Shown here piece by piece: positions 1-64,000 of a stretch of DNA of 64,000 bases. Source of the stretch: an uncultured Chloroflexia bacterium. Lineage in GTDB: Bacteria; Chloroflexota; Limnocylindria; QHBO01. The notes under the pieces were generated by a model, which had not been told where the DNA came from, did no database searches, and was given only the letters and a program-made list of their open reading frames with translations. The number at the start of each line of letters is the position of its first letter. The stretch's first letter is position 1. The position numbers and the translations under genes were made by a program. The DNA lies in contig CAVYRE010000001.1 of NCBI GenBank assembly GCA_963770875.1, positions 148,064 through 212,063 on the forward strand, read 5' to 3'.

Positions 1-1770
<1,770 letters not shown>

Positions 1771-1813
1771 CGGCGCACATGGTACAGATCGATGCCGGGG
1801 TAGACTCAGGCCG

Positions 1814-2170
1814 ATGTCTCGCGAAGAGCGGCGCGCCTACCAGCGCCTCACCAAGAAGCAGGACCCGTACGCGCTCCCGTCGAGCGGACCCGCCCGGGCG
1901 CGGATCCAGCGCCAGGAGGCGATCCGGGCGCGACGCGCCGCCGCGGCCGCGAGCACGCCGCCGGGCAGCCTGTCGCGACGGTTCCTCTATTGGGCGCTCG
2001 GGGGCGCGGCCGGTGCCGCGCTGGTCGCCTTCTCTCTCGCCTGGCCGAGCGGGATGCCGTTCGCGGCGTACGTCGGGGCTGGCGTGGGCGTCGCCTGGGT
2101 CGCGCTGGCGTTCGGCGTCCGGGCGTTCGGCGGCCGCGCGTTCGGCGGCCGCGCCGCTCCCCGGCGCTAG
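1814..2170 (+). CDS. small hypothetical membrane protein (contains 15-bp tandem repeat RAFGG)
   Basis: ORF with hydrophobic stretch LGGAAGAALVAFSLAWPSG...GVGVAWVALAFGV; divergent from aceE. Confidence 0.4.
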   Translation: MSREERRAYQRLTKKQDPYALPSSGPARARIQRQEAIRARRAAAAASTPPGSLSRRFLYWALGGAAGAALVAFSLAWPSGMPFAAYVGAGVGVAWVALAFGVRAFGGRAFGGRAAPRR

Positions 2171-2197
2171 CCTGCCGCGACGCCTGGGGGCTCGACG

Positions 2198-2824
2198 GTG
2201 ACCGGCCTCCCGGGGGCTGCGATCGTCCTCGCCATTGGCTATCTGATCGGGGCGCTGCCATTCGGGCTGCTCATCGGCCGGCTGGCGGGTGGTGTCGACC
2301 TGCGGCAGCACGGCTCCGGTCGGACCGGCGCCACGAACGCGCTGCGCACCGTGGGCCTGGCCGGCGCGGTGGCCACCTTCCTGCTCGACCTCGGCAAGGG
2401 AGTCGCCGCGGTCCTGGTCGCGCGCTGGCTCTACGCCGCGGGCCCGGCCGGGTCGCCGGACTGGGTCGCCGCCGCAGCCGGCGTCGCGGCGATCGCGGGG
2501 CACATCCGCTCGATCTTCATCGGATTCCGGGGAGGGCGCGGCGTGGCCACCTTCGCCGGGGCGATGCTGGCCACCTCGCCGTGGACCGTGGTGGTCGTGG
2601 TGCCGCTCGTCGCGCTGGTGGTGCTGCGGACGCGGATCGTCTCGCTCGGCTCGCTCACCGGCTCGCTCGTCGCGCCCCTGATCACCGCCTTGCTGGTGCC
2701 GTTCGGCCAGGCGACGTGGGCCGGGGTGGCGCTTGGGGTGGGAGGGGCGGCGCTGGTCACGGCCGCGCACGCCGACAACATTGCCCGGCTGCGAGCCGGC
2801 ACCGAGCGGCGCATCGGCCGATGA
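2198..2824 (+). CDS. plsY: glycerol-3-phosphate acyltransferase PlsY
   Basis: GTG start; GSGRTGATNALR motif (PlsY GSGNxGATN signature), multi-pass membrane profile. Confidence 0.85.
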   Translation: MTGLPGAAIVLAIGYLIGALPFGLLIGRLAGGVDLRQHGSGRTGATNALRTVGLAGAVATFLLDLGKGVAAVLVARWLYAAGPAGSPDWVAAAAGVAAIAGHIRSIFIGFRGGRGVATFAGAMLATSPWTVVVVVPLVALVVLRTRIVSLGSLTGSLVAPLITALLVPFGQATWAGVALGVGGAALVTAAHADNIARLRAGTERRIGR

Positions 2825-3426
2825 GCGCGCAGCGGCCCCGCCTCACCACCCTGCCGAACCTGCTCGGCCTGGCGCGCATCCTCGCCACCCCGGTGGTGGT
2901 GGCGCTCCTCCTGGTGCCGTTCCCCGGCGCCGGCCTGATCGCATTCGTGGTCTTCGTGGCGGCCGCAATGACCGACTACTTCGACGGCCGCATCGCGCGG
3001 GCCCGGAACCAGGTCTCGCCGCTCGGGATCTTCCTCGACCTGACCGCCGACAAGGTCCTGGTCGCCGGCGTCCTCATCGCGATGGTCGAGGTGGGGCTCC
3101 TCCCGACCTGGATCGTGGCCACCCTGCTCGTCCGCGAGCTGGCGGTGCAGGGGGTGCGACAGCTCGCCGCCTCGGCCAGCGTGGTGATCTCGGCGCGCGG
3201 CCTCGGCAAGTGGAAGGCGTTCGGGACGAACCTGGCGATCGGGGTGCTCCTGCTCGCCTTCGACGCGCAGACCGGCGGCCCGGTGGGACGCGTCGTGACC
3301 GCGTCGACCGTGCAGGCGATCGGCTTCTGGCTGTCGGTCGTGGCGGTCGTGCTGGCGGTCGTCTCCGGGGTTGCCTACCTGCGCGGCGCGCTGCCGATCC
3401 TGCTGGGCGAGGAGCGTCCCGCCTAG
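2821..3426 (+). CDS. pgsA: CDP-alcohol phosphatidyltransferase (PgsA-like)
   Basis: ATGA overlap with plsY stop; motif DYFDGRIAR...GIFLDLTADK (D-x2-DG-x2-AR...G...D-x3-D); upstream part of track ORF 1990..3426 is compositionally junk, so start taken at 2821. Confidence 0.8.
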   Translation: MSAQRPRLTTLPNLLGLARILATPVVVALLLVPFPGAGLIAFVVFVAAAMTDYFDGRIARARNQVSPLGIFLDLTADKVLVAGVLIAMVEVGLLPTWIVATLLVRELAVQGVRQLAASASVVISARGLGKWKAFGTNLAIGVLLLAFDAQTGGPVGRVVTASTVQAIGFWLSVVAVVLAVVSGVAYLRGALPILLGEERPA

Positions 3427-3869
3427 AACGGCTGGAAGTCCTCGACGCGGCGCAGGTTGACGATGACCACCTCGGCCTCGTCCTGCGGCCCATCGCCGCG
3501 AGCGAAGGTGGCGCGGGTGAGCGGCAGGAAGCGGCGGACGGCGCGGAGGATCGGGTCGTCCAGCTCGCCCGGCCGGAGGTGCGCCGTCCCGGTGACGTGG
3601 TAGCTCCCGGCGCGGACCTGCACGCCATGCTGGTTGGTGGGCAGGCGCACCGCCGGCGGGCTGACGTGCGGGGGAGGCACCACCAGGGTCAGCTCATCGG
3701 GGAAGACCTCCGTCCAGCCCTGGTTGGCGCCCGCGGGGAGGAAGAGGAATGACTCGCTCCCCTGGAGGATGTCGGTCATCCGCTGCCCCTCGGTCCGGAC
3801 CCAGCCGCGGAGATCCAGGTCCTCGGTGATGAGGCGGATCGGCTCGAGCTCATCGATGGGGGTGTTCAT
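3423..3869 (-). CDS. hypothetical protein
   Basis: 148-aa ORF with non-repetitive composition; stop overlaps pgsA stop region. Confidence 0.5.
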   Translation of the reverse strand: MNTPIDELEPIRLITEDLDLRGWVRTEGQRMTDILQGSESFLFLPAGANQGWTEVFPDELTLVVPPPHVSPPAVRLPTNQHGVQVRAGSYHVTGTAHLRPGELDDPILRAVRRFLPLTRATFARGDGPQDEAEVVIVNLRRVEDFQPF

Positions 3870-3942
3870 CGCTCGACGTTCCTGGTGCTTGCGCCGACTC
3901 TACTCCCCCGACGGCGAACGGCGGCATCCGCCACTGGTACCC

Positions 3943-4779
3943 CTACTTGATGAGCCGCTCCTCGAGGCGATGGAGGGCGATCCACATCGCGATCGCGCCG
4001 AAGGCGACGATGTAGCCCAGGTCCCACAGCTCGTGCCAGCCCACCAGGCCGGTGGCCAGGCCGCGCAGCAGGCTCACCGCGTGGAAGAGCGGCGTCGCCT
4101 CGATCACGATCTTGAGGATCGGGAAGGGGTCGTAGACGCTGATCGGGAAGAAGGTGGCGCTGAAGAGGAACATCGGCATCACCACCAGCCCCATCGGCAG
4201 GTCGAAGTCCTGCACCGTGCGCAGGTAGGCGGTGGTCGCCAGGCAGGCCGCGCTGAAGGCGGCGCCGATCAGGATCGAGGCCGGAATGACGAGGAACAGC
4301 ATCGGCGAGACGACCAGCCCCATCCCGACCATCACCAGCACGAAGGCGAGCACGTAGAGGGTCCCGCGGAAGAGCGACCAGGCCATCTCGCCCAGCGCGA
4401 TCTCGCGGATCCCGAGCGGCGTGGCGAGGATCGCGTCGTAGGTCTTGCTGAAGTTCAGCTTGAAGAAGACGTTGAAGATCGACTCGGCGATCGCCCCGTT
4501 CATCGTCGCCTGGGCGAGCAGCGCCGGCGCCACGAAGGCCGCGTAGGGGATGGTCCGCCCGTCCGACAGGGGGATCCCCCCGATGAACGAGCCGAGCCCG
4601 TAGCCGATCCCGAGCAGGTAGAAGAGCGGCTCGAAGAAGCCGGAGAAGATCACCATCCAGCCGCGCTTGTAGACGAGCAGGTTGCGCTGGACCAGGCGCC
4701 GCGAGCGGAGCAGCGACGCGACCAGGCCGGAGCCGGATGCCGGGGCAGGGGCAGGGGCGCGCCGCGCGATGGCGGTCAC
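3943..4779 (-). CDS. ABC-2 type transporter permease
   Basis: 6-TM ABC-2/DrrB-NodJ-like profile; 4-nt overlap with upstream permease. Confidence 0.8.
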   Translation of the reverse strand: MTAIARRAPAPAPASGSGLVASLLRSRRLVQRNLLVYKRGWMVIFSGFFEPLFYLLGIGYGLGSFIGGIPLSDGRTIPYAAFVAPALLAQATMNGAIAESIFNVFFKLNFSKTYDAILATPLGIREIALGEMAWSLFRGTLYVLAFVLVMVGMGLVVSPMLFLVIPASILIGAAFSAACLATTAYLRTVQDFDLPMGLVVMPMFLFSATFFPISVYDPFPILKIVIEATPLFHAVSLLRGLATGLVGWHELWDLGYIVAFGAIAMWIALHRLEERLIK

Positions 4780-5612
4780 TTCACGAGCCTCCGCCGCAGC
4801 AGCCGGAAGGCGACGTAGCTCGTGATCGCCAGGAAGACGAGCAGGTACGCCACGTGGAGCGGCCAGTCGGCCGGGATCATGTCCAGGATGGCGCCGCGCA
4901 CCAGCGCCACGCCGTGGTAGAGCGGGGTGGCAGCGGCGATCCAGCGCACCGTCTCGGGCAGCTTGTCGATCGGGAAGAAGGTCCCGGAGAAGAGGAAGAG
5001 CGGGTTGATCACGAAGCGGAAGATCGCCGCGAAGCCGCTGTCGTTGGAGCGCGTCGCGGAGAAGGCGATGATCGGCGCCGCGAAGCAGAGCCCGGTCACC
5101 ACCGCCGCCGGCACGGCGAGCACCGCCAGGGGGCTGCGCGGGATGCCGAAGAGGGTCAGCACCACCAGGAAGACGGTCGACATGCTGGTCAGGCGGAAGC
5201 CGATCCAGGCCAGCTCGCCGATGAGCAGGTGATGGACCTGCATCGGGGTGGCGAGGATCGCCTCGTAGTTCCGGCGCCAGGTGATCTTGCCCATGATCGG
5301 GTAGGTCGACTCGAAGCTGGCCGTCTGCATGCAGGAGCTGGCCAGGATCCCGGGACCGAGGAAGTGGAGGTAGTCGACCCCGCCCGGCAGGATGTTTCCG
5401 CCGCGGCCCACCAGGCTGCCGAGGCCGATCCCCATGGCGGTGAGGTAGAGCATCGGCGTCAGGAAAGAGCCGAAGACGCTGCCGCGCCAGATGCGCCGGT
5501 ACACGAGCAGGTTGCGCTGGAGGATCCGGGCGCCGCCGAAGAGCGCGCCACGGATGCGCGACGCGATCGGCCGTGGGGCGAGGGGCTGGCTACCCGCGAC
5601 GACCGCCATCAC
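4776..5612 (-). CDS. ABC-2 type transporter permease (second copy)
   Basis: Paralogous permease; translationally coupled to ATPase (overlap 5609-5612). Confidence 0.8.
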   Translation of the reverse strand: MMAVVAGSQPLAPRPIASRIRGALFGGARILQRNLLVYRRIWRGSVFGSFLTPMLYLTAMGIGLGSLVGRGGNILPGGVDYLHFLGPGILASSCMQTASFESTYPIMGKITWRRNYEAILATPMQVHHLLIGELAWIGFRLTSMSTVFLVVLTLFGIPRSPLAVLAVPAAVVTGLCFAAPIIAFSATRSNDSGFAAIFRFVINPLFLFSGTFFPIDKLPETVRWIAAATPLYHGVALVRGAILDMIPADWPLHVAYLLVFLAITSYVAFRLLRRRLVK

Positions 5613-6544
5613 TCCACCAGCGAGCGGCCGGTCAGCCGCAGGAAGACGTCCTCGAGGGTGGCGCGACGGACGAGCGCCGATTCGACCGGGATCTCGCGGG
5701 CATGGACCTGCTCGAGCGCCTGCTCACCGTCCGCGGCGTAGAGCAGGAAGCGATCCGGCAGCTCCTCGATCCGCTCGGCGAGGCCGTCGAGGCGCCCGTC
5801 CAGCCCGGCCCGCCGCTCCTCGGGGATGCGCAGCTCGAGCACCTCGCGCGTGGCGTACTGCTCGATCAGCTCGCGCGGCGTCCCCGCGGCGACGATCTCG
5901 GCCTTGTCCATCACCACCAGGCGATCGCAGAGCTGCTCGGCCTCGTCCATGTAGTGGGTGGTGATGATCAGCGTCGCACCGCGCTGCTTGAGCCGGTAGA
6001 GGCGCTCCCAGAGGAGGTGGCGCGCCTGCGGATCGAGGCCGGTCGTCGGCTCGTCGAGGATCAGCAGCTCCGGGTCGTTGATGAGCGCCCGCGCGATCGT
6101 GAGGCGCCGCTTCATGCCGCCGGAGAGCGGCTCCACCTGGTCGCTGGCCCGCTCCGAGAGCTGCATGAACTCGAGCAGGTCGAGGGCGCGCGGACGCGCC
6201 ACCGACATCGGCATGTCGAAGTAGCGCGCGTACATGAGCAGGTTCTCGAGCACGCTCAGTTCAGCGTCGAGGTTGTCGATCTGCGGGACCACCCCGAGGC
6301 GCGCCTTGATCTGCGCCGCCTGGCTGCGCGGGTCCATGCCGATCACCGTCAGGTCACCCTCGGTGACCGGGCTGGCGCAGGCGATCATCCGCATCGTGCT
6401 CGTCTTGCCGGCGCCATTCGGGCCGAGGAACCCAAACGCCTCGCCGGTGCGCACGTCGAAGTCCACGGCGTTCACCGCGGTGAAGCCGCCGAAGCGCTTC
6501 GTCAGCGCGCGGGCATGGACGAGGACCTCGTCGGAGGGGGGCAT
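5609..6544 (-). CDS. ABC transporter ATP-binding protein (DrrA/NodI-like exporter ATPase)
   Basis: Walker A GPNGAGKTST, signature LSGGMKRRL, Walker B LLILDEPTTGLD, H-loop. Confidence 0.9.
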   Translation of the reverse strand: MPPSDEVLVHARALTKRFGGFTAVNAVDFDVRTGEAFGFLGPNGAGKTSTMRMIACASPVTEGDLTVIGMDPRSQAAQIKARLGVVPQIDNLDAELSVLENLLMYARYFDMPMSVARPRALDLLEFMQLSERASDQVEPLSGGMKRRLTIARALINDPELLILDEPTTGLDPQARHLLWERLYRLKQRGATLIITTHYMDEAEQLCDRLVVMDKAEIVAAGTPRELIEQYATREVLELRIPEERRAGLDGRLDGLAERIEELPDRFLLYAADGEQALEQVHAREIPVESALVRRATLEDVFLRLTGRSLVE

Positions 6545-6625
6545 GGGACGGACATTCTAGCGAGGGCGCGGCCACGGGCCATTTGGCCCTTTGCGGTCGC
6601 GGGCGAGGGTGGCTAGCCTGCCGCC

Positions 6626-7792
6626 ATGGCGGAGACGGCTGACGCGATCATCATCGGCGCCGGCGTCCAGGGAGCCTCGCTCGCCTTCCACCTGGCGGAG
6701 CGAGGCGTGCGCGCCCTGGTGGTCGAGAAGTCGGTCGTGGCGGCCGGTGCCACGGGGCGCTCGAGCGGCCTGGTGCGGATGCACTACGACGTCGAGGCGG
6801 AGGCCCGGCTGGCGAGGCGGTCGCACGCCTACTTCGCCGACTGGGGGCAGCGGGTCGGCGGCGAGTGCGGCTTCACCCAGGTCGGCTTCCTCCAGCTCGT
6901 CCCGCCAGACGAGGTCGAGGCGCTGCGTGCCAACACCGCCATGCAGCAGCGGATCGGGATCACGACCGAGATCGTGGAGGCCGATGCGGTGCGCCGCCTG
7001 CTGCCGGGGGTCGCCATCGGCGACGGCCAGGTGGCGGCGTTCGAGCCGCTCTCCGGCTACGCCGACCCGACCCAGACCGCCGGCTCGTTGATGGCCGCGG
7101 CCACGGCCCGCGGCGCCCGGCTGATCCAGGGCTGTGCCGTGACCGGCGTCCGCGTGGTGCGGGACCGGGTCGTCGGAATCGACACCTCCCGTGGCGCCTT
7201 CGACGCGCCGATCGTGGTCGACGCCGCCGGGGCGTGGGCCGGCCGGGTGGCGGCCATGACGGGGATCGAGCTCCCGTTGAAGGTCTGGCGCCACGACGTC
7301 GCCTACGTCCTGCGCCCGGCCGACATCCCCTCGCACCCGGTCTTCATCGACTTCGAGAACGCCTTCTATGCCCGCCCCGAGGGAGCGTCGCTGACCCTGG
7401 TGGCGCTGGAGGACGGCAACCCGATCTCCGACGACGCGGATGCGCCGGTCGACGCGGCCGCGCCGGGGTTCATCGAGAAGGCGGCGGAGCGGGTCATGCG
7501 ACGCCTGCCCGACTTCGCGCGGGCCGGGCTCCATTCGGCGCACTCCGGGCAGGACGGGATCACGCCAGACCAGCACCCGATCATCGGTCCGGCCGGGCCC
7601 GATGGCTTCTGGCTCGACTGCGGCTACTCGGGGACCGGCTTCAAGACCGCGCCAGCGGTGGGGGCCAGCCTCGCGCAGCTGATCACCGAGGGCGTCGCGT
7701 CGAACGACGACCTGGCGATCTACCGCCTGGAGCGCTTCGCCGAAGGGAAGCCGATCGTCGGCGAGCACCCCTACGGCGACATGTGGAGGTAG
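6626..7792 (+). CDS. FAD-dependent oxidoreductase, DAO family (SoxB/DadA-like)
   Basis: N-terminal dinucleotide fold AIIIGAGVQGASLAFHLAERG; DAO-type C-terminus GYSGTGF. Confidence 0.8.
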   Translation: MAETADAIIIGAGVQGASLAFHLAERGVRALVVEKSVVAAGATGRSSGLVRMHYDVEAEARLARRSHAYFADWGQRVGGECGFTQVGFLQLVPPDEVEALRANTAMQQRIGITTEIVEADAVRRLLPGVAIGDGQVAAFEPLSGYADPTQTAGSLMAAATARGARLIQGCAVTGVRVVRDRVVGIDTSRGAFDAPIVVDAAGAWAGRVAAMTGIELPLKVWRHDVAYVLRPADIPSHPVFIDFENAFYARPEGASLTLVALEDGNPISDDADAPVDAAAPGFIEKAAERVMRRLPDFARAGLHSAHSGQDGITPDQHPIIGPAGPDGFWLDCGYSGTGFKTAPAVGASLAQLITEGVASNDDLAIYRLERFAEGKPIVGEHPYGDMWR

Positions 7793-7894
7793 GGAGAGCT
7801 TCGTCGCGAGTCCCGTCGCGTCGGAGCCACTTCGTGCACTCGTGCTGCACGATGAGGCCCGGACATCGCCGCACCCGGTGCTAGCCTCTCGCCG

Positions 7895-10087
7895 ATGAGC
7901 GCCCAGGCGGCCCGGTTCGTGATCGACGGCGAGCGGCTGCCCTTCGAGCCCGGCGACAGCGTGGCGGTGGCCCTGGTCCGGGCGGGCGAGCACCCCCTCC
8001 ACGGCGGGACGCTCTGCCTCGCCGGCGACTGCGGCAACTGCGTCGCCGAGGTGGATGGGATCGCGTACGTCCGCACCTGCCTGACCCCGGCACGCGCCGA
8101 CCTCGAGGTGCGCCGCCATCCCGCCGTTGGAGCGCCCCCGTGGCGCCCGCCAGACGAGCGGGCGCGGCACATCGCGGTGCGCCACGAGGAGGCGGAGGTC
8201 GTGGTGATCGGCGGCGGGCGAAGCGGTCGCGCAGCAGCCGGCGAGACCGAGGGCCGAACGACGGTTCGGCTGAACTCCGGGGATGGGGCCGAGGTGGTCG
8301 CGGTCTACGCCGGTCCAACCGTCATCGCGCGGACGCCGGAGGGGATGCTGCACATCCGGGCGCGAGAGGTGGTGATCGCGACCGGCGCGGCGGAGATCCA
8401 GCCCGTCTGCGAGGGGAATCGGCTCGAGGGGCTCGTCACCGCCCGGGCGGCGCGCCAGCTGGATCGGGCGGGAGTCGATCTCGGCGTGGCCGTCGCGGTG
8501 GGGGAGGCACCCGAGGGGGTCCCGTGCACCTCGCTGTCTGGCGACCTGGTGCGGATCGAGGGGGAGGGGCGCGTGACCGGGGTCGTGACCCGGGACCACG
8601 GCCGCGAGATGACGACGCCCTGCGACACGCTGATCCTCGGCCTCGGGCGCGCCCCGCGCGACGTGCTGGCGCGGATGGCCGGCAACGTCCCGGTGCGCGT
8701 GGTCGGTTCGGCGGCCGAGACGTTCCCGCTCCCGCCGGCGCCGACGAGCGGGGTCGTCTGCCCGTGCGCCGGCGTCACGGTCGAGGACCTCGAGGGGGTC
8801 TGGACGCGCGGCTTCAACGAGCTCGAGCTGGTGAAGCGGGCGAGCCTGGCGGGGACCGGCACGTGCCAGGGTGCCGTCTGCCTGCCCCACGTGCGCGCCT
8901 GGATCGCGGCAAAGACCGGCATCGCCCCAGATCCCTTCACCGCGCGCCCGGCATCGCGCCAGATCACCCTGGGCGAGGCGTCGGCCGATTTCCACATCGA
9001 CGCGTTCCGCCGCACCGCGCTCCACGACGAGCACGTCGCGCTGGGTGCCCGCATGGACCGCTTCGGGGGCTGGTGGCGCCCCTGGCACTACGGCGACCAC
9101 CTCGCCGAGTATCGCGCCGTGCGGACCGCCGTCTCTCTCGGCGACGTCAGCACCCTTGGCAAGTTCGTCGTGGCCGGCCCCGATGCGGTCGAGTTCCTCC
9201 AGCGCCTCTACCCGACCGACGTCTCCACCATCCGGATCGGCCGCTCGCGCTACGCGCTCCTCCTCAACGAGCGCGGCCATGTCATCGACGACGGGATGAT
9301 CTGCCGCGAGGCGGAGGACCGCTTCGTGCTCACCTTCACCACGGGCGGGGCGGGCAACGCCGAGATGTGGATGCGCGACTGGATCGAGACGTGGGACCTG
9401 AACGTGCTCCTGCTCGACCGGACGATGTCGCTGGCAGCGATCAACGTCACCGGCCCGCGCGCCGCGGAGCTCCTCGCCCGGGTCGGCCTCGCGGAGCCGC
9501 CGCGCTTCCTCCAGCACCTCCGCGCCGATGTCGCCGGCGTCCCGTCCCACGTCATGCGCCTCAGCTTCACCGGCGAGGCCTCGTTCGAGCTGCACCACCC
9601 GGTCGACCGGTCGGTCGAGCTGTGGCGCGCCCTGATGGCCGCGGGGAAGGACCTCGGCATTGCGCCGCACGGCCTGCAGGCGCTCTTCGCGCTGCGGCTC
9701 GAGAAGGGGCACGTGATCATCGGCATGGACACCGAGCTCGACACGACGCCGCGCCGCCTTGGCATGGACTGGGCCGTGAACATGGAGAAGCCCTTCTTCG
9801 TCGGGCACGAGGCGCTGGCCCGCACCGCGCAGCTCGAGGATCGGCGCCGCCTGGTCGGCCTGACCATGGCCGATGCCGCGCCCACCGAGGGGAGCCCAAT
9901 CTGGTCCGACGGCGACGTCATCGGTCATGTCACCTCGTCGTTCACCTCGCCGAGCGTCGGCCGCGCGGTGATGCTGGGCTGGCTGAAGCGCGCCCCCTTC
10001 CCGGACCGCGTCGAGATCGACGGGCGCCCCGCCCACGTCGCCGCTCCGCCCTTCTACGACCCCGAGGGCCTCCGTGCGCGCGCCTGA
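7895..10087 (+). CDS. soxA: sarcosine oxidase alpha subunit family protein (short form, 730 aa)
   Basis: N-terminal 2Fe-2S-like CLAGDCGNC, NAD/FAD Rossmann VVVIGGGRSGRAAAGE, C-terminal GcvT/aminomethyltransferase fold (GDHLAEYRAVRTAVSLGDVSTLGKFVVAGPDAVEFLQRL). Confidence 0.75.
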   Translation: MSAQAARFVIDGERLPFEPGDSVAVALVRAGEHPLHGGTLCLAGDCGNCVAEVDGIAYVRTCLTPARADLEVRRHPAVGAPPWRPPDERARHIAVRHEEAEVVVIGGGRSGRAAAGETEGRTTVRLNSGDGAEVVAVYAGPTVIARTPEGMLHIRAREVVIATGAAEIQPVCEGNRLEGLVTARAARQLDRAGVDLGVAVAVGEAPEGVPCTSLSGDLVRIEGEGRVTGVVTRDHGREMTTPCDTLILGLGRAPRDVLARMAGNVPVRVVGSAAETFPLPPAPTSGVVCPCAGVTVEDLEGVWTRGFNELELVKRASLAGTGTCQGAVCLPHVRAWIAAKTGIAPDPFTARPASRQITLGEASADFHIDAFRRTALHDEHVALGARMDRFGGWWRPWHYGDHLAEYRAVRTAVSLGDVSTLGKFVVAGPDAVEFLQRLYPTDVSTIRIGRSRYALLLNERGHVIDDGMICREAEDRFVLTFTTGGAGNAEMWMRDWIETWDLNVLLLDRTMSLAAINVTGPRAAELLARVGLAEPPRFLQHLRADVAGVPSHVMRLSFTGEASFELHHPVDRSVELWRALMAAGKDLGIAPHGLQALFALRLEKGHVIIGMDTELDTTPRRLGMDWAVNMEKPFFVGHEALARTAQLEDRRRLVGLTMADAAPTEGSPIWSDGDVIGHVTSSFTSPSVGRAVMLGWLKRAPFPDRVEIDGRPAHVAAPPFYDPEGLRARA

Positions 10088-10448
10088 GCCGCTGACCGGC
10101 ATCCGCGTGGTTGCCGCGCCGGCCACGCTCGATGCCCTGACCTGGCCCGATGGCGTGGCCGCCCTCCGTTTCGCCGCGGACGACCTCTTCGCGCTGGGAG
10201 CCACGAAGGCCGAGCGGGCCGACGCGATCGTCGAGGACGAGCGCGGATTCGTCGGCTGGTGGCTCTCCCTCGAAGATCTGGACGACCTCGTCCTGGGGCA
10301 CGTCGACTGGCCACTCCCCGAAACGTGGCCGGCGCTGGCCCAGGGGCTGATCGCCGGGGTGCCCGCCAAGCTCTGGCTCACGAACGATCGCGTGCTGCTG
10401 CTCACCACGGCCGCGTACGCCCACGAGCTGATGGATCGGCTGCCATGA
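10074..10448 (+). CDS. putative sarcosine oxidase gamma-like small subunit
   Basis: Position between soxA-like and soxB with overlaps at both ends; 124 aa, shorter than canonical SoxG, assignment by context only. Confidence 0.35.
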   Translation: MRAPEPLTGIRVVAAPATLDALTWPDGVAALRFAADDLFALGATKAERADAIVEDERGFVGWWLSLEDLDDLVLGHVDWPLPETWPALAQGLIAGVPAKLWLTNDRVLLLTTAAYAHELMDRLP

Positions 10449-11653
10449 ACGAGTTCGTCGAGACCCTGCTCGACCTCGAGTGGCACGCGCCCAAGCGCTC
10501 GTACGACGTGGTCATCATCGGCGCCGGTGGCCATGGCCTGGCGACCGCCTACTACCTCGCCACGCGCCACGGGATCACGAGCGTCGCGGTGCTGGAGGCC
10601 GACTACATCGGCTCGGGCAACAGCGGCCGGAACACGACGATCATCCGGGCCAACTACGGGATCCCCGAATCGGTCCGCTTCTACCAGCACAGCGTCGACC
10701 TGTACGCGACCCTGGAGGAGGAGACCGGGGCGATGATCATGCACGCCACCAAGGGGCTGCTGTGGCTGGCGCACACCGAGATGGCGATGCGCGCCGAGCG
10801 CTCCCGCGCCCTCATGAACCAGGCCTGCGGCGCCGAGACGGTGACGATCACGCCGGAGGAGGCGAAACAGCTCTGCCCCGCGCTCGACCTGACCGGCGGC
10901 GGCCGCTACCCGGTGCTGGGCGGCTCGTACCACCCCGGCGGCGCGACGGCACGCCACGACCGCGTGGTGTGGGCGTATGCCCAGGGGGCGATGCGGCGCG
11001 GCGTCGACATCCTGCCCCACACCCCGGTCACTGGCCTGCTGCGGGACGGCGGTCGGGTGGTCGGGGTCGAGACCGATGCCGGACCGATCTCCGCCGGCGT
11101 GGTCCTCAGCGCGGTCGGCGGCAACGTCACGACCGTGGCGGCGATGGCCGACCTGCGCCTCCCGATCCGCACCCACCCACTCCAGGCCCTCGTCACGAAC
11201 GCCTACGCCCAGGGCTTCGGGCCGATCGTCGCCTCCTCCGAGCTCCTCTGCTACGTCTCGCAGACGGCCCGCGGCCAGATGCTGATGGGCGCCGAGTTCG
11301 ACTCGCAGCCCTCGTACTCGCGCCAGTCCTCGTACGAGTTCCTGCAGAGCGTCTCGGCCAAGGTGATCCACCTGCTGCCATTCCTGCGCGACCTGCGGGT
11401 GTTGCGCACCTGGGCCGGCATCTGCGACATCAGCCCCGACTACAGCCCGATCATGGGCTTCACCGGGATCGACGGCCTGCTGATCACCACCGGCTGGGGG
11501 ACGTGGGGCTTCAAGGCGATCCCCGCCGGGGGCGAGGCGATGGCCGAGCTGATCGCCACGGGCGCCACGCCAACGCTGATCGCCTCGTTCGGCCTGGAAC
11601 GATTCGCCGCCGACCACGCCATGGCCGACCAGGGATCGGCGGGGACCCGCTGA
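10445..11653 (+). CDS. soxB: sarcosine oxidase beta subunit
   Basis: MNEFVETLLDLEWHAPKRSYDVVIIGAGGHGLATAYYLA... classic SoxB N-terminus; start at ATG overlapping upstream stop (ATGA); upstream part of track ORF 10259.. is junk. Confidence 0.85.
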   Translation: MNEFVETLLDLEWHAPKRSYDVVIIGAGGHGLATAYYLATRHGITSVAVLEADYIGSGNSGRNTTIIRANYGIPESVRFYQHSVDLYATLEEETGAMIMHATKGLLWLAHTEMAMRAERSRALMNQACGAETVTITPEEAKQLCPALDLTGGGRYPVLGGSYHPGGATARHDRVVWAYAQGAMRRGVDILPHTPVTGLLRDGGRVVGVETDAGPISAGVVLSAVGGNVTTVAAMADLRLPIRTHPLQALVTNAYAQGFGPIVASSELLCYVSQTARGQMLMGAEFDSQPSYSRQSSYEFLQSVSAKVIHLLPFLRDLRVLRTWAGICDISPDYSPIMGFTGIDGLLITTGWGTWGFKAIPAGGEAMAELIATGATPTLIASFGLERFAADHAMADQGSAGTR

Positions 11654-11889
11654 TGCTGTGGATCACCTGCCCCATCTGCGGCGAGCGGCCCGCGAGCGAG
11701 TTCCGCTTCGGCGGCGAGCTGCCGTCAGTGCCCGATTGGATCGTGGGCGAGGAGGCGCGCAACGTCGACTACGTCTGGATGGTGAACAACGTCCGCGGCG
11801 TCACCACCGAGCGCTGGTTCCACGCCGCCGGCTGCCGCCGCTGGCTGACCCTCACCCGTGACACGGTGACCGATACGGTCGTGGCCTAG
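11653..11889 (+). CDS. soxD: sarcosine oxidase delta subunit
   Basis: 78 aa MLWITCPICGERPASEFRFGGE... with Cys/His zinc-type ligands; TGATG overlap with soxB. Confidence 0.7.
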   Translation: MLWITCPICGERPASEFRFGGELPSVPDWIVGEEARNVDYVWMVNNVRGVTTERWFHAAGCRRWLTLTRDTVTDTVVA

Positions 11890-12557
11890 CCGGAGCGGTC
11901 CTCGATCTCCCAGGCGTGGTCCAGCGCGTGCCACGCGGAGCGCCGCACGAAGTAGCGCGGCAACCACGGGTGCAGGGTGTTGCGCGGGTCACCGATCGGC
12001 TCGCCCCGCGCACGCGCCGCGAGGGCCACCAGGGCGGTGTCGCGCACCACCGCCATGCGGTCAGCCGGCGCGGCGCCCGGTAGGCGCGGCCCGCGGCTGC
12101 CCAGCTGCCCCAGGTACGCCTCCTCGGCCTCGAGGAGGTGGCCGAGCATCTTCGGCAGATCCCGGCCGCCGCCGCGCGGTCCCTTGCGCAGCTCGACGCC
12201 GGCCTCGTCCGCCTCGCGCCAGGCGACGTCGAACGCCTGCCAGCTCGCCGTCAGGAGGCGCGATTGGCGGTCAAGCTCCGCTGTCTCGAGCGGTCGCCCA
12301 TCAGCCGCGAGCGCGACGGATGGCACGCCGAAGTCGGTCCCAGAACCGCCCTTGAGCCGCTCGACCACGTCGATGTCCGCCACCTTCGGCGCCGTCATCC
12401 CCGCGGCTGCGACCACGCGTGCGTAGCGCGGGGCGTAGGCGAGCAGCGCTGCCAGCGCCTCCTCCTCGCCGCGACCGCGGCGGCACCAGCCTGGCCACTC
12501 GATCGCGCCGGCGAACGTTCGCTTGGCGCTGATCTCCAGGTAGACCGCCAGCGACAC
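11886..12557 (-). CDS. DinB/DUF664-like hypothetical protein
   Basis: GTG start just downstream of MBL gene stop; motifs GHLLEAEEAYL and SAWHALDHAWEIEDR resemble DinB_2 metal-binding helices; upstream part of track ORF overlaps the real MBL gene and is junk. Confidence 0.5.
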   Translation of the reverse strand: MSLAVYLEISAKRTFAGAIEWPGWCRRGRGEEEALAALLAYAPRYARVVAAAGMTAPKVADIDVVERLKGGSGTDFGVPSVALAADGRPLETAELDRQSRLLTASWQAFDVAWREADEAGVELRKGPRGGGRDLPKMLGHLLEAEEAYLGQLGSRGPRLPGAAPADRMAVVRDTALVALAARARGEPIGDPRNTLHPWLPRYFVRRSAWHALDHAWEIEDRSG

Positions 12558-12562
12558 CGGAC

Positions 12563-13261
12563 CTAGGCCTCCCAGGTCTCCCCGGGCTCCAGCGCCACGA
12601 CCGTGGCCTTCGTCGCGGCGGCGAGCTCGGCGGGGGTGCCGGTCAGGATCGGGAAGGTGGCGTAGTGGACCGGGATCGCCACCGTGGCGCCGATGAGTGC
12701 CAGCGCCCGCACGGCATCGGCCGGGCCCATCGTGTAGTGGCCGCCGATCGGCAGCACCGCGATGGAGGGCGCCCATCGGTCCTTCACCAGCGCCATGTCG
12801 CCGAACAGGGCCGTATCGCCGGTGTGGTAGACGCGGGTGCCGTCCTCGAACTCGATCACCCAGCCCCAGCAGCCGACCTCGCGGGTCGCCTCGGGGTCGC
12901 CGGCGATCGTCACGCCGCCGGTGTGGTCGGCGTGGACCATGTTCAAGCCGATCCCCGCCACCTCGACTCGCCCGCCCTTGTTCATCCCGATCGCCTCGAC
13001 CCCACGGCTGGCGAGATAGATGCTCATCTCGTGGCTGCCGACCACCGTGCCGCCGAGGGCCGCCAGGTCAACGATGTCGCTGGCCTCGATGCCGATGTGG
13101 TCGAAGTGCCCGTGGGTCGGGGCCACCACGTCGACCCCTGCGTCAGCCGGCTCGACGTAGGTGGGCGCGCCGCTCCATCGGTCCACCCAGAGCCACTTGT
13201 CACCCGGGGAGTGATAGAGGATCCCGCCGTGTCCCAGGCGGGTGATGCGCAGCTTCGCCAT
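12563..13261 (-). CDS. MBL-fold metal-dependent hydrolase (UPF0173 family)
   Basis: HGHFDH and later DHTGG/H motifs, 232 aa. Confidence 0.8.
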   Translation of the reverse strand: MAKLRITRLGHGGILYHSPGDKWLWVDRWSGAPTYVEPADAGVDVVAPTHGHFDHIGIEASDIVDLAALGGTVVGSHEMSIYLASRGVEAIGMNKGGRVEVAGIGLNMVHADHTGGVTIAGDPEATREVGCWGWVIEFEDGTRVYHTGDTALFGDMALVKDRWAPSIAVLPIGGHYTMGPADAVRALALIGATVAIPVHYATFPILTGTPAELAAATKATVVALEPGETWEA

Positions 13262-13319
13262 GGGATTCCTCCTGCGATGCTTGCCTCGCGTGCCTTGCCA
13301 TCCTAGGCGCGCTGCCCGT

Positions 13320-13482
13320 CACCCGCTTACGCCCAGCGTACGTACCTGCCAAGTTGGCGGGGTCGCCGCGCCACTGGACGCCGATCCGGATGGCGCCCGT
13401 GCTCACGGTGGCTCGCAGAACGGCCCGATCAACCCGCGCAGACTCCGTTCTTGGCCGTTCGTTACGCTGAGCGTAAGCGCGG
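13320..13482. repeat. REP/BIME-like composite palindromic element, locus 1
   Basis: TTACGCCCAGCGTACGTACCTGCCAAG ... ~95 bp ... CTTGGCCGTTCGTTACGCTGAGCGTAAGCG; same unit family as 7 other loci. Confidence 0.7.
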
Positions 13483-13501
13483 CGCCTGGGGGTTGCCGCC
13501 T

Positions 13502-14248
13502 TCAGCCGAGGAGGCGCTCCAGGTGGTAGGGGAGCATCTTCTGCCACCACGGCCAGTCGTGGTCCGCGTCGTGACCCCAGAAGTCGACGAACGCCGGAAT
13601 CCCCTTCGACGCCAGGAGCGCCTCCATGGCGTGCGCATCCACGATCATCTCCTCCTCCCAGCGTCCCTGCCCGACGCAGAGGGTGATCCGCGCTCGGCGA
13701 TACAGGGCGAGTCGCTCCGGATCCGACTCCCGGGCGAGGCGGTCGAGCGGTGAGAAGTCGATCGCCGGCCCGTCGCTGAACTCCCCGATGAAGCGGCGTG
13801 GCTGGTAGACGCCCGAGATCGCGATGAGGCCATCGACCTGCGCGGGGTAGCGGACGAAGAGGTTGCTGGCGTGGAAGGCGCCCATGGAGCAGCCCGCCGT
13901 CCAGGCCGTGACATGCCCCGTCTCTTCGCGCACCCGGGGGAGCAGCTCGGCGACGGCGTATCGGTCGAAGTCGGCGTGGCGCGCCACGCGCTCGTCCATC
14001 GCCTTTTCGGGCGCGGTCCATGACTGCCAGTCGATCCCGTCGCTGACGTAGAGGGTCACCCGCCCCGCCTCGATCAGGTGGCGAATCGACTCCACCATCC
14101 CGAAGTTCTCCCAGTCCCAGACCCGGCCGTTCATCGACGGGAAGGCAACGATCGGCTGTCCCGCCACGCCCCCGTCGGAGGTGTAGCGATACATCTCGAG
14201 GTCGTGCCCCAGGGCCGGGCTGAAGGTCAGGAACCGATCGGACCTCAT
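13502..14248 (-). CDS. esterase family protein (putative esterase / S-formylglutathione-hydrolase-like)
   Basis: Start MRSDRF... (ATGA overlap with ATP-grasp stop); GCSMGAF nucleophile elbow, HD..W C-terminus; upstream part of the 552-aa track ORF is junk. Confidence 0.75.
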   Translation of the reverse strand: MRSDRFLTFSPALGHDLEMYRYTSDGGVAGQPIVAFPSMNGRVWDWENFGMVESIRHLIEAGRVTLYVSDGIDWQSWTAPEKAMDERVARHADFDRYAVAELLPRVREETGHVTAWTAGCSMGAFHASNLFVRYPAQVDGLIAISGVYQPRRFIGEFSDGPAIDFSPLDRLARESDPERLALYRRARITLCVGQGRWEEEMIVDAHAMEALLASKGIPAFVDFWGHDADHDWPWWQKMLPYHLERLLG

Positions 14249-15411
14249 GCGTTGACCTTGATCTGGATGGCGCGCGCCGCGGCGGTCACCTTCGCCTCGT
14301 CGGGGTCCCGCAGGATGTAGCCGAAGTCCCCGATCGCCCGCGCGAAGATGCCCGCCATCGGGGTGTCCATCACGATCAGGTCGCCGAACTTGCCCATCAC
14401 CTGGCGGTGGCTGAGCTTGTAGGTGAACCGATCCTTCCGCCCGACGTAGGCGGTGGCGTAGGCCCGGCTGATCGGCTCGTCCCAGCGCCCGTGGACCACC
14501 ATCCGTGCCCAGCCCCGATAGAAGTTCAGGTCGTTGGCGTAGTTGAACATGTCGACGGTGAGGCCCCCCGGCGGTCGGACGTTGATTTCCAGCGGGACGA
14601 GGGAGCCATCGGGCAGGCGGAAGAACTCGAAGTGGAACGGCCGCTCCTTGAGGCGGAAGGTGCGCACGATCGCCCTGCCGGCCGCCTCGACGTCGGGGGG
14701 CACCTTGCGGGTGATGCAGTACCAGATGTCCCAGTCGTCGTTGACCGCCTCCATCACGCCAGACGAGTAGTAGAACGACGAGCCGAAGACGACCTCGCTG
14801 CGCCGATTGACCATCCCGTCGTAGGTGAGCAGCGTGCCGTGGAGGTACTCCTCCAGGATGTAGTCGACGCTCGGCTTGTCGGCCAGGAACCGTTCGAGGT
14901 CGTCGGGGTTCTCCAGCTTGTAGGTCGCTGCGGCGCCCACGCCCGCGTCCGGCTTGGCGACGATGGGGAAGCCGCACTCCTCGGCGAAGGCGCGGGTGGC
15001 GTGCGCGGAGCGGCAGACGCGGCCGCGTCCCGGGGTGAGCCCGGCCCGCACGAAGAGGCGCTTCATGAGCGACTTGCGCTTCATCCGCGCGATCTCGCCG
15101 ATGTTGATGCCAGGGATGTTGAAGTCGGTGCGGAGCCGCGCCTCCGTCTCGAGCCACCACTCGTTGAGGGAGTCGAGCCGGTCCAGCTTGCCGTGCCGAT
15201 GCGTGAACCAGGCCAGCGCCCGGAGGAGCTGGTCGTAGTCGCTCATGTCGTGGACCTGGTAGTAGTCGGTCAGCACGTCACGAAGCTCGGGGCGCAGCTC
15301 CTCGTAGGGCGCGTCGGCGATCCCCAGCACGGTGGCGCCCTGCTCCCGCAGGGCGGTCGCGAACAGGTACCAGTTCGGCGGGAAGTGCGGCGAGAGGAAG
15401 ACGACGTTCAT
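14245..15411 (-). CDS. ATP-grasp domain protein
   Basis: ATP-grasp core FPIVAKPDAGVGAAATYKL...YILEEYLHGT...; translationally coupled to esterase. Confidence 0.8.
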   Translation of the reverse strand: MNVVFLSPHFPPNWYLFATALREQGATVLGIADAPYEELRPELRDVLTDYYQVHDMSDYDQLLRALAWFTHRHGKLDRLDSLNEWWLETEARLRTDFNIPGINIGEIARMKRKSLMKRLFVRAGLTPGRGRVCRSAHATRAFAEECGFPIVAKPDAGVGAAATYKLENPDDLERFLADKPSVDYILEEYLHGTLLTYDGMVNRRSEVVFGSSFYYSSGVMEAVNDDWDIWYCITRKVPPDVEAAGRAIVRTFRLKERPFHFEFFRLPDGSLVPLEINVRPPGGLTVDMFNYANDLNFYRGWARMVVHGRWDEPISRAYATAYVGRKDRFTYKLSHRQVMGKFGDLIVMDTPMAGIFARAIGDFGYILRDPDEAKVTAAARAIQIKVNA

Positions 15412-15482
15412 GTGAGCGCGGAGTGTGCCGCGCCGGGGAGCGCCGCGGCAAGTGGCGAGCCCGTCGATGGGTGAGCGTGCAG

Positions 15483-15650
15483 CCGTTTACGCTCAGCGCA
15501 AGTAACGGACAAGAACGAGGCTTCTACCGGTGGTTGGAACCGCCATCCGGACCGTAGCCGTGCTCCCGCCAGGGTCGACCTGGCTCAGATCGACCCGGAT
15601 CCGGCCTGACGAGGGTCGAAGTTGGCCGTTATGTACGCTGGGCGCAAACG
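15483..15650. repeat. REP/BIME-like composite palindromic element, locus 2
   Basis: TTTACGCTCAGCGCAAGTAACGGACAAG ... ~100 bp ... TTGGCCGTTATGTACGCTGGGCGCAAACG. Confidence 0.7.
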
Positions 15651-15672
15651 ACGTGCAGCGGCGCTCCAGCTC

Positions 15673-16047
15673 CTAGCCGAAGAACGCCGCGATCGCCGCC
15701 GTGTCGTCGGAGAATGCCCAGCGCTCGACGATCTTGCCGTCGCGCATGTGGTAGATCTCGGCGACGCGATAGGTGAACGGCTTCCCGGCGCGCGTGGCGG
15801 TGGCGGTCAGCAGCGCCACGGTGTGGTCGTCGCCACCAACCACGTCGTGCGTATCGCCGGTGATGGTGAAGTCGGACGGGGTGCTGAAGCGGGCGGCGAG
15901 CGCCGCCTTGCCGCGGACCGGTTCGGGATTGCCGATCTCGTGCCAGACGACGTCATCGTCGAGGGCGGCGGCGAACCCACCCATGTCGTTCTTCCCGAGG
16001 GCCTCGAACATGTTGCGAACGACGGTGGCGTTGGGGTGGTCGGACAT
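15673..16047 (-). CDS. SnoaL-like/NTF2-fold protein
   Basis: 124 aa MSDHPNATVVRNMFEALGKND...VVWHEIGNPEP..; start by codon arithmetic, track ORF N-extension is junk. Confidence 0.7.
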   Translation of the reverse strand: MSDHPNATVVRNMFEALGKNDMGGFAAALDDDVVWHEIGNPEPVRGKAALAARFSTPSDFTITGDTHDVVGGDDHTVALLTATATRAGKPFTYRVAEIYHMRDGKIVERWAFSDDTAAIAAFFG

Positions 16048-16354
16048 CGGTCTATCTCCTATCCGGAAGCGGGGGGTTGAGGCCGCAAGTATCGATCCGC
16101 CAGCCCCCCAGCGAAAGGGCCGACCGCCATCGCTCGGGGAGGTCGCTAGCCCTCGTCCGGCTCGTGCGACCCCTCGCTGGGCGGGCGCCCCGCGTATGCG
16201 GCGCCAGCGATCACGACCCCGAGCCCGATCGCGGCGATCGGCCCGACCCACTCCATCGGCACCTGGCCCAGGTTGCCGGAGAGCAGCAGCAACCCAACGC
16301 TCAGCACCAGCAGCCCGCAGACGAAGGAGAGCAGATCGACCGGATGGCGTGCCA

Positions 16355-16620
16355 TCAGTTCGCCCCTCGCGTGACGACGCGCACGTCACCGATGCCCGCC
16401 TCGCAGGTCGAGGATGTAGGTCGTCGCGCCGAGCTGGCTGCGGACGATATCGGTCCTGGAGGCTGGTGCCAACCTGGCGCTCGCCGAAGATCGAGGGTGC
16501 CACCGGCACCGACGCGCGCGTCCAACCGGACCGCTGCGCCCGGCGGGATCAGGACCATCAGCTCGCCGACCGCCACGCTGGCGGTCACGTGGATCGGCTC
16601 GCGGCGACCGCCGAGGCCGG
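16355..16620 (-). pseudogene. disrupted C-terminal (LiaF/DUF2154-like) region downstream of pspC-domain gene
   Basis: Three reading frames each carry plausible fragments (…GEYRLMGGRLVLDLTGL…PIHVTASVAVGELMVLIPPGAAVRLDARVGAGGTLDL / …IFGERQVGTSLQDRY…) implying >=2 single-base frame changes. Confidence 0.3.
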
Positions 16621-17463
16621 TCAGATCCAGCACGAGCCGGCCGCCCATGAGCCGGTATTCGCCGCGCAGCTCGGCAAGGTTCGCCGGGGCGTAAGTGCTG
16701 ATCGCCCATCCCGCCCTCGAGCGGTGCGGTGATGAAGCTCGCGGTGACCGCCGACCGGCACGAGCAGGATCGCCAGCAGGATCAGGATCCGGGCGCGACC
16801 CCACCAGGCGCCAACGACCAGGCCGATCCCGATCACCGTCAACGCGGCCCCGAAGAACTGTCCCGGCGTCACCTCGACCCTGACCGCCTGGCTGACGATG
16901 GCGAGCAGGCCGACCGCGATCAGGGTGGCGGCGAGGACGTACCAGCCGAGCGGCGAGCGTGGCCGTCGCACGGCCGGGGCGCGCGAGGGGGCGACAACAG
17001 CTCTGGCCACGGCCACTGACGGAGCCGCGTCGACGCGTCGGAGCAGCCAGATGCCCACGCCGACGACCCCGAGCGCCAACCATACCGGGCCCTCGAGGCG
17101 AGGTCCATCGCCGATCCAGAGGTAGCCGCCGGGGCTCAGGATCGCCTGGATCACGATGAGCAACAGGATCGCAATGGCCGTCCAGGCCAGCCCGCGTGGC
17201 GTGATTCCGAGGCGCCGGAAGAAGGCTTCGACGACGGATGCGTCGTGCCCCTCGGCGGGGAGGAGCAGCCACGCGATGACGTACAGCACCAGGCCGGCGC
17301 CGCCGAAGATGATCAGGCCCACGAAGCCGATGCGGAACAGGAGCGGGTCGACGTTGAAGTAGTCACCGAGGCCGCCGGCGACTCCGCCGATCACCCGGTC
17401 AGTGGTGCGGCGGCGGAGGAGGCGACCGGGGACATCGGTCCGTGGCGTGTCCTGGCTTGTCAT
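16621..17463 (-). CDS. PspC domain-containing membrane protein
   Basis: TDRVIGGVAGGLGDYFNVDPLLFRIGFVGLIIFGG PspC motif followed by TM segments; divergent from PspC-kinase operon. Confidence 0.75.
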   Translation of the reverse strand: MTSQDTPRTDVPGRLLRRRTTDRVIGGVAGGLGDYFNVDPLLFRIGFVGLIIFGGAGLVLYVIAWLLLPAEGHDASVVEAFFRRLGITPRGLAWTAIAILLLIVIQAILSPGGYLWIGDGPRLEGPVWLALGVVGVGIWLLRRVDAAPSVAVARAVVAPSRAPAVRRPRSPLGWYVLAATLIAVGLLAIVSQAVRVEVTPGQFFGAALTVIGIGLVVGAWWGRARILILLAILLVPVGGHRELHHRTARGRDGRSALTPRRTLPSCAANTGSWAAGSCWI

Positions 17464-17504
17464 CGCCCTGATCTTGCGTCCGCGGCGCCAGGCTGCCTAT
17501 CGGG

Positions 17505-17545
17505 GAGCACCCTGAAAGGACCCTGACCCGCGCCGAGGCCGGCTC
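17505..17545. promoter_or_regulatory. inverted repeat ACCCTGA(C)-N18-(G)TCAGGGT in divergent pspC / kinase intergenic region, candidate operator
   Basis: Seen directly: GGACCCTGACCCGCGCCGAGGCCGGCTCAGGGTCATCC. Confidence 0.3.
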
Positions 17546-17586
17546 AGGGTCATCCCCGATCGTCGGCGACCTGGGCGTGTGCGAAC

Positions 17587-18825
17587 ATGCCGGGGATGGC
17601 ACAGGTGGGCGTTCGGCGCGCAGGCAGGACCGTGGACGGCGCACCCCGTCCGCGGCTGGAGCGGAGCCGGAGCGACCGGATCGTCGCCGGCGTGGCTTCG
17701 GGGATCGGCCATCACCTCGGGATCGAGCCGCTCACGGTGCGTATCGCATTCGTCGTGCTCTCGATCGCCGCCGGCTTCGGGATCGTCGTCTACCTGCTCG
17801 CCTGGCTGCTGGCCCCCGAGGAGGAGCTGGACCCGACCGCGCCGCCCCGGGCGCGGGTGCTCGTCCGGCCGACGCTGGGCCAGGCGCTCGGCGCGGCGCT
17901 GGTGCTGATGGGGGTTGTCCTGCTCCTCTACGTCTCCGGCTTCTGGTTCGGTGAGGGGCTGGCGTGGCCCGTGACGCTTGCCGCAATCGGGTTCGCCATC
18001 CTGTGGGCGCGCAGCGGCGAGGAGCGTGGCGCGCGGTGGCCGCTCGGCGGGGTGATGACCGGGCGCGTACCAACCTCACGCCTCGCCGTCGGCAGCCTCC
18101 TGATCCTGGGTGCCATGGTCGTCTTCCTCGCCACCAACACCTCGCTGGCCGCGGTCGGGAGCACGCTGCTCGCCGCCTTCGTCGCGATTGCCGGCCTGGG
18201 CCTGATCATCGGCCCGTGGGCATGGGGGATGGGCCGCGCCCTGATCGAGGAGCGCAACACGCGCGTCCGGACCGAGGCGCGCGCCGAGATGGCGGCGCAC
18301 CTCCACGACTCGGTGCTCCAGACGCTGGCCCTGATCCAGCGCGCGCCGGAGTCGCGCGAGATGGCGAGCCTGGCCCGCACGCAGGAGCGGGAGCTGCGCG
18401 CGTGGCTGTACGGACGCGCGCCGACCCTCGCCGGGGCACGGCTGCGCGACGCGGTCGACGCCATGGCCGGCCGGATCGAGCGCGAGCAGCAGGTCAAGGT
18501 CGAGGCGATCGTGGTCGGCGATGCGGACCTCGACGAACGGATGAGCGCCCTCGTCGCCGCGGTCGCCGAGGCGACGCTGAATGCCGCGCGGCACTCGGGA
18601 GCGACGGAGGTATCGGTCTACGTCGAGGTCGAGGAGGAGGCGGTGAGCGCCTTCGTGCGCGACCTCGGCACCGGATTCGACCCCGATGCGGTCGCCTCCG
18701 ACCGACGGGGGATCGCGGACTCGATCGTCGGGCGCCTGGAGCGTCACGGCGGGAGCGCGACGATCACCAGCCGGCCGGGCGGCGGCACGGAGGTCGCCAT
18801 GCGGCTCCCGAGGCGCACGCCATGA
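17587..18825 (+). CDS. PspC domain-containing sensor histidine kinase (LiaS-like)
   Basis: N-terminal PspC motif SDRIVAGVASGIGHHLGIEPLTVRIAF, TM region, HisKA_3 H-box AAHLHDSVLQTL, HATPase region. Confidence 0.85.
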   Translation: MPGMAQVGVRRAGRTVDGAPRPRLERSRSDRIVAGVASGIGHHLGIEPLTVRIAFVVLSIAAGFGIVVYLLAWLLAPEEELDPTAPPRARVLVRPTLGQALGAALVLMGVVLLLYVSGFWFGEGLAWPVTLAAIGFAILWARSGEERGARWPLGGVMTGRVPTSRLAVGSLLILGAMVVFLATNTSLAAVGSTLLAAFVAIAGLGLIIGPWAWGMGRALIEERNTRVRTEARAEMAAHLHDSVLQTLALIQRAPESREMASLARTQERELRAWLYGRAPTLAGARLRDAVDAMAGRIEREQQVKVEAIVVGDADLDERMSALVAAVAEATLNAARHSGATEVSVYVEVEEEAVSAFVRDLGTGFDPDAVASDRRGIADSIVGRLERHGGSATITSRPGGGTEVAMRLPRRTP

Positions 18826-19476
18826 AGGCCGCAGCTCCACCGGGGGTCCGTGTCTTCGTGGTCGACGACCACGAGCTGTTCCGTTCCGGCGTGCGCTCCG
18901 AGCTGAGCGCCAGCTGCGAGATCGTGGGGGATGCTGGGACGGTCGAGGAGGCGGTCGCTGGCATCGTGCAAGGCCACGCCGGACGTGGTGCTGCTCGACG
19001 TCCACATGCCCGGCGGCGGGGGGCGAGCCGTGATCGACGGGGTGCGGGCCGCCGGCGGCACGACGCAGTTCCTGGCGCTCTCCGTCTCGGACGCCGCCGA
19101 GGACGTGATCGGCCTGATTCGCGCTGGAGCGCGGGGCTACGTCACCAAGTCCATCTCCGCCGACGAGCTGGCAGCGGCGGTCCAGCGGGTCCACGGCGGC
19201 GACGTCGTCTTCTCGCCCCGCCTGGCGGGATTCGTGCTCGACGCCTTCGCCGGGGAGGCGCCCTTCCCGACCGACCCGGAGCTCGACCTGCTCACCGCCC
19301 GCGAGCGCGAGACGCTGCGCTACATCGCGCGCGGCTACACCTACAAGGAGGTCGCCGGCGAGCTGTCGATCTCGGTCAAGACGGTGGAGAGCCACGTCTC
19401 CGCGGTGCTGCGCAAGCTCCAGCTGTCGAACCGATACGAGCTGACCCGCTGGGCATCGGAGCGCCAGCTGATCTAG
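18822..19476 (+). CDS. LuxR/NarL-family response regulator (LiaR-like), apparent +1 frame disruption near 18965
   Basis: ATGA overlap with kinase; receiver N-term VRVFVVDDHELFRSGV... switches frame inside ...EAVAGIVQ|ARPDVVLLDVHMPGGGG (extra G in caaGGccacg); C-terminal LuxR HTH ERETLRYIARGYTYKEVAGELSISVKTVESHVSAVLRKL. Confidence 0.7.
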
Positions 19477-19504
19477 CGACCTGGGCTACAGCGGCGCAGG
19501 CGGA

Positions 19505-19668
19505 TTTGCGCCCAGCGCACGTAACCGCCAAGCAGGGGCCGATTGGCTGTCTCGCGCCGTCTCGCCGTGGCTCGAATCGCGCGGATTCGTGCTCAGACCT
19601 GCGGTCGCGACGCCGCGGAGGTCGTGCACGGCCGCTAACTTGGCCGTTACTTGCGCTGGGCGTAAATG
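19505..19668. repeat. REP/BIME-like composite palindromic element, locus 3
   Basis: TTTGCGCCCAGCGCACGTAACCGCCAAGCAG ... ~100 bp ... CTTGGCCGTTACTTGCGCTGGGCGTAAATGG, between convergent genes. Confidence 0.7.
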
Positions 19669-19783
19669 GAGGCCGCCGGCGCACGCCGACCTAGCGGAAG
19701 GAGATCCCGTCATGCGGGGAAGCGCGCCTGGATGCCCCAGCCGCCACGCGGCGGCGTCGAGGGGGACCGACTGCACTCGACGT

Positions 19784-20194
19784 CTATGCCCCTCCGCGCA
19801 GCGTCACCGGGGTGCCGTTCCGAATCGAGTTCGGGATCTCGGCGATCCGGTCCACGTGCGCCACCAGCTCGGCAAGGACCGCCGCGTCGGCGTCACCCTC
19901 CAGCTCCACGCTGTATTCGATCGGGGTCGAGACGGGCGGCTGGCCGGCATAGTCGCTCTCCGCGGTCACACGCACGCGAGTCAGGGTGATGCCGCGGCTC
20001 GCGGCTTCGCGGAAGAGGTCGCTGGAGACGCAGCCCGCGACCGCCAGGTTGAGGAGCTGGCCGCCATTGAAGCCAAGACCGCGGCCGCCGGCAGTCACCG
20101 GCCGGTCGATCACGACCGACACGGATCCTGCCCACCCGAGCGCCGTCGGGCCGCCGTCAACGGATCGGGTCTCCACGCGAAATGCATCGGACAT
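19784..20194 (-). CDS. OsmC/Ohr family protein
   Basis: 136 aa; GFNGGQLLNLAVAGCVSSDL Cys-containing OsmC core; start by arithmetic. Confidence 0.8.
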   Translation of the reverse strand: MSDAFRVETRSVDGGPTALGWAGSVSVVIDRPVTAGGRGLGFNGGQLLNLAVAGCVSSDLFREAASRGITLTRVRVTAESDYAGQPPVSTPIEYSVELEGDADAAVLAELVAHVDRIAEIPNSIRNGTPVTLRGGA

Positions 20195-20205
20195 CGGATG
20201 CCTCC

Positions 20206-21468
20206 TTAGCTGGGGTTCTGGCCGACCGTGTCGGACGACGCCTTCTCGCGGCGGGCGAGCAGCACGAACGGCAGCGCCAGCACCTGGATCCCGGCCGAGA
20301 CGAGGTACGAGGCCGCGTACCCGCTGGCGTCGGCGACGGCGCCGAGCCCCGGCTGGGCCACCACGCCGCCGGCGGAGCCCATCAGCGAGTCGAACGAGAG
20401 CACCGTGGCGCGCTGCTCGGACGGGATCACGCCGTTCAGGAAGGCCGATCGCATGGGACGCGTGGCGGCGGTGATGAACGACCACACGGTGAGCAGGATC
20501 AGCGCCACCACGAAGCCGGGGCTCAGCCCCAGCAGCGCCAGCAGCGCGATCCCGGCGACCGAGCCGACGAGCAGCGCATCGGTCCGGCGGCGGATCAGGC
20601 GCATGAACCACGGCACCATCAGCCCCGCCGCGATCTGGACCCCGGCGAAGATGGCCGCCGCCAGTCCGGCGATGCTGTACGCGTGCGGGTCGCCGAAGAG
20701 CTGGAGCAGGTACGGCTGCGAGGCGTAGAAGATGTAGATCCCGGTGCCGGCGGTGAACGGGATGGCCAGCATCAGCCAGCGCACCGGCGGGTTGCGGAAG
20801 CCACCGTCGATCGAGCCGCGGATCACGTTGCGCACGGCGGTCACCGCGCTCGAGTCACGGTCGGGCGTGAAGCCGATGTCGCGCATGTAGCGCATCGCCA
20901 CCAGCATCGTCACCCCCAGCAGCGCGGCCCGGATGATGTACGGCACCCCCAGGTTGGTCACCTGCGCCACGATCCCGCCGGCCACCGAGCCGATCAGCAT
21001 CGCCAGCCCGCCGACGCTCTGCGCGCGACCGAAGACGTGCTCCAGGTGCCCGGTGAAGCCGGTCGCCGCCAGCGCGTCGACCAGCCATGCATCGTTGGCG
21101 CCGGAGAAGAAGGTGAAGCCGAGGCCCAGCAGGATCGAGGCGATCGCCCAGCCCCACAGCGGCGCGTGGACCTGCCACATCAGCAGGTAGAGGAGCGTGG
21201 AGAAGAGCAGGGTCGCCGCGCCGAGCACGTAGGAGAGCTGCCGGCCGCGGGTATCGGCCACGATGCCGGTGGGGATCTCGAAGATGACCATCCCCGCCGT
21301 GAAGAACGCGTTGGCCGCGAACGCCTCGGCGTTGTTGAGCCCCGCGTCGAGCAGGAAGATGGTGTTGATCCCCCAGATGAAGCTCGAGGCGAGCGTCGAG
21401 AGCAGGGTGAGGGTCAGGTACGTGCGCTCGACCGCGCGGGCGGGGTGGTTGCGCTCGGAGCTGGTCAT
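20206..21468 (-). CDS. MFS transporter
   Basis: 12-TM profile, 420 aa, MFS-type loops (ADTRGRQ). Confidence 0.85.
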   Translation of the reverse strand: MTSSERNHPARAVERTYLTLTLLSTLASSFIWGINTIFLLDAGLNNAEAFAANAFFTAGMVIFEIPTGIVADTRGRQLSYVLGAATLLFSTLLYLLMWQVHAPLWGWAIASILLGLGFTFFSGANDAWLVDALAATGFTGHLEHVFGRAQSVGGLAMLIGSVAGGIVAQVTNLGVPYIIRAALLGVTMLVAMRYMRDIGFTPDRDSSAVTAVRNVIRGSIDGGFRNPPVRWLMLAIPFTAGTGIYIFYASQPYLLQLFGDPHAYSIAGLAAAIFAGVQIAAGLMVPWFMRLIRRRTDALLVGSVAGIALLALLGLSPGFVVALILLTVWSFITAATRPMRSAFLNGVIPSEQRATVLSFDSLMGSAGGVVAQPGLGAVADASGYAASYLVSAGIQVLALPFVLLARREKASSDTVGQNPS

Positions 21469-21534
21469 TACGCGGGGACTCTAGCGGGCCGCCTCCGTTC
21501 GCGCCGCAGGCCCAACGCCAGTACGCCAGCGTAG

Positions 21535-22729
21535 CTACGCGAGGTGCGCGAAGTGCAGGTGCATGGCCCCTGCGACGCCCTTGAGCTCTACCGGCCCGAT
21601 CTCCCTGAAGGCTGCGGCGCTCCCCGCCGCGTCGACCACGGCCTGGCTGACGAGCACCTCGCCGGGGCGCGCGTACTCGGCGATCCGCGAGGCGACGTTG
21701 ACCACCTGCCCGTAGTAGTCGCCCTCCTGGAAGATCACCGGCCCTGCGTGCAGGCCCACGTGCGCGGGCGGCAGCCCGGCCCCGGCGAGCCCCGTCGACC
21801 ATCTCGAGTGCGGCGACCACGCCGGGTCCCGGGTCGGGGAAGTAGAACATCACCCCGTCGCCGAGCCACTTCACCGCGCGGCCGCCGTGCTGCACCGACG
21901 TGCGCTGCACGAGCCGTCCAAGCGTCGCCGCCAGGTCGGCCGCCGCCTCGTCGCCCCGCTCCTGCGTGAGGCGCGTGTAGCCGGTGATGTCGAGGAAGCA
22001 CATCGCCGGCGGGCGGTCGAGCCGGGAGTGCAGGCCGGCGCGCGCCAGGAGCGACTCGAAGGTGCCGATGATGTTGCCGGTCCAGGCGTGGGCCTGCTGG
22101 GCGTGATAGACCGCCATCAGGGACCGCTCCGACAGGGCGGTGATCTCGCTGGCGAAGTCGGTGGCCGAGATCTCCTGCGCATCCTTGCCGGCGGCCATCG
22201 CCGGCGCGATCACCTCGGACTGCCACCAATCGGCCTCCGTCTCGGCGATCCGGCGCAGGCTGTCGCCCTGGGCGCGCAGGAGGCGCTCGATGGCGATCGG
22301 CCGGAATCCTGCCCGGATCTGGGCCGCCACGAAGTCGGCGACTGCGACCTCTTCCTCGCGAACCAGGTCGTCGGCTGAAGGCATCGCGGCGCCGCCGACC
22401 TCGCGGATCAGGGTGAGGAGGTTGATCGGCACCCCGAGGCGTTCGGCCAGCTGATGGAACGTCACGTCGCCCAGCAGCGAGAAGCGTTCGTAGACCGACG
22501 CATCCAGGAAGTCCAGCGAGAGCGTGCCCTGCTGCATGGCCGACGCGAGTCCGTCGATCGGGATCCCGGCCGCCTCCAGGCTGCGGACCATCTCGGCCCG
22601 TCGCACGTCGCCGGCGCTGAACCGATCCCCATCGCCCGGCGTGACGATGCGCAGCTCGACCAGTCGGCCCAGCTGCTCGTCGGTCAATCCTGCGCGCGTG
22701 GCGGTCTCGGCGCGGGAGTAGTCAGGCAC
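21535..22729 (-). CDS. MerR-like HTH + class III adenylate/guanylate cyclase, frame disrupted near 21790 (paralog of 35148..36353)
   Basis: Near-colinear with 35148..36353 protein up to ...VVAALEMV then shifts (extra G in gacGGGGctc); remaining cyclase C-term in 21535..21759 ORF (MGLHAGPVIFQEGDYYGQVVNVASRIAEYARPGEV). Confidence 0.7.
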
Positions 22730-22765
22730 GCCCGTACTCTACCGCCCGGGCTACCATCAGGTCGG

Positions 22766-23566
22766 ATGGCCAAGCTGGACGCCGGCAAGCGCGGCAAGCT
22801 GCGGGACAGCGACTTCGCCCACGTTGACGCGAGTGGACGCCGGCGCCTGCCGATCAACGACGAGAGCCACGTCCGCAACGCGCTGTCGCGCTTCAACCAG
22901 GTGATCTTCGAGGACGAGGCGGCGCGCGACCGGGCGCGGACCCGCCTGCTGAACGCGGCGAAGCGCTACGCGATCGTGCCGGTCGGCTTCGTCACCGGGC
23001 AGCTGCGCTCCCGCGCCCCGCAGCTCCCCAGCGGTGCCGTCACCTTCCTGATGACCGATATCGAGGCGTCGACCGCGCTGCTCCTCCAGCTCGAGGACCG
23101 ATACGGCCCGCTCCTCGCCGACGCCCGGCGGATCCATCGCACGGCCGTGAAACGGGTCGGCGGCTGGGAGGTCGACGCCCGCGCGGACGAGTTCCTCGGC
23201 GTCTTCCACGAGGCGTCGGCCGCGGTCGCCGCGGCGATCGCGATCCAGCGCCGCCTCCGCGACCACGCCTGGCCCGACAAGGTGAGCGTCCGCGTCCGGA
23301 TGGGGATCCACGCCGGCCGCCCCACGCTCACCGATGGCGGCTACGTCGGCGTCGCGGTGCACACCGTGGCGCGTGTCTCCGGCCTCGCGCGAGGCGGCCA
23401 GATCCTCATCTCGCGCCAGGCGCTGGCCTCGATCGGGGAGGATCGGCCCAGCGAGGTGACCTTCCTGGACCTGGGGGAGCACCACCTGCGGGGGCTGGGG
23501 GCGCACGGCCTCGTCCAGGTATCGGCGCCGGACCTCCCGCGGGACTTTGCGCCGATCACTTACTGA
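22766..23566 (+). CDS. class III adenylate/guanylate cyclase with N-terminal KGK-rich domain
   Basis: MAKLDAGKRGKLRDSDFAHVDASGRRRLPINDESHVRNALSRFNQ then cyclase core VTFLMTDIEASTALL...DEFLGVFHEA...; divergent from previous cyclase with only ~36 bp between starts. Confidence 0.75.
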   Translation: MAKLDAGKRGKLRDSDFAHVDASGRRRLPINDESHVRNALSRFNQVIFEDEAARDRARTRLLNAAKRYAIVPVGFVTGQLRSRAPQLPSGAVTFLMTDIEASTALLLQLEDRYGPLLADARRIHRTAVKRVGGWEVDARADEFLGVFHEASAAVAAAIAIQRRLRDHAWPDKVSVRVRMGIHAGRPTLTDGGYVGVAVHTVARVSGLARGGQILISRQALASIGEDRPSEVTFLDLGEHHLRGLGAHGLVQVSAPDLPRDFAPITY

Positions 23567-23592
23567 TCCGTTACCAGCCCGTTACCGCTCGC

Positions 23593-23793
23593 TTGTCATT
23601 GGGGTCCGATGCTCGGGGCATGATCGATCCATACGACCCCCACCACCCCGATGGACCCGACGACGAGGACGACCTCCCCGGAGGGCACGTGGCCACGCTT
23701 CCGTGGCTGGACGACGAGGAGCCGCTCGACGAGGACTGGAGCACCAGCCTCCTGCCCGAGCCTCCGGCTCGGGTGGAGCCGGCGCTCGACTGA
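23593..23793 (+). CDS. small acidic hypothetical protein (paralog of 26904..27182)
   Basis: Shares N-terminal peptide (S.DA.GMI..Y) and a ~70-bp conserved leader with 26904 locus; could alternatively be non-coding. Confidence 0.35.
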   Translation: MSLGSDARGMIDPYDPHHPDGPDDEDDLPGGHVATLPWLDDEEPLDEDWSTSLLPEPPARVEPALD

Positions 23794-23800
23794 GCGGGAG

Positions 23801-23995
23801 CTACCGCGGGTGGCCGAGGTGCCAGCCGTCGCAGTAGCGGCAGTGGTAGGGACGCAGCGTGCCGTCCTGCGAGCGGCCATGCCGCGCCGAGCTGCGCGCC
23901 TCGCGGCGGCTGACGAAGACGCTCTTCGAGGTGCAGCCGCGGTCAGGCAGCGGCAGGTCGCGGTTGATCAGGTCGTGGTAGGCATCCAGGCTCAT
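23801..23995 (-). CDS. small Cys-rich protein, C-terminus HCRYCDGWHLGH (paralog 1)
   Basis: 64 aa; about 70% identical to 39280..39468; four Cys in zinc-ribbon-like spacing. Confidence 0.55.
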   Translation of the reverse strand: MSLDAYHDLINRDLPLPDRGCTSKSVFVSRREARSSARHGRSQDGTLRPYHCRYCDGWHLGHPR

Positions 23996-24091
23996 GCCGC
24001 AATTCTCGCGGCGCCGTGTGACAGCAGCGTGTCGCGGACGTTAAGGAGCCGATAACTGCGGCCCGGAGAGCGCAACGCCCCAGATCGCAGC

Positions 24092-24257
24092 CATTTGCGC
24101 TGAGCGTAAATAGCGGACAAGGAGCGGCTCCCAGGACGCCGGATTGGCCCAGTTCGAGGCCTTCGTTGGCTGCGGGCGTGCGCTGGGCGCAAATCTCAGC
24201 CAACGAGCGCCCACTTCGCGACCTTGCTTGGCCGTTACTTGCGCCCAGCGTAAGCGG
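24092..24257. repeat. REP/BIME-like composite palindromic element, locus 4 (three units)
   Basis: TTTGCGCTGAGCGTAAATAGCGGACAAG / TTGGCTGCGGGCGTGCGCTGGGCGCAAATCTCAGCCAACGAG / CTTGGCCGTTACTTGCGCCCAGCGTAAGCGG with unique linkers. Confidence 0.75.
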
Positions 24258-24340
24258 CGGTGGCCTGCGACCAGGTCGCGAATACGGCGACGCCGTGCCG
24301 GGCAGGCGGCACGGCGCCACGTGGGGTGGGGTCGGCTCGG

Positions 24341-24775
24341 CTAGGAGGCGACCCCGATGCCCGCGTGCATCGGCTCGGGGACCATCCACTCGATCAGGTG
24401 ATCGGAGAGGACACGGCGCGCCTCCTCGATCTTGTCGACGCCGATGGCGATGGTTGCCTTGCCATCGGCGTACTGGACCGGTGCGAACAGCTCGATGTTC
24501 ACTCCGGCGTCGGCCAGCTTCTTGGCTACCTTGGCCGCCGTGCCGGGCCGATCCTCGAGGGCGATGGTCAGGACAGGCACCTCCTGGTATGGGAGGCGGG
24601 TCTCCTTCAGCGCGCGCCGGATGGCCGGCTCGTTGCGCGTCAGGACGGCCGTGGCGCCCCAGCCGCCGAGGCCAAGGCTGATGGCGGCGACTTGGACGTC
24701 CTCGGACGCGATGGCCGCCGCCTGCCGGGCAAACTCGCCCGGACGGTTGGTGCTCTCGATGATGAAAGCCTGCAT
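24341..24775 (-). CDS. ACT domain-containing protein
   Basis: Tandem ACT-like halves; AGGAGG 8 nt upstream of ATG at 24775. Confidence 0.7.
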   Translation of the reverse strand: MQAFIIESTNRPGEFARQAAAIASEDVQVAAISLGLGGWGATAVLTRNEPAIRRALKETRLPYQEVPVLTIALEDRPGTAAKVAKKLADAGVNIELFAPVQYADGKATIAIGVDKIEEARRVLSDHLIEWMVPEPMHAGIGVAS

Positions 24776-25098
24776 GGGAAACGTACCTCCTGCAGCGCCC
24801 CGGAACACTGGCCCCCTGCCTGGTCAAAGGGGAGGCTGCGACGGACGGGTCCGCTGTTGGCAGTGAGGGCGGACACTGTCGCGGGGGCCCTTCTTGGACC
24901 ACGCCTCAACACCCGTCCGAAGGGCGTATTTTCCCCCCATCGGCCCGGCCTGTCCAACCACGCTCGGGCTGAGCATGGGCCCCGGCGCGTCGTTTGCCGC
25001 CGCTTGACGAAGAGCTACTACACTGCCCGAGCGACTCGCCGATCGGTGGCTCGCGCCCAATACCAACCGACCCACACGACCACGGGAGTCCTCCGAGC

Positions 25099-26725
25099 AT
25101 GACCGTCGCCGCGCCGCACGAACCTGCCTTCGACCGAGCCCCCATCGAGCTGCCCCACCGCGTCCGGATGGAGATCCTGGGCGCGGTGCTGCTGGGCATC
25201 CTGCTCGCCGCCCTGGACCAGACGATCGTGGGGACAGCTCTCCCCCGGATCGTCACCGACCTCAAGGGCAACGATGTCTACACCTGGGCCTTCACCGGGT
25301 ACCTGCTGACCGCCACAGCCTCTGGCCCGATCTACGGCAAGCTCTCCGACCTGTTCGGCCGACGCCCGATGTTCCTGACCGGGGTCGTCATCTTCCTGGT
25401 CGGCTCGGCGCTGTCGGGGCTCTCCCAGCAGATGTGGCAGCTGATCGCGTTCCGGGCGCTCCAGGGCCTCGGCGCAGGCGCCCTCTTCCCGATCTCGATC
25501 GCCATCATCGGCGACATCTTCAGCCCCTCGGAGCGAGGCAAGTACCTGGGCTTCTTCGGGGCCGTGTTCGGGCTCTCATCGCTCATCGGCCCGGCCATCG
25601 GCGGCATCCTGACCGATACCGTCGGCTGGCAGTGGATCTTCTACGTGAACATCCCGCTGGGCCTCGTCGTGCTCTACATCATCTGGCGCACGCTGCCGAC
25701 CGTCGTCGAGCCGGGGCTCAAGCGCAAGGTCGACTACCTCGGCGCCGCGACCCTGGTGGGCGCCCTCTTCCCGATCCTGATCGGCCTCACCAACAAGCAG
25801 TTCGGCGACTGGACCGATCCGCAGGTGGGCGGGCTGATCGCCCTGGGCCTGGCCTTCGCCGCGGTCTTCATCTGGGCCGAGTCGCGCGCGGATGAGCCGA
25901 TCCTGCCGCTCAAGCTGTTCCGCATCCGCGCCTTCACCGCGAGCGTCTTCGCCATCTTCCTGGCGGCGATGGGCTTCTTCACCGCCGTCGTCTTCCTGCC
26001 GCGCTGGTTCCAGGTCGTGGCGGGCGCCTCCGCCACCGAGTCCGGCTACCAGATCCTGCCGATGCTCGCGGGGCTGATCCTGTCGGCCACCATCTCCGGG
26101 CAGCTGGTCGCGCGGACCGGGCGCTACAAGGCGCTGATCGGGGCGTCGCTGCTGGTGCTGGCGGTCGGGCCTCTTCCTGCTCACCAACCTGCGCAGCGAG
26201 ACCGATCGGCCGCTGCTGTGGCTCTGGATGGCGGTCACCGGCCTCGGGATCGGGCCGTCGTTCGCCGTCTTCACGCTGGTGGTGCAGAACGCCGTGCCGG
26301 TCAACGAGCTGGGGGTCGGGACGAGCAGCATCACGCTCTTCCAGCAGGTGGGCGGGACCGTGGGCCTGGCGATCACCGGCTCGATCTTCGGCTCGAACCT
26401 GCTGGCCGAGATGCCCAGGCAGATCGCCGCCAAGGGGGTCCCGGCGGAGCTGGCCGACCAGTTCGCCCAGGGCGGGGGAGCGGCGCTCAACAACCTGTCC
26501 GGGGTGGGGGACCTCGGCACGGCGATCCTCGCCCAGGTGCCCGCCGCGCAGCACGACCAGGTGGCGCCGCTCATTCCGGCGATCGTGTCGGGCATCCACG
26601 AGGCCTTCTCGCTGGCCATCGCCTCGACCTTCAGCGTGGGGATCGTGACGGCGCTGCTCGCCGCGGCGATCGTGTTCACGCTGATGCCGCGCGGGAAGAT
26701 CGGGGAGGGACCAGCCAGCTCCTGA
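25099..26725 (+). CDS. MFS transporter, DHA2 (EmrB/QacA) family, frame disrupted near 26172
   Basis: 14-TM-type MFS; two track ORFs (..26170 and 26228..26725) are colinear parts of one protein; junction LLVLAVG|LFLLTNLRSE needs removal of one base from gtcGGGCctc. Confidence 0.75.
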
Positions 26726-26745
26726 GGCGCCTCGTCGGGCGCCTG

Positions 26746-26903
26746 GGATTTGCGCTGAGCGTACATAACGGCCAAGCAGCCGCTCTTCACCGCCCGTTCC
26801 GAGGCCCTTGTTGGCTGCCGTATGCGCTGGGCGCAAATCTCAGCCAAGCAGAGCCAGTCCGGCGACCGTTCTTGGCCGTTATTTGCGCTGGGCGTAAGCG
26901 GGA
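26746..26903. repeat. REP/BIME-like composite palindromic element, locus 5 (three units)
   Basis: GGATTTGCGCTGAGCGTACATAACGGCCAAGCAG / TTGGCTGCCGTATGCGCTGGGCGCAAATCTCAGCCAAGCAG / CTTGGCCGTTATTTGCGCTGGGCGTAAGCGG. Confidence 0.75.
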
Positions 26904-27182
26904 ATGATCGGGGCGTTGTCGAATCCTTACCGACCCGTTGAGGTTGGCTTGTCCTTCCGGGCCGATGCTGGCGCCATGATCGAACGATACGAGCGAATCA
27001 GCGACTCGGACGACCTGCCCAGCGTGCCCCTGCACACCATGCCCCTGCGCGGCGCATCGCTGCCGTGCGCCGCGTGTGGCCGGCCGGCGGCGTCGTGGGC
27101 CTACGCGGTCAGCATTGCCGACGATGGCAGCCTGGTCGTCGACGGCCGGTCCGTGTGCGAGGCGCATCGGGCCGCTGCCTGA
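26904..27182 (+). CDS. small hypothetical protein (paralog of 23593..23793)
   Basis: Conserved leader plus N-terminal peptide; D.DDLP...T.P.L shared with paralog. Confidence 0.35.
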   Translation: MIGALSNPYRPVEVGLSFRADAGAMIERYERISDSDDLPSVPLHTMPLRGASLPCAACGRPAASWAYAVSIADDGSLVVDGRSVCEAHRAAA

Positions 27183-27278
27183 TCCGGGCAGGTCGGGGCG
27201 GGTCGAGGCCCGCAGCGTGCCTGCGTGCACTCGCGTGCACTCAGCGTGGACGGCAAGGGGCGCCGCTAGACTGAGCCG

Positions 27279-27734
27279 ATGGTTGCCTGGGACGACTTCG
27301 CGACGGCCGCCCCGGAGCTGGCCGCCAAGGGTCGGCGCCTCTTCGAGCGGCGCGGCGACGGCGAGGCGCTCCTCGCGAGCGTGCGGGGCGACAACCCGCC
27401 GCGGATCCACCCCATCAACGTTGCGATCGTGGGAGGACGGCTGCTCGCCTTCGTGATCGTCGGGTCGGCCAAGGTGGCGGACCTGGCCGGCGACGGCCGA
27501 TACGCCCTCCACGCCCACCAGGACCCCGCCGAGCCGCACGAGTTCCAGGTCCGCGGCCACGCCCGCGAAGTGACGGATGCAGCTACGCGCGCCGCCGTCG
27601 CAGCGGCCTGGGCGTTCGAGGTGGACGACGGGTATCGGCTCTTCGAGTTCGGGATCGAGCACGCCATCTTCGGGGAGCGCGCCAGCGCCGACGACTGGCC
27701 GCCGGTCTACACGTCATGGAGGGCGAAGCCGTGA
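27279..27734 (+). CDS. pyridoxamine 5'-phosphate oxidase-family (PPOX/F420-type) FMN-binding protein
   Basis: Split-barrel PNPOx-like pattern IHPINVAIVGGRLLAFV. Confidence 0.65.
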   Translation: MVAWDDFATAAPELAAKGRRLFERRGDGEALLASVRGDNPPRIHPINVAIVGGRLLAFVIVGSAKVADLAGDGRYALHAHQDPAEPHEFQVRGHAREVTDAATRAAVAAAWAFEVDDGYRLFEFGIEHAIFGERASADDWPPVYTSWRAKP

Positions 27735-28129
27735 GCGACGAGAACAAGGCGCTCGTGCGGCGCTTCATCACCGAGATCTTCGAGCAGGGGCGCGTCGAGG
27801 CGATCGACGAGCTGTGCGCCCCCGACTTCATCGGCCATACCTGGGGCAACGCCGACCGCGCCGGCCTCAAGCAAGCCATGGCCCGCGTCGCAACGGCCTT
27901 GGCCGATGCCCATTTCGAGATCGACGACATGATCGCGGAGGAGGACCGCGTGGCGGTTCGCCTCACCGCCACTGCGCGACAGGTGGGGGAGTTCATGGGC
28001 GTGCCGCCCAGCGGGCGCAGCTACACGATCGGCGAGATCCACATCTTCCGGTTGCGAGACGGCAAGGTCAGCGAGCACTGGCACGAGTTCGACCGCACCG
28101 GACTGATCAAGCAGCTCAGCGAGAAGTAA
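27716..28129 (+). CDS. SnoaL-like/ester cyclase family protein
   Basis: LVRRFITEIFEQGRVEAIDELCAPDFIGH...HWHEFDRTGLIKQL. Confidence 0.65.
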   Translation: MEGEAVSDENKALVRRFITEIFEQGRVEAIDELCAPDFIGHTWGNADRAGLKQAMARVATALADAHFEIDDMIAEEDRVAVRLTATARQVGEFMGVPPSGRSYTIGEIHIFRLRDGKVSEHWHEFDRTGLIKQLSEK

Positions 28130-28278
28130 CCCTCGCGGGACGGGACCTTGGTCATTGACCAATGGCTCTGGACCCCCTGGCCACTCCACCCGATCATGCC
28201 TGAGCGCGCCTGCGCGCTGACAGATACAGGTGGCGGCCGGGGCCGCTCGGCCTGGGGGGCAGACCAGCGGTATCCCGC

Positions 28279-28737
28279 TTGCATGCCACCGGAAAGGCGG
28301 CAGCCGGAATGACTGCCGTTCTCGAAGTCCTCACCACGGACGACCTGACGATCGCCCGGTTGATGGAGGTCTACAAGGGGGCGTACATGGGCGCGGAGAT
28401 CGGCGCCGATGGGGACATCAAGCTCGACATGGAAGGGCTGAAGGTCTTCGTCAAGGTCGAGCCGATCAAGAAGATCCTGCGCCTGTACTCGCTCTTCGGC
28501 GCAAAGCCCGGGACGACGCGTTCGCAGATGCTCGAGCTGTGCAACCGCATCAACGACGGGCTGGTCATGCTGCGGGCGTCCTGCCCGGCGGCCCTGCCGC
28601 AACCGGCGCTGTGGCTCGATCACGACCTCGACACCGAGGCGGGCCTCTCCGCCGTCGAGATCGTCGAGGAGACCCGACGCTTCCGGACGATCTTCGCGAA
28701 CATCCCGCCGCTCGACACCGACCACATCCTGGCCTGA
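28279..28737 (+). CDS. YbjN-like domain protein
   Basis: 152 aa, alpha/beta small protein; start may be the internal ATG at ~28309. Confidence 0.55.
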   Translation: MHATGKAAAGMTAVLEVLTTDDLTIARLMEVYKGAYMGAEIGADGDIKLDMEGLKVFVKVEPIKKILRLYSLFGAKPGTTRSQMLELCNRINDGLVMLRASCPAALPQPALWLDHDLDTEAGLSAVEIVEETRRFRTIFANIPPLDTDHILA

Positions 28738-28825
28738 GACCCTGCCAGGGCGCCGGGCGGTCTGCGAAGGCCGCTCGGCCCACCCTCAACGTCTTCTCGC
28801 CTTGCGCGGGGTAAGGTTCGCGCCG

Positions 28826-29992
28826 ATGCGCGTCCTCTTCACCTCCTTGCCCCTGGTCGGCCACTTCAACTCGCTGCTGCCCGTGGCGCGGGCAACCGCG
28901 GCGGCGGGGCACGAGGTCGCGGTCTGCTGCGCCCGGCTCTTCGCGGATCAGCTCGCGCGCGCCGGCCTCCAGCACCTCCCCGGCGGAGCGGACGAGTGGG
29001 CCGCTCTGGACGGCCGATGCGCCACCGCAGGGCGACCCGCGGCGCAACCGGTTCATGCAGCGCCGGGTCTTCGGCGAGCGCGCGCCGCTGCGGATGATCC
29101 CCGACCTGCTCGCGCACGCCGAGGCGTGGCGCCCCGACGTCATCGTCCGGGAGAACGGGGAGTGGGCGGGCTGCCTCGTGGCGGAGAAGCTCGGCCTGCC
29201 GCACGCCTCGATCGGGTCAGGCTCGATGAGCGGCCGGGACGAGCGGCGATCGCTCTTCGCCGAGCCCATGTCGGTGCGACGCGCGGAGCTGGGCCTGCCG
29301 GACGATCCTGAGGGGCAGATGATCTTCCGCTACCTCCACCTCGCCTTCACCCCGCCCGGCTGGGAGGGCGACGACGCCCGTCCCGCCACCGCGCACTACA
29401 TCCGCTACGACAACCCCGCAGCGGCCGGGCGAGACACGTCCGTCCTGGCTCGACGAGCCGCGCGACCGTCCCGCTCGTGCTGGCCAGCCTGGGGACGCTC
29501 ATGCACGACCTGCCGGGGCTCTTCGAGGCGATCGTCGAGGCGGTCGCGGATGAGCCGATCGAGGTCGTGGCAGCCATCGGCCGGGACCAGGACCCGGCCC
29601 GCTTCGGCACCGCGCCGGCGAACGTGCGGATCGAGCAGTTCGTGCCGCAGATCCAGGTACTGGCCGAATGCGCGCTCTTCGTGACGCACGGTGGCTTCAA
29701 CTCCACCAAGGAGGCGCTGCGGCTGGGGATCCCACTGGTGGTGACGCCGATCGGCGGGGACCAGCCGTACACCGCGCAGCGGGTGGAGGCGATGGCCTGG
29801 GCCGTGCGGTGGGGCCGACGAGCGCGACCCGGTGACGATCCGCGCGCGGGTGCGCGAGGTGCTCGCCGAGCCGCGCTATCGGGCCACGCGCAGGCGTTCT
29901 CCGCGGAGATGCAGGCGCTGCCGCCGATGGCGCACGCGGTGGAGTTGTTGGAGCAGCTTGCCCGCGACCGGCAGCCAATTGTTCGTCCCTGA
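28826..29992 (+). pseudogene. UDP-glycosyltransferase (MGT/macrolide-GT-like) with about four frame disruptions
   Basis: MRVLFTSLPLVGHFNSLLPVARA..., ...PDVIVRENGEWAGCLVAEKLGLPHASIG..., ...LVLASLGTLMHD..., ...HGGFNSTKEAL...GIPLVVTPIGGDQPY..., C-term AEPRYRA...AFSAEMQALPPMAHAVELLEQL distributed over 3 frames. Confidence 0.65.
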
Positions 29993-29996
29993 ACGG

Positions 29997-30155
29997 ATTT
30001 GCGCTCAGCGTCAATAACCGCCAAGCAGTGATGCGGGATGGGCTATTTCGGGTCCGTCGTTGGCCGTGACTTGCGCTGAGCGCACGTATCAGCCAAGCAG
30101 AGCCCGATTTGCCGCGCTTCTTGGCCGTTATTGACGCTGAGCGCAAACGAGCGGA
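29997..30155. repeat. REP/BIME-like composite palindromic element, locus 6 (three units)
   Basis: GGATTTGCGCTCAGCGTCAATAACCGCCAAGCAG / TTGGCCGTGACTTGCGCTGAGCGCACGTATCAGCCAAGCAG / CTTGGCCGTTATTGACGCTGAGCGCAAACG. Confidence 0.75.
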
Positions 30156-30182
30156 GGACCGGCCACGCGGTAGGCTTGGGCC

Positions 30183-31559
30183 ATGACGATGACGAACAGC
30201 ACCGACCCCCTCGCCACCTTCACCGCCGACATCGCCCCGCGACCCATCCCCGCGGCGCTCCTCGCCGCCCGGCGCGACGTCATGGCGGCGGTGCGAGACC
30301 TCGCCACCCTCACCGATGCGGACCTCGCCACGGAGTGGGCCTGGACGGGCGGCAGCGAGGACGAGATCCGCTACGGCTTCTATCGGATCTACGAGGACTT
30401 CGAGCGCGCCGGCATCGATGCCGCGGCGGCGGTCCGCGCGGCGGGCAGCGACCGAGGCAGAGCGGCAGACCTGATCGCCCCGGCCACCGCCGCCCGATGG
30501 GACCTCCAGGGGATCCTGCTCCAGCTGCCGGACGCGGCCTGGGACGCGGATCCGGGCGGCGAGGAGTGGACCATGCGCCAGACGCTCGGCCACGTCATCG
30601 GCGGCCAGCGCGGCTATGGCGCGGCACACCGCCTGGTGGCAGGCGCAGGGGCTCCCGGCCAATGACGACCTGCCCAAAGGTGCGCCCTCCGTTCTGGGCG
30701 GAGCTGCCGGAGGACGAGGAAGAGGGGGCGGGCACGCCGGCCGAGGTTCGTGCCCGTCTCGACGAGCTCCTCGACCAATCCACCGAACGGCTGGCCGGCC
30801 TGCCGCCCGAGCGCCTCGCGCATCGGCACGCGCTGGGCTGGCTTCGCGGTGGACATCGGCTTCCGGATCGGCCGATGGTCGTCGCACCTCCGGGAGCACG
30901 CCATCCAGGTCGAGAAGACGATGGTGATGATCGGGCATACGCCCACGGAGGTGGACCGATTGATCCGCCTGATCCTCGCCGCGTGGGGCCAGGCGGAGGC
31001 CGTCGTCTACGGCTCGACCGGCGCCGACGAGGCGATCGCTGTCCTGGCGAGGGCCGCTGCCGAAGCAGGCGACACAGCTTCGGAGCTGATCCGGGTGGCA
31101 ACTCCTTCGCCCGCTCCGGCTCCGCCTCCTGCTGCCGCCCCTCCGCCCGTGACGCACGATGTCGAGCGGCTGCGTGCCTTCGCGGAGCGATACACGGCGG
31201 CCTGGTGCAGCATGGACCCGACCCGCGTGGCCCAGCACTTCGCTCCGGGCGGGTCGCTGACGATCAACGACGGCCCGCCGGCGATCGGTCGCGCGGCCAT
31301 CACCCAGGCGGCCAACGGCTTCTACGTCGCGCTGCCGGACATGCAGGTCTACTTCGACGACCTGGTGCTCGACGGCGACCGCATCGAGTACCACTGGACC
31401 TTCACCGGCACGAACACCGGGCCGGGCGGCACCGGCAAGCGGGTGCGGGTCAGCGGGTTCGAGGAGTGGACGGTCGACGACCACGGGCTGATCTCCACCT
31501 CGCAGGGCCACTACGACGCCGCCGAGTACGCGAGGCAGCTGGAGCACGGGATCGACTGA
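30183..31559 (+). pseudogene. DinB_2-like N-terminal domain fused to SnoaL-like C-terminal domain, >=2 frame disruptions (30640-30860)
   Basis: TLGHVIGGQRGYGAAH (frame 1), WWQAQGLPANDDLPKG / PFWAELPEDEEEGAGTPAEVRARLDELL (other frames), then SnoaL-like VTHDVERLRAFAERYTAAW...YHWTFTGTN. Confidence 0.5.
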
Positions 31560-31623
31560 CCCGACGTCGGCGAGAGTGTGCTAGCCTGTGCGCACATATC
31601 TGCACACTTCAGGAGACGGCCCG

Positions 31624-31866
31624 ATGGCCCTGGCCCGCACGAACCTGACCCTCCCCCAGGACCTCATGGCGGAGGTCGACGCCCTGGCCGGACCGCGCGG
31701 CCGAAGCCGATACGTGGCGGAGGCGGTCGCAGCCCGCGTGAAGCGCGACAAGCTCGGCAAGGCGATCCGCGAGACCGCCGGAATCCTCGTCGGGACGCCG
31801 TACCAGATGACGCGCGACGAGGTCACCGCCTGGGTCGACTTCCTGCGCTCCGAGGAGACCGATTGA
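31624..31866 (+). CDS. vapB: ribbon-helix-helix antitoxin (VapB-like)
   Basis: MALARTNLTLPQDLMAEVDALAG; AGGAGA 8 nt upstream; precedes PIN gene by 1 nt. Confidence 0.7.
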   Translation: MALARTNLTLPQDLMAEVDALAGPRGRSRYVAEAVAARVKRDKLGKAIRETAGILVGTPYQMTRDEVTAWVDFLRSEETD

Positions 31867-31867
31867 G

Positions 31868-32248
31868 ATGCGGTACCTCCTCGATTCCACGCTGCTGATC
31901 GACCACGCGAACCGCGACGAGCCCGCCGCCGAGTTGCTCGAGCGGCTCCACTCCGGGCCGCACGAGCTCTACACCTGCGACGTTGTCACCTGCGAGACGC
32001 TGTCTCAGGGCGACCCGGACCATCTGCGTCACCTACGGGTGCTGCTCGACGCCCTCGAATACGTCGCCACATCCCCAACGGCTGCCCGCTGGGCGGCGGC
32101 ATCGCGCCTGAAGCGACGCCGGGCTGGGGGCAAGTTCGGCCTGGGGGACTCGCTGATCGCCGGCGTGGCCGCCGAGCTCGGCGCCACGGTGGTTACCCGC
32201 AACCGCCCCGACTTCGAGCGGCAGGGGATCGAGGTCCTCAGCTACTAG
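31868..32248 (+). CDS. vapC: PIN-domain toxin VapC
   Basis: MRYLLDSTLLIDHANRDEP...GDSLIAGVAAELGATVVTRNRPDF. Confidence 0.8.
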   Translation: MRYLLDSTLLIDHANRDEPAAELLERLHSGPHELYTCDVVTCETLSQGDPDHLRHLRVLLDALEYVATSPTAARWAAASRLKRRRAGGKFGLGDSLIAGVAAELGATVVTRNRPDFERQGIEVLSY

Positions 32249-32283
32249 GCGGGTGTGCGGCTGGTGCCGAGGATCGCCCGCGG

Positions 32284-33213
32284 CTAGCGAAAGACCCGAA
32301 GGCTCCCCGGCTGGATCTCGAAGGTCACCGGCGTGATGCCGATCGACCGGCCATCGGCGTGGGCCGGCAGCACCCGCCTCGCACCGCGCACCGTCACCCG
32401 CTTCGCGCGCAGCACCTCCATCCGCGGCTCCTTCCGCTCGCGACCGCGTGCCACGCGCAGGAAATGGTGCACGACCTGGAGCTCGCTCATGCCGCTGAAG
32501 ATCGCGATGTCGAACAGTCCATCGGCCGGGTCCGCGTCGGGCACCAGGGCGAAGCCGAGCCCATGGTATGGACCGATGCACACGGTGATCGCCGGTGCCC
32601 GACGGTACAGCTCGCGACCGTCCAGCTCGATCACCATTCCGGTCCGGCGCCGCCGCAGCGCACGCCACATGGCGCGGATCGCGAACCGCCAGCCGGCCCG
32701 GCCACCGAGCTCCACCGCCCCGAAGCCGGCAGCGTCGAGGCCGACGCCGGCCGCCTCGAAAAACGAGGTCGCCCCCTGTGGCGAGCTTTCGTCCTGCGAG
32801 CCTGTGTGCCAGGCCAGGCCAGCATCGACCTGCACGACCTGCCCGCGGCCGATCACGTCGAGCGCCGGCTCGAGCTCGACGGGAATGCCGAGGGCGTGCG
32901 CGATGTTGTTCCACGAGCCCGTGGGGAGGATCCCCAAGGTCTTGTCGCTGCCGGTGAGCACCTCGGCCACCTGGCCCACCGTGCCATCCCCTCCGGCAAC
33001 CACCACGTCCTCGTCGGGCGCCGCGCCGCGGGCGACCACAGCTGGGTCGTCGGCGGCGAGGGCATGCAGCCGCACTCGAAGCCCGCGCTGCTCCAGCGCC
33101 GCGGCCAAGGCCGCAGGCTCGAGTGCCGCGGCGTCGCCTGAGAGCGGCGCTGTCGACCCGGGCTTCCCTCCGGAAACCGGGTTGACGATGAGGAGGATCG
33201 CGCGGCCGGTCAC
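32284..33213 (-). CDS. diacylglycerol kinase catalytic-domain lipid kinase (YegS/BmrU-like)
   Basis: LLIVNPVSGG...VVAGGDGTV...GILPTGSWNNIA. Confidence 0.8.
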   Translation of the reverse strand: MTGRAILLIVNPVSGGKPGSTAPLSGDAAALEPAALAAALEQRGLRVRLHALAADDPAVVARGAAPDEDVVVAGGDGTVGQVAEVLTGSDKTLGILPTGSWNNIAHALGIPVELEPALDVIGRGQVVQVDAGLAWHTGSQDESSPQGATSFFEAAGVGLDAAGFGAVELGGRAGWRFAIRAMWRALRRRRTGMVIELDGRELYRRAPAITVCIGPYHGLGFALVPDADPADGLFDIAIFSGMSELQVVHHFLRVARGRERKEPRMEVLRAKRVTVRGARRVLPAHADGRSIGITPVTFEIQPGSLRVFR

Positions 33214-33243
33214 GAACCGGCGTCGACCACGCCCCGCGTCTGC

Positions 33244-34392
33244 CTAAGCAGCGGTCGCCGGCGGTACCGCCGACCTGCCCCGCGACCGCCAGGCGTGCCA
33301 CCAGGCGACCGCGAAGGCGCCGATGCCGAACAGGATCACGGCCAGCTTCAGCCAACCCCCGAGGATGGGGATGCTGGTCACGATGACCACGCCCGCTGCC
33401 CCGGCCGCGAGCAGGCCCAGGTCCTGCCATCGGTTGTCGGCCTGGACGCCGGCGGCGGTGCGCGACATCGCCCAGCGGGCGACCGTGAGGCCGACCAGCG
33501 CATCGGCCACGAAGGCGCAGGCGAGCACGAACAGGAAGGTGACGACGCTGATCGCCAGCAGGCCGCCGAGCAGGTCGATCGCCACCAGCGCCCCGACCTG
33601 GAGCAGCCCGAACAGGATGGCCAGCAGGACCATGGCGAGGGTCGCCGCGATCACGAAGGCGATGTAGCCCACGAACGCCAGCGCCCCGCCGCCGAGCGAC
33701 AGCCAGGGTCGGTCGCGGAGCGTCTGGCCCGCGGCCGCCATGCGGCGCGGCAGCAGCCACAGCAGCAGGGCGCCGAACAGGAAGACGACCACGAACTGCC
33801 GCAGCGCGTCCAGCACGGGCTCGGACGCGGCGACCGGCAATGACCGGCTGGGGGCCACGACCACGTGCTCCGTGCCGCCCACCGCGCCGCCGGCCGAATA
33901 GGTGCCGGCGCTGCCCTCGACGCTGCCCCGAACCGACCCGGACATCGTCACCTGGCCGCCGGAGACGATCAGGTCGCCACCGATCTCGCCACTCCCGGGA
34001 ATCGTCACCTGGCCGCCGGCAGCGGCCACGTCATCGCGCACCGTCCCGCCCATGGTGATCTGCCCGCCGGCCAGCCGCGCGTCGCCGCGGACGACCCCGC
34101 CGATCGAAACGGTACCGCCCGCCGCGAGGAGGTCGCCGGTGACAGTGCCCGTCACGTCAACCTGGCCGCCCAGGACGGTCAGGTCGCCATCGACGAAGCC
34201 GGCCACCGTGACGCGTCCGCCCAGCAGGTACAGGTCCCCACGCCATTTCTCGTCCGCGGGCACGGTGATGTTGTCGCCGGTGCGCAGCTTCCCGCCCAGC
34301 AGCTGCCCCTTGCCCAGGACCAGGCTGGCCGCCAGCACCAGGAGCAGCACTGCGGCCGCCAACGCCGCACCTCGGCGCAGCCATCGGCTCAT
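33244..34392 (-). CDS. bactofilin-like repeat protein with C-terminal membrane domain
   Basis: Start MSRWLRR by arithmetic; repetitive G-rich beta-solenoid-like segments (GDLTVLGGQVDVTGTVTGDLLAAGGTVSIGG...) followed by multiple TM helices. Confidence 0.6.
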   Translation of the reverse strand: MSRWLRRGAALAAAVLLLVLAASLVLGKGQLLGGKLRTGDNITVPADEKWRGDLYLLGGRVTVAGFVDGDLTVLGGQVDVTGTVTGDLLAAGGTVSIGGVVRGDARLAGGQITMGGTVRDDVAAAGGQVTIPGSGEIGGDLIVSGGQVTMSGSVRGSVEGSAGTYSAGGAVGGTEHVVVAPSRSLPVAASEPVLDALRQFVVVFLFGALLLWLLPRRMAAAGQTLRDRPWLSLGGGALAFVGYIAFVIAATLAMVLLAILFGLLQVGALVAIDLLGGLLAISVVTFLFVLACAFVADALVGLTVARWAMSRTAAGVQADNRWQDLGLLAAGAAGVVIVTSIPILGGWLKLAVILFGIGAFAVAWWHAWRSRGRSAVPPATAA

Positions 34393-34446
34393 GGAATCCC
34401 TCCTTCGGATCTGATTGGACCGATGGTCGGCTCGTCCGGGCGACGA

Positions 34447-35141
34447 GTCAAGGGCCACTCGGACGGAGCGCCAGCCAGGCGGCGGACATCCCGATCCCCA
34501 TGCCGGCCACGAAGATCGGCCAGGCAAAGGCGGTCGGCATCCCGCCGTCGAGCACCAGGGCCGGCGTTGGTCAGGAAGCTGACGATCACGATCGCACCGC
34601 CGAGCAGCAGGGCGCCCAGGTGACGCCGGTCGAATCGGACTGACAGGCCAGCGCGCAGGCGTCCCGCGCAGGCCAGGCCGAAGCCGATGAGGGCCGCGCT
34701 GACCGCGATCGGCGCCCAGACCGGGCCGGCCCAGGGAGCCGGCAGCAGGAAGAGGAGGTCCCAGGTGCCCAGGCTCGGGGGCCAGCCACTGAAGACCCAC
34801 AGCCAGGCGTAGTAGCCGATGTCCCAGGTCCCGAACACCACGGCCGCCCAGGCCAGGCGCTCGAGCGGGCTCCGTCCCGCGATCCAGGCGACGGCGCCGA
34901 TCATGACCAGCGTCGCCCCCTCGCGCCCCACCTCGATCCAGCCGAACGGGGTGACGGCGGGGGAGAGGTCGATGGGGAAGATCGAGCCGGTCGGCACGCC
35001 CAGCGCCGCCCGCAGGTAGACGACCACGGCCGATTCGACGTAGGCCATCGCCACGGCGTAGAGCACGGTCCCCGCGGTCAATCCGAGGGGCGGAAGCCAC
35101 CGGGGCGTCCGAGGCTCAGCTGTGGGCTGTGGATCGAGCAT
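34447..35141 (-). CDS. hypothetical integral membrane protein, frame disrupted near 34557
   Basis: After ...LLGGAIVIVSFLTNA the protein continues in the -1 frame as ...LVLDGGMPTAFAWPIFVAGMGIGMSAAWLALRPSGP; the 37443-37530 fragment is homologous to this tail. Confidence 0.5.
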
Positions 35142-35147
35142 TGACTT

Positions 35148-36353
35148 CTAGGACGCGGCCCGATGCGCGGCGGACAGGCGCATGGCGCCCGGAACGCCTT
35201 TGAGCTCCACCGGCCCGATCTCCGTGAACGTCACCCCTGCTCCGTCCGAGGCGTCCACCACGGCCTGGCTGACGACGACCTCACCGGGCCGCGCGTATTC
35301 GGCGATGCGCGACGCGACATTCACCGTCTGCCCGTAGTAGTCGCCCTCCTGGAAGATCACCGGACCCGCGTGCAGGCCGACATGTGCGGGCGGTAGTCCG
35401 GCCTCGGCCAGATCGGTGACCATCTCCAGGGCGGCCACCACGCCTGGACCCGGGTCGCGGAAGAAGAACATCACGCCGTCACCGAGCCATTTCACCGGCC
35501 GGCCACCGTGCTTTACCGAGGCCCGATGCACCAGTCGACCCAGCTCCTCGGCCAGGTCCGCCGCCGCCGCATCCCCCCGTTCCTGGGTGAGCCGCGTGTA
35601 GCCGGTGATGTCCAGGAAGCACATGGCAGGCGGTCGCTCGAGGCGGCTGGTGAGTCCCGCCGCGGCCAGCTCCCGCTCCCAGGCATCGATCAGGTTGGCG
35701 GTCACGGCATGCGCCTCGTGAGCGTGGTACATGGCGCGCCGCGCCTGGTCATTCAGCGGTGCGAATCGGGCGCGGAATTCGACCGCGATGGCCGCGATCT
35801 CGGCGCCGGCCTTGCCGGCGGCCCTGGGCGCGATGATCTCGCTCCGAAACCAGTCCGCCTCGACCTGGGCAACGCGCCGCATGCTGTCGCCGATGGCCCG
35901 CAGCGCGCGCTCGATGGTCGCCTGTTTGAACCCCGCCTCCACCTGGGCCTTGATGAGCGGCACGATGGCCATCTCGTCCTCGCGGACCCGGTCATCGGGG
36001 GTTGGCAGGGCGGCACCGATGGCCTCCCGGATGACCATCAGCAGGTCCACCGGGACCCCGCTCTTCGCACTCAGATCCGCAAAGGTCATCGGCGTGAACG
36101 AGGCGAAGCTATCGAAGGCCGGGCTGTCGAAGAAGGCGAGAGACATTTCACCCGTGCGCATCTGGCTCGCGATGCCCTCAAGCGGGATGCCCGCCACGAC
36201 GAAACTTTGGAGCAGGGCTACCCGCCGCACGTCGCCGGCCGAGAAGCGATCGCCCTCGCTCGGCTGGAGGATGCCGAGCTCCACCAGGCGGGTGACGGCG
36301 TCGACGCCGACCCCGGCGCGCTCCGCCGCCTCCTGCCTCGAGTAGTCGCTCAC
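35148..36353 (-). CDS. MerR-like HTH + class III adenylate/guanylate cyclase
   Basis: N-term MSDYSRQEAAERAGVGVDAVTRLVELGIL (HTH), C-term cyclase FLDITGYTRL...WLGDGVMFFF...GLHAGPVIFQEGDYYGQTVNVASRIAE. Confidence 0.8.
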   Translation of the reverse strand: MSDYSRQEAAERAGVGVDAVTRLVELGILQPSEGDRFSAGDVRRVALLQSFVVAGIPLEGIASQMRTGEMSLAFFDSPAFDSFASFTPMTFADLSAKSGVPVDLLMVIREAIGAALPTPDDRVREDEMAIVPLIKAQVEAGFKQATIERALRAIGDSMRRVAQVEADWFRSEIIAPRAAGKAGAEIAAIAVEFRARFAPLNDQARRAMYHAHEAHAVTANLIDAWERELAAAGLTSRLERPPAMCFLDITGYTRLTQERGDAAAADLAEELGRLVHRASVKHGGRPVKWLGDGVMFFFRDPGPGVVAALEMVTDLAEAGLPPAHVGLHAGPVIFQEGDYYGQTVNVASRIAEYARPGEVVVSQAVVDASDGAGVTFTEIGPVELKGVPGAMRLSAAHRAAS

Positions 36354-36391
36354 GCCGCCACTCTACGCGGCGGCGTTGCGCCCCGTCAGCG

Positions 36392-36742
36392 TCAGGAAGG
36401 GGCTCTGACGCGGATGCCAACGACCGCCGCGAAGTCGCCAGCGTTTCGTGTCACGAGGGTCAGCCGATGCTGAAGCGCCGTGGCGGCAATCAGCGCATCG
36501 GCCATCCCGATCTTCGACGAGCGACGCAGGCGACCCGCGCGTTCGGCCACGGGACGATCCACGGGAAGCTCCGTGAACGGGTCGAGCAGGCGCCGGACCC
36601 GGGTCTCCTCCGCGGGTCGTCCGGCAAAGAGCTCGGCGCGCGTGATGGACGACACGTGCACGTCGTCCTTGCCAGGTGCGAAACGGTGGTGACCGCGGAG
36701 ATGGTCGATGAGCACGTCGGTATCGACCAGGACGCGGGTCAC
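36392..36742 (-). CDS. vapC: PIN-domain toxin VapC
   Basis: VTRVLVDTDVLIDHLRG...IGMADALIAATALQHRLTLVTRNAGDF. Confidence 0.75.
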   Translation of the reverse strand: MTRVLVDTDVLIDHLRGHHRFAPGKDDVHVSSITRAELFAGRPAEETRVRRLLDPFTELPVDRPVAERAGRLRRSSKIGMADALIAATALQHRLTLVTRNAGDFAAVVGIRVRAPS

Positions 36743-36957
36743 CGATCCCACTCGCTGCGCGCCGGCACGAGGAGGTCGGGAATGGTCCCGAAGGTCTCGT
36801 CGAGCGCCGTCTCGACATCGGGCCGGTCATCGGCCAGATAGGTGTCCACGGCTTCGCGGATCATGCGCGCCATGGGCGCACCGGTTCGACGGCCGCGGAG
36901 ATCGAGCCGCTTGCGCTGATCATCGGTCAGATAGATCTGGGTTCTCACGCTCGCCAT
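36739..36957 (-). CDS. vapB: ribbon-helix-helix antitoxin VapB
   Basis: MASVRTQIYLTDDQRKRLDLRGRRTGAPMARMIREAVDTYL; 4-nt overlap with vapC. Confidence 0.7.
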   Translation of the reverse strand: MASVRTQIYLTDDQRKRLDLRGRRTGAPMARMIREAVDTYLADDRPDVETALDETFGTIPDLLVPARSEWDR

Positions 36958-36982
36958 ATACAGCGGAGTATACAGCGGCCTC

Positions 36983-37423
36983 TCAGTTGAGCTGCTCCGC
37001 CAGCGCGATGACGATGCCCTCGGGGCCGCGGACGTAGCAGAGCCGATACTGGTCCTCGTACTGCACCACCTCGCCAACGAGCTCGGCGCCGTGGGTCTCC
37101 AGGCGGGCAAGGACCTCCTCGATGTCCGTGACGGCGAACATGATGCGACCGATGCCGAGGGTATTCACCGGTGCGTCTTCCGGACCGATCCTGACCGCCG
37201 GTGGTGTGTGGAACTTGTCCAGCTCAATCCGCCCGTGGCCATCGGGGGTCCGCATCATGGCGAGGTCGCTGCGGACGCCGTCGAGCCCAACGACGCGGTC
37301 CACCGACTCCCCCTCGACGGTCGCCTTGCCCTCGAGCTCCATGCCAAGTTCGGTGAAGAACGCGATGGCAGCCTGGAGGTCGTCGACCACGATGAGGATG
37401 TTGTCCATTCGCAGCAGGGTCAT
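36983..37423 (-). CDS. VOC family protein (glyoxalase/bleomycin-resistance fold)
   Basis: MDNILIVVDDLQAAIAFFTELGMELEG... Confidence 0.75.
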   Translation of the reverse strand: MTLLRMDNILIVVDDLQAAIAFFTELGMELEGKATVEGESVDRVVGLDGVRSDLAMMRTPDGHGRIELDKFHTPPAVRIGPEDAPVNTLGIGRIMFAVTDIEEVLARLETHGAELVGEVVQYEDQYRLCYVRGPEGIVIALAEQLN

Positions 37424-37442
37424 CTCCTCAAGGGTAACGGAG

Positions 37443-37530
37443 CACCGTCCAGGCGGCGATCACCCCGACGCCACGCCGGCCGCGAAGATCGGCCAGGCGA
37501 GGTCAGCCGGCGTGCCACGGAGGCACAGGG
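37443..37530 (-). pseudogene. gene fragment homologous to 3' end of membrane-protein gene 34447..35141
   Basis: Nucleotide similarity of 37445-37510 to 34470-34545 (ccaggcggcg.atc.ccc..gcc.cgccggcc.cgaagatcggccaggc); encodes ...PADLAWPIFAAGVASG vs ...PTAFAWPIFVAGMGIG. Confidence 0.4.
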
Positions 37531-38016
37531 TCAGTGGCCGACTGGCCAGGTGCCCATCACCTGGCGCAGGATCGCGAACTCGCCGACGTGGTAGGCGTTG
37601 TGGTCGGCGACGATGCGGACCTCGCGCAGGATCGAGTGGCCGGGGGTGTGGGGGATCGGCGCCAGGAGGTCCGAGGCGGGATCGGCGACCAGCTCGGCGA
37701 GGGCGGCGCGGTCGGCCAGGAACTGCTCGACGCTGGCGGCGAACTGGGCCGGGGTGGCCTCCGCGGACGGATCCGGCCAGTAGCCGATCGGCCAATCCGG
37801 CGAGACCCACTCCGGGTCGCGGATGTACTCGAGGATGTCCACCTGCGTGAGGCGCAGGTGCTCGACCAGGTGCCACGGCGTGTAGCCGACGTTGGGCGGG
37901 CGGCGGTTGATGGCGTCAGCGGGGAAGTCGGCGACGGCGTCCTCGAAGGTCATGTGGGCGTCGTCGGCCTGGAGCAGGCGGAGCAGGTCGGCGCGGAGTC
38001 GGTCGTCGGTGGTCAT
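37531..38016 (-). CDS. DinB family protein
   Basis: DinB_2-like helices YTPWHLVEHLRLTQ ... HNAYHVGEFAIL. Confidence 0.7.
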   Translation of the reverse strand: MTTDDRLRADLLRLLQADDAHMTFEDAVADFPADAINRRPPNVGYTPWHLVEHLRLTQVDILEYIRDPEWVSPDWPIGYWPDPSAEATPAQFAASVEQFLADRAALAELVADPASDLLAPIPHTPGHSILREVRIVADHNAYHVGEFAILRQVMGTWPVGH

Positions 38017-38177
38017 GGGTCGCAGCCTACGCCGGTTCGTGGGTGGCGGCACCTGCTGCTGTCAGGGTCACTCGTGCAGTCGTGCTGCACGAAGCGTCAT
38101 GACGGCGGAACCGAGCCAGGCGGTGCCAGCTGAGCGATAAGGCGGGAGTAACTCGCCGTAAGTCCACTGCATTAGCC

Positions 38178-38206
38178 TTGACCAGGCTATGTCACTAGAC
38201 TATGCT
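38178..38206 (+). promoter_or_regulatory. candidate housekeeping-sigma promoter TTGACC-N17-TATGCT upstream of hicA-like ORF
   Basis: Seen in AT-richer stretch ...ccTTGACCaggctatgtcactagacTATGCTcgATGaag. Confidence 0.4.
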
Positions 38207-38208
38207 CG

Positions 38209-38424
38209 ATGAAGCGCGCGCGCGCTCATCCACCGGATCCGTACGGCGGCAGCCGCTCGAGACGTGCCGTGTCTCCTGGTCCGCGAAGGAAGCCGGCACG
38301 AGTTTTGGCAGGTCGGCCCGTTCTCGTCTCCATCCCGCGACACCGAGATATCAACGAATGGACGGCTGAAGGCATCATGCGCGACCTGGAACCGATGCTC
38401 GGCAAGGACTGGTGGCGACTGTGA
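38209..38424 (+). pseudogene. hicA: HicA-like toxin, frame disrupted near 38305
   Basis: N-part LLVREGSRHEFWQVG in one frame, C-part PVLVSIPRHRDINEWTAEGIMRDLEPMLGKDWWRL in +1 frame; single base missing in ggCCCgtt run. Confidence 0.5.
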
Positions 38425-38885
38425 GGCGCTTCACGGTCCGTGCTCGCCGCATCGGAGGCTGGTGGGCGCTTGACGTCGATGGCGAGCCTGGCGTCCACAG
38501 CCAGGTGCGCCGCATCGATCAGGCGGAGGAGATGGCCCGCGACGCCATTGCTGGCGTGCTCGACATCGCACCGGATTCCTTCGAGATCGTGGTAACGCCC
38601 GAGGTACCCGCCGCCGTTCGCCCGATGGTCGAAGAGGCAAAGAAGGCCCGCTCCAACGCTGCGAAGGCGCAGGACGCGGCCGCACAGCTCACTCGCGACG
38701 CAGCCCAGCGGCTCGTCGAAGGTGGCCTCACGGTACGCGATGCAGGCGTCCTCCTCGGGGTGTCCCACCAGCGCATCGCCCAGCTTGCGCGGCCTGCGCG
38801 GCCGTTGCGATCCGCGCGCATGGGGGCGCGCGTCGACCTGGAGGACAAGGAAGCGGTCCGCCGAGCCACCGACCGCGCATGGTGA
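38412..38885 (+). CDS. hicB: HicB-like antitoxin with C-terminal HTH
   Basis: RFTVRARRIGGWWALDVDGEPGVHSQVRRIDQAEEMARDAIAGVL (HicB fold) plus LTVRDAGVLLGVSHQRIAQLA. Confidence 0.7.
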   Translation: MATVRRFTVRARRIGGWWALDVDGEPGVHSQVRRIDQAEEMARDAIAGVLDIAPDSFEIVVTPEVPAAVRPMVEEAKKARSNAAKAQDAAAQLTRDAAQRLVEGGLTVRDAGVLLGVSHQRIAQLARPARPLRSARMGARVDLEDKEAVRRATDRAW

Positions 38886-38906
38886 GTCTGCGCGTAGGAT
38901 GAGCCG

Positions 38907-39263
38907 ATGGATGAGCAGCCGGTCCGCGACCACGCCCAGGCGACCTGCGATGCGCTGCTGGCCGGCGACATCGGCAAGGCTTCCGAGGAGATGAGCAGGG
39001 AGCTGCGCGCGAACCTCGGCTCGATCGTGGGCATGCTGCCGTTGCCGCTCACCGAGGCCACGGTCGAGTCGGTCGAGATGACCCCGCACGGCTACCGGGC
39101 GGTCCTGCACCTCGTCGGCGACGGTGGCAGCCTCAGTCTCGAGACGCGCTGGAAGGACCGCGACGGCCGGCCGACCATCGTCGAGGCGAGCCGGGTGCAC
39201 GAGGAGCCCGCTGTGACGGCCGGCGACGGGGATGCGGCTGGGGAACAGGATCCGTCAGGCTAG
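38907..39263 (+). CDS. hypothetical protein
   Basis: 118-aa ORF, non-junk composition. Confidence 0.4.
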   Translation: MDEQPVRDHAQATCDALLAGDIGKASEEMSRELRANLGSIVGMLPLPLTEATVESVEMTPHGYRAVLHLVGDGGSLSLETRWKDRDGRPTIVEASRVHEEPAVTAGDGDAAGEQDPSG

Positions 39264-39279
39264 TCTCGACCTCAGCGCG

Positions 39280-39468
39280 TCAGTGGCCGAGGTGCCACCA
39301 GTCGCAGTAGCGACAGCGATACGGATGGAGCGAGCCGTCCTGGTGCCGGCCGTGGCGGGCCTCGCTCTTCGCCTCGCGGCGGGTGATGTAGAGCGCCTTC
39401 GAGGTGCAGCCGCGGTCGACCAGTGGCAGGTTCCGGTTGATGAGCTGTCGGTAGGGGATGACGGTCAT
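39280..39468 (-). CDS. small Cys-rich protein, C-terminus YRCRYCDWWHLGH (paralog 2)
   Basis: 62 aa; ~70% identical to 23801..23995; upstream region shares TTATCGG-YCCTTA and GACAG-N4-CTGTCG motifs with paralog 1. Confidence 0.55.
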   Translation of the reverse strand: MTVIPYRQLINRNLPLVDRGCTSKALYITRREAKSEARHGRHQDGSLHPYRCRYCDWWHLGH

Positions 39469-39558
39469 GCAGGGATCGTGGATGGCGACCGCGACAGCTC
39501 TCTGTCGCAGTCGTCGCTAGGTAAGGGACCGATAAGCGCCGATCCCCACCCTGTGCCG

Positions 39559-39780
39559 ATGCCATTCCGAGACCTGGTCGGCCCACACGCCCTGCGCGAG
39601 GCGGCCGACGAAGGCATCACCTTGGAGGAGATGGAGGAGACCTACGTCGACCCTGACCTCACGCGGCCATCTGTGCACGACGAGGTGCGTGAGATCCGAA
39701 CCCGATGGTTCGGGGAATCGGCGATCGAGGTCGTGGTTGATACAATCGACGGCAGAGTGGTGACGACGTGGCGGAAGTAG
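39559..39780 (+). CDS. DUF4258-like small protein (putative toxin of DUF4258/DUF2283 pair)
   Basis: 73 aa MPFRDLVGPHALREAADEGITLEEMEETYVDPDL...; 13-nt overlap with next gene. Confidence 0.5.
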   Translation: MPFRDLVGPHALREAADEGITLEEMEETYVDPDLTRPSVHDEVREIRTRWFGESAIEVVVDTIDGRVVTTWRK

Positions 39781-40043
39781 CTCGCAAGACTGACCTCCTC
39801 CTTGAGTACGACGAATCCGTCGATGCGGCCTATCTCCGCGTGAATGACCGCCCCTGGCACCACCAGGTCCGGCTCGATGACGGCCGCGGGATCAACTACG
39901 CAGCCGACGGGTCCGTGATCGGCATCGAGATCCTCTCGCCGCGCCGCATGGGCGTCCTGCTCGACGGGTTGCCGTACCCTGACGACGTTGCCCGTGTGAT
40001 GCGCTCCTGCGGCTTCCGCATCCTCGAGGGTGCCCGGGGCTAG
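39768..40043 (+). CDS. DUF2283-like small protein
   Basis: LLEYDESVDAAYLRV...GSVIGIEIL motif typical of DUF2283. Confidence 0.6.
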   Translation: MAEVARKTDLLLEYDESVDAAYLRVNDRPWHHQVRLDDGRGINYAADGSVIGIEILSPRRMGVLLDGLPYPDDVARVMRSCGFRILEGARG

Positions 40044-40057
40044 TCAACCGGCGGGCA

Positions 40058-40219
40058 TTTACGCCCAGCGTCAGTAACAGCCAAGAAGGCATCGGCGTCG
40101 TCGCGTTTTGGGCCGCAACTTGGCCGCCAGTTACGCCCAGCGTAAGCGGGCGACAAGAAGGGCACCTTCGCGGCGCGAACTTGGCCGTTAGTGACGCTGG
40201 GCGCAAATCTGCGCTCGAA
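40058..40219. repeat. REP/BIME-like composite palindromic element, locus 7 (three units)
   Basis: CATTTACGCCCAGCGTCAGTAACAGCCAAGAAG / CTTGGCCGCCAGTTACGCCCAGCGTAAGCGGGCGACAAGAAG / CTTGGCCGTTAGTGACGCTGGGCGCAAATCTGCGCTCG. Confidence 0.75.
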
Positions 40220-40273
40220 GTTCAGCGGCGCTGCGACACCTGAGCTGTCACCGGCAGCGCCCAGGATCAGGGC

Positions 40274-40573
40274 ATGCCCACTCCCACTACTCCCCCCAGG
40301 TCCCGCAGCTCATCGAGCTCGAAGGCGGCAGCCGACGCGGTCGGCAAGGCCATCGGGTCCATCCATCCCATCGTCAGCATGTGGCGCGACGGGCTGACCG
40401 TCATCGCGCTCGAGTCGAGCCTCGCCAATCGGGCTCCCGACTACCTCACCCTCGACCAGGCACAGGCCGATGCCGGCGTGCAGGTCCAGGAGGCCGCCAC
40501 GCAGACGGTGCCCTCGGTCGACGCCATCACCGGACCGATGCCGGTGCTCATCCTGGGCGGCCTCGAGAAGTAG
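40274..40573 (+). pseudogene. 5' fragment of a gene truncated at the left border of the low-GC islet
   Basis: Ends ...TLDQAQADAGVQVQEAATQTVPSVDAITGPMPVLILGGLEK* exactly where GC drops; reads like an N-terminal domain lacking its continuation. Confidence 0.4.
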
Positions 40574-40732
40574 ACTGGGTGGCGTTTCCAACCCGGCCCA
40601 CACCCCTACTCTTGAGCCTGCCCCGACTTCGAGGGAATGGCGTCTCCACCAAGCAGTGATCGCAGGCGTATGTGAACCGATGCCTCAAGCCAGCTGCGGA
40701 GGTCTCGTAGCTGGCCCAGGAAGCCGAATAGT

Positions 40733-42685
40733 TCAAGAATCCCCACGAGAATGAGCCCAACTGCCCCGACAACGCCCAACCAGCTCCGTCCCAGCGGAAG
40801 TTCGTAGGACGACCGTGATACTCGCGACGAGGATCAGCGGAGTAATTGCCCAATAGACTGCGGCGCCAATCCAACCAGCCCAACGGCGGGCGCGGCCGTC
40901 AATCTCGAGGTCATGGCGCCTAAGCGCTTCAATCGCGTTCGTAGCGGCAGCCTCGGCACTTGCGGTCTTCAGGTCGGCCTCTGCGCGAAGCGCATTGATG
41001 CGCACTTCATAGCTTGCGCCTAGCTCGTCGAGCTCAAAGTCCGCGCGTGCCTTGTAATCGGCGATGACTCGGTCGACGACCTCATCAAGCGTGCCCGCGT
41101 CCACGTCTTCCGGGTCGTCGTCGGGTTCTGCGGTGCGAAGGATCCTGTCCGAGACACTGGAGACGATAATTGCTGTCACCTGGTCGGGTGACAATCGATC
41201 TGCCTTGCGTAATTCATCAAGGTGCGCGAGGAATCGCCTCCACATCCTCGCCGAGGGTCGCATGGCCGCGGAGCAGAGAGCCACCAGCTGGCGGATTTGG
41301 TACTCGGAGCTCGCCACTGGCCTCTTCAGCCATGCAAGGTTGGCGAGTGCTCGAATGTGGACAATTGGGGGGACGCCCCCCTCCTTCTCGTCCTCCTCCC
41401 ACCAAACCGTTGTGTTCGTAATGACAAGGGGCGACGCGGTGGCAAAGACTACCCTCGCATCTTCAATTCGATAGGAACGGTGGCCCGCACGGAGGGTGAG
41501 CACTCCTGCAACAGAATCGACATCGTGTTCGACCCGAGGCTCCGCGATGTCATGTGTTCGTGGATCAGCTAATCGGCTTGCGAGCTTGGCTTCATCTTGT
41601 GTGTATCGAGCGACGTGTTGTGGCGCACGCCTGATGGTTAACCCCGCGGATTGAATCTCGCCTTCAAGCAACGCAGACATTTCCTGAACGTCGCTTGGCG
41701 CGTACCGTTGCGTCAGGAAATGTCGAGCCATTGACGAAGGACGAAGACTTTGTCGGCCGACCGAGGTGGCCAACTTGTCCTGGTACATCCGCAGAATCCG
41801 TTGGATCTCCTGCACGGTCTTATCGAACACCATGCAACGGATGCCGCTCGCCGCAAGGAGATCAATCGTGTCGCGCATCATCAGCCGCGGCGCAGTTCCT
41901 TCATACCCAAGCGCCTGACGCACTAGAACGGAGTCAAATACGACCGTCAGATCGACAAATCGGCGTGAGACCTCGTTGATGTCTGGCAGGAATGCGGCGT
42001 GGTAGAGGACGAGACCTTCGAGTAATCCCTGCAAGACTCCCTTGAGGCCGCGGTCCTGCTCAACCGTCTCCTCGAGGAACTGCGCAACCAGTAACGACTC
42101 GGATTTGCTGAGACCGGGCACCTCATGCTCCTCGGTCACGCCAAGAATGAGCGAAACCTGATGCTCCTCGAGGAAACGGAAAATAAGGTCGAGGGCACTC
42201 TTGGCTGTGTGCTCTAGCGTCGCGTGCTTGCGAACGTGCTCCGCAAGGGCGGCTCCTAGGCGAAGCTGCCCTGCCTCGACTGCCGCCTTGGTTTCCGAGA
42301 CATCCGGGGCCGAGAGGTCCTTGCCCGGACTGACCCTGAACCTCCCCGCATCTCTCTCTAGAATCCCGCGCCGAGCGGCGCGTTTCAGAAGGGTGCTGAC
42401 AGTCTCTTGTGGCATCGCAATGCCGTGACGGGCGGCGACCCCCTCCTGGATATCCGCGACCGTGAAATATCGACTTGGTTCGACCGACACCGCATCGAGG
42501 ACCAACGGCGAGAACATGCCAAGCTGGTCCTCCCCCTCGTCCAATCGCGCCTTAAGGAATGCCACAGTTACGAGTCCGCCGGCGCCCACGCTTGGTTTCC
42601 TCTCGGTCATCGGCCGAGCCTCACCGGTGAGGTCATTCCGTTGCTCCCGGTGAGCTTCGCTCGTTATCCGGTCATCCTCATTCAT
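40733..42685 (-). CDS. large (650 aa) uncharacterized protein with C-terminal hydrophobic helix; partner of Mrr-like nuclease
   Basis: Start MNEDDR overlaps upstream stop (GATGAATGA); lower GC/codon bias; wH-like stretch FTVADIQEGVAARHGIAMPQETVSTLLKRAARRGIL; no P-loop; C-term WAGWIGAAVYWAITPLILVASITVVL. Confidence 0.7.
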   Translation of the reverse strand: MNEDDRITSEAHREQRNDLTGEARPMTERKPSVGAGGLVTVAFLKARLDEGEDQLGMFSPLVLDAVSVEPSRYFTVADIQEGVAARHGIAMPQETVSTLLKRAARRGILERDAGRFRVSPGKDLSAPDVSETKAAVEAGQLRLGAALAEHVRKHATLEHTAKSALDLIFRFLEEHQVSLILGVTEEHEVPGLSKSESLLVAQFLEETVEQDRGLKGVLQGLLEGLVLYHAAFLPDINEVSRRFVDLTVVFDSVLVRQALGYEGTAPRLMMRDTIDLLAASGIRCMVFDKTVQEIQRILRMYQDKLATSVGRQSLRPSSMARHFLTQRYAPSDVQEMSALLEGEIQSAGLTIRRAPQHVARYTQDEAKLASRLADPRTHDIAEPRVEHDVDSVAGVLTLRAGHRSYRIEDARVVFATASPLVITNTTVWWEEDEKEGGVPPIVHIRALANLAWLKRPVASSEYQIRQLVALCSAAMRPSARMWRRFLAHLDELRKADRLSPDQVTAIIVSSVSDRILRTAEPDDDPEDVDAGTLDEVVDRVIADYKARADFELDELGASYEVRINALRAEADLKTASAEAAATNAIEALRRHDLEIDGRARRWAGWIGAAVYWAITPLILVASITVVLRTSAGTELVGRCRGSWAHSRGDS

Positions 42686-43547
42686 CGACAAGGATGTCCG
42701 CTGGTTCACGAGCACTCACGCGCCGCTCGTACGTTGCATCAATCGCATTGAGAAGGTCGAGGACACTGACCCCAGCCTCGATGGCCAGGCGAGCCATGAT
42801 TTCTCCAACTTGTCGCCCGGCTACCAGAAGGATGGGGTACCCATCGTCCTGAAGCTCTCGTTGGGCTTGAAGGGAGAAGTGACCAGTCGTAACGAAAACG
42901 CCCACCCAGCCTCGATCCAGCTTCGCCGCGAGCCTCGATAATTCGGCGACACCGCTCGCCCCCGCCTGGCATTTCGCCTGCCCGGCTACGACGATTCGCA
43001 GCGGAACTGAGCTACTCCCCAGGTCAAGTCTTCCTACAAAATCGATGCCGCGGTCGCCTGAACCTCGGCTTACCCAGCCCAACCGATACAGACCGGCATG
43101 CTCGAATGAGGCCTGCGCGACCCGCTCTGCGACCGCCTCAAACCGGCTCTTTGGCCGGTTGGCATAGAAGGCGATTGTCGTTCGGAGCGCTCCCTCGGCC
43201 GTCGACCCGGCAAGCGGCCGCTGATCGCTCTCAGACAAAATCCTGTAGCTGAGGAGGCGTTGGCGAACCTGGGCCAGCGACGCTGTGCCGCGGTCAATCC
43301 ACTGCCTCCAGGATTTGGGCGCTAGCACTAGGGTCTCGGTCAGCGTTCTTGTGGAGTCTCGGCGAGCTGCGACCCACGTCCAATCGAGCAGATTGTTCTC
43401 AGAGGCGAGGCTGAGAAGTGCGCAGTCGTATCGGTAGTTGACAAACGGTCGGCCGTGCCGGTCCACTTGCACCACGCGCTCGACGCGGTCCACTAAGCCA
43501 ACTCCTCGGAAGCGGCGGTAGCCCTTAGCGCGATTCTCTTGAATCAC
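42678..43547 (-). CDS. Mrr-type PD-(D/E)xK restriction endonuclease-domain protein with unassigned N-terminal region
   Basis: C-terminal half ...GDRGIDFVGRL...RIVVAGQAKCQ...GVFVTTGHFSLQAQRE matches Mrr_cat D/(D/E)xK layout; GTG start; upstream frames open. Confidence 0.7.
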   Translation of the reverse strand: MIQENRAKGYRRFRGVGLVDRVERVVQVDRHGRPFVNYRYDCALLSLASENNLLDWTWVAARRDSTRTLTETLVLAPKSWRQWIDRGTASLAQVRQRLLSYRILSESDQRPLAGSTAEGALRTTIAFYANRPKSRFEAVAERVAQASFEHAGLYRLGWVSRGSGDRGIDFVGRLDLGSSSVPLRIVVAGQAKCQAGASGVAELSRLAAKLDRGWVGVFVTTGHFSLQAQRELQDDGYPILLVAGRQVGEIMARLAIEAGVSVLDLLNAIDATYERRVSAREPADILVDE

Positions 43548-43999
43548 GCTCTCGAAGAAGATAAGTGGGCACGCCCGTCGCCTGTCTCGGTGTCTCCTGA
43601 GGCCGAGAGGTCAAACTGATCCAGGATCGCGCGGTTTCCTGGCGTTCGATCGGGGTTCTCACTTAGGCCGGGCTTGTTGTCACCGTAGTAGCGGACGAAA
43701 CCGTTTCGCGGGTCGATCTCATCGTGCCACGGGGTCCAGTCCTATCCAGCCTTGTGCGGATTGATACCAATCAAGATTGCCGGGCGGCGCGGCCCATCCG
43801 CCGCCGAGACCACGGTAATCGCGTCGATGCCCTTCTCGAGTTGCGCCCTCCCGCATTCTTGAGCCCCGGCCACTGTGGCCACCGCGTCGCCGCGAAGAAG
43901 CTCTCCAGCTCACCCTCAGATCGCTCAGCGATCTGCTCAGGGGCGGGCTTCGGGTACCGGTAGGTGTCATGCAGTCGCAGCACCGTGGCACTCTTCGAC
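43548..43999 (-). pseudogene. degraded coding remnants at right edge of islet
   Basis: Fragmentary frames (…WTPWHDEIDPRNGFVRYYGDNKPGLSENPDRTPGNRAILDQFDL…) interrupted by stops; may be the lost 5' part of the Mrr-like gene. Confidence 0.3.
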
Positions 44000-44915
44000 C
44001 TAACGAAGGAATCGCTCCGACGCATGCCACTCGAGAAATGCGGGATTAGGTCGAGCCTGCGGATCAACCGGCAGGCCTAGCGGTCGACCGGCGAGCGCGT
44101 AGTAGTCGCGACCGTTCTCATAGTCCTCACGGATGCGGCGACTTACTACGACCTGCATGTTTGAGCTTACGCCAAGTATCCAGCGTCGAACAGAGCATGG
44201 ACGTCCTTCCGCAAGAAGCAGGCCATTGTCAAGGCGATGCTCACCGTGCTGGGCGTAGGGCATGATGTGAGCGGCATCGAGGGCGGGTAGGGTCCGCTCG
44301 GCCGTCATGGCGCATCGGCGCTCGTAGGCATCTGTGACGGCGATGCGGAATCCGCCTTGGCCTAGCCGTGGGGCGATCAGTACCGGCGTGCCGTATCGAT
44401 CCTCGGCGATCCTGATGGCGCGAGGCTAGCAGCCGCACCCGACACCTCACGCCACACCCTGGCGCCGATCTGCATCGGCATCGCTGTACGTCTTGCCCTG
44501 GACGATGTTCGGCGCCCAGTCCTCTGGCGGCCGGACCCATCGCTCACGCGGCAGGAAGAATGGCCGGTTGAGGATCATGCAGCCGATCTCGTCGTGGGTG
44601 GCAATGATCGGCTCCTGCCTGTAGCGCTGGACGCGCGTGAGCATCTCCTCTGCGTCGCCGCCCCGTTCTTCTCCTCGAATGCTTCCCACGCGAGGTAGAT
44701 CGGGACCTTCGGTGAAGGGCCGAGCGACAAGCCACCGCCGACGAGGAACCCTCCGTCGCGAGGCGTGGAGCTTGAATAGGAAGGGGGCACCGGCAGGTAA
44801 GGGTCACCGGCGCGCGCCGAGCGCTTGGCTGCCAGAAGTTGACCTCGTCAAGATCCGGGCGCGCCGCTAGAAATCGATACCAGTCGCAGTCGGTGATTCC
44901 GATCCAGAACCGCAT
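44000..44915 (-). pseudogene. HNH endonuclease family gene with >=2 frame disruptions
   Basis: N-part MRFWIGITDCDWYRFLAARPDLDEVNFWQPS, middle YRQEPIIATHDEIGCMILNRPFFLPRERWVRPPEDWAPNIVQGKTYS, C-part LPALDAAHIMPYAQHGEHRLDNGLLL (HNH motif) in three different frames. Confidence 0.55.
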
Positions 44916-45026
44916 GGTGGCTCCATCGTAGGTCGCGTTTGTGGGCACGGGAAGACGGGATAGGTCCCATCGGGTCTGGGGCGCTAGTGCAGCTATGGCA
45001 AGTGGCCAATGGCAGAGTAGCCGCCC

Positions 45027-46014
45027 ATGAAAGCCGCCGTCCGATACCGATATGGGACGCCCGACGTCGTTCGGGTCGAGGAGCTGCGACACGCCGGTCC
45101 CGGCCGAGGGCGAGGTGCTCGTTCGGACTCCGGGCCGCATCGGTCAACCGGGCTGACCTCGACGACATCCAGCCGCGCCCCCAGTTCGTGCGCCTCTTCA
45201 TGGGGCTGCGGGCACCGCGCCAGCCCCAGATCGGCGTCGACGTCGCCGGGGTGGTCGAGGCGGTGGGCGCCGGCGTGACCCGCTTCCGCCCCGGTGACGA
45301 GGTCTTCGCCGACCTGTTCGCCGCCGGCCACGTGGGCGCCTTCGCCGAGTACGTGTCCGCGCCGGAGAAGGCCTTCCAGCCGATGCCGCCGGGCATGAGC
45401 TTCACCGACGCCGCCACCCTGCCGCACTCGGCGATCCTGGCGCTCCAGGGGCTGCGGACCCGCAAGGGCCGGACCGTGCAGGCGGGGGAGAAGGTGCTGG
45501 TGGTGGGCGCATCGGGCAATGTCGGGCCGTTCGCGGTCCAGATCGCGAAGGCGCTGGGCGCGGAGGTGACCGGCGTCTGCAGCCGCGCCAAGGTCGACTT
45601 CGTGCGCTCGCTCGGGGCCGATGAGGTCCTCAGCTACACCGACGTCAACTTCACGCGCATGGGCCGGCAGTGGGACTGGATCCTCGACACCGATTCGCAC
45701 CACTCGATCTTCGCCGTGCGCCGCGCGCTGCGGCCCGGCGGGCAGGTACGTGACGCTGGGCGGGGAGGCCGGGCCGCTGTTCGGGGCGCTGCTGGGCGGG
45801 CCGCTCATCGGCCTGTTCAGCGACAAGCACCTGGGCCTGATGATCTGGTGGAAGCCGATGCACCCGCCCGACGTGGATCGGCTCAAGGAGCTGATCGCGG
45901 CGGGGAAGGTGCGGCCGGTGATCGACCGGACGCTACCCGCTGAGCGAGATCGTGGATGCGCTGAAGTGGGTCAACGACGGCCACGCCCGCGGCAAGGTGG
46001 TCATCACGTTCTAG
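45027..46014 (+). pseudogene. zinc-type alcohol dehydrogenase/quinone oxidoreductase (MDR family) with three frame disruptions
   Basis: MKAAVRYRYGTPDVVRVEEL... / ...ASVNRADLDD...GAFAEYVSAPE...VLVVGASGNVGPFAVQIAKALGAEV... / ...GGRYVTLGGEAGP... / ...PLSEIVDALKWVNDGHARGKVVITF* across three frames. Confidence 0.6.
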
Positions 46015-46169
46015 GGCGTGGACGGCCGACCCAGCCGTGGCTGCTGTCGGAGCCTGGTCGTGCAGGTGTGCTGCACGAACGCACGAGTGCACGATGAGCC
46101 TTGACGGCGCGAGCCTCCCCTGAATTCGGCTAAGCCGCCGATAAGCGGTCGTCGCTACGGTGCGGCGGC

Positions 46170-46442
46170 ATGGAGTTCGAGTGGGATCCACGGAAGGCGG
46201 AGCAGAACGTCCGGAAGCACGGGGTCGCCTTTGAGGATGCCATCACCATCTTCGCGGACCCCGACGAACTCATGATCTATGACCCGGACCATTCCTTGAC
46301 CGAAGATCGGTTCGTGAGCGTCGGCAGGTCCAGGTCTGGCCGGCTGTTGGTGGTGGGCTACACCGAGCGCGGGAGTAAGATCCGAATCATCTTCGCGAGG
46401 CGGGCAACAGCACCCGAGATGCTTGACTATGAAGAAGTCTGA
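46170..46442 (+). CDS. brnT: BrnT-family ribonuclease toxin
   Basis: MEFEWDPRKAEQNVRKHGVAFEDAITIFADPDELMIYDPDHS...RIIFARRA. Confidence 0.8.
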   Translation: MEFEWDPRKAEQNVRKHGVAFEDAITIFADPDELMIYDPDHSLTEDRFVSVGRSRSGRLLVVGYTERGSKIRIIFARRATAPEMLDYEEV

Positions 46443-46620
46443 TAGCGAGACGCGGGAGGAGTACGACTTCCGCACCGGAACCCGAGGCCACCATCATCGC
46501 AAGGTGGCTGGGGAGGGCCGGTTGGTCCGCCTCGACCCTGATGTGGCGGTGCGGTTTCCGACGTCTGAAGCAGTGAACGAGGCCCTGCGGTCCCTGCCTC
46601 GTCGCCGACCCCAGGACTGA
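46423..46620 (+). CDS. brnA: BrnA-family antitoxin
   Basis: Small protein overlapping brnT 3' end, EEYDFRTG... typical BrnA context. Confidence 0.65.
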   Translation: MTMKKSDSETREEYDFRTGTRGHHHRKVAGEGRLVRLDPDVAVRFPTSEAVNEALRSLPRRRPQD

Positions 46621-46698
46621 ACGCCGACCTCGGCGGTCAATGGGACGGCCAGCCCCCTCTCCCTGACAGGATTACGGCAAATCGGGAATACTGCGCCA

Positions 46699-46974
46699 AT
46701 GGCCAATCCCCGAACGGTTCAGATCCGGGGTCGCGGCACCGTGACCCTGCCGGCCAGGATCCGCGAGCGATACGACCTCGCCGACGGTGACCCGCTGACG
46801 CTGGTCGACCTCGATGGCGCCATTCTGCTCTCGCCCAAGACGAGCGTCGTCGACAAGCTGTCGGCGGAGATCGAGTACCTGATGAAGGGATCGGGCCTGA
46901 GCCTCGACGAGCTGCTCGGTGGGCTGCGCGAAGAGCGCGCGCGGTACCACGCCGACCGCCTTGAGCGCCGATAG
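46699..46974 (+). CDS. AbrB/MazE/SpoVT-family antitoxin
   Basis: VQIRGRGTVTLPARIRERYDLADGDPLTL swapped-hairpin motif. Confidence 0.7.
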   Translation: MANPRTVQIRGRGTVTLPARIRERYDLADGDPLTLVDLDGAILLSPKTSVVDKLSAEIEYLMKGSGLSLDELLGGLREERARYHADRLERR

Positions 46975-47338
46975 GCCTCGGGCCCGCCTTCGAATCTGCC
47001 TGGACGCCGATACCCTATTCGCGCGGGCCGCGTCGAACACGGGGGCGAGCCACCTGATCCTCCAATTGGGCGAGCTTGGGATCATCGAGATCGGCGTGCC
47101 GGAAGCAGGCCAGAGGGGAGGCTGAGCGCAACCTCGCCACCAAGCTGCCCGCCTCCCTGCCGGCGTTTCGGGCCTTGCTGGACGCCTGCTGCATCGGCCT
47201 GCCGATGGCGCCGGAGGCGGTATCGGTCGCCATCGCAGGGTCCGGCGAAGCCGACGCGAAGAACGCCCCAATCCTCGCGGCAGCTGAGTGACTTCGTCGA
47301 GGCACTGCGGGGCGAGCTGCTGCAGCTGGGACGCTAGG
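46961..47338 (+). pseudogene. PIN-domain (VapC-like) toxin remnant with frame disruptions
   Basis: RICLDADTLFARAAS...HLILQLGELGIIEIGVPEA in one frame, ...AFRALLDACCIGLPMAPEAVSVAIAGSGEADAKNAPILAAAE in another. Confidence 0.4.
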
Positions 47339-48782
47339 TCGCCAGGTGCTCCGACAGGTGCTCGGCCATCATGATCGTGATGATGTGCGGGAAGCCCGAT
47401 GGCGGCTCCGGCATGATCGAGGCGTCGACGACGGCCAGGCCCGCCACGCCGTGGACCTTCCCGCGTGCGTCGACCACCGCGCCCTGATCGGGCGATGGCC
47501 CCATGGCACACGTCCCGACCACGTGGGGGATCGAGTAGGCGTTCTCGATGATGGCCCGATGGAGCCCCTCGGCGCTTCCCGGATCCGGTGGCGCTGGTTC
47601 CCTGGCGAGCCGCCGGATCTCGGGACGGTTGGCAAGCTCCAGCCCGCGCCGATAGCCCTCGGCCAGCCGCTCCATGTCGGCCGGCTCGTCGGCGGGGTTC
47701 GGCAGCGTGATGCGTGGCGGGTCGCCTGGGTCGGCTGAGCGGAGGCGCACGGAACCGCGCGCCCGTGGCCGCATGAGGATCGGGTCGAGGTAGAAGTCGC
47801 CCTCCTCGTCAGCCGGATCCTGCAACCAGAAGAGCATGTCAGGGCCGCCTGCGGGCGCCGTCGAGCTGCGCCAGGTCGCGAGCGAGTGCAGGATCGGCCC
47901 GTCCGTGCCGCGGCCGCGCCAGCCTGAGTCGAGGTCGACGCCGATGTGGTCCGCGAGGTTCGCGCCCACGCCCGGTAGGTCGACCCGGATCTCGATGCCG
48001 ACCTCGAGCAGGTGCTCCGCCGGCCCGATCCCCGAGCGCATCAAGATCGCCGGGCTGCCGTAAGTGCCGGCCGAGAGGATCACCGTGTCCGCCCGGATCT
48101 CGGTGCCATCGAGGAGCTGCACGCCGGTCGCCCGGTCGCCGTCGAGGAGCACCCGCGCCACCGTGGAGTCGGACCGCACCGCCAGGGCAGGCAGCGCGAG
48201 GTCGAGCGGCAGATAGCCGTCGAGCGAGGTCACGCGCTGGCCGTGGCGCGAGCTCATCGGCATCGGGCCGACGCCCACTGACGACCCGTCATTGTGATCC
48301 TCGACCGCGGGGTAGCCAAGGGCAGCGAAGGCCTCGAGGGCGGAGGCATGGATCTCGGAGGGCTGCTGGTCGGGGTAGCGGGTGATCGGGATCGGGCCAT
48401 CCTGGCCGTGCAGGGGACTGGTTCCGAACTCCAGGTCCGCCTCGAGGCGCCGGAAGGCGGGCAGGACGTCGGCGAAGCTCCAGCCCGGGTTTCCCGCCGC
48501 GGCCCAGGCGTCGAAGTCGGTTGCGGCGCCGCGCACGGCGAAGCGGGTCAGCCAGGAGGTTCCGCCCATCATCCGAATGCGGCGCAGCGGCTTGGTCGCG
48601 CCGGTGGCGTCGGGCTCGGACTCGTAGCCCCAGGTCGGCGGCGTGGCCAGGCGCCAGCCGTCGCGGTAGTCGTCGGGCGTGGCGGCGCGGAGGTCCTGGC
48701 CGGCCTCCAGGAGGAGGACGCGTCGGTCCCCCTGCTCGGCGAGGCGGCGTGCAAGCACGCAGCCGGCCGCGCCGGCGCCCAC
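47334..48782 (-). CDS. GMC family oxidoreductase (choline dehydrogenase-like)
   Basis: [15 protein letters not shown]...; C-terminal GMC signature GTCAMGP...; in-frame upstream codons encode FDVIVV without a canonical start, so true start uncertain. Confidence 0.75.
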
Positions 48783-48862
48783 GACGATGACATCGAACCC
48801 CTCGCGCGGGCCGCGCCGAAGCGGATGGCGAATGGCGTCTCGTCCAGGATCGGCGGTTGAGC

Positions 48863-49348
48863 TCAGCTGAATGGCTTGAACACCATCATGAAGAGGATGA
48901 TGGCGAGGTCCAGCATGATGAGCTGGGTGCCGCGCGCGGCTCGCCCAGCCAACACAACGAACTCGGGAGGCGGTCCGCTGGGCCGACCGTCAGAGGGGCG
49001 GGAGGCGGCGGAGGTCAGCTCGATCATGCGCTTCACGGTCGGTAGCTGGACGAACAGCGTGAAGCTGAGCGTGAGCAGGAACAGGACGATGGCAATCGCC
49101 AGCCATGGCGTGGTGAATGGATTCCAGCCTCGCGTCCAGATCAGACCCAGGCCCATGAGGAACACGAAAACCGCGCCGGGCTCGACGACGCGGACCACGA
49201 TCCGCTCGCTGACGCGCAACGCGAAGTTGCCGTGCATCGGGTCCCTGGAGGCCGCGCTCCGGATCATGGGGATGATCGCCACAGGCCCGAACGCCACGAT
49301 GGCGCCGCCGATGTGCAGGTAGAGGAAGATCGTCCCCAGGAGCTCCAC
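48863..49348 (-). CDS. DUF2269-like integral membrane protein
   Basis: 4-TM 161-aa protein. Confidence 0.55.
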   Translation of the reverse strand: MELLGTIFLYLHIGGAIVAFGPVAIIPMIRSAASRDPMHGNFALRVSERIVVRVVEPGAVFVFLMGLGLIWTRGWNPFTTPWLAIAIVLFLLTLSFTLFVQLPTVKRMIELTSAASRPSDGRPSGPPPEFVVLAGRAARGTQLIMLDLAIILFMMVFKPFS

Positions 49349-49454
49349 CCAACCCTCCGCTCGCGAACCGGGCTCATACCCTACGACGGGTCGTCAAGAG
49401 CCCTCGACCGACACGAGGTGGATGCAAGGCGCTCAGGAAGGGTCGAGGATCAAG

Positions 49455-50445
49455 TCAAGCATCGGCCTCGAGCATCGCGGCGATCTCGCGGGCGTTGGTG
49501 GTGCCGTAGTTGGCGTAGCAGTTGTTCATCAGCAGGTGCACGTTCTGGGCCGATGCCGCCGCCTGCCGGATGCGGGGGACCCATTCGCCCAGCTCATCGG
49601 CGTCGTAGAGGTAGCGGAAGCGCTCGACCACCGGGATCCCCTTGGCCTCCCAGGTCTCGGTGCGCCGGCCATGGAAGCGGACCACCGCGAGGTTTGGCGA
49701 GGTGACGGCGACGATCGGCGGCAGGGCGGTCTTCGTCTGCGGCTCGTCGACCATCACGAACGGGATCTCGTACTTCTCCAGGAAGCTGATCGTCCGCTCG
49801 GCGTTCTTCTCGTTGAACCAGGTGTTGTTGCGGAATTCGACCGCCAGGCCGATGTCGCCCGAGCCGCTCCTTCGCCTCCACGATCGCGTCGCGGCTCTCG
49901 TTGGAGGGGAAGAACCAGCGCGGGTACTGGAGGAAGACGGCGCCCAGCTTGCCCGCCGAGTGGAGCGGCGCGATCCCGTCCTTGAACGCCTCCCAGATGG
50001 CGGTGCGAAGCTCCTCCGGCAGGTCCTTGCCGTAGATGCGGGTCTTGCCCTGCAGCTCGATGGGCAGCTCCTCGCGGATCTCCTTCGGCAGCCGCTTGAC
50101 CTCCGACGGCTGGGCGGTCATCAGGGCGTGGGCCTTGATGTCGAAGGTGAAGTCGGGCGGGGTGCGCTCGAGCCACAGCTCGCCCAGCCGCCGGGTCGGC
50201 AGGGCGTAGTAGGTGGCGTCGACCTCGACGATCGGGAACTGGTCGGCGTAGTAGCGCAGCCTCTCTTCCGCCGTCGTGGCGTCCGGCGGGTAGAAGACGC
50301 CCGGCTCGACCATGGTCGGATCGGTCCAGCTCGCGGTGCCGATGCGGACCGTCGCCGTGTCCACGCTGAGCGGGTGCCGCGCGGCCTCGACCTGCGCCTC
50401 GCCGCGCTCGGCGGAGGCGATCGGTCCGGGGTCGTGGTCCGTCAT
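49455..50445 (-). CDS. DUF72 (UPF0759) family protein, two frame disruptions
   Basis: MTDHDPGPIASAERGE... N-part, middle ...DIGLAVEFRNNTWFNEKNAERTISFLEKYEIPFV, C-part MVDEPQTKTALPPIVAVTSPNLAVVRFHGRR in three frames; one lesion is an extra G in ctcGGGcgac. Confidence 0.6.
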
Positions 50446-53400
50446 CACGTTTCGACGGCGCCGCGGACCTCGTCGACCTCGAACAGGAAGAGCTGCGCGT
50501 CGCACTCGATGAGGATCTCGCGGGCGCGGTCCAGGACCTCCGCGGGGTCCTCGCCGATCCGGGTCATCGCGCGGCCGAGGTCGACCATGGCCAGCGCGGC
50601 GCAGACGCGCATCTCGAGGCGCTCGAACTCAGCCACCGCCTCCCGAAGGATCGCCACGGCTCGTTGGGGATCGGGCACGAGCAGGCCCGCGATGTTGCGG
50701 GCGTGGGCTGCGCTCTGAACCGAATCGGTCGACGCGTCCACGTCGCGGAAGGTGGCGGCAAGGGCGGTGTCGCCTGCCAGCAGGAGCGCCCGGACGCACT
50801 CAGTGAAGGCCTCGGGGTTCGTCTCGACGCTGTGCGCGCGGACCAGCAGGGCGGATTCGACGAACTTCTTCGCCGCCAGGGCCCGGTCATGCCGGCCCTG
50901 CGCGATGTACGCGTCGAGCGCCGCGATGAAGTAGGCGGCCTGCGGCTCCGGGTTGGCCAGCAGGAGCCGCTCGGACTCGTTGCGAATTTCCAGCCCCTCG
51001 TCGATGCGTCCGCGCATCAGCACGGCCGCGGCCAGTGCTCCCAAACGCTGACCCGTCAGTGGCTCATCCGTGGCCCGCCTGGCAAGGTCAACGGCCTGCC
51101 GCTGATAGCGCTCCGCTTCCTCCAGGCGGCCGAGAAGGAGCATCGTGTCGCCCAGGCTTCCCGCGATCCACCCGCTCATCTGGATGATCCCGGCGCGCAA
51201 TGCGAGCTCGAGTCCCTCCATCAGGACCTCGGCGGCAGCCGTCGGACCAGGTGAGGCGCCCCGAACGGTGGAGAGGTTGTTGTAGGCTCGGAAGAGGTTG
51301 CTGGTGTCGCCGGCCTCTTTGGCCAGGATGAATGCCTCCTCCATGAGCCGACGGAATTCGGCGAACCTCCCGAACGACAGCTGGCAGACCGCCAGCGTCT
51401 GGGTGGCCTCCGCGCGAACGAGCTTCGCGTCCACCCGCGCCGCCATCTCGATGGCCCTGCGCAGGAGCGGATCGGCTTCAGGCAATCGCCCTCGTCGCCA
51501 GAAGAACCAGCCGAGCCGATGGAGCGCGTCGGCGAGATCGGCACTCTCTCCGAGCGGCTCGAGCGTCTCGATCGCGATGCGGCCAGCCTCCTCAGCTTCG
51601 TCGTGCCTCGACTGCTGCATGAGCGCGATGACGAGTCGGGCATTGACCCATCCGACGCCGCCGAGGTCGCCTGCCGCCGTGAAGATCTCGATGGCTCGAC
51701 GGGCCACGCGCTCGTTCTCGGCGCTGCTGTCCGGCCCGCCCGTTGTCGCCACGTGCTCTCGCGCGAGCGGCGCTCGCTCGGCCGCTGGGATGTCGAGGCG
51801 GTCGGCCAGCCGTTCTGCCTCCCGGAACCAACGGGTGCTTTCGGCAACCAGACTCAGCCCGCGGGTACGGCGAGCAGCCGCCCATGTGTCCCCGAACGCC
51901 TTCCGCTCGACGTCGGGACGCCGCTCCCCCAGCTCCTCGAGGTAGCGGAGCGCCTCGACCTCGTGGGTGGCGATCAGCTCGGCGATCTCCTCGGCACGGT
52001 CGCCGGCCCGCTGCTCCGCCCAGCGGGCAACGCCCAGGTGCATGTCGGCGCGGAGCGATTTCGGCAGCGAGTCGTACGCACCGTCCCGGATCAGGGCGTG
52101 ACGGAATGCGAACTCGTGCTCGTCGCGGAAGGAGGAGGGTTCGTGTTGGGCGATGAGCTCCTTGACCCGGAGCCGGCCGAGCGCGTCGCGCACCTCGCCG
52201 ATCGCCTTGCCGGTCAGCTCGACGACCGCGCCGACCCAGAAGACGCGGCCCACCACGGCCGCGTCCTGGAGGACCTGCTTCTCGTCGTCGGGCAGGCCGT
52301 CGAGGCGCGCCGCGATGAGGCCCTGCACGGAGCGGGGGAGCTCCAAGCCGGCGAACGGTTTGGCGACCTCCCAGCTGGACGCATCCGTGGCCCGCAGCAC
52401 CCCGTCGTCGATCAGCTTGCGGACGATCTCCTCGACGTAGAGGGGGTTGCCCTCGCTCCGCTCGACGATCGTCCGCTTGAGCTCCGCCTGAATCGGCCCC
52501 GGCAGCAGGTCGTCGAGCATCGCCGCGCCCTCGGTGGCCGAGAGGGGATCGAGATAGATCGAGGTCGCGTTCCGCTTTCCGCCGCCCCAGGTGGGGCGCT
52601 TCTCGAACAGCTCGGCGCGGGCAGTCGCAATGACCATGATCGGGCCCTGCGCCCAGTCCGAGACATGCTCGATGAAGTCGAGCAGGCCGTCATCGGCCCA
52701 TTGGATGTCCTCCAGCACCAGGACCAGCGGGTAGCGCGCTGCCAGCCGCTCCAGGAATCGTCGCCACGCTTCGAACAGCTCCTCGCGGCTCAGGTCGCGC
52801 GACTCGCCGGCGCCGACCAGCGCGCGCAGCTGCGGCGCGATGCTGTCGTCACCGAACAGCTCCCGGGCGGCGGCCTCCGCCTTCCCCGCCGCGACTTCGG
52901 CGGTGTCGTCGTCGAAGATCTCGCATTGCGCCTTGATGGCGTCGGCGAGCGCGGAGTAGGAGGTGTTGCCATAGGCCAGGCATCGGCCCCGCCGCCAGTA
53001 CGCGATCTCCGGCAGGGGCTCGACGTAGCGCTCCAGCTCAGCGATCAGGCGTGACTTGCCCACGCCCGCCGGCCCGATGACGGTCACCAGGGCGGGCTGT
53101 CGATCGGTCTGGACCCGATGGAAGGTCTGGGTGAGGACCGCCAGCTCCTCGTCGCGCCCGACCATGGTCGCCTCCAGGCCGAGGCGCGGGCGCTCGCCGC
53201 GGGTCCGGGCCTTGATGCGCAGGGTGCGCCACGCCGGCACCGGCTCGGCCTTGCCCTTGAGGTCGAGCGGGGAGAGCTCCTGATACTCGATGACGTCCTT
53301 CGTGCTGGCGTGGACGCTTGGGCCCACCACCACGTGGCCGGGTTCTGCCGCCGTCTGGAGCCGGGCGGCCGTGTTCACCGCATCGCCGGTCAGCATCCGG

Positions 53401-53866
53401 TCCCGCGGCCCGGACGCGCGTTCGACGTCGACCAGCACCTCGCCGGACTCGATCCCGATCCGCATCCCGAGCGTCGGCTTACCCTCGGCGGCGAAGCCGC
53501 GGTTCAGCTCGGAGAGGATCGCCTGCATCTCGAGGGCTGCGCGTACGGCGCGCTCGGCGTCGTCCTCGTGCGCACGAGGGACGCCGAAGACGGCCAGGAT
53601 GCGTCGCCCATGAACTTCTCGAGCAGTCCCTCGTGGCGCCCGATCTCCTCTGCCATCCGGTCGAAGGTGCGGCCGATGACCGACTGCACGACCTCCGGAT
53701 CCTCGCGCTCAGCGAGGGCCGTGGAGCCAACGAGATCGGCGAACAGCGCCGTGGCGAACTTGCGCTCCTTGCGCGTGGTGTGCGCCGCGGTGAGCGTCGT
53801 GCCGCAGGCGTTGCAGAAGCGGGCGCCTTCCGGATTCTCCTGGCCGCACGAGGGGCACGTGAGCAT
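50445..53866 (-). CDS. zinc-ribbon + class III nucleotidyl cyclase + STAND/AAA ATPase + TPR regulator (about 1140 aa), one frame disruption near 53587
   Basis: MLTCPSCGQENPEGARFCNACG; cyclase FADLVGSTAL...KFMGDA|ILAVFGVPRAHEDDAERAVRAALEMQAI (one base missing); P-loop VIGPAGVGKSRL; long TPR-like C-terminus. Confidence 0.75.
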
Positions 53867-53997
53867 GTGCGAACCCTACGCCACGCGGCCTCGCCGCAAC
53901 AGGGCGCTCGAGTCGGTGGCGCCCGGCCTCGACCTGCGCCTCGCAGCGCTTGGCGGAGCCGATTGGACTCCCGGCCGATGTGCTACCGTTGTGCGTC

Positions 53998-54303
53998 ATG
54001 AGCCCTCAGAAGCGCAGGCCGGATCGAGTTGGGGTTCGCGAGCTGCGCCAGAACCTGTCCGTCTACCTCAAGCATGTGCGCGAGGAGGGGCGCGCCTACG
54101 AGGTGACGGAACGGGGCGAGCCGGTGGCCCACCTGACGCCCCTGCCGGATCGGCCCACCTCGACCTACGAGCGGATGCTCGCGGAGGGCAGGATCACGCT
54201 CGCCACGCGGCGCTGGGAGGAGATGCCCGAGCCGTTGCCGCCCGTGCACGGCAAGCAGGTCTCCGAGGTGCTGCGCGAGATGCGCGACGAGGAGGAGTGG
54301 TGA
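53998..54303 (+). CDS. Phd/YefM-family antitoxin
   Basis: RVGVRELRQNLSVYLKHVREEGRAYEVTERGEPVAHLTPL. Confidence 0.75.
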   Translation: MSPQKRRPDRVGVRELRQNLSVYLKHVREEGRAYEVTERGEPVAHLTPLPDRPTSTYERMLAEGRITLATRRWEEMPEPLPPVHGKQVSEVLREMRDEEEW

Positions 54304-54695
54304 AGGGTCGCGTCTACCTGGACGCGTCGGCGGCGGTCAAGCTCGTCGTCAGCGAGCCGGAGTCGAAGTCCCTGAGGGGTTTCGTGGATGACCGCGTGGC
54401 GCGGGTGAGCAGTCGCGTGCTGGCGGTGGAGCTGCTGCGCGCTGTGCAACGTGCCAACCCGGCCTCGCTGGGCCAGGCGCAGTCCCTCCTCAGTGTCTTG
54501 GAGTTCGTGGAGCTGGACGTGTCGATCGCCGCCCGGGCGGCCGCCCTGGAGCCCCCCGGCCTGCGATCGCTGGATGCGATCCACCTGGCCTCCGCCCTCG
54601 AGCTGGGCGACGAGCTCGATGCGTTCGTCACCTACGACGCTCGGCAGGCGGATGCGGCCCGGGCGCTGGGCCTCACGGTATCGTCGCCCGCATGA
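54300..54695 (+). CDS. vapC: PIN-domain toxin VapC
   Basis: GTG start overlapping antitoxin stop; VKGRVYLDASAAVKLVVSEPESK...SLDAIHLASAL. Confidence 0.8.
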   Translation: MKGRVYLDASAAVKLVVSEPESKSLRGFVDDRVARVSSRVLAVELLRAVQRANPASLGQAQSLLSVLEFVELDVSIAARAAALEPPGLRSLDAIHLASALELGDELDAFVTYDARQADAARALGLTVSSPA

Positions 54696-55844
54696 CGGAG
54701 CGACGGTCGCGCATCCAGCTTCGCCTCCCGGGCCTTCGGCGCGGCGCCGAGCCCGATCCGCATGCCACGGCCCCCGAACACACCATGGAGCCCGGCCCGG
54801 AGCCCGAGCCGGTGCCGGTCGAGCAGAGCGTGGTGGATGCCGCCATCTATCGCGACGGCGCGCGGACCAGGTCTCCGGCCACCGTGGCCGATACGGCCGC
54901 CCAGCTGCGGGCGACGCCGGGCGCCATGGCCTGGATCGGGCTCTTCCGCCCGGACCCGCGCCAGCTGCACGCCGTGGCCGAGGAGTTCGGGCTGCACGAG
55001 GTGGCCGTCGAGGACGCCATCGTCGCCCATCAGCGCCCAAAGCTCGAGCGCTACGACGAGATCCTCTTCGTCGTCCTGCGCGCCGCCACCTACCTCGACG
55101 ATGTCGAGGAGGTCGAGTTCGGGGAGATCCACGTCTTCATCGGTCCTGACTTCATCATCACCGTTCGCCACAGCGCGACCCCGGACCTGCACGCGGTGCG
55201 CAGTCGCATGGAGGCCGATCCCGGATCTCCTCCGCCTGGGCCCCGAGGCGGTCCTGTACGCGATCCTGGACGGCGTGGTGGACGGCTACGCCCCGGTGGT
55301 GGCGGGGCTCCAGAAGGACATCGACGAGATCGAGACCGAGGTCTTCGGCGGCGACCCGAAGGTGAGCCGTCGCATCTACGAGCTGTCGCGCGAGGTGATC
55401 GACTTCCAGCGCTCGGTCCGGCCGCTGCTCGGCATGCTGAGCGGCCTCGAGCAGGGGTTCGAGAAGTACGGGACCGATGAAGAGCTACGCCGCCGCCTGC
55501 GCGACGTGGCCGACCACACCACCATCGTCGCGGAGCGCGTCGACGGCTTCCGCCAGATGCTGTCCGACATCCTGACGGTCAACGCCACGCTCGTGAACCA
55601 GGCCCAGAACGAGGAGATCAAGGCGCTCACGGTCAGCACCTTCAACCAGAACGAGCAGGTCAAGCGGATCAGCGCCTGGGCCGCGATCCTGTTCGCCCCG
55701 ACCCTCATCGGCACCGTCTACGGCATGAACTTCCTGGACATGCCCGGCCTGCGCGAGCCGTGGGGATTCGCGTTCTCGGTGGCCCTGATGCTCGGCGTCA
55801 GCCTGGGGCTGTACCTCGTCTTCCGGCGGCGCGGCTGGATCTAG
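54692..55844 (+). CDS. corA: magnesium/cobalt transporter CorA, frame disrupted near 55215
   Basis: YGMNF motif and two C-terminal TM helices; junction ...RSRMEADP|DLLRLGPEAVLYAILDG requires removal of one G (cccGgatc). Confidence 0.8.
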
Positions 55845-55852
55845 CCGTCGAC

Positions 55853-56164
55853 CTACCGGTCCCTGCGCGACCCCGAGCGGCCCATGCCCAGGAAGCCGCC
55901 GCCGAACAGGATTCCGGCGCCCAGCACGAAGCCGAAGTTGTACCAGTTGCCGTCGTTGTGCACCTCGTAGAGGTTCACGGTCTTGTTGAACAGCGAGATG
56001 ATGAAGGTGATGGGGGAGATGATCCCGTGCCACAGGCCGAGCCAGAATCCGGCCACCTGGCCGCCGTCGGGCGGGACGCCCACCTGCGGATTCGCGCCCG
56101 CGGCGCACGCCGTCAGCACCAGCACCACGATGATCAGCCCGGTGAGCAGCTGCCCGTTTCGCAT
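55853..56164 (-). CDS. small secreted/membrane protein (possible lipoprotein)
   Basis: MRNGQLLTGLIIVVLVLTACAAGANPQ... signal-like N-term then hydrophobic segments. Confidence 0.45.
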   Translation of the reverse strand: MRNGQLLTGLIIVVLVLTACAAGANPQVGVPPDGGQVAGFWLGLWHGIISPITFIISLFNKTVNLYEVHNDGNWYNFGFVLGAGILFGGGFLGMGRSGSRRDR

Positions 56165-56205
56165 GTCGCCTCCTCTTGCCCTAGTTCGGGAGATATAGCT
56201 CGCGA

Positions 56206-57471
56206 TCACCAGTTCGAGCTGGTGGCCGGCCAGGCACTGTAGGCCCAGTCGATGATGCTTGGCGCTTCCGTGCCGCTCATCACGTTGTAGACCATCGGCT
56301 TCAGCTGGCTCCCGTCCGCGCACCCGGTGTTGAGGCTCTCGGCCATGAGCCACAGCTGACTGTTGTTCAGGAAGACCGGGTAGTTGTGAGCGCCGGAGCC
56401 GATCCGTTTCGGGCTCCCGCCGTGCGCGAGGTCAACGAGGTAGACGTCGTGGAGGTAGTTCGGGATGTCGACCGCGTAGGCGAGGAAGCGTCCATCGGGT
56501 GAGATGGTGGGGTAGTACCAGGTGACGCCGGTGAGGAACCGCTGCGCGGTTGCGCCGCTCGTCCATTTCCAGATGTCCGTGCCCTGGCGGTAGTAGAGCG
56601 CATCGCCGGTTGGAGACCAGACCGCCATCGCCGGCCAGTTCGGCTCCGTCCAGTCACCTGCCGGCGGGAGCACCGAGAAGACCACGGTGCCGCCGTCCAC
56701 CACGAGGAGGCTGGCCTGGGTCTGAAGCGGCTGGTTCAGGACGTAGAGCCGGTTGCCCGATGGGGTGAACTCGCCATATCTCGAGTCGTCGGGCGAGCTG
56801 CATCGGCCCTCGTTCGTGTCGAGCAGGGTGGCGACGACACGGTCGCCGGCTGCGGTGGTGATGTGGATCATGTCGCTGCGGCTGCCCTGCGGGTCCACCG
56901 ACCGCCACACGATCTGGTCGAGCGCCGGAGAGACGGTGATCAGCTCCGAACCCCAGCCCGGAGTGAGCGGCAGCTGGAACCAGTGGAAGCGCACCTCCGG
57001 CAGGTCGACCACCGCGCCGGCCCTGCCGGCGTTGATCAGGGCGTGCCGGCTATCGATGAGCTGCATCGGCGAGGCGCCCAGGTTGCAGACCGTCGTGGGA
57101 TGCGCCACGTCTGCGTAGTCGCGCAGCACGAAGTCGCCTGGCTTCTCCGGCGTCCCATGCAGCTGGACGACCGCGACCGGGTCCTGCGCACCGATCGGCC
57201 CCGTACAGGTCACGGCGTTGAGACCCGTACCCGGCGGCTCGCTGCCTGGCAGGACCGGGAACGAGTCGCTTCTCGGGCCAGGGATGCCGGTGGGGAGCGC
57301 GGTTGGCGAGGGGACCTGCGGGGAAGTGCTCGCCGCGACGCTGCTCGACGCAGGGATCGAGGGGGAAGTGGTCTGTTGCAGCGCGGCGCGGCACCCGCCG
57401 ACCGCCAACACCAGCGTCATGCCTGCAACCACCCCGGCGAATCGCTGGGTTGTCCCTCCCCGGTCAACCAC
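56206..57471 (-). CDS. lipoprotein with beta-propeller (TolB/WD40-like) region
   Basis: Lipobox LAVGGC; Pro/Ser-rich linker; repeated propeller-like blades (YYRQG, WSPTGD, ISPDGRFLAYAV). Confidence 0.6.
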   Translation of the reverse strand: MVDRGGTTQRFAGVVAGMTLVLAVGGCRAALQQTTSPSIPASSSVAASTSPQVPSPTALPTGIPGPRSDSFPVLPGSEPPGTGLNAVTCTGPIGAQDPVAVVQLHGTPEKPGDFVLRDYADVAHPTTVCNLGASPMQLIDSRHALINAGRAGAVVDLPEVRFHWFQLPLTPGWGSELITVSPALDQIVWRSVDPQGSRSDMIHITTAAGDRVVATLLDTNEGRCSSPDDSRYGEFTPSGNRLYVLNQPLQTQASLLVVDGGTVVFSVLPPAGDWTEPNWPAMAVWSPTGDALYYRQGTDIWKWTSGATAQRFLTGVTWYYPTISPDGRFLAYAVDIPNYLHDVYLVDLAHGGSPKRIGSGAHNYPVFLNNSQLWLMAESLNTGCADGSQLKPMVYNVMSGTEAPSIIDWAYSAWPATSSNW

Positions 57472-57544
57472 GCCGGCAGCCTACTCCTGGGTTTCAGCGA
57501 TGAACAGAGGCACGCGAGCGCTGGCGCCCACCTGCGCGCTCGCG

Positions 57545-57672
57545 TGGTCATGGGATGGTTACAACGGGGAAGATGAGTCGCCCTGATCGTCGGGGGAGTC
57601 ACGGGGTGACTATTCGGCGGTCAAGGGCCGTCGATCCGGCCCTTCTTCGCCGTTGTGGTCACCAGGTGGCTG
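57545..57672. repeat. MITE-like element with ~20-bp terminal inverted repeats (family B, copy 1)
   Basis: GTGGTCATGGGATGGTTACAACGGGGAAG ... CTTCGCCGTTGTGGTCACCAGGTGG; homologous in inverse orientation to 61885-62018. Confidence 0.6.
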
Positions 57673-57815
57673 CGGCGCAGCCCCGAACCCATTGGCTCGG
57701 TCCCTCTGGCCCGCTTCAACCGGGCGTGGACCATGAGCGCCGCCAGAAGCTCGTGGAACGGGCCTCTACGCGGACGCGGATTGACACCCGGATCCGGACC
57801 CATCATGCTGTGCGC

Positions 57816-58076
57816 ATGACGACCAAGGAGAAGCGGACCTACAACCTGACCGCGGCGACGGTGCGTGCCGTCCGCGAGCTGGCGGACGAGTACCACGCCG
57901 CTCCCACCCAGGACGCGGTGGTGGAGCTGGCCGTCTCGGAGCTGGCTCGCCGGCTGCGGGACGAGGCGGAGTCGGCGGCCTGGGAGAAGGCGGCTGCGGA
58001 CGCAGCGTTCCGCGCTGAGGCGCAGGAGATCGAGGACGCCTACCACGGCGCCGATCGCGAGACGTGGCCGGCCTGA
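57816..58076 (+). CDS. ribbon-helix-helix antitoxin
   Basis: MTTKEKRTYNLTAATVRAVRELADEYH...; track ORF N-extension lies inside the MITE-like repeat and is not coding. Confidence 0.6.
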   Translation: MTTKEKRTYNLTAATVRAVRELADEYHAAPTQDAVVELAVSELARRLRDEAESAAWEKAAADAAFRAEAQEIEDAYHGADRETWPA

Positions 58077-58453
58077 GCATCGGGCCCTTGCGCTGGGGGG
58101 TCGTGGTGGTGGCGCTCGACCCGGTCAAGGGCCACGAGCAGGCGGGGACCCGCCGCGCGCTGGTGGTCTCGTACGAGCCGTTCCATCGGTCCGGGCTGAT
58201 GACGGTCTGCCCGATCACCGCTGCCCGATCCGAGGCGCGCTATCCCGGCGACGTGCCGCTGCCTGCCGGCCTGGCCGGCCAGACGAAGGCGGGGGTGATC
58301 GTCTGCAGCCAGGTCCGCACCATCTCCGCGCATCGGCTGCGCGGCGCGCCGGTGGGATTCCTGACCGATGCCTCCCTGCGTCGTCGCGTGCGCCAGGCGC
58401 TTGCTCATCACCTGGGCCTGGACGTCCCCGCGGTCGTGGACGCCACGGCGTAG
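58064..58453 (+). CDS. MazF/PemK-family toxin
   Basis: VVALDPVKGHEQAGTRRALVVSYEPFHRSGLMTVCPITAA...SQVRTISAHRL. Confidence 0.7.
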   Translation: MAGLSIGPLRWGVVVVALDPVKGHEQAGTRRALVVSYEPFHRSGLMTVCPITAARSEARYPGDVPLPAGLAGQTKAGVIVCSQVRTISAHRLRGAPVGFLTDASLRRRVRQALAHHLGLDVPAVVDATA

Positions 58454-58645
58454 GAGCTGCCTGAAGCGCCGCTGCCGGGCGTCGCTCGCCGTTGCCCGTG
58501 AGGTCACGTTCATTTAGGGATGCTAGGGGGTAGTTTTGTGCGGTTAGGTGTGGTAGAAGAACTGCCTCACGTCGGCGTCAGAAAGCGGGGCAGCGTTCGC
58601 GCGAACCCGAGGTTCGGGTTCGCAGCATTGCGAGGGACGTATCGA

Positions 58646-59128
58646 ATGACACCGAGATCACTTCACAGCGCCGTGCTGGAGGTGGGCCTCTACTACGAGA
58701 AGCGCTGGACGGTCGACGAGATCGCCCGATTCACCTTTCGACTGAAGCGTCGCCGGCTCCGCGCCGAGAAGCGGGAAGCTCGAGCGCGCCGGGCTGCGAG
58801 GCCGATCCCGCTCCGCGTCGCCTACCAGATCGGGCCAGGTGGAAGCCGACCCGAGGCCCAGGTTCCGGTCATGACACAGGCCGATGCGCGGAAGGCCAAC
58901 CAGCGGCTGCTCGAGCGCGTCCGGGCCCAGCTCAGCCGGCGACTGATGCGCGCCGCGGAGAAGGAGCGCATCGACCTGCCATGCCTCGTGTGCGGGAGGC
59001 CCGCCACCGGCTGGACCTACCTGAGCCGTCATCACAACAACGTGCTCGCCACCGACGCATACGCCACCTGCGGCGCACACCGCTCGGAGGAGTCCGTGAA
59101 GCAGCTCGCGGGGACCGGCGCGCGATAG
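58646..59128 (+). CDS. hypothetical protein with C-terminal Cys/His cluster
   Basis: ORF preceded by AT-richer stretch; ...LPCLVCGRPATGW...ATCGAH. Confidence 0.35.
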   Translation: MTPRSLHSAVLEVGLYYEKRWTVDEIARFTFRLKRRRLRAEKREARARRAARPIPLRVAYQIGPGGSRPEAQVPVMTQADARKANQRLLERVRAQLSRRLMRAAEKERIDLPCLVCGRPATGWTYLSRHHNNVLATDAYATCGAHRSEESVKQLAGTGAR

Positions 59129-59161
59129 GACCTGCCGAGAGGCGTGCCCAGCTGCACCACC

Positions 59162-60082
59162 TCAGCGGGCAGAGCTGCCCTCGGCCCAGCGCAGCACGCG
59201 CATGGCGCGCAGCGTGTTCCATCGGCTCGGCCCGTCCTCGGCCTCCATCTCGAAGTGCACAGCTCCGGGGTAGGTGAGCTCGAGCAGCCAGCGCCCGTCC
59301 GCTTCACGCTTTCCCCGCAGCAGCTCGATCGCCTCCGTCACCCGCTCGTCCGGGGTGACGTCCGCGGCGCGGAGGTAGTCGAGCCCGCGGAGCACGTCGT
59401 AGTGCCAGCGGCCCGGGAACGCGAATCGTAGCCAGACGCCGGTGTTCGGCTCGATCACCTCGCCGGTGGAGAGCCGGCGGAAGAGGCGGCGGTCGAGGAT
59501 GTACTCCTGTCCGCGGAGGCGCGCGGCGGTCACGGCCGGGTCGGGTCCAACGGCCCGCTCGTACTCCAACAGCCCTTCCAGCACGTTGATGCTCGAGTCG
59601 AAGGAGCCGCGCACGGAGCCGCGCTCCTGCTCGCAGTTCCACCCGCCGTCGGCCATCTGGTCGTTGAGGAGGCGGTCGACGATGCCCTTCACGTCCTGTC
59701 CGAAGTAGGCGCCGATGGCCACGGCCTGGCCATTGATGCATGGCTCCACCTCGCCGTCGAAGAAGCGGAGGTTGTCGTACTCCCAGCGGGCGTTCTCGGC
59801 GACGAGCGCGACCGCGCGGCGGGCCTGGTCGCTCGCCGGGTCGAGGCCCATGCAGCGCAGGAGCGCCAGGGTGTTCGTGGTGGAGGTCCACTCCGGGAAG
59901 TAGGTGCCGCCGCCCCACTGGCCGTCCGCCGCCTGGAGCGCGAGGAGCTGCGCGCCCCACCCTTCCGTGGCGACCTTGGCGCGCTCCGCCGCGACGACCT
60001 CGGCCGGCTCGTCGGTCAGGTCGCGCATCACCTGCCAGCGGATCGAGGGGTCGGCGTCGAGCAGCCACTCGAGAACGGTCAT
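59162..60082 (-). CDS. hypothetical protein (alpha-helical repeat, possibly alpha/alpha-toroid fold)
   Basis: 306-aa ORF with W/D/G-rich repeats reminiscent of terpenoid-cyclase/prenyltransferase-like toroids. Confidence 0.5.
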   Translation of the reverse strand: MTVLEWLLDADPSIRWQVMRDLTDEPAEVVAAERAKVATEGWGAQLLALQAADGQWGGGTYFPEWTSTTNTLALLRCMGLDPASDQARRAVALVAENARWEYDNLRFFDGEVEPCINGQAVAIGAYFGQDVKGIVDRLLNDQMADGGWNCEQERGSVRGSFDSSINVLEGLLEYERAVGPDPAVTAARLRGQEYILDRRLFRRLSTGEVIEPNTGVWLRFAFPGRWHYDVLRGLDYLRAADVTPDERVTEAIELLRGKREADGRWLLELTYPGAVHFEMEAEDGPSRWNTLRAMRVLRWAEGSSAR

Positions 60083-60165
60083 CGGCTCACTCCGGTGGGG
60101 GTTGGGGAGTGTCTCATCGTAGGGGCGCCCGTTTGGAGGTCCTCGGGGCCTGGCGCCGGATGTTA

Positions 60166-60203
60166 CTTGGCCGTTACGCGCGCTGAGCGCAAATCTGCGG
60201 CCG
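60166..60203. repeat. solo REP-like palindromic unit (family A)
   Basis: CTTGGCCGTTACGCGCGCTGAGCGCAAATCTGCGGCC. Confidence 0.6.
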
Positions 60204-60206
60204 CCT

Positions 60207-60647
60207 CTAGCCGCCGGGTCCGAAGGTGGCGATCAGGCCGCGGATGAAGGCGTCCTTATCGGCCTGGGAGAGGTTGGCGTTGGGGTGCATGATCAGGTAG
60301 ACGAAGGGCGGCATGCTGCCCTGGCGGACCGCCTCGGCCCCCTCGCTCTCTCCGTGGCCGCGGGAGCCCCAGGTCGACCAGTTGAGGGTGGCGCGGCCCT
60401 CGTCGACGTCGTGCTGGATCAGCCACGAGAAGGGGGCGATGTTCGAGTACCACGGCCAGACGGTCTGGTTGCTGTGGCAGTCGAAGCAGGCGGTCACGGC
60501 GTACGCGCGGGTCGCGGGCGAGTCCCACTTCGGCTCCCCGGTGACCGCCGGGTTGGTGTGGTCGCGCCCGTACGGAACGAGCTGGATAACGCCGAAGCCA
60601 ATGATGCCGGTGAGGCCGATGAGGAGGATGAGCCGCCGGAGGCTCAA
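60207..60647 (-). CDS. heme-binding domain (CxxCH) membrane-anchored protein
   Basis: TTG start after GAGGT; N-terminal TM LILLIGLTGIIGFGV; CFDCHSN motif. Confidence 0.55.
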   Translation of the reverse strand: MSLRRLILLIGLTGIIGFGVIQLVPYGRDHTNPAVTGEPKWDSPATRAYAVTACFDCHSNQTVWPWYSNIAPFSWLIQHDVDEGRATLNWSTWGSRGHGESEGAEAVRQGSMPPFVYLIMHPNANLSQADKDAFIRGLIATFGPGG

Positions 60648-61108
60648 CGTGGTACCTCGGTCAGGAAGACCGGCACCACGCCCTCGACGGAGCGCCGCAG
60701 GTCCGCCTCGGACCGGATGCGCTTGCCGAGCCCCAGGTAGACGGCCCTGACGTAGAGCGGCCGATCGCGGAAGACCTCCACCGACAGGTCGCCGGCATCC
60801 ACGCCGCCGACCTTCGCGCGCGCCACGTACCGCCTCCCGCGGTTCCAGGCCCGGCAGGTGGGATGCGCCAGCAGGTTCATCAGCCACCGCGCCTGGTAGC
60901 CGTCGCCGGCCAGCACCCACAGCCCGTCGGCATCGCGCCGCGCGACGTCGAGCACCACGCGGCGCGGCTTGCCGGTGCGACGCCCGGTCGTCTCGATCAT
61001 CACCAGCCATGGCACCAGCCGGCTCAGGTGCAGGGCGAAGGCAAGCTCCGGGGCGCGCATGAACCAGCGCGGCAGGCGCTGGGTCGGCCGGAGGGCGGCG
61101 GTTGTCAT
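60644..61108 (-). CDS. deazaflavin-dependent nitroreductase family protein (DUF385/PNPOx-like)
   Basis: MTTAALRPTQRLPRWFMRAPELAFALHLSRLVPW...TTGRRTGKPRRVVLDVA; upstream 300 codons of track ORF are junk. Confidence 0.7.
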   Translation of the reverse strand: MTTAALRPTQRLPRWFMRAPELAFALHLSRLVPWLVMIETTGRRTGKPRRVVLDVARRDADGLWVLAGDGYQARWLMNLLAHPTCRAWNRGRRYVARAKVGGVDAGDLSVEVFRDRPLYVRAVYLGLGKRIRSEADLRRSVEGVVPVFLTEVPR

Positions 61109-61758
61109 GGGCCGATTGGCTCGACCGGCTGGCGGATCAGCGTCTTGAGCCGATCCGGCGCGGTGCGGTTCGGGTCGCCGATGTAGATCTCGTGGTGGCA
61201 GCCGCGCGCTTGCAGCCCGGCCAGGCCGATGGCGGCGTGGAGCCGCGCGATCGTCGGCGACTCCGCGTCGTACGGGCCGACATGGAGGATCTGCGCCACC
61301 TCGCCCTCGATCCATTCCTCGGCGCGCAGCTGGTCGAGGAGCGGGGGACGCTTCTTGTGGAATACCTCGTCGATGGCCGAGGCGATGTCGGCTTCGGTCG
61401 CCTCCTCGGGGAGCGGCAGCATGAGGCGCCAGCTCCACGAGCCGCGCTGCTGGTCGCTGACGGCGAACTGGGCCGGGGTGATGGGCGTCGCCTCGTCGAT
61501 CCAGTAGAGGCCCTCGAGCGCCCCCACCGGCGCCTGGATGCCGCGCCGCTTCAACGCGAAGTGGAGGGTGTAGGCGACCGGGTAGAGGGTCCCGATCGCG
61601 TCGCGGAAGCCCGGCGCGCCGGGCTCGTCGGTCCCGTCGATCATCAGGTAGCGGCGGAGGGGGATCTCCAGCCAGCGGACACGGTCCGCATGCGCCGTGA
61701 TCTCGTCGCGGTAGTCGGAAACGCGCTCGAATTCGACACGGTGGGCAGTGAGGACCAT
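61105..61758 (-). CDS. GyrI-like small-molecule-binding domain protein
   Basis: 217 aa; duplicated GyrI-like halves. Confidence 0.65.
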   Translation of the reverse strand: MVLTAHRVEFERVSDYRDEITAHADRVRWLEIPLRRYLMIDGTDEPGAPGFRDAIGTLYPVAYTLHFALKRRGIQAPVGALEGLYWIDEATPITPAQFAVSDQQRGSWSWRLMLPLPEEATEADIASAIDEVFHKKRPPLLDQLRAEEWIEGEVAQILHVGPYDAESPTIARLHAAIGLAGLQARGCHHEIYIGDPNRTAPDRLKTLIRQPVEPIGP

Positions 61759-61884
61759 GGCCGACCTCCTCGGGAAGCTGTTCGCGTGAGCGTCGCGCCG
61801 CGAGGGTGGGCGGTCCAGTGCCGGTTGGCCCTTGGGTAGAGGGGGCCATTGGTCGCGTAGTGCGCGCAGGCCCGTTCCATGGCG

Positions 61885-62018
61885 CGACAGTCACGGGGTG
61901 GCTACAACGGGGAAGGAGCGGCGTCTTGTTCCCCTCCGGCGCCACGTGGTGACGATTCAGCCACCGAGCGGGGGGTATCGGGGCATTCTTCCCCGTTGTG
62001 GTCATCTGGTGACCACGA
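61885..62018. repeat. MITE-like element with terminal inverted repeats (family B, copy 2)
   Basis: CACGGGGTGGCTACAACGGGGAAGG ... CATTCTTCCCCGTTGTGGTCATCTGGTGACC. Confidence 0.6.
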
Positions 62019-62066
62019 GCTAGGCGGGGTCGACGCCGCGCGCGGATTGGCGTTGGGGCAGGCGCG

Positions 62067-62741
62067 CTACCCAGGGATCAGGAGCCGTCCTGCCTCCGCG
62101 ATGCGGCGCATCCAGGGAAGCTCGCGATCCAGGGTCGTCTCGGGGCCGTGGCCCGGGAGCACGCGCACGGCCGCAGGCAGCTCGGACGCGAGGCGGGTGA
62201 GCGACGCGACCATCTCCGCGTCCGACCCACCGGGAAGGTCGGTGCGGCCGTACGAGCCGGCGAAGAGCACGTCCCCGGAGAGGAGCAGCGCCTCGCGCTC
62301 CTCGTAGAGGCAGACGGACCCCTCGGTGTGGCCGGGGAGGTGCAGCACGTCCCACACCAGGTCGCCGATGCGCAGCTGCTCCCCCTCGTGCAGGTCGACC
62401 GTCGCCACCGCCCGCTCGACCTCGAAGCCGTAGTTGTTCGGTGCACTGAGCCGATACGCATCGTCGGGGTGGATGGCGAGCGGCGCGCCGGAAGCTCGCA
62501 TCAACGGCCCGTTGTCGAAGATGTGGTCGATGTGGCCGTGCGAGTCGGCGATCAGGTGCAGCCGCAGCCCGTTGGCCGCGATCCGCTCCATCAGCGACGG
62601 GGCGGCGCCCATCCCCGGGTCGAGCACCAGGGCATCGGGCGAGCGGCCGTCCCAGACGAGGTACGCGTTGGTCTGCCACGGGCCGAAGGCGCCGACCTCG
62701 AGGTGCGGATGCGAGGCGTCGGTCCGCGCGACCTCGGTCAC
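62067..62741 (-). CDS. MBL-fold metallo-hydrolase (hydroxyacylglutathione hydrolase-like)
   Basis: HLIADSHGHIDH motif. Confidence 0.8.
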   Translation of the reverse strand: MTEVARTDASHPHLEVGAFGPWQTNAYLVWDGRSPDALVLDPGMGAAPSLMERIAANGLRLHLIADSHGHIDHIFDNGPLMRASGAPLAIHPDDAYRLSAPNNYGFEVERAVATVDLHEGEQLRIGDLVWDVLHLPGHTEGSVCLYEEREALLLSGDVLFAGSYGRTDLPGGSDAEMVASLTRLASELPAAVRVLPGHGPETTLDRELPWMRRIAEAGRLLIPG

Positions 62742-63553
62742 TGCTCGGAGGAGTCGGCCGGACCGATCGGGCCGGATCGGCCCTGCTCGAGGGTGAGGCC
62801 CAGGAAGCGAGCCAGCTCATCGGTCAGGCGGTCCTCGACGGCGGCCGCGTCGACCGGGTGGCCGAGCTCGCGGGCGAGGGAGGTGACCTCGCGGTCCGCG
62901 ATCCCGCACGGGATCATCTCGTCGAACCAGCGCAGGTCCGTGTTCACGTTGAGCGCCAGCCCGTGGGTCGTGACGCCGCGCCGCACGCGCACCCCGATGG
63001 CGGCCAGCTTGCGCCGGCCCTCGACCCAGACGCCGACCAGCCCCGGCTCGAGGCCCGCCTCGACCCCGAAGGCGGCGGCGGTGGCGATGATCGCCTCCTC
63101 CAGGGAGCGGACGTAGCGGCGCAGGTCGAGCGGGTCGCGCAGCTCGACGATGGGATAGGCCACGATCTGCCCCGGCCCGTGGAAGGTGATGTCACCGCCG
63201 CGGTCGACGCGGATGAACTCCGCACCGAGTTCCCGCAGGCGGGCCGGGGTCGCCAGCAGGTTCGCCTCGTCCCCGCCGCGGCCGATCGTGTAGACCGGGA
63301 AGTGTTCGACGAGCAGCAGCCGATCCCCGATGCGCCGACCGCGTCGCTGCTCGGCCAGCTCGTCCTGGAGCTCCCAGGTGGGCTGGTAGGCGACCGTGCC
63401 GAGGCGCTGCACGGTGAGCCGCCCGCCGTGGGCGAGGAGGAGCGGGCGCTCGTCGCTCGCCGGCTCGAAGGGAGCGTCGCGGCGAGGCCGCGCCACGCGG
63501 GGCTGGTCGAGGGCCTCGGTGGGTCCGCGGCTGATGTCGCGCATCTGGACCAT
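62738..63553 (-). CDS. lipB: lipoyl(octanoyl) transferase LipB
   Basis: ...LLLVEHFPVYTIGRGG...RGGDITFHGPGQIVAYPI...KLAAIGVRVRRGVTTHGLALNV; start choice 63553 vs 63544 uncertain. Confidence 0.8.
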   Translation of the reverse strand: MVQMRDISRGPTEALDQPRVARPRRDAPFEPASDERPLLLAHGGRLTVQRLGTVAYQPTWELQDELAEQRRGRRIGDRLLLVEHFPVYTIGRGGDEANLLATPARLRELGAEFIRVDRGGDITFHGPGQIVAYPIVELRDPLDLRRYVRSLEEAIIATAAAFGVEAGLEPGLVGVWVEGRRKLAAIGVRVRRGVTTHGLALNVNTDLRWFDEMIPCGIADREVTSLARELGHPVDAAAVEDRLTDELARFLGLTLEQGRSGPIGPADSSEQ

Positions 63554-63564
63554 CGGCTCGGACG

Positions 63565-64000
63565 TCAGGTGGTGGCGGTGCCGGGACCGCCGCGCAGGCC
63601 GCGCAGCGCCTCGATCATGCCGAGGTGACGGCTGACGTGGGACAGGTGGCGGATCAGCGAGTCGTCGAGCGGGGCGGTTCCGCCGAGCAGGTTGTCGGCG
63701 TCGCGCAGGATCGTCTCGTCGTCGAGCGCGCCCAGGCACTGCTCCAGGTCCGAGAAGGCGCCGCGCAGGTAGGTGGTCAGCTGGTCGCGGCCGGGGAAGG
63801 GGAGCTGAGCCGCTTCCTCGTCGGGCAGCTCCATGCCGGTGTCGCCCTTGCCCTGCTCGGCGGGGAAGCGCCACTTGGTGGGGAGCCCCTCGCGGGTCCA
63901 GCGCTGCGGGTTGCCGCTGATCACCTCCGCCCAGCGGTCCGCCCAGCGGCCGGCGTGCCAGAGGTGGAAGGCGATCGACGGGGAGGTGGGGCCGGGCTGC
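63565..64000 (-). CDS. DinB_2/DUF664-like protein, 5' end beyond window
   Basis: Frame remains open upstream to 64000 reading ...IAFHLWHAGRWADRWAEVISGNPQRW (DinB_2 HxxxH helix). Confidence 0.55.
   Translation of the reverse strand, partial: QPGPTSPSIAFHLWHAGRWADRWAEVISGNPQRWTREGLPTKWRFPAEQGKGDTGMELPDEEAAQLPFPGRDQLTTYLRGAFSDLEQCLGALDDETILRDADNLLGGTAPLDDSLIRHLSHVSRHLGMIEALRGLRGGPGTATT

Follow-up and report, generated by a model that had tools for sequence, protein, structure and literature searches.

An undescribed family of helically phased, three-hairpin REP/BIME/REPIN-like repeats in Chloroflexota

The stretch of 64,000 nucleotides analysed here (the window) comes from an uncultured Chloroflexia bacterium and carries seven full copies (156-169 bp) and one solo unit of a palindromic repeat, or 7.5 copies in 64 kb. 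The eight loci had been proposed in an earlier note made from the sequence alone; all are present, offset by only a few bases, and the full elements are bounded by the feet of their terminal hairpins. Every window copy is intergenic, as had been claimed, all share a single orientation, and the blocks between them consist of 2-10 kb of ordinary genes on both strands. The copies are as follows:

13323..13480, + strand: element 1, 158 bp, CGTGCTC-middle subfamily; flanked by a minus-strand gene, which stops at ~13503, and a Lactamase_B gene, which starts at 13261
15483..15651, + strand: element 2, 169 bp, CGTGCTC-middle subfamily; upstream of an ATP-grasp gene (14245-15411, minus strand) and 23 bp past the stop of a SnoaL-domain gene at 15673
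19502..19669, + strand: element 3, 168 bp, CGTGCTC-middle subfamily; 27 bp past the stop of a LuxR-type response regulator (18931-19476)
24091..24257, + strand: element 4, 167 bp; hairpins 24095-24109, 24178-24192 and 24239-24253, centre spacing 83 + 61 bp; convergent genes on either side
26746..26901, + strand: element 5, 156 bp, the best preserved; hairpins 26750-26764, 26822-26836 and 26883-26897, spacing 72 + 61 bp; feet TAACGGCCAAG at 26766-26776 and CTTGGCCGTTA at 26871-26881; starts 21 bp past the stop of an MFS permease gene
29995..30150, + strand: element 6, 156 bp; hairpins 29999-30013, 30071-30085 and 30132-30146, spacing 72 + 61 bp; terminal arms with 94% complementarity over 31 nt; starts 4 bp past the stop of a glycosyltransferase-like ORF
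40055..40210, + strand: element 7, 156 bp; hairpins 40059-40073, 40131-40145 and 40192-40206, spacing 72 + 61 bp; starts 13 bp past the stop of a DUF2283 ORF, with a low-GC island after it
60164..60203, + strand: solo unit in right-end orientation; foot CTTGGCCGTTA and hairpin CGCGCGC-TGA-GCGCAAA, the other arm decayed

Genes that read into an element usually stop 7-36 bp before it (4 bp at element 6), in the wider family as well as, by inspection, at the eight window copies. The bordering of TA and pseudogene loci that the earlier note described is weak, the sole TA pair found (RHH-PIN, 31588-32248) being 1.4 kb from the nearest element. The similarity between the loci is far above chance: CTTGGCCGTTAC with at most two mismatches has 21 matches in the window where 2.5 are expected, TTGGCCGTTA-N4-CGC-N3-GCG has 8 against 0, and TTRCGC-N3-GCGYAA with at most one mismatch has 18 against 0.6. 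One early impression had to be revised. The middle units at 13, 15 and 19 kb had been called degenerate, but they have the motif CGTGCTC in common with one another and with copies from other genomes (L112, L114, L158), and this recurrence makes them a subfamily and not the product of random decay.

Both the unit consensus and the half-full-half layout of the units were correct as first drawn. Each element reads hairpin, foot TAACGGCCAAG, linker, foot'-hairpin-foot, linker, foot' CTTGGCCGTTA, hairpin, with a total length of 145-177 bp across the collected family and terminal inverted repeats of ~31 nt. The three hairpins alternate in orientation and have an 8-bp stem with a 3-nt loop; below the invariant top, CGC-YSR-GCG, the stem is variable yet complementary. 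The 11-nt foot is found on the inner sides of the hairpins, and terminal units keep inner feet only; CTTGGCCGTTA is conserved at 90% or more, while variation is greatest at the outermost bases of the element. Among 129 distinct units, 86.6% of stem cells are paired as compared to 75.9% in shuffles (none of 500 shuffles reaches 86.6%) and covariation scores 0.379, where shuffles score 0.204 and slid partners at most 0.125; the shuffle controls overstate the significance because the copies are mutually related. In DNA palindromes, template-switch correction without selection can also produce such covariation.

The stem sequence is common to all three hairpins of an element and private to each element, not to the genome. 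Between left and right ends, the inner half-stems agree at 74.6% of positions (40.4% in shuffles) and are correlated (z = 8.7-11.4), whereas the loop triplets are uncorrelated (z = 0.2), so the local hairpins are real. Judged by this half-stem identity and by predicted whole-element hairpins, two inverted REP-like units evolve as one hairpin-forming unit, as in a REPIN.

The linkers do differ between loci in sequence, as the earlier note had it; their lengths, however, are quantised. They fall into discrete length classes, carry weak motifs (TTCGRGSC, GGCCAAA) and are highly diverged, and the hairpin centres that they separate are spaced by 51, 61, 72, 82 or 93 bp: of 112 centre-to-centre distances, 36 are at 61 bp, 27 at 71-72, 25 at 81-83, and 3 each at 51 and 93-94. 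The best-fitting period is 10.5-10.9 bp (R = 0.85), and one orthologous copy has changed in place by exactly 21 bp. The three palindrome centres lie on one helix face, with spacings of 51 + ~10.5n bp. This helical phasing points to an added, putative protein-binding role of the double-stranded element, and together with A/T clusters that peak every ~10 bp along the elements it suggests that the element is most likely also bound by a protein and bent or wrapped. Neither phasing nor within-element stem sharing, both missed in the earlier note, belongs to the usual account of REP/RAYT systems.

The collected family comprises 69 distinct copies, all from contigs of Limnocylindria-like genomes (an uncultured soil class of Chloroflexota) or of soil metagenomes. 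Among the sequences searched, full-length copies were found only in Chloroflexota/Limnocylindria MAG contigs, in 77 soil metagenome contigs and in one contig binned as Steroidobacteraceae (L112), and the viral contigs searched had none. At least 10 metagenome contigs terminate within a copy, as contigs commonly do at a repeat of high copy number; the hundreds of copies genome-wide put forward in the earlier note would be an extrapolation. Copies are also retained at orthologous sites, for example at imuA-imuB in at least 10 lineages.

Based on these features, the family is an undescribed one of REP/BIME/REPIN-like repeats, and we consider it moderately likely that its members are non-coding dispersed repeats of this kind, mobilised by a RAYT-type enzyme and additionally bound by protein as duplex DNA. 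By analogy with REP/REPIN-RAYT and IS200/IS605 systems, the element would be a non-autonomous mobile unit, recognised as folded single-stranded DNA through a hairpin and its conserved foot. A structure-specific HUH/Y1 enzyme of RAYT type could then copy or move it in trans without target duplication, insertion would be favoured just downstream of stop codons, and long vertical persistence would follow. In addition, a protein may bend or wrap the duplex element, either as part of a transposition complex or as a host factor (gyrase, IHF), as at E. coli BIMEs. Counter to the RAYT part, the 11-nt foot lacks GTAG and CGTC, unlike REPs with demonstrated RAYT cleavage, and a mechanism that acts on single strands alone would have no use for helical phasing.

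The likeness to RAYT-mobilised BIME clusters proposed at the outset stands for architecture and behaviour. Mobilisation by a RAYT is putative, and it also counts against it that no RAYT/Y1 gene was among the ORFs scanned with Pfam. PF01797 had no match in ~40 window ORFs (~12.5-49.8 kb plus three near 59-63 kb), nor in 18 ORFs of other loci, which cover small parts of their genomes. A tblastn search of ~0.8 Mb of fetched loci with RAYT and IS200 queries, a weak test, returned spurious matches only, and no candidate mobilising enzyme of any other type adjoins a copy in the loci examined.

E. coli BIMEs consist of palindromic units Y, Z1 and Z2 with linker motifs, and BIME-1 binds IHF and BIME-2 gyrase. 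The family resembles them in its extragenic, alternating palindromic hairpins linked into a composite, which stand after genes and inside operons, make no target duplication and are hit in the conserved hairpin foot by an IS110-family IS. It differs in its fixed three-hairpin layout with terminal half units, its 11-nt foot in place of GTAG, the CGC-YSR-GCG top, the ~10.5-bp spacing steps, its Chloroflexota host, and the lack of a RAYT in the searched ORFs and loci. BIME linkers draw on a few conserved motifs; those of the window family have discrete lengths and weak motifs, with sequences that are not conserved. Like REPs, which are imperfect stem-loop palindromes of 20-40 nt that recur outside genes, the units are dispersed extragenic hairpins, with GCCG in the position where canonical REPs carry GTAG (or CGTC) at one hairpin foot (PMC3733652). 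With the REPIN-RAYT systems of Pseudomonas and Enterobacteria (PMC3116915, PMC5581495) the family shares two co-evolving inverted units that form a long hairpin, vertical persistence at orthologous sites and lineage-specific sequence variants. Unlike REPINs, it has a third, central palindrome, highly diverged linkers with no tight sequence cloud and a stem private to the element, and the single-copy RAYT that defines such systems was not found in the searched ORFs and loci. A stem-loop with a short conserved foot tag, arranged in dimers and clusters, is also seen in the GTAG- and CGTC-tagged REP superfamilies and the TIR repeats of TIRYT genes (PMC3733652) and in the CnGA-footed hairpins of class 3 TnpA-Y1 (PMC6006769); in the window family the tag is GCCG within a longer foot and the association with a tyrosine transposase is putative.

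A different possibility, which we would put forward only tentatively, is that the elements are perhaps not ordinary RAYT-driven REPs and form part of a superfamily, as yet undescribed, of triple-palindrome Chloroflexota elements in helical phase. A putative recombinase or wrapping protein would build them up and keep them as a nucleoprotein array on double-stranded DNA and would also homogenise the three hairpins of an element, with IS110 bridge-RNA elements repeatedly re-targeted to each variant's foot. At least three sequence variants are seen, with differing feet and hairpin cores and the same 51/61/72/82-bp spacing. A sister family (L199-L203) has the same phased architecture with GTAG in place of GCCG (in L199 and L202), as in the tagged REPs. 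In two genomes an IS110-family IS is inserted into the foot at TAACGGC[CA]AG, in the way that IS621, of the same family, targets E. coli REPs (PMC11208160). The GTAG of the sister family and these insertions also support the REP-like reading given above.

The quantised spacing, held to steps of ~10.5-10.9 bp despite the divergence of the linkers, and the A/T periodicity would also be expected of host cis-acting chromosome-structure elements, in which three in-phase palindromic protein sites (e.g. for strong gyrase or nucleoid-protein wrapping) stand behind transcription units and are spread and homogenised mainly by recombination or gene conversion, with no dedicated transposase. The span between outer centres, 122-164 bp, is the size of the gyrase-wrapped segment known from gyrase footprints and BIME-2/gyrase work, positive supercoils accumulate just past stop codons, and copies are retained for long at orthologous sites. 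Nevertheless, this would not explain the origin of dozens to hundreds of dispersed copies, the variable yet complementary stem bases or the retention of inner feet only in terminal units, and the binding protein is putative. We regard it as unlikely; it is compatible with the RAYT-type reading as a secondary, domesticated role.

It is more doubtful still that the repeat is kept for a function in RNA, with hairpins in transcripts entering from either side that would stabilise 3' ends, offer processing sites or terminate transcription independently of a U-tract. Elements start 4-36 bp past stop codons, predicted folds are stabler than those of shuffles (z = -2.3 to -3.3 as RNA, -6.5 as DNA), and some copies lie within the imuA-imuB operon, as REPs do in malE-malF. 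Read from the outside inwards, the stems have more G·T than A·C mismatches (117 and 40), as folding of that strand would predict, but much of this excess comes from a single closing pair beside the conserved TAAC. Moreover, Rfam gave no match at gathering score over the whole window and none at E <= 1 over 26650-30250, no U-tract terminator or promoter was found at the elements, and a function in RNA gives no reason for 10.5-bp spacing steps.

Length, the ~31-nt terminal inverted repeats and numerous dispersed copies could suggest classical MITEs, deletion derivatives of a DDE-type IS recognised via these repeats, which we hold to be very improbable. None of 66 copies checked has a target-site duplication, conservation is in the inner foot and not in the outermost bases, and no fetched locus holds a parent IS with the element's ends; the lone IS found there, the IS110-family one, sits inside an element and has unrelated ends. 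Of the three features that define a MITE (inverted repeats, duplication and an autonomous IS), only the inverted ends were found. Correia/NEMIS and ERIC-type MITEs are similar in being intergenic, 100-160 bp long and in size classes, with terminal inverted repeats, long hairpin folds and co-transcription with neighbouring genes. In those MITEs the target is duplicated (TA for Correia) and the interior is conserved, whereas the window family has no duplication, a diverged interior and three internal palindromes in helical phase.

An attC-like role in site-specific recombination, within an integron-like or cassette system, or a mini-array of the CRISPR kind would account for imperfect inverted repeats right after ORFs in one orientation, for synteny breaks between relatives at elements and for linkers variable in sequence and fixed in length, but this reading is already largely refuted, as no integrase or cas gene was found in the scanned window ORFs, the blocks between elements hold multiple genes on both strands, terminal units are half units, and the linkers, at 68-72% homology between paralogous copies, are not acquired spacers. 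By reading of the sequence, the R''/R' core of attC (RYYYAAC / GTTRRRY) is absent; the blocks hold several genes where a cassette has a single ORF, and no intI occurs in the scanned ORFs.

Under the RAYT-type reading that we prefer, copies would be gained and then persist, and comparison between relatives reveals orthologous sites that differ, either in presence or absence or in one versus two copies. At the site of element 1, one relative (L029) has an intergenic region of 27 bp without the element and another (L106) a small ORF in its place. Element 2 has a counterpart beside the ATP-grasp orthologue, at the same position, in L029, L106 and L143. The site of element 3 holds a decayed copy in L068 and a solo unit in L163, and element 4 has its orthologue at 1964-2119 of L126, between DUF6582 and ACT-domain genes.

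The eight intergenic loci that the earlier note had assigned to one family of composite palindromes all carry the motifs it described (8/8), and the original observation is confirmed. Seven of them are full elements, repeats of 145-177 bp with three hairpins (8-bp stem, 3-nt loop), whose bounds we set by the terminal hairpin feet, the foot being an 11-nt conserved motif on the inner side of these hairpins:

13323-13480, element 1
15483-15651, element 2
19502-19669, element 3
24091-24257, element 4
26746-26901, element 5
29995-30150, element 6
40055-40210, element 7
60164-60203, solo unit

The concern that these similarities might be no better than chance in DNA of about 70% G+C is answered by motif counts in the window that far exceed expectation: the 12-mer CTTGGCCGTTAC with at most two mismatches has 21 matches (2.5 expected), TTGGCCGTTA-N4-CGC-N3-GCG has 8 (0 expected), and the inner palindrome TTRCGC-N3-GCGYAA with at most one mismatch has 18 (0.6 expected). 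A repeat search of the window found the same families again, among them a pair of 31-nt terminal arms (29998/30117) with 94% complementarity. No tRNA was found in the window, Rfam gave no match across the whole window at gathering score nor around two elements at E <=1, and neither a sigma-70 promoter nor a U-tract terminator was found at the elements.

Aligned in one register, 129 distinct terminal units give the consensus R-NNNN-CGC-YSR-GCG-NNNN-T-AACGGCCAAG, in which the CGC, GCG and TAACGGCCAA positions are at least 90% conserved, while the stem bases flanking CGC/GCG, four to five per side, are variable yet complementary (for example, GC 49, AU 40, GU 11 and CG 5 at one stem pair; GC 53 and UA 38 at another). 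Paired cells amount to 86.6%, against 75.9% in shuffles, with none of 500 shuffles as high, and the covariation score is 0.379 versus 0.204, slid partners reaching at most 0.125. The half-units proposed for the two ends of each element are borne out in the form of terminal units with the inner foot only, the middle unit having a foot on both sides. Folding predictions give one long hairpin for the whole element, tipped by the middle unit (folding z-scores: RNA, -2.3 to -3.3; DNA, -6.5). When the left and right ends are compared, the central triplets are uncorrelated (63.6% vs 63.1% shuffled, z = 0.2) and the half-stems are concordant, both the inner (74.6% vs 40.4%, z = 11.4) and the outer ones (z = 8.7). 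It follows that the triplets are genuine hairpin loops formed locally, and that stems at the two ends also co-evolve. No target-site duplication was visible in 66 copies.

This co-evolution extends to the element as a unit. Half-stem agreement is highest among the three hairpins of one element (2.79 of 4 positions, compared with 1.90 of 4 against another element of the same contig and 1.65 of 4 against other loci), so that every element has a stem "flavour" of its own. Some hairpins are hybrids, such as one joining an outer TGTG half to an inner CTCC half, and in these cases the inner halves of both ends still match each other. Shared stems could result from selection for pairing between units, from gene conversion, or from template-switch correction of nearby quasi-palindromes.

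The distances between palindromes are quantised. Element lengths cluster at 145, 155-156, 166 and 176-177 bp, and among 112 distances between consecutive hairpin centres, 3 are of 51 bp, 36 of 61 bp, 27 of 71-72 bp, 25 of 81-83 bp and 3 of 93-94 bp. A Rayleigh scan gives a best period of 10.5-10.9 bp (R = 0.85). Linkers of one spacing class are almost unalignable in sequence, and there are recurrent A/T-rich positions about 1, 10, 20, 31, 41, 51 and 61 bp from the hairpin centre, linker interiors included. The same step can be seen between lineages, since the element adjoining imuB in the imuA-imuB spacer has spacings of (61, 82) in most lineages and (61, 61) in two, an in-place change of exactly 21 bp. 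Such phasing is expected if the palindromes have to line up on the same face of the double helix, and would go unexplained by a function of single strands or RNA alone. Together, phasing and A/T periodicity argue that the double-stranded form would also be bound and bent, with the transposition complex or a host protein as the candidate partner. BIMEs of Escherichia coli are bound by IHF and gyrase. The exact quantisation in steps of about 10.5 bp provides a data set on whether such repeats act as protein-wrapped double strands in addition to folded single strands, which is also a question for BIMEs.

Inspection places each of the eight window copies 4-36 bp 3' of a stop codon and no copy between divergent genes. 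Across all loci, most measurable stop-to-element distances are 7-36 bp, and about half of the elements have no such gene according to crude gene calls. Several positions are shared between different species, as seen in loci fetched from other genomes or metagenome contigs (L-numbers): the element neighbouring an ATP-grasp gene (window, L029, L106, L143), the one between the DUF6582 and ACT genes (window, L126), and the one after a LuxR regulator (window; decayed in L068, a solo unit in L163). The spacer between imuA-like (RecA-fold) and imuB-like (Y-family polymerase) genes is occupied by a single element or a tandem pair in 10 or more lineages, which places repeats inside a presumed SOS-mutagenesis operon:

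L075, 4559-4901, imuA-imuB spacer copies
L045, 395-718, imuA-imuB spacer copies
L125, L160, L172, L184, L169, L185, L120, L149, L150 and L170, further loci with imuA-imuB spacer copies

L029 has no element 1 in its 27-bp orthologous spacer, and L106 has a small ORF there instead. The MFS gene beside element 5 has orthologues on contigs without shared synteny and without elements, and offered no clean empty site. Stems differ between orthologous copies, reflecting either replacement or concerted evolution, and breaks in synteny among relatives tend to fall at elements. As for orientation, co-orientation of the seven window copies by nhmmer is circular evidence, the model having been built from those copies, and we used only independent asymmetries: the longer linker comes first in 4/4 well-preserved window copies, CGTGCTC lies on the plus strand in the 3/3 window copies bearing this middle motif (elements 1-3). 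Four element pairs on other contigs are co-oriented as well. Together, these observations hint at a strand bias.

The family belongs to a little-explored host. Elements sit among a PspC/histidine-kinase/LuxR operon, SnoaL-domain proteins, MFS permeases and DinB-family proteins. One flanking protein has homologues labelled Chloroflexota or Candidatus Limnocylindria (a class of Chloroflexota), with identities of at most 75-93%, and window proteins are 77-90% identical to those of Limnocylindria/Chloroflexota MAG contigs bearing the same repeat. Exact look-ups of two window proteins found no record. Scanning a genome collection with a loose pattern gave mostly chance matches, from which true copies were separated by an HMM made from the seven window copies. 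Among the matches listed, full-length elements occurred only in Chloroflexota/Limnocylindria MAG contigs and in L112, a contig binned as Steroidobacteraceae. With a stricter pattern, 77 contigs from soil and sediment metagenomes were positive, and viral contigs gave no match. Units nearly always form a plus/minus pair 120-145 bp apart, that is, a full element; altogether 71 full elements were gathered, 69 of them distinct. Three other Limnocylindria-like contigs (54 kb in total) had no elements, which restricts the family to some lineages of the class. At least 10 contigs terminate within a copy; such repeats fragment metagenome assemblies and mark synteny breakpoints. In the open-access literature searched, no published description of these repeats was found, and a search for Limnocylindria repeats likewise gave no relevant match.

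What moves these elements was sought near the copies. Pfam revealed no Y1/RAYT gene, integrase, cas gene or DDE transposase among about 40 window ORFs (roughly 12.5-49.8 kb) and three more near 59-63 kb, nor were any found beside copies at the other loci examined; tblastn with approximate RAYT/IS200 queries and motif scans returned spurious matches only. CRISPR-like and attC-like readings were rejected. The 306-aa protein by the solo unit (59162-60082) has no Pfam match and, by eye, no HUH/Y1 motif. Two unit matches 5.2 kb apart in L061, considered as ends of a larger element, enclose ordinary ORFs. In L154, a 251-aa ORF between two units has no Pfam match and no transposase motifs by eye; we do not consider it a transposase because it is flanked by nearly identical direct copies of the element's right-hand 80 bp or so (1880-1960 and 2895-2980), and capture or duplication of a gene via recombination between repeats may explain it.

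Insertion sequences of the IS110 family act here as parasites of a type already known from such repeats. An element of 1290 bp, encoding a 343-aa recombinase (Pfam DEDD_Tnp_IS110 and Transposase_20), interrupts a repeat at TAACGGC[CA]|AG in two different sources, with transposases 95% identical, and a relative lies in a sister family:

L167, 125-1414, 1290-bp IS110-family element
L068, about 5560-6850, minus strand, 1290-bp IS110-family element
L199, about 873-2159, related element flanked by the sister repeat family

IS110-family elements use bridge RNAs and are known to target REPs, the target of IS621 being an 11-nt foot, ATCAGGCCTAC (PMC11208160). The left end of the L167/L068 element contains CTAACGGCCAGG, which looks like a candidate target-matching guide of a bridge RNA. 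Relatives at 78% identity occupy the equivalent place, TAACTA[CG]|AAS, in a sister repeat family, and overall the relatives in sister families (L199-L203, L197, L204) are 75-89% identical. The sister family of L199-L203 has GTGCAC-NNN-GTGCAC hairpins, feet such as CTTCGTAGTTA and CTTGGTAG, and centre spacings, counted by hand, of (81, 51), (71, 61), (71, 51) and (71, 72), hence the same quantisation as the window family. A third variant (L197, L204) has the foot TAATGGC[CA], TAATGGCCA, and in L197 only one spacing (82) fits the steps. The 51/61/71/81-bp spacing in L199-L203 suggests that these families form part of a wider superfamily and that the insertion sequences have been re-targeted in nature. 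IS110 bridge-RNA recombinases find natural landing pads in these repeats, and related copies with different targets form a natural series of bridge-RNA re-targeting.

The elements are of REP/BIME/REPIN type by structural and behavioural definition, and to this extent the REP/BIME-like reading of the earlier note stands, although the GTAG tag is lacking. At the position of the window family's GCCG, the sister family of L199-L203 carries GTAG, the canonical REP tag (PMC3733652). The best-supported mechanism is that of a non-autonomous element, recognised through its hairpins, that would be moved in trans by a structure-specific enzyme, for which a RAYT-type enzyme is the leading candidate given the connection provided by the sister family with GTAG. 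The biology of REP/BIME/REPIN sequences is almost wholly Proteobacterial, and a structurally distinct family would extend the field to Chloroflexota. What distinguishes this one is its unusual, quantised triple-palindrome architecture and its unstudied host lineage, an uncultured class abundant in soil and freshwater.

Some further features of the surrounding DNA were seen. An RHH antitoxin/PIN toxin pair (window 31588-32248; L068 2950-3575) is conserved between the two but has different surroundings in each, and in L068 it directly follows two elements. The gene blocks of this part have been reshuffled in relatives, and elements mark the joins between them. At 21545-22667 and 35164-36291, two sequences of about 1.1 kb lying 13.6 kb apart are 71-86% identical and fall within paralogous genes of a large cyclase/DUF6582-type family, the commonest near elements elsewhere. 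Directly after element 7, G+C falls from about 0.70 to 0.62 (40220-44500), a segment that is probably a horizontally acquired defence islet and includes two genes:

40733-42715, minus strand, 660-aa protein with no Pfam match
42678-43547, minus strand, Mrr/AspBHI-like restriction endonuclease

Follow-up and report, generated by a model that had tools for sequence, protein, structure and literature searches.

Four class III cyclases of three architectural kinds in a soil Chloroflexota contig, two of them with a probable Rv1264-like regulatory module of tandem MerR-like repeats

The window analyzed here, a stretch of 64,000 nucleotides from a contig of an uncultured Chloroflexia bacterium, contains four class III cyclase genes and no fifth, as found by six-frame hmmsearch with two cyclase HMMs. 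That search, together with Pfam and phmmer, confirmed the positions given for the four genes in an earlier note made from the sequence alone, and these are listed in Table 1 together with their domains. The genes adjoining the cyclases are metabolic, transporter and toxin–antitoxin genes. Neither a defence-system context nor an RNA context was found around the cyclases, and in a search for a Pycsar anti-phage cyclase system PADLOC gave only marginal PycC matches (18–21 bits). The window derives from a soil bacterium of about 70% GC content, with its nearest relatives among Chloroflexota/Limnocylindria-type MAGs.

Table 1. Cyclase genes, their domains and split genes in the window (coordinates count from its first nucleotide; L numbers denote loci of relatives)
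Feature	Coordinates	Strand	Remarks
Cyc1	35148..36353	-	intact 401-aa ORF; probable Rv1264-type class III adenylyl cyclase, tandem MerR-like module and catalytic domain
Cyc1 repeat 1, aa 1-70	36144..36353	-	complete MerR-like winged HTH: strand, helix 1, helix 2, short wing, helices 3 and 4
Cyc1 repeat 2, aa 86-180	35814..36098	-	second MerR-like winged HTH, then long helix; core of Ad_Cy_reg/Rv1264N
Cyc1 long linker helix, aa 183-231	35661..35807	-	leads into catalytic domain; from model secondary structure and conservation
Cyc1 catalytic class III cyclase domain, aa 241-398	35160..35633	-	
Cyc2	21535..22729	-	Cyc1 paralogue, 397 aa after repair; frame broken by one extra G
Cyc2/Cyc3 divergent intergenic region	22730..22765	.	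36 bp; conserved -10-like boxes (window compared with L081, L082 and L005)
Cyc3	22766..23566	+	266 aa; DUF6582 and divergent class III cyclase domain
Cyc3 DUF6582 domain, aa 1-80	22766..23005	+	Pfam 29.8 bits, cutoff 27.3
Cyc3 class III cyclase domain, aa 88-255	23027..23530	+	phmmer
Giant cyclase	50445..53866	-	1140 aa after repair; Zn ribbon, cyclase, AAA_16, TPR
Giant Zn ribbon	53789..53866	-	Zn_Ribbon_1 (Pfam)
Giant cyclase domain	about 53238..53761	-	Guanylate_cyc (Pfam)
Giant AAA_16/STAND NTPase	52653..53165	-	Pfam AAA_16, 88.6 bits
Giant TPR region	about 50448..51731	-	TPR_12 (65 bits)/TPR_MalT (Pfam)
Split gene DUF72	49455..50466		
Split gene CorA	54713..55844		
Split gene MFS transporter	25069..26725		
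Split gene EryCIII-like glycosyltransferase	28992..29992		

Pfam matches to PF00211 were obtained for Cyc1 (Guanylate_cyc at residues 243–389, 42 bits), for the C-terminal part of Cyc2 and for the giant cyclase after repair of its reading frame (78.5 bits over profile positions 9–175); Cyc3 itself fell below the Pfam reporting threshold for this family, a match to which is carried by many Cyc3 homologues. The metal-binding Asp pair, upon which the earlier note had let the cyclase assignment depend, was found by residue alignment in all four domains (D248 and D292 in Cyc1 and Cyc2, D98 and D141 in Cyc3, and within FADLVGST and FMGDA in the giant cyclase) and is invariant in the family alignments. 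The residues specifying adenylyl cyclases, also proposed for inspection, gave a divided outcome, being canonical in Cyc1 and Cyc2, Lys, Met, Asn and Arg in the giant cyclase, and the non-canonical Asp/Gly/His together with Arg in Cyc3. In Cyc1, D248, K288, D292, D338, N345 and R349 are invariant among 90 homologues, and the canonical adenine pair (K288, D338) and transition-state Asn/Arg (N345, R349) are present in Cyc2 as well; the catalytic domain of both has the full ATP-type set of two metal Asp, Lys/Asp adenine pair and Asn/Arg. The phosphate-binding Arg position is taken by a His (H324) that is invariant throughout the Cyc1/Cyc2 family. As judged by sequence, the window holds four putative cAMP-type cyclases.

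The composition proposed earlier for the giant cyclase, with a zinc ribbon, a cyclase domain, a P-loop STAND ATPase and TPR repeats, agreed with the Pfam matches, and Walker A (GPAGVGKS) and Walker B (LVLVLED) motifs could be read from its sequence. Its intact orthologues, including P0246 with 87% identity, have exactly 1140 aa and the same Pfam domains, and the motif RDRMLTGDAVNTAARLQ is nearly unchanged in 115 aligned sequences, with M158 and T160 found in all 115. The protein would be a Zn-ribbon–cyclase–STAND(AAA_16)–TPR signalling ATPase, with nucleotide-dependent STAND oligomerisation presumably gating the cyclase output.

The C-terminal domain of Cyc3 gave phmmer matches to Ma1120 (4wp3, E 2e-16) and to Rv1900c/LipJ (4e-11). 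Among 65 homologues D98, D141, R178 and R203 are invariant, and D137, G192 and H199, found in place of the canonical Lys, Asp and Asn, are invariant or nearly invariant. Cyc3 may hence be described as a DUF6582-fused, LipJ/Ma1120-like cyclase domain that keeps the metal Asp pair and both Arg, with Asp/Gly/His for Lys/Asp/Asn, and proteins of this type would be conserved candidates for an unusual nucleotide specificity. Cyc2 and Cyc3 are transcribed divergently, as previously noted, and their start codons lie 36 bp apart. The -10-like boxes in this region, TACCAT 8 nt before the Cyc3 ATG and, on the other strand, TAGAGT 6 nt before the Cyc2 GTG, may be promoters of leaderless transcripts.

Cyc1 and Cyc2 are colinear, as had been stated, with the extent of their alignment reaching 396 residues at 64% identity and not only about 300. 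The MerR-like N-terminus ascribed to both was also borne out, in sequence as well as in predicted fold. MerR_1 matched residues 4–63 of Cyc1 at 21.5 bits (cutoff 21.6) when the whole protein was scanned, rising to 24.2 bits when the N-terminus was scanned alone, and profile matches in the PDB comprised more than 10 MerR proteins, in register. Repeat 1 is strongly conserved (A10, R12, G14, P31, G40 and R43/R44). It could be aligned by hhalign (residues 4–67) with repeat 2 (residues 89–153) at P 6e-6 and a probability of 85%, and the DSSP pattern of helices and strands recurs in both repeats of the models (AF2 model of Cyc1, pLDDT 89.9). The linker helix carries a conserved His-rich stretch, YHAxQAHAWT, and its position matches that of the alphaN10 switch helix of Rv1264.

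Ad_Cy_reg matched residues 92–200 of Cyc1, N-terminal to the catalytic domain, with 33.8 bits (cutoff 28.6), residues 86–236 alone with 32.5 bits and the homologue P0037 with 39 bits over profile positions 19–178; no significant Pfam match to it was found for the repaired Cyc2, though the identity of Cyc2 to Cyc1 runs throughout. With phmmer, residues 90–400 of Cyc1 aligned with residues 68–378 of the Rv1264 holoenzyme (1y10, E 2e-18). The regulatory domain by itself showed weak sequence similarity to Rv1264N (E 0.012), and its predicted fold in the Cyc1/Cyc2 family resembles Rv1264N. The Rv1264 sequence used for comparison scores 298 bits against Ad_Cy_reg; the first 38 residues of repeat 1 have no counterpart in it.

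We consider, with a probability of roughly 0.7 for the whole explanation, that what was taken for a DNA-binding domain joined to a cyclase corresponds to the self-inhibiting regulatory domain of Rv1264 in an extended form, and that the four cyclases represent three known architectural kinds that are regulated separately and scattered among ordinary chromosomal genes, not one system. The 235-residue N-terminal module would be a homologue of the Rv1264 autoinhibitory domain, made of two tandem MerR-like winged HTH and two long helices. In Rv1264 and Rv2212 autoinhibition is relieved by acidic pH or fatty acid, according to studies cited in PMC12505454 (Tews 2005, Findeisen 2007, Abdel Motaal 2006). 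Should Cyc1 and Cyc2 behave likewise, the module may dimerise into a disc that keeps two catalytic domains apart, and low pH, fatty acid or a like signal might free these through the His-rich linker helix, which would be the switch; pH or lipid control of Cyc1 and Cyc2 is here proposed purely by analogy. Repeat 1 most likely serves the regulatory disc structurally or through interactions and does not read DNA, and since it is strongly conserved, yet Rv1264 works without that segment, it should have a specific function outside the Rv1264 analogy. That it is complete here and truncated in Rv1264 suggests a duplicated MerR-type domain as the ancestor of the Rv1264 sensor.

The earlier note had regarded a DNA-binding domain fused to a cyclase as unusual wiring, which did not hold, as a profile of the regulatory module finds 1556 clusters at 50% identity (E≤0.001). 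In a patterned genome scan 173 relatives of Cyc1/Cyc2 were found, and some family members are already auto-annotated as ‘class 3 adenylate cyclase/DNA-binding transcriptional MerR regulator’. Were the MerR-type HTH at the N-terminus to bind DNA, or to respond to metal or redox state like MerR, CueR or SoxR, Cyc1 and Cyc2 would be one-component proteins coupling promoter/DNA occupancy or metal state to cNMP synthesis, which we find unlikely. Sensing of the metal state, as suggested by the note, found no support, since none of the Cys in residues 1–235 is invariant or nearly so among 90 homologues, the sole conserved Cys being C245 of the catalytic domain; this argues against a metal or Fe-S site of the MerR/CueR/SoxR type. 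A MerR-family C-terminal effector site with Cys ligands as in those proteins was not found in Cyc1/Cyc2 either, and the cyclase domain occupies the place of the effector domain. With regards to DNA binding, repeat 1 is a complete winged HTH, above the MerR_1 cutoff when scanned alone and with an NCBIfam match to the MerR-type regulator FtsR (E 1e-4), but its wing lacks 4–5 residues relative to MerR proteins, a single Arg is left of the R-Y-Y contact motif in helix 2 and residues 1–38 are net acidic in 59 of 59 homologues (mean -3.8), each of which speaks weakly against a DNA reader. The top structural neighbours of repeat 1 include DNA-bound TnrA, GlnR, TipAN, SoxR and MerR, but the non-DNA-binding MerR folds CbpM and DafA match the structure equally well. 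Repeat 1 is highly conserved although Rv1264 does without its first half, which would agree with a role at DNA, whereas no conserved palindrome was found in the Cyc2/Cyc3 intergenic region among the relatives compared, and the homologous module of Rv1264 regulates within the protein itself. That repeat 1 binds specific DNA, making Cyc1 and Cyc2 chromosome-tethered cyclases or dual transcription factor/enzymes, likewise appears doubtful; if true, it would imply local cAMP production or switching between DNA binding and catalysis, and the Rv1264 pH sensor would have arisen by degeneration from a MerR-type regulator of this sort.

The one-base frame change noted earlier in Cyc2 was rightly seen, being an extra G in the GGGG run at 21790–21793, removal of which restores ...EMVDGLAGAGLPPAHVGLHAGP..., colinear with Cyc1; it is, however, one of many in the window, and the break in the giant cyclase, a 1-base deletion between 53601 and 53600 (between GDA and ILAVFG), had been missed. 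Both breaks are most likely assembly indel errors, the proof of which would lie in the reads. It is rather improbable that decay of redundant cyclase paralogues in the lineage has turned Cyc2 and the giant cyclase into true pseudogenes. Both frames are indeed broken in the deposited assembly, and the gene caller recorded only a 1027-aa fragment of the giant cyclase, but in at least four further, unrelated genes of the 64 kb, successive segments of one Pfam profile lie in different frames, which argues for long-read assembly errors rather than pseudogenes, and apart from the single indel both proteins are conserved at full length with every catalytic residue. The density of breaks in the window, about one per 8–10 kb, is as expected from uncorrected long-read indels. 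The closest relative, L082, also has a fragmented Cyc2 orthologue, but with breaks at positions differing from that of the window, and an MFS gene that is intact in the window is split in L082 as well; the Cyc2 orthologue in L081 (74% identity) is an intact protein of 400 aa, and the orthologues of the giant cyclase match its repaired length. Breaks in reading frame of this assembly should not be taken for pseudogenes.

Finally, it is very improbable that Cyc2 and Cyc3 form a C1/C2-like heterodimer with D98, D141 and R178 (metal Asp pair and phosphate Arg) from Cyc3 and the Lys, Asp, Asn and Arg from Cyc2, for although this would account for the complementary losses in their residue patterns (H324 in Cyc2, Asp/Gly/His in Cyc3) and for the divergent pairing, which recurs with a 36–46 bp gap in L081, L082 and L005, the adjacency is confined to 4 of the 9 distinct Cyc3 contexts (absent from L083, L084, L085–87, L088–89 and L090–91), a Cyc3 homologue lies within about 6 kb at only 1 of 80 loci fetched with the Cyc1 query, and H324 is family-wide, also in members without a Cyc3 neighbour.

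Metagenomes of soil Chloroflexota and Actinomycetota are rich in all three cyclase families, and several cyclases in one soil bacterium are otherwise ordinary biology. Cyclase–AAA_16–TPR signalling ATPases occur in M. tuberculosis (Rv0386/Rv1358/Rv2488c type). The giant cyclase shares with these, with the cyclase–ATPase–TPR part of TIGR03903 and with AfsR/MalT-like STAND proteins the order of cyclase, P-loop STAND NTPase and TPR, and differs from its cyclase–AAA_16–TPR relatives in the lack of a kinase domain and of a LuxR HTH, in its N-terminal Zn ribbon and in a Met at the second specificity position. Its assignment as a TOMM kinase/cyclase fusion protein (TIGR03903) was rejected, with residues 27–814 aligning at 219 bits, far under the cutoff of 705.75 bits, and with a match beginning at profile position 277, showing that the kinase part is absent. 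For the catalytic domain of Cyc3, the Rv1900c (LipJ) domain and Ma1120 of M. avium are nearest, both being soluble class III cyclases of mycobacteria whose residues are non-canonical. Cyc3 has, like Rv1900c, His at the transition-state Asn position and, at the first specificity position, a residue other than Lys (Asn in Rv1900c), but its specificity pair, Asp/Gly, is unlike that of either protein, and its N-terminus is DUF6582, without a solved relative, instead of the lipase domain of LipJ.

Compared with winged HTH of the MerR superfamily (MerR, SoxR, TipAL, TnrA/GlnR; CbpM, DafA), fold and helix order match in repeat 1 and, more distantly, in repeat 2, and the long helix after repeat 2 resembles the dimerisation helix; unlike them, Cyc1 has two repeats in tandem per chain with a shortened wing, has lost most DNA-contact residues, has no effector/metal-binding Cys site and carries the module fused to an enzyme domain, not to an effector-binding domain. 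Rv1264 and Rv2212 of M. tuberculosis (class IIIc; PDB 1y10, 1y11 and 2ev1-4; PF16701 and PF00211) resemble Cyc1 in size (about 400 aa) and in layout, a helical regulatory domain at the N-terminus preceding the catalytic domain at the C-terminus, with colinearity over 310 residues, and share the catalytic residues D, K, D, D, N and R with Cyc1 and Cyc2. The Cyc1/Cyc2 family is, however, only 14–23% identical to them and occurs in soil Chloroflexota and Actinomycetota MAGs, often with at least two paralogues; it has 38 N-terminal residues that complete a MerR-like winged HTH, against an acidic tail of 22 residues in Rv1264, and an invariant His in place of the phosphate-binding Arg. The structure of Rv1264 is the textbook example of autoinhibition in bacterial class III cyclases. 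Two MerR-like repeats appear to make up the regulatory domain of Rv1264, and the first of them is complete in a large, uncharacterised subfamily from soil (hundreds of clusters at 50% identity), which offers an evolutionary origin for the Rv1264 domain.

All four class III cyclase genes proposed in the earlier note were recovered by ORF listing and Pfam (see table), and when all six frames of the window were searched with two family-specific cyclase HMMs, exactly these four and no fifth one came up. Cyc1 gave an Ad_Cy_reg match above cutoff (33.8 bits) and a borderline MerR_1 match over residues 4–63. Its paralogue Cyc2 does carry the one-base frame change that had been noticed, as removal of one G restores the full-length protein, which is colinear with Cyc1 as claimed, over 396 aligned positions (64% identity) rather than about 300 residues. 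The divergent orientation of Cyc3 and the 36 bp between its start and that of Cyc2 were likewise as described. For the giant gene the listed domains agreed with Pfam, while its frame break had been missed: one base is lacking between 53601 and 53600, after GDA, and the cyclase domain of the repaired protein scores 78.5 bits and covers nearly the whole profile.

Features of the window discussed in the text
Feature	Positions	Strand	Description
Sarcosine-oxidase-like cluster	6617..13270		DAO, GCV_T fusion, DAO; with Lactamase_B
LuxR-type response regulator	18800..19476		Probable further split gene
Cyc2	21535..22729	minus	Frame switch at GGGG run 21790-21793; 397 aa once one G deleted
Cyc2/Cyc3 intergenic region	22730..22765		36-46 bp here and in L081 (about 4963-5000), L082 and L005
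Cyc3	22766..23566	plus	N-terminal DUF6582 (Pfam), cyclase domain (phmmer)
MFS transporter	25069..26725		Split: profile 2-281, then 286-346
EryCIII-like glycosyltransferase	28757..29992		N- and C-terminal domains in different frames
Repeat-containing ORF	33262..34404	minus	GGxVxhxGxVxGD-like units, then hydrophobic C-terminal region; no Pfam match at E<=0.001
Cyc1	35148..36353	minus	Intact 401-aa ORF; Guanylate_cyc, Ad_Cy_reg, borderline MerR_1
Type II toxin-antitoxin	36392..37110	minus	RHH antitoxin, PIN toxin; just upstream of Cyc1
Low-GC region	40000..44000		GC about 62%; no Rfam match
Low-GC3 ORF	40964..42565	minus	534 aa; no Pfam match
Zn-ADH (alcohol dehydrogenase)	45092..45959		Probable further split gene
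DUF72	49455..50466		Split: profile 1-99, then 113-216
Giant cyclase	50445..53866	minus	Zn ribbon, cyclase, AAA_16, TPR (Pfam); frame-broken
Type II toxin-antitoxin	53950..54695	plus	Phd/YefM antitoxin, PIN toxin; just upstream of giant
CorA	54713..55844		Split: profile 3-101, then 106-241

The best solved relative of Cyc1 was the holoenzyme of Rv1264 (1y10, E 2e-18), a class III cyclase of M. tuberculosis, in an alignment that starts at Cyc1 residue 90, reaches the C-terminus and thereby covers part of the regulatory domain. AlphaFold2 models were confident (pLDDT 89.9 for full-length Cyc1 and 90.2 for residues 1–236), and their secondary structure displayed the pattern strand-helix-helix-short hairpin-helix-helix twice, at residues 4–66 and 86–139, followed by a 35-residue helix and then a 49-residue helix that connects to the catalytic domain. 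With a profile of residues 1–88, more than 10 MerR-family structures were matched in register (E from 0.0016), and the two MerR-like units, repeat 1 and repeat 2, gave P 6e-6 when their profiles were compared. Mapping onto Rv1264 used a sequence validated by a 298-bit Ad_Cy_reg match in which residues 10–194 correspond to profile positions 2–186; in the homologue P0037, residues 43–205 correspond to positions 19–178. Residue 43 of the Cyc1 family thereby equals residue 27 of Rv1264, so that the latter offers no more than a short acidic tail in place of the strand, helix 1, helix 2 and wing that belong to repeat 1 in the Cyc1 family. The "MerR HTH" of Cyc1 and Cyc2 is thus the front part, here complete, of a cyclase regulatory domain already known, and we infer that the Rv1264-type regulatory domain is itself a tandem MerR-like duplication. 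We found no published link of Rv1264 to MerR or winged-helix domains in the literature, and the primary Rv1264 structure papers may already note the likeness; a literature search on cyclases in Limnocylindria gave nothing relevant. Many members of the family (P0057, P0063, P0064 and others) have a precomputed Pfam match to PF28507, which was absent from the Pfam copy used and could be a newly curated model of the N-terminal region.

The catalytic residues D248, K288, D292, D338, N345 and R349 of Cyc1 and Cyc2 were invariant in 90 homologues and make up the adenine-specific set; the sole departure is H324, likewise invariant, which takes the place of the phosphate-binding Arg in the RxG(I/L)H motif. 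According to PMC12505454, citing Tews 2005, Findeisen 2007 and Abdel Motaal 2006, the regulatory dimer of Rv1264 keeps the catalytic domains inactively arranged until an acidic pH releases them, the Rv1264 structure contains bound oleic acid, and fatty acids activate Rv2212, another M. tuberculosis cyclase with an Ad_Cy_reg domain. By analogy, Cyc1 and Cyc2 would follow the same autoinhibitory logic as Rv1264, with the conserved His-rich YHAxQAHAWT of the linker helix and H324 as plausible, if speculative, pH-sensitive elements.

Since repeat 1 is strongly conserved, it has a role that Rv1264 dispenses with, and DNA binding is a candidate for it. Its wing is, however, shorter by 4–5 residues, its helix-2 contact motif is down to one Arg, and CbpM and DafA, MerR folds that bind protein rather than DNA, match structurally equally well. 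Residues 1–38 are also net negative in 59/59 homologues examined, a weak argument because TipAN is acidic as well (our own count over the aligned segment). Signalling dependent on metal state, as the earlier note had suggested, or redox sensing of the MerR/CueR/SoxR kind is unsupported, because the regulatory module holds no invariant or nearly invariant Cys in the 90 homologues.

The cyclase domain of Cyc3 was missed by Pfam, with phmmer matching it to the mycobacterial cyclases Ma1120 (E 2e-16) and Rv1900c/LipJ. D98, D141, R178 and R203 were kept in 65 homologues (60–88% identical), in which the places of the canonical Lys, Asp and Asn are taken, invariantly or nearly so, by D137, G192 and H199, respectively. 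Rv1900c, too, has His instead of the Asn and a residue other than Lys as the first of its specificity pair; the Asp/Gly specificity pair of Cyc3 is unusual, and the residues do not predict its substrate. For DUF6582, a profile search of the PDB gave no solved relative, and the single match in PHROGs was to a family of unknown function. The divergent arrangement with Cyc2 recurs in three homologous loci (L081, L082 and L005), with two -10-like hexamers kept, TACCAT 7–8 nt upstream of the Cyc3 ATG and TAGAGT 6 nt upstream of the Cyc2 start, which suggests back-to-back putative promoters giving leaderless or near-leaderless transcripts. Cyc2 and Cyc3 are unlikely to be obligate partners, for example in a C1/C2-like heterodimer, because the divergent pairing was absent from five other Cyc3 contexts. 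The sarcosine-oxidase-like cluster and the Lactamase_B gene are syntenic with the Cyc3-homologue loci L081, L083 and L088. Lactamase_B directly adjoins Cyc3 in L083 and L088, and in L081 the two are separated by one MerR-like cyclase; the window has, besides such a cyclase, about 8 kb more genes there (esterase, ATP-grasp, two PspC-domain proteins, response regulator, OsmC and MFS).

In more than 100 of the listed homologues, about 1140 aa long and from Limnocylindria and Actinomycetota metagenomes, the Zn ribbon, cyclase, AAA_16 and TPR of the giant protein show conservation over the full length. The cyclase residues of the giant are K, Met, N and R, and its AAA_16 domain has Walker A and B motifs. 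The cyclase-ATPase-TPR part of TIGR03903 aligns with it, far below cutoff, and the giant has no kinase domain.

With regards to the frame breaks, GC3-based frame analysis revealed many spots where a same-strand frame takes over from another coding frame, and four further genes (DUF72, CorA, MFS and EryCIII-like glycosyltransferase) are split into consecutive Pfam profile segments, which suggests uncorrected long-read indel errors over the whole contig. The orthologues of the giant, at most 87% identical to it and with an identical domain set, match its repaired length of 1140 aa exactly; the Cyc2 orthologue is intact in L081 and has several different breaks in L082, the closest relative, where an MFS gene intact in the window is also split. 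Because of these observations, and with the source contig being 863 kb and the nearest relatives being long-contig soil MAGs, the breaks are probably uncorrected long-read indels and not pseudogenisation. Frame breaks occur about once per 8–10 kb in the window. One candidate, 27270..28129 as a single frameshifted gene, was rejected, being two separate genes (PNPOx and SnoaL).

Stretches of 11.6 and 14 kb with unrelated genes lie between the cyclase genes, among them genes for MFS transporters, OsmC, an ACT-domain protein, SnoaL-like proteins, a glycosyltransferase, diacylglycerol kinase, glyoxalase, DinB-like proteins, a GMC oxidoreductase, DUF72 and two toxin-antitoxin pairs. The subset of window ORFs that was scanned held neither a cNMP receptor nor a phosphodiesterase, Rfam gave no match over the whole window and PADLOC found no defence system in it. 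GC is about 70% throughout save for the dip at 40–44 kb, which may be foreign or mobile DNA, and the repeated units of the ORF preceding Cyc1 in the table suggest a bactofilin-like beta-helix.

Paralogue pairs of the Cyc1 type lie 10–13 kb apart in at least three other MAGs. The regulatory-module profile retrieved 1556 clusters at 50% identity (E<=0.001), 232 of them at E<=1e-30, with complete Cyc1-family members of about 385–410 aa, and a genome scan gave 173 relatives, mostly from Chloroflexota/Limnocylindria and Actinomycetota soil MAGs. The combination PF13411+PF16701+PF00211 is already in databases, where one JGI name mentions a MerR regulator. Given this abundance and prior record, the earlier view that fusion of a DNA-binding domain to a cyclase is unusual wiring is not supported, nor is the type new as a kind. 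Cyc1 and Cyc2 are therefore an uncharacterised variant of an already known cyclase type, their modest interest lying in the origin inferred for the Rv1264 sensor, a MerR duplication, and in the role of the complete first repeat.

Follow-up and report, generated by a model that had tools for sequence, protein, structure and literature searches.

Eight small toxin–antitoxin modules clustered within 27 kb of a soil Chloroflexota chromosome

Chromosomal clusters of type II toxin–antitoxin (TA) modules are known from the VapBC- and MazEF-rich regions of Mycobacterium tuberculosis and from the TA cassettes of the Vibrio superintegron, and the related concept of defence islands is that of Makarova, Wolf and Koonin. 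Here we describe a 27-kb stretch (31.6–58.5 kb) of a soil Chloroflexota chromosome of the Limnocylindria type that carries eight small two-gene TA modules; it lies in a window of 64,000 nucleotides, the whole stretch of DNA that was analysed. The arrangement is of an already well-known kind, real but fairly ordinary. The existence of the eight-pair cluster, predicted earlier from the sequence, is confirmed: all eight pairs are present where they had been placed, exactly or within a few codons, and every toxin and most antitoxins are backed by a profile, a fold or a homologue. We put at about 0.8 the probability that this is a TA-rich, recombination-prone part of a Limnocylindria-type chromosome with eight independent type II TA operons. 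The genes of the eight pairs, and three context genes lying among them, are as follows.

31588–31866, plus strand: pair 1 antitoxin, RHH/CopG-like (VapB type); marginal Pfam RHH_1 match, E 5e-4
31868–32248, plus strand: pair 1 toxin, VapC-type PIN domain; Pfam PIN, E 1.7e-12
36739–36957, minus strand: pair 2 antitoxin, RHH; Pfam RHH_3, E 5e-6, and RHH_1, E 2e-5
36392–36751, minus strand: pair 2 toxin, VapC-type PIN domain; Pfam PIN, E 6.2e-17
38209–38424, plus strand: pair 3 toxin, hicA-like pseudogene; alignment with intact relatives
38412–38885, plus strand: pair 3 antitoxin, HicB-like; fold search and homologue names
39559–39780, plus strand: pair 4 putative toxin, divergent DUF4258-like (BECR/RelE superfamily); family-wide weak matches
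39768–40043, plus strand: pair 4 putative antitoxin, DUF2283 (YuzE-like); Pfam DUF2283, E 8.5e-9
40733–42715, minus strand: context, 660-aa protein with no assigned function, in the lower-GC stretch
42678–43992, minus strand: context, AspBHI-like methyl-directed restriction endonuclease in three reading frames; PADLOC mREase_II
44006–44915, minus strand: context, HNH_2 endonuclease pseudogene; alignment with an L025 protein
46170–46442, plus strand: pair 5 toxin, BrnT (DUF497); Pfam BrnT_toxin, E 4.7e-26
46423–46620, plus strand: pair 5 putative antitoxin, unnamed family; conserved adjacency to BrnT
46699–46974, plus strand: pair 6 antitoxin, AbrB/MazE-type, intact ORF; Pfam MazE_antitoxin, E 3.4e-8
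46991–47291, plus strand: pair 6 toxin remnant, PIN_3 type; intact PIN_3 homologue
53950–54303, plus strand: pair 7 antitoxin, Phd/YefM; Pfam PhdYeFM_antitox, E 5e-8
54300–54695, plus strand: pair 7 toxin, VapC-type PIN domain; Pfam PIN, E 5.5e-14
57816–58076, plus strand: pair 8 putative antitoxin, 86-aa conserved protein; conserved adjacency to MazF
58064–58453, plus strand: pair 8 toxin, MazF/PemK; Pfam PemK_toxin, E 1.9e-21

Of the 16 components, 11 have a Pfam match, ten of these exceeding the curated score and one RHH falling 0.1 bit short (pair 1, 20.4 bits against an RHH_1 cut-off of 20.5). They include three PIN, MazF, BrnT, DUF2283, Phd, AbrB/MazE and two RHH. By ORF coordinates, the two genes overlap by 4–20 nt or are spaced by 1 nt in seven of the eight pairs. 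Six modules look intact; in the other two the toxin appears inactivated and the antitoxin ORF is retained. A small-ORF filter applied to the 27 kb returned 18 ORFs; nine match a TA family, and eight of these exceed the curated score. The filter passed over the PIN gene at 54300 and the RHH gene at 36739. In the remaining 37 kb, the same filter gave 16 small ORFs, none of which matched a TA family in Pfam, and for 52 small ORFs in 214 kb of ten related genomes no TA family is found among the 25 listed of the 32 matched Pfam families. TA modules, at about one pair per 3–4 kb, are denser here than expected by chance, against a baseline of about 250 kb in total and not of whole genomes.

In pair 1 the antitoxin probably starts at the ATG at 31624 and its gene stops 1 nt short of the PIN gene, whose product carries, by eye, the acidic residues D6, E43 and D94, plus N112/D115. 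In pair 2 the RHH_3 and RHH_1 scores both exceed their cut-offs, and the antitoxin and PIN genes share 13 nt. In pair 7 the start and stop codons overlap as GTGA, and the true start of the Phd/YefM gene may lie downstream, near 53998; this antitoxin is 82% identical to its copies in the relatives L001 and L025, and the PIN protein shares 79% identity with its L001 counterpart.

Pair 3 had been called as HicB with a frameshifted HicA. The frameshift stands, the single event does not: alignment with the intact 71-aa genes that precede HicB in L018, L019, L020 and L025 reveals two indels, +1 near 38218 and −1 near 38319, with residues of about 5–37 out of frame between these compensating changes and the ORF still of normal length (71 codons). 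As encoded, neither HicA nor HicB has a direct Pfam or NCBIfam match; the reconstructed HicA protein matches HicA_toxin at E 2.5e-4, under the cut-off, and the L025 copy has a precomputed weak match to the same family. To call the toxin dead would be unsafe, since the case depends on two 1-nt indels and the assembly has many frame breaks. The identity of the antitoxin as HicB is supported by its predicted fold. Its AlphaFold2 model (pLDDT 87.5) has a HicB fold at the N-terminus and a helix-turn-helix (HTH) at the C-terminus, and the seven best Foldseek matches in the PDB are all HicB-family structures, namely 1wv8 (probability 0.98), 6hpb_B, 6u0i (two chains), 6g1c and 6g1n (two chains); a profile comparison with 6g1n gives E 0.068, and homologues carry the name HicB at JGI and NCBI. 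As in HicAB of E. coli (6HPB) and Burkholderia pseudomallei (6G26), the toxin gene comes first and overlaps that of an antitoxin in which a DNA-binding domain follows the HicB N-terminal fold, and intact relatives retain a G..H motif. Unlike in those systems, this HicA falls under the Pfam cut-off even when intact, the window's copy is scrambled, and HicB carries at its C-terminus an HTH of the sigma-70 region 4 type.

The decayed pair 6, predicted as an AbrB-type antitoxin with a PIN remnant, is borne out by Pfam for the antitoxin, which also matches TIGR01439 AbrB (E 3e-7), and by an intact cyanobacterial homologue for the toxin. The remnant as encoded has no direct Pfam or NCBIfam match; once reconstructed, it shares 39.8% identity over 98% of its length with BAZ83685, which matches PIN_3 (E 2.9e-8). 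There is one frame break near 47070–47104, and tblastn recovers residues 3–40 and 29–99 in two frames and none past residue 99. The C-terminal ~45 residues are absent, with 42 nt remaining to the next gene, and on the sequence we regard this truncation as secure. The pair has the same two-gene architecture as the AbrB/SpoVT-type and PIN_3 pair of a Sphaerospermopsis kisseleviana plasmid (BAZ83684/BAZ83685), unlike which the toxin is frameshifted and shortened and the antitoxin is an orphan. By eye only, the antitoxin also resembles BAZ83684, the product encoded upstream of that intact PIN_3 gene.

Long-read indel errors could have produced most of this decay, in hicA, the PIN_3 remnant and neighbouring genes alike, and the living cell would then possess eight intact pairs, a serious possibility that we nonetheless hold to be the less probable one. 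The source contig, of 863 kb, is held at NCBI and ENA, and the window probably comes from a long-read MAG; the genomes nearest to it are Nanopore MAGs from the Microflora Danica project (PMC12313526). At least 15 frame breaks in the window are confirmed against homologues (at least 18 if three inferred from reading-frame composition alone are included), and many lie outside the TA genes, including those in CorA, DUF72, glycosyltransferase (two), membrane protein, ADH (three) and cyclase genes. Single-nucleotide indels occur in both directions relative to strain L024, and the DUF72 break falls within a C-run. Because of these breaks and the probable long-read assembly, decay read from single-base frameshifts is unsafe, and of the original prediction that several pairs were decayed the PIN_3 truncation is the secure part. 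Against error as the general cause, the loss of ~45 codons with 42 nt left in that gene could not come from base calling, nucleotide alignment of the HNH_2 pseudogene shows 11-, 4- and 3-nt indels, and several 1-nt indels (e.g. at 45129 and 45930) insert a different base and are not homopolymer changes. A Logan assembly of ERR12037362 also repeats the ORF pattern of BrnT, AbrB and a 71-aa fragment, although it may share the MAG's data.

Three pairs have a partner outside the curated families. In pair 4 the DUF2283 gene, called by Pfam, overlaps by 13 nt a gene whose product has no direct Pfam or NCBIfam match. The DUF4258 call for the latter is upheld by its family, 25 of 31 members of which match PF14076 below threshold (best E 7.3e-5). 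In L025 a DUF2283 gene follows the DUF4258-like gene, and the two families are found on contigs of identical sizes. To our knowledge the pair has never been validated by experiment as a TA system.

In pair 5 the predicted BrnTA is sound for the toxin, a clear BrnT as in BrnT/BrnA of Brucella abortus (PF04365, PF14384). The identification of its partner as Pfam BrnA was rejected: it matches neither PF14384 nor any other Pfam or NCBIfam model. Its family, which is large and has no name, counts 876 representatives; the motifs are EYDF..G.RG and LDPDVA..FP.SEAVNEALR. BrnA is matched by 4 and VapB_antitoxin by 6 of 64 members, all weakly, and the C-terminal motif loosely resembles RHH antitoxins, as in BrnTA. 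In 65 of 72 metagenome loci, and likewise on a Kovacikia plasmid, the gene immediately upstream of the partner, in the same orientation, is BrnT. BrnT systems are listed toxin-first (PMC11980606), the order found here.

In pair 8, predicted as RHH/MazF, the MazF part holds and the RHH label is unproven. The 86-aa partner has no Pfam or NCBIfam match, and its AlphaFold2 model, an extended N-terminus followed by helices, gave no significant Foldseek match. It has 401 homologues and adjoins MazF in L001, L023 and L024. Pairs such as DUF4258-like/DUF2283 and 86-aa/MazF-like might instead act as small regulators or represent some other kind of two-gene module and not TA systems, as the partners' missing family matches and the non-significant fold search would allow; among the papers searched, none names DUF4258 and DUF2283 together. 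We consider this unlikely given the strong Pfam matches of MazF, BrnT and DUF2283 and the tight coupling of the partners, with overlaps of 13–20 nt and conserved adjacency. DUF4258 is, moreover, grouped with the BECR/RelE type II toxins, its target being given as unknown in a 2025 review (PMC11980606).

The original prediction of accessory or defence-island-like DNA is broadly right, the TA genes being confined to 31.6–58.5 kb and lying beside a restriction/HNH stretch at 41–45 kb where GC is 58–64% against about 70%, the rest of the 27 kb being at window level. The AspBHI-like gene matches Pfam RE_AspBHI_N and Mrr_cat and PADLOC mREase_II (E 2e-85, profile positions 146–433 only), and an intact 454-aa L025 homologue aligns across its three frames. 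A 303-aa L025 HNH_2 protein aligns across several frames of the HNH_2 pseudogene, a fragment of which matches PADLOC HNH (E 4e-7). The 660-aa gene overlaps the restriction gene by 38 nt; its product has no Pfam, PADLOC or PDB match, and its distant homologues, carried by plasmids from six bacterial genera, are all labelled 'hypothetical'. Among ten neighbouring proteins the restriction enzyme was the only strong PADLOC match. A cyclase gene is flanked by a 57-nt direct repeat.

Synteny was to reveal which pairs are strain-specific, and most are not. HicAB, DUF4258/DUF2283, Phd/VapC, MazEF and BrnTA (as a remnant) recur in L001, L018 and L025 at 50–85% protein identity, with module order shuffled. 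In L001, Phd/RelE-like, Phd/VapC, the MazF pair and the BrnTA remnant all lie no more than 4 kb from the same GMC oxidoreductase gene; 9.8 kb of L025 hold DUF4258/DUF2283, HicAB, DinB, AspBHI, HNH, ADH and Phd; and in L018 DinB is followed by HicAB. In L024, with flanks at 93–96% nucleotide identity, the block 50444–55844 including Phd/VapC is absent and a canonical HicA/HicB_lk pair stands in its place.

That the 27 kb is foreign and strain-specific, a horizontally acquired mobile island or degraded integrative element with the TA pairs as addiction modules, would suit the low GC at 41–45 kb, the block absent from L024, the repeat around the cyclase gene and a 660-aa ORF whose homologues are confined to plasmids from unrelated phyla, but is quite unlikely: GC is otherwise that of the window, DAG kinase, glyoxalase, DinB, GMC oxidoreductase and CorA genes, ordinary chromosomal genes, are interspersed, and the recurrence of five TA modules and AspBHI/HNH/ADH in relatives at 50–85% identity points to long residence, not recent import of one element. 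A classical mobile island was rejected on finding no tRNA gene or Rfam match in the region and no integrase, transposase or relaxase among the proteins scanned against Pfam.

Overall, it has the appearance of a hotspot for TA and defence genes that is long-lived and recombines. From what is known of the families, each labile small antitoxin would bind and neutralise a stable RNase toxin and, through its RHH, AbrB, Phd or HTH domain, repress its own operon. Loss or degradation of the antitoxin would free the toxin, and the predicted toxins (VapC PIN nucleases, MazF, BrnT, HicA and the DUF4258 BECR-fold protein) would cleave tRNA, rRNA or mRNA and arrest growth. As addictive, selfish cassettes, the modules may accumulate and shuffle in one tolerant region beside the decayed restriction/HNH block, and may stabilise it or aid abortive-infection defence. 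Since the same module set recurs in relatives, the region would be no recently acquired island but one in which cassettes are gained, lost and swapped between strains.

As in defence islands, TA genes here lie beside an AspBHI-type modification-dependent restriction enzyme, an HNH nuclease and the 660-aa gene at lower GC, although the restriction and HNH genes are pseudogenes. In common with the M. tuberculosis and Vibrio clusters, many unrelated modules (VapBC, MazEF, HicAB and Phd-type) are packed into a variable region, with cassette turnover between strains and orphan or decayed members. Unlike those clusters, this one has no integron integrase and no attC sites; its host is an uncultured Chloroflexota, ordinary metabolic genes are interleaved, and relatives at just 50–85% identity share the module set.

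By calling genes through third-position GC content and scanning 16 proposed toxin-antitoxin (TA) components against Pfam and NCBIfam, we confirmed the claim of the original prediction that eight TA-like pairs lie in about 27 kb (31.6–58.5 kb; pairs 1–8 by position). The components that the domain models scored are as follows.

31588–31866, plus strand: antitoxin of pair 1 (VapBC), RHH_1, 0.1 bit under the Pfam cut-off
31868–32248, plus strand: toxin of pair 1, PIN (PF01850, E 1.7e-12, 48.4 bits, cut-off 23.6)
36392–36751, minus strand: toxin of pair 2 (VapBC), PIN (PF01850, E 6e-17, 62.8 bits, cut-off 23.6)
36739–36957, minus strand: antitoxin of pair 2, RHH_3 and RHH_1, both over cut-off
39768–40043, plus strand: DUF2283 protein of pair 4 (PF10049, E 8.5e-9, 35.9 bits, cut-off 23)
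46170–46442, plus strand: toxin of pair 5, BrnT/DUF497 (PF04365, E 4.7e-26, 91.4 bits, cut-off 34.5)
46699–46974, plus strand: antitoxin of pair 6, AbrB/SpoVT (PF04014 MazE_antitoxin, E 3.4e-8, 33.8 bits, cut-off 24.7)
53950–54303, plus strand: antitoxin of pair 7 (VapBC), PhdYeFM (E 5e-8, over cut-off)
54300–54695, plus strand: toxin of pair 7, PIN (PF01850, E 5.5e-14, 53.3 bits, cut-off 23.6)
58064–58453, plus strand: toxin of pair 8, MazF/PemK (PF02452, E 1.9e-21, 76.7 bits, cut-off 23.1)

In seven of the eight pairs the two genes overlap by 4–20 nt or sit 1 nt apart. The same scans gave no match for the HicB-like protein of pair 3, the DUF4258 candidate of pair 4, the BrnT partner, the MazF partner or the PIN remnant of pair 6. 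Single-sequence searches of the PDB with the HicB-like protein, the BrnT partner and the DUF4258 candidate found nothing, and family profiles built for the DUF4258-like protein and the BrnT and MazF partners reached only designed repeat proteins or noise in the PDB.

When small ORFs were filtered by length (50–165 aa) and high GC3, the 27-kb stretch yielded 18, nine of which match a TA family (eight over the curated score); the filter missed the PIN gene at 54300 and the RHH gene at 36739. No TA family was found in the 16 small ORFs from the remainder of the window, nor among the 25 Pfam families listed (of 32 matched) for 52 small ORFs from ten related 21-kb loci totalling 214 kb. Even at the TA density of Mycobacterium tuberculosis, roughly one locus per 50 kb, a stretch of 27 kb would hold about 0.5 loci.

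The three VapBC-type calls (two VapBC, one Phd/VapC) are borne out by PIN toxins over the Pfam gathering score, each with a coupled antitoxin gene upstream (a gap of 1 nt in pair 1, overlaps of 13 nt in pair 2 and 4 nt in pair 7). Acidic active-site residues (D, E, D, D/N) are seen in all three PIN translations, as assigned by eye: D6/E43/D94/N112-D115 in pair 1, D10/E40/D85/N103-D106 in pair 2 and D8/E45/D92/D113 in pair 7. The toxin of the predicted RHH/MazF pair does belong to the MazF/PemK family, its match spanning positions 2–108 of the 109 in the PF02452 profile. Its partner, a protein of 86 aa that also lacks any PDB profile match, has 401 homologues, none carrying a family annotation, and adjoins MazF in three related loci (L001, L023 and the close strain L024). 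In an AlphaFold2 model of this partner (pLDDT 79) two helices come after a conserved, extended N-terminus (KRTYNL), a layout compatible with a ribbon-helix-helix monomer; Foldseek returned nothing significant for it (best E >4, with the Arc repressor at rank 40), and the RHH label is putative.

For pair 5, the BrnT toxin and its pairing with a downstream gene stand, but the BrnA (PF14384) label does not, the window protein giving no match. The partner (46423–46620, 65 aa) belongs to an unnamed family that neither Pfam nor NCBIfam models, of 876 representatives at 50% clustering in an exhaustive search, with the motifs EYDF..G.RG and LDPDVA..FP.SEAVNEALR. Matches among 64 scanned members were weak: BrnA_antitoxin in four (best E 0.079) and VapB_antitoxin in six. 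For ten sampled members, four sources give any name at all, and every name is hypothetical. Relatives of the partner were followed at 80 metagenome loci, drawn from a scan with 11 close sequences; 72 of these loci extend far enough upstream, and in 65 of them a BrnT homologue directly precedes the partner gene on the same strand. A Kovacikia plasmid has this order too. By this conserved gene order the pairing is solid, and the partner would thus represent an undescribed class of BrnT antitoxin.

For the DUF4258 candidate of pair 4 (73 aa) there are 74 homologues, and a precomputed Pfam annotation is absent from all of them. Individual scans of 31 homologues with the threshold relaxed gave weak matches to PF14076 (DUF4258) for 25 (best E 7.3e-5), far more than for any other family; the window protein itself gave no match. 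We therefore take the upstream gene of pair 4 as probably encoding a divergent DUF4258-like protein. DUF4258 has been placed among the type II toxins of the BECR-fold RelE/ParE superfamily, with the target unknown (PMC11980606). Homologues of the downstream DUF2283 protein are named YuzE by JGI. The two genes lie side by side again in L025, a short-read contig of 9.8 kb from a relative, and the two families are found on contigs of matching size. No paper among those searched mentions DUF4258 together with DUF2283, and their assignment as a TA pair is a prediction.

In pair 3, the HicB-like protein (157 aa) matches no Pfam HicB model and has 191 homologues, several named 'RNase H-like HicB family nuclease' by JGI and one 'HicB family antitoxin' by NCBI. 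An AlphaFold2 model built on 26 homologues (pLDDT 87.5) had HicB-family structures as its top seven Foldseek matches in the PDB (1wv8 with probability 0.98; others include 6hpb_B from E. coli HicAB, 6u0i from HicB3, and 6g1c/6g1n from Burkholderia). The E-values are weak (0.08–0.2), and the sequence profile reaches 6g1n at E 0.068. The model thus points to the N-terminal, partial RNase H-like fold of HicB.

Three metagenome contigs of relatives (L018–L020) carry a 71-aa gene upstream of HicB with a 4-nt overlap. Alignment with these intact genes shows that the window hicA has gained one base near 38218, within a (GC)n run, and lost one near 38319, so that the predicted frameshift is real in the sequence but consists of two compensating shifts, not one. 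The ORF still has 71 codons; residues ~5–37, including the conserved REG..HEF segment, are out of frame. As encoded, it has no HicA_toxin (PF07927) match and does not keep the catalytic histidine, its G..H segment not being in frame; the reconstructed protein reaches 21.5 bits, under the cut-off of 27. Among intact relatives the L018 copy has no match and the L025 copy a weak one, which suggests that this family, even when intact, is only weakly HicA-like by Pfam. The toxin of pair 3 would accordingly be a divergent HicA-like gene that is inactivated in the window.

A palindrome, TAGCC-TTGACC(A/T)-GGCTA, is conserved over a −35-like box 5′ of hicA in the window (38170–38210) and in L018–L020. 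Then, 17 nt on, comes a hexamer (TATGCT or TATCCT) that lies just 2 nt ahead of the hicA ATG. This arrangement suggests a leaderless promoter operated by HicB, and with the palindrome retained it is plausible that HicB is still expressed in the window. If real, the double frameshift would be a neat way of disarming a toxin, since the catalytic segment is destroyed and ORF length, promoter/operator palindrome and translational coupling are spared; HicB production would then continue, giving an orphan regulator or an anti-addiction factor. That the unnamed BrnT partner as an antitoxin class and the disarming of the toxin by this double frameshift are new details we propose tentatively, at appreciably less than even odds.

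How such frameshifts are read depends on the origin of the sequence. The closest relatives of the GMC oxidoreductase gene (47334–48782, minus strand; best relative 75% identical) are metagenome-assembled genomes (MAGs) labelled Candidatus Limnocylindria/Limnocylindrales or, in the Microflora Danica (MFD) series, 'uncultured Chloroflexia'. That series rests on deep Nanopore sequencing of soil (PMC12313526), and so the window very probably derives from a long-read MAG of a Chloroflexota bacterium living in soil. An actinobacterial origin, which the G+C content had suggested at first, was rejected, the relatives being Chloroflexota. A codon-position-GC frame plot proved too noisy because of strand ambiguity, and frame breaks were instead listed by tblastn with homologues. 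In a broken block at 42678–46097, comparison with the collinear L025 contig found the gene for an AspBHI-type methyl-directed restriction enzyme split over three frames (two breaks), the HNH_2 gene broken in frame at least twice and also altered by indels of 11, 4 and 3 nt, and the zinc-type alcohol dehydrogenase (ADH) gene in four frame pieces (three breaks); all three are intact in L025 (454, 303 and 327 aa, respectively). Other broken genes encode CorA, DUF72, a glycosyltransferase (with two breaks), a membrane protein and a cyclase paralogue, with break sites including 21793, 29007–29417, 34559, 49857, 53504–53528 and 55221–55249. Homologues confirm at least 15 breaks. Counting three more inferred solely from frame composition and split domains (in an MFS transporter, an AAA_16-TPR cyclase and a gene near 60.6 kb), the 64 kb hold at least 18. 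Between the window and L024, 1-nt indels run in both directions. These breaks reflect either unusually common pseudogenes or long-read assembly indels; isolated 1-nt frameshifts, those in hicA among them, may be assembly errors.

The multi-base HNH_2 indels and the truncation of the PIN_3 gene in pair 6 are not assembly errors. The AbrB-type antitoxin of this pair also scores 30 bits against TIGR01439 (cut-off 28.3). The PIN remnant has no Pfam match in either frame or as a reconstruction, and the two-frame reconstruction aligns over 98% of its length, at 39.8% identity, with a PIN_3-domain protein (E 2.9e-8) from a Sphaerospermopsis plasmid; the gene upstream of that protein's own resembles the window antitoxin gene. 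Residues 3–40 of this homologue are found in one frame and 29–99 in another. Its last ~45 residues have no counterpart, with 42 nt left before the end of the GMC gene; such a truncation cannot be a base-calling artefact. By this comparison the toxin of pair 6 is dead, a remnant without a complete PIN_3 domain, and the antitoxin is an orphan. The predicted AbrB antitoxin with a PIN remnant is thus upheld, with homology limited to residues 3–99. Of the decay that the original prediction ascribed to several pairs, that of the PIN_3 gene stands, its C-terminus being gone, and decay by 1-nt frameshift is possibly assembly error.

The region had been predicted to be accessory or defence-island-like DNA, which is essentially right, but a single imported element is not indicated, since modules are shared with L001, L018 and L025. 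The marks of a mobile genomic island (an integrase or transposase, a tRNA/att boundary, uniformly foreign composition) are lacking. No integrase or transposase domain was found among the proteins scanned against Pfam, and tRNA and Rfam scans of the whole window gave no tRNA gene and no Rfam match. G+C is ~70% in the window, and a dip to 58–64% at 41–45 kb is the sole atypical stretch. The TA pairs alternate with ordinary genes. Within 4 kb of its GMC gene, which is the one 75% identical to that of the window, L001 carries a Phd/RelE-like pair, Phd/VapC (79–82% identical), the MazF pair (49–53%) and a fused BrnTA remnant; L025 carries the DUF4258-like/DUF2283 pair, HicAB, DinB and Phd, together with the intact AspBHI-type, HNH_2 and ADH genes; and DinB adjoins HicAB in L018. 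Judged by this recurrence, the modules appear to be old residents.

Strain specificity is seen for the Phd/VapC block, but most modules recur in relatives. In L024, whose flanks are 93–96% identical, 50444–55844 (cyclase, Phd/VapC, CorA) is absent, and exactly at this site (L024 1060–1762) lie a canonical HicA (~66 aa) and HicB_lk (71 aa). The AAA_16-TPR adenylate-cyclase gene has a direct repeat of 57 nt on either side (86% identity; 50368–50424 and 53910–53966). Together with the absence of the block from L024, this suggests insertion or deletion by recombination. The picture is that of a persistent, recombining TA/defence hotspot rather than a single imported element. A Pycsar-type defence role for the AAA_16-TPR cyclase was considered and rejected, as PADLOC matches were weak (E ≥3.6e-5) and confined to the cyclase domain.

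Several other genes and repeats were recorded. In the lower-GC stretch, a 660-aa ORF (40733–42715, minus strand) overlaps the AspBHI-like gene by 38 nt and has no Pfam, PADLOC or PDB match. Distant homologues (21–27% identity) occur on plasmids of Hymenobacter, Arthrobacter, Sporosarcina, Pantoea, Klebsiella and Enterococcus faecium, all annotated 'hypothetical' among the matches listed. The gene is missing from L025 and may be an undescribed defence gene. A 99-aa ORF (40274–40573, plus strand) resembles, at a score under threshold, the N-terminus of the conflict-system-associated domain ARPP-1 (E 1.8e-4, 21.4 bits, cut-off 27) and may be what is left of a further gene. Two paralogous genes for MerR-type adenylate cyclases lie at 21544–22729 and 35148–36353 (both minus strand; nucleotide repeats of 71–86%), the left one frameshifted near 21793. 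Paralogous Cys-rich proteins of 62–64 aa (23801–23995 and 39280–39468, both minus strand; 76% nucleotide identity) have the motif ...RYCD.WHL in common and no Pfam match; the second copy, flanked by HicAB and the DUF4258 pair, likewise gave no match in NCBIfam or PADLOC. A 104-nt intergenic repeat is present in three copies (24153–24256, 26797–26900 and 30046–30149; 68–72% identity) and a 122-nt repeat in two (57547–57668 and 61890–62011; 70% identical), neither matching an Rfam family.

Limnocylindria are an abundant uncultured group of soil Chloroflexota, and we know of no description of their TA systems. The window documents a dense TA/defence hotspot in this class that is conserved across the lineage, yet shuffling. 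Candidates worth testing are the BrnT partner family, the DUF4258-like/DUF2283 pair and the 86-aa MazF partner. In long-read MAGs, 'decay' by single-base frameshift needs a check of the reads before it is given a biological reading. Mild novelty is confined to two leads, the unnamed family of the BrnT partner and the double frameshift of hicA that preserves ORF length, should the latter be real; the cluster itself is a fresh instance of a known, textbook-type arrangement.

Follow-up and report, generated by a model that had tools for sequence, protein, structure and literature searches.

Composition and borders of a low-GC islet

The window analysed here, a stretch of 64,000 nt from an uncultured Chloroflexia bacterium, carries between 40560 and 44915 an islet with three genes on the minus strand: an HNH_2 endonuclease pseudogene, a pseudogene of an AspBHI/MspJI-type modification-dependent restriction enzyme, and a gene for a large protein. 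An earlier note on this DNA had described a drop in GC content and a change of codon choice between 40575 and 44000. The drop is present (0.609, compared with 0.699 for the whole window), as is the codon shift (GC3 is 0.66 in both the nuclease remnant and the large gene, compared with 0.85-0.95 in surrounding genes), but the right edge lies further out, at about 44915. Over the full islet the GC content is 0.615, a value matched by only 2 of 597 segments of the same size (mean 0.697, sd 0.024). In both GC and GC3 the composition is foreign, in keeping with the horizontal acquisition that had been proposed.

On the left the islet is bordered, as previously recognised, by a truncated gene of the ARPP-1 family (40274..40573, plus strand), of which only the N-terminal 99 aa are present; the match to Pfam PF20208 (ARPP-1) covers profile positions 11-69 of 297 with an E-value of 1.8e-4, below the curated cut-off. 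The same fragment, 94% identical, is found in three syntenic relatives (L035, L036 and L037), to which the flanks are 86-94% identical, and nucleotide homology to these relatives stops at 40559 (blastn). Further left lies the REP-like repeat cluster that had also been reported (40045..40208, no strand), in which a 29-nt unit occurs three times, at 40045, 40117 and 40178, together with an inverted pair (40057-40085 and 40180-40208) that is 90% complementary.

A decayed pair of restriction genes

The restriction gene (42678..44025, minus strand) is interrupted by two frameshifts (at about 43849-43867 and at 43586-43600) and one nonsense codon (TAG, 43744-43742), and an uninterrupted reading frame of about 430-455 aa is absent here. 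The 448-aa protein P0121 aligns in three frames: its residues 6-58 correspond to 44004..43849, residues 53-146 to 43867..43586, with a stop where P0121 has Ser, and residues 144-448 to 43595..42681; P0124 carries the first of these pieces out to 44025. The reconstructed nuclease (388 aa) matches the PADLOC profile mREase_II PDLC03206 at positions 45-433 of 434 (396 bits) and aligns over its whole length (100% of the query) with proteins of 433-454 aa that contain PF18062 and PF04471; to intact proteins of 443-454 aa with both domains its identity is 80-83%. Its N-terminal AspBHI-type (SRA-like) recognition domain is present only when the gene is read across the lesions.

The 289-aa ORF at this locus (42678..43547, minus strand) had been described as a nuclease, with an Mrr-type PD-(D/E)xK C-terminal half behind a region that could not be placed and was thought to be an unknown sensing domain. 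The catalytic assignment stands: Pfam Mrr_cat matches with an E-value of 6.6e-9, above the cut-off, and the D...QAK motif is kept in the translation (GDRGIDF ... AGQAKCQ). The supposed sensing domain is instead the last part of an N-terminal domain of the AspBHI type (it covers positions 111-185 of the 185 in the RE_AspBHI_N profile), as in an ordinary enzyme of the AspBHI/MspJI family, and the ORF as a whole matches PDLC03206 at positions 146-433 of 434. Because the frames at 43548-44025, earlier read as degraded frames of the right border, are the N-terminal third of the same nuclease gene, the ORF is by its alignment a remnant, the C-terminal two thirds of an AspBHI/MspJI-type gene. The source annotation gives this remnant a 271-aa product (P0130).

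Enzymes of the AspBHI/MspJI family (type IIM / type IV) read modified cytosine, 5-methyl- or 5-hydroxymethylcytosine, through an SRA-like domain at the N-terminus and cleave the DNA close by with an Mrr-type D...QAK nuclease at the C-terminus. The gene in the window resembles the family in its near-full profile match, in having both domains and in the D...QAK residues, (Q/E)AK being the motif of the MspJI subfamily (Zheng et al. 2010, PMC2938202). It differs in being a pseudogene and in that, within its clade, an HNH_2 gene stands directly upstream and overlaps the nuclease start. The MspJI paper makes no mention of this arrangement; family members are found there singly or within transposon-rich, horizontally moved DNA (Zheng et al. 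2010, PMC2938202).

The HNH_2 pseudogene, already identified as an HNH-nuclease pseudogene in the earlier note (44006..44915, minus strand; E 3.3e-14 to PADLOC HNH PDLC04132), lies upstream of the restriction gene and overlaps it with its end. Intact HNH_2 proteins of 303 and 305 aa from L034 and L035 align to 44915..44784 and 44800..44006, and the copy here is broken by several frameshifted stretches and two in-frame stops. L034 and L035/L036 share the order of HNH gene first and AspBHI-like gene second; in close relatives the neighbour that is conserved beside the restriction gene is this HNH gene upstream of it and not the gene for the large protein. Identity to the relatives is only 74% across the HNH-nuclease segment, compared with 86-94% in the flanks, as expected under relaxed constraint.

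An additional segment with a single gene

In L035, L036 and L037, 19 nt separate the stop codon of the restriction gene from sequence matching the window from 40559 downwards, with the truncated ARPP-1 gene. Between these two points the window contains a further 2,118 bp (40560..42677, GC 0.602, delimited by blastn and junction sequences) that are absent from the syntenic relatives and carry only the large gene, on the minus strand; the extent of the segment is exactly that of this gene. Neither a target-site duplication nor a flanking repeat, tRNA or integrase could be found at the segment. It may be a separate addition here; an insertion in the window and a deletion in the relatives both fit.

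As it stands, the large open frame occupies 40733..42715 (minus strand) and reads 660 aa from GTG 42715, 650 aa from ATG 42685 or 625 aa from ATG 42610. Translation is likely to begin at ATG 42610, which lies 67 nt beyond the stop codon of the restriction gene: homologues begin at this position, an SD-like GGTGAGG lies 8 nt upstream, and the source annotation has a 625-aa product (P0001) from this codon. In 42 aligned homologues nothing corresponds to the 25 N-terminal residues of the 650-aa version, and ATG 42685 sits among the final, conserved codons of the restriction gene, where relatives without the large gene read GACGAATGA. The 8-nt overlap with the nuclease ORF, from which translational coupling had been deduced, exists in the ORFs as drawn and is probably fortuitous.

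At its other end the open frame is divergent and short, with 22 unrelated residues after a frameshift. The rest of the C-terminus can be read in another frame at 40803..40609 (E 3e-15), placing a 1-nt frameshift near 40795-40810, outside homopolymer runs, and the gene as reconstructed spans 40606..42610. Hydropathy gives one membrane segment in the open frame and two in homologues. The single C-terminal hydrophobic helix described before is thus correct for the frame as it stands, but for the gene it is an artefact of the frameshift. Such a single-base indel could be an assembly error. Loss of the second membrane helix and the C-terminal helix through the indel would probably leave the window copy inactive.

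A large family of membrane-anchored PIN proteins

The reconstructed protein consists of an N-terminal winged helix, a PIN (VapC-like) domain, a helical region, a long coiled coil and a C-terminal two-helix membrane hairpin; both membrane helices are found in intact members, including distant ones. The earlier description of the protein as unassignable was apt, as it belongs to no described family: nothing in Pfam, NCBIfam or PADLOC matches at threshold, and in PADLOC-DB v2 no family reaches E<=1 for the window protein, its relatives giving only chance matches of the coiled-coil type.

A PIN fold, overlooked in the earlier note, is found in the protein. Residues D251, E293 and D388 are invariant in 43 sequences and also kept in plasmid homologues at 20-27% identity, while D288 and D390 are shared by 90% or more of the 43. 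As in the VapC-type toxins R. felis VapC2 (3zvk) and M. tuberculosis VapC21 (5sv2), there is an Asp after strand 1, a Glu in the next helix and an Asp in a later helix. The differences are considerable: sequence identity to these toxins is about 10%, the fourth acidic residue usual in PIN domains is lacking, T-x-S/N standing in place of T-x-D, the PIN domain is one section of a 660-aa protein that also has a winged helix, a coiled coil and a membrane hairpin, and no VapB-like antitoxin is adjacent. Pfam PIN models match neither the window protein nor its 43 relatives at threshold; a PIN_3 match below the cut-off (E 5.7e-4) is seen only in an E. faecium plasmid homologue.

The C-terminal hairpin, which is followed by an amphipathic helix and joined to a sensor/enzyme part, resembles the SLATT / DUF4231-type two-helix membrane effector modules of conflict systems, reportedly described by Burroughs and co-workers in 2015. 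The matches are weak (DUF4231 in 2 of 30 C-terminal segments, E about 1e-3); DUF2207_C is matched by 3 of the 30, and the remaining weak matches are scattered over unrelated membrane families. The hairpin may belong to this group or be a plain anchor.

At E<=1e-3 the family numbers 3,712 representatives (clusters at 50% identity), and at the stricter limit of E<=1e-30 it numbers 1,409; almost all are 600-700 aa long, with members ranging from Actinomycetota to Klebsiella and Enterococcus plasmids. Members are scattered over many phyla with identities of 45-74%, a patchy pattern that indicates frequent horizontal transfer. By its sequence features the large protein is a member of a very large, uncharacterised family of membrane-anchored, predicted PIN nucleases that travel alone, as single genes located on plasmids or in variable islets.

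Genomic neighbourhood

Co-occurrence was examined at 31 loci by searching the 10 kb around large-protein homologues with tblastn for counterparts of the reconstructed nuclease and the HNH protein. An AspBHI-like or HNH gene was present within this distance at none of the 31, clustering of the 536 neighbouring ORFs yielded no conserved partner, and no adjacent small antitoxin gene of the VapBC type was conserved with the large gene. Conversely, the nuclease occurs without the large gene in L035-L037, the closest syntenic relatives, and in L034 and L047. One module of a coupled Mrr nuclease and a large partner was rejected on these grounds.

The defence-type character that had been ascribed to the genes of the islet is borne out by the restriction genes and by the homologues, which often stand beside defence genes. 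Type I restriction-modification genes lie near homologues in L001, L021, L025 and L028, HigBA and transposases in L002, HEPN, SMODS, UDG and ResIII in L032, BrnT and DUF4238 in L033 (DUF4238 also in L044 and L045), and Phd/PIN_3 and a nucleotidyltransferase in L043.

Origin and possible function of the islet

We suggest, with a probability of roughly 0.7, that the islet is a composite of decaying foreign DNA, a restriction pair plus a large gene most likely encoding a membrane-anchored defence PIN nuclease, and not one system. The first layer would be the pair of HNH_2 endonuclease gene and AspBHI/MspJI-type enzyme, which sits next to the truncated ARPP-1 gene here and in relatives, both of its genes being pseudogenes here. 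The second would be the 2.1-kb one-gene segment directly after the restriction-gene stop codon, absent in close relatives. Members of the large-protein family would most likely act in defence or abortive infection as self-contained PIN nucleases anchored in the membrane, kept off by the winged helix or coiled coil until a trigger, upon which they would cleave RNA and bring the infected cell to a halt. Gene anatomy, lesions, synteny, fold, conservation and the lack of co-occurrence are observed; nuclease activity, defence role and trigger are what we infer for the large gene, which is thereby a candidate for defence by a single protein.

There are precedents in DS-3 and DS-5, validated PIN-domain defence systems (DefensePredictor), of which DS-3 is a single protein without antitoxin; mutation of PIN catalytic residues abolishes defence, and auto-inhibition until infection has been proposed (PMC13092281). 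The large-protein family shares with them a PIN nuclease without cognate antitoxin. Compared by description only, DS-3 differs in its 340 aa and split PIN domain and DS-5 in a PIN protein of 376 aa that needs a second protein, and neither is described with a winged helix or membrane hairpin (PMC13092281).

More tentatively, and as a possibility rather than an expectation, proteins with this combination of winged helix, PIN domain, coiled coil and two membrane helices might form a new, widespread single-gene abortive-infection system, a membrane-anchored RNase inhibited by its own N-terminal and coiled-coil parts and released by an infection cue. If the suggestion were true, placement directly after restriction operons (in the window, L001, L025 and L028) would reflect a back-up role for cases in which restriction fails, like that of PrrC for EcoprrI.

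It is unlikely that the family is unrelated to defence, acting as a membrane-tethered winged-helix regulator or in maintenance or addiction of mobile elements, with the PIN domain serving RNA binding, oligomerisation or self-regulation. Plasmid homologues, which are solo genes among IS elements, replication and resistance genes, are consistent with such a role, as are the 2 of 9 Pfam-annotated chromosomal contexts without defence genes (L041 and L042; a raw tally), the JGI label "predicted transcriptional regulator" on some members, the weak Penicillinase_R winged-helix matches in 18 of 43 and the lack of a PADLOC match. By contrast, the invariant D/E/D set argues for catalysis over a scaffold, members recur beside restriction-modification and toxin-antitoxin genes, and the patchy distribution points to horizontal transfer.

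That the lesions are sequencing or assembly errors, and that the HNH, AspBHI-like and large genes are intact as three independent working defence genes, is improbable. A single-base indel in the large gene and the annotated products P0001 (625 aa, large gene) and P0130 (271 aa, nuclease remnant) would suit this explanation, but at least three in-frame stops are substitutions, not indels (TAG 43744-43742 and two in the HNH gene), and the indel in the large gene lies outside a homopolymer run. The islet has about ten lesions in 4.3 kb, whereas elsewhere in the window ORFs of 1,087, 743, 601 and 551 aa run without interruption and with normal GC3, and the lower identity of the HNH-nuclease segment than of the flanks is that expected under relaxed constraint.

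The original proposal of one translationally coupled two-gene defence system, with the large protein as sensor or membrane partner and the Mrr-type nuclease as effector, is very improbable: the ORFs are adjacent on the same strand, overlap as drawn from ATG 42685 and both lie in low-GC DNA, but the pair fails to recur at the homologue loci, which have no conserved neighbour, in syntenic relatives the nuclease is present and the large gene is not, a nuclease homologue of 63% identity stands alone in L047, the nuclease gene is broken, and the overlapping ATG falls within conserved nuclease codons, 25 codons ahead of the point where homologues begin.

The proposed two-gene module

The low-GC islet of the window carries, on the minus strand, a nuclease gene and a large gene that an earlier note had put forward as a novel two-gene defence module. 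No such module of nuclease and large partner exists. In tblastn, neither the reconstructed nuclease nor the HNH protein encoded beside it had a match in 31 loci, each comprising a homologue of the large protein and up to 10 kb on either side; the two genes therefore recur as neighbours in 0 of the 31. What was taken for a novel system resolves into a restriction enzyme of known type, the HNH gene next to it and a third gene, unrelated and apparently inserted. The outcome for the locus is mainly corrective, and all three genes are damaged.

Composition and borders of the islet

In a sliding-window profile, GC content drops from about 0.70 to 0.56-0.63 over about 40600-44900. The dip noted by eye for 40575-44000 is therefore real (0.609, compared with 0.699 for the whole window), and its right limit has to be moved: the full islet spans 40560-44915 and has a GC content of 0.615, a level reached by no more than 2 among 597 windows of equal size (mean 0.697, sd 0.024). 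The shift in codon choice is likewise borne out, with a GC3 of 0.66 in both ORFs and 0.85-0.95 in surrounding genes, and a REP-like cluster is indeed present near the left border (40045-40208). That border is formed by an ARPP-1 gene fragment (ORF 40274..40573), which gives a weak match to profile positions 11-69 of 297 only. The placing of the islet among toxin-antitoxin loci is partly right, because its flanks carry a gene for a BrnT toxin (46170) and another for a DUF2283 protein (39768). The DUF2283 gene and small ORFs left of the islet (39610-40045 and 39282-39511) have 84-90% nucleotide identity in three syntenic relatives, L035-L037. Neither direct repeats flanking the islet nor a tRNA anywhere in the window were found, and a promoter and terminator scan of 40400-45300 returned nothing exceeding shuffled expectation.

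The restriction gene

The nuclease is of a kind already known. The 289-aa ORF, described earlier as a Mrr-type nuclease, does match Mrr_cat (Pfam), and its supposedly unplaceable N-terminal region matches the last 75 positions of RE_AspBHI_N; in PADLOC it matches mREase_II PDLC03206 at positions 146-433 of 434. The ORF is not a complete gene but the remnant of one, the missing N-terminal part being found upstream in other frames. Searches with three nuclease relatives (tblastn; P0121, P0122 and P0124) trace the gene across 44025..42681 through three frames, with frameshifts near 43849-43867 and 43586-43600, and a TAG (43744-43742) replaces a serine of the relatives. With a three-frame reconstruction the PADLOC score rises from 285 to 396 bits and coverage extends to positions 45-433. 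The reconstructed protein aligns over 100% of its length with intact proteins of 433-454 aa in the protein collection that carry PF18062 and PF04471, at up to 83% identity. The 289-aa ORF itself is absent from the protein collection; the source annotation has a 271-aa nuclease product in its stead. The D...QAK motif, a hallmark of the MspJI subfamily that is essential in MspJI (PMC2938202), is unbroken in the window. On sequence grounds, these domain and profile matches, the three-frame layout with its lesions, and the intact motif mark the gene as a typical representative of an established family, now a pseudogene.

In an independent relative (L034, 1851-3216) the AspBHI-like gene is likewise frameshifted, giving ORFs of 187 and 271 aa. 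Relative to P0121 the break falls near residues 153-156; it is about ten codons away from the second frameshift of the window and marks a different site. It looks as though the gene has decayed repeatedly and independently in this clade.

The HNH neighbour and the additional segment

The HNH pseudogene reported at the right border was correctly recognised: 44915..44006 is the same HNH gene as in the relatives, interrupted by many frameshifts and by two stop codons. L034, L035 and L036 have this HNH_2 gene intact (303-305 aa), immediately upstream of the AspBHI-like gene; the L037 sequence starts within the AspBHI-like gene. In the window, as in L035, the last part of the HNH gene and the beginning of the restriction gene overlap. 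Judged by this arrangement, the upstream HNH gene is the real neighbour of the nuclease, and the two may be paired modification-dependent nucleases; no domain was assigned to the N-terminal half of the HNH product. Neighbours reported for the MspJI family comprise only methyltransferases and transposase islands, and no conserved set of several genes that includes a protein like the large one (PMC2938202). The two overlapping genes, HNH_2 first and AspBHI-like second, occupy 6881-9137 in L035, 1573-3829 in L036 and 965-3216 in L034. Besides the window, this order is kept in two lineages among the close relatives, one being L034 and the other L035 and L036, which are near-identical; it is not kept in L047, whose more distant nuclease homologue (63% identity) occurs by itself.

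L035-L037 are syntenic with the window, the flanks being 86-94% identical and the HNH-nuclease segment 74%. In all three, 19 nt separate the nuclease stop from the truncated ARPP-1 sequence (window 40559 downwards); the window has 2,118 bp (40560-42677) at this place. The junctions of this segment show no target-site duplication. As the truncated fragment is also kept in L035-L037, the truncation of ARPP-1 is older than the difference in the large gene.

Start and end of the large gene

The large gene had been read as a 650-aa ORF overlapping the nuclease gene by 8 nt, and so as translationally coupled to it. Nothing in 42 homologues corresponds to its first 25 residues; these homologues start at the position of ATG 42610, and the source annotation has a 625-aa product beginning there; GGTGAGG lies 8 nt upstream. 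The ATG of 'GATGAATGA' falls inside the conserved last codons of the nuclease, and relatives lacking the large gene have GACGAATGA in its place. For these reasons a gap of 67 nt appears more likely than the overlap.

The gene is also damaged at its end. A close homologue (P0002, 74% identical) aligns in frame over its residues 1-613, and its residues 604-668 match 40803..40609 in a different frame (E 3e-15). The frameshift is a 1-nt indel within about 40795-40810, outside any homopolymer run, and the true stop is at 40608-40606. The single C-terminal hydrophobic helix noted earlier is hence correct for the frame as it stands and not for the family, whose members have two membrane helices. Other disrupted family members were seen in L022 (10004-11936; frameshift near residue 215) and L027 (10001-13400; the two aligned parts of the gene about 1.5 kb apart). 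In this genome the large gene lacks the second helix and the HNH and AspBHI-like genes are both dead; the best reading is that of a defence islet undergoing decay.

The family of the large protein

The remaining value of the locus lies in this family, which is very large, strongly conserved, spread across phyla and present on clinical plasmids. The large protein has more than 189 close relatives (45-74% identity) in many phyla, without Pfam domains, and a family profile search found 3,712 cluster representatives at E<=1e-3, nearly all of 600-700 aa. The protein was rightly called unassignable, as no Pfam, NCBIfam or PADLOC model reaches threshold. Plasmid homologues (20-27% identity), all annotated "hypothetical protein", occur in Klebsiella, Pantoea, Enterococcus faecium, Sporosarcina, Hymenobacter and Arthrobacter, surrounded by IS elements and resistance genes. 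The two copies looked at closely, those of Klebsiella and E. faecium, have the same layout. Intact copies that could serve in experiments are P0002, P0006, P0087, the gene WP_258336611.1 of Klebsiella quasipneumoniae pKA1-2 and the E. faecium plasmid gene. A phage origin was rejected: the large protein had no match in 50,697 phage records (tblastn) and one among IMG/VR contigs, and the family is essentially missing from phages.

AlphaFold2 models (pLDDT 79 for the window protein, 82 for P0002) show a PIN domain followed by helices, an acidic linker, a coiled coil of 70-100 residues and a membrane hairpin. D251, E293, H387 and D388 are invariant in the homologue alignment; D251, E293 and D388 are kept in distant plasmid homologues, one of which has a sub-threshold Pfam match to PIN_3. 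A family-alignment profile searched against sequences of solved structures found only chance coiled-coil matches. As to a possible SLATT identity of the C-terminus, the matches pointed to no consistent Pfam family. Sequence and models together place the large protein among the PIN-domain proteins, as an unnamed variant whose architecture is new and fixed: a catalytically plausible PIN nuclease is joined to a membrane hairpin in a layout of 650-700 aa.

Neighbourhoods and possible function

When 536 neighbouring ORFs were clustered all against all, the only groups obtained were HsdM (4 loci), IstB (3 loci) and a third cluster, from 3 loci. A Pfam and PADLOC census of 91 neighbours, which yields no per-locus statistics, was mixed, with type I restriction-modification the sole repeated theme. 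By Pfam, HsdM, AbiEii, HsdS and HsdR lie immediately upstream in L001; HigB/HigA and transposases are found in L002, Phd/PIN_3 and a nucleotidyltransferase in L043, and HEPN, SMODS, UDG, an SLFN-helicase fragment and ResIII in L032, the closest relative. Pfam annotation found no recognisable genes beside the homologues in L041 and L042. L033 has BrnT and DUF4238, and L044 and L045 have DUF4238. The DUF4238 gene, whose domain occurs in a described defence gene, thus lies a few kb from a large-protein homologue in two unrelated lineages (L033 289-1377; L044 10136-11170 and L045 5078-6112).

What is observed in the family is its anatomy and fold, the conserved acidic residues and the membrane hairpin, together with solo occurrence and horizontal spread. 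It would represent a self-contained, membrane-tethered PIN nuclease that is probably kept off by the winged-helix or coiled-coil parts of the protein itself and probably serves defence or abortive infection. The hairpin might be either an anchor or an effector. DS-3, a validated single-protein PIN system without antitoxin, is a precedent (PMC13092281), although its size and layout are unlike those of this family. If the large gene is a defence gene, a membrane-anchored class would join the few validated PIN-based single-protein systems. We consider the protein a reasonable experimental lead, albeit one based on inference and with a damaged copy in the window.

Other genes of the window

At 46170-46620 (+), downstream of a BrnT toxin gene (Pfam E 4.7e-26), an overlapping 65-aa ORF with no Pfam match stands where a BrnA antitoxin would be expected. 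A zinc-type alcohol dehydrogenase/quinone oxidoreductase gene (ADH_N, ADH_zinc_N; 45027-46100, +) is apparently broken up into three frames (ORFs 45027..45278, 44939..45943 and 45621..46097, +), and the stretch of pseudogenes therefore seems to continue past the edge of the low-GC islet, into sequence whose GC content is normal (0.71). Outside the islet, ORFs 30174..30665 and 30666..31559 (+) abut exactly in different frames, are coding-like and both have a GC3 of 0.89; 30174-31559 may be another frameshifted gene.
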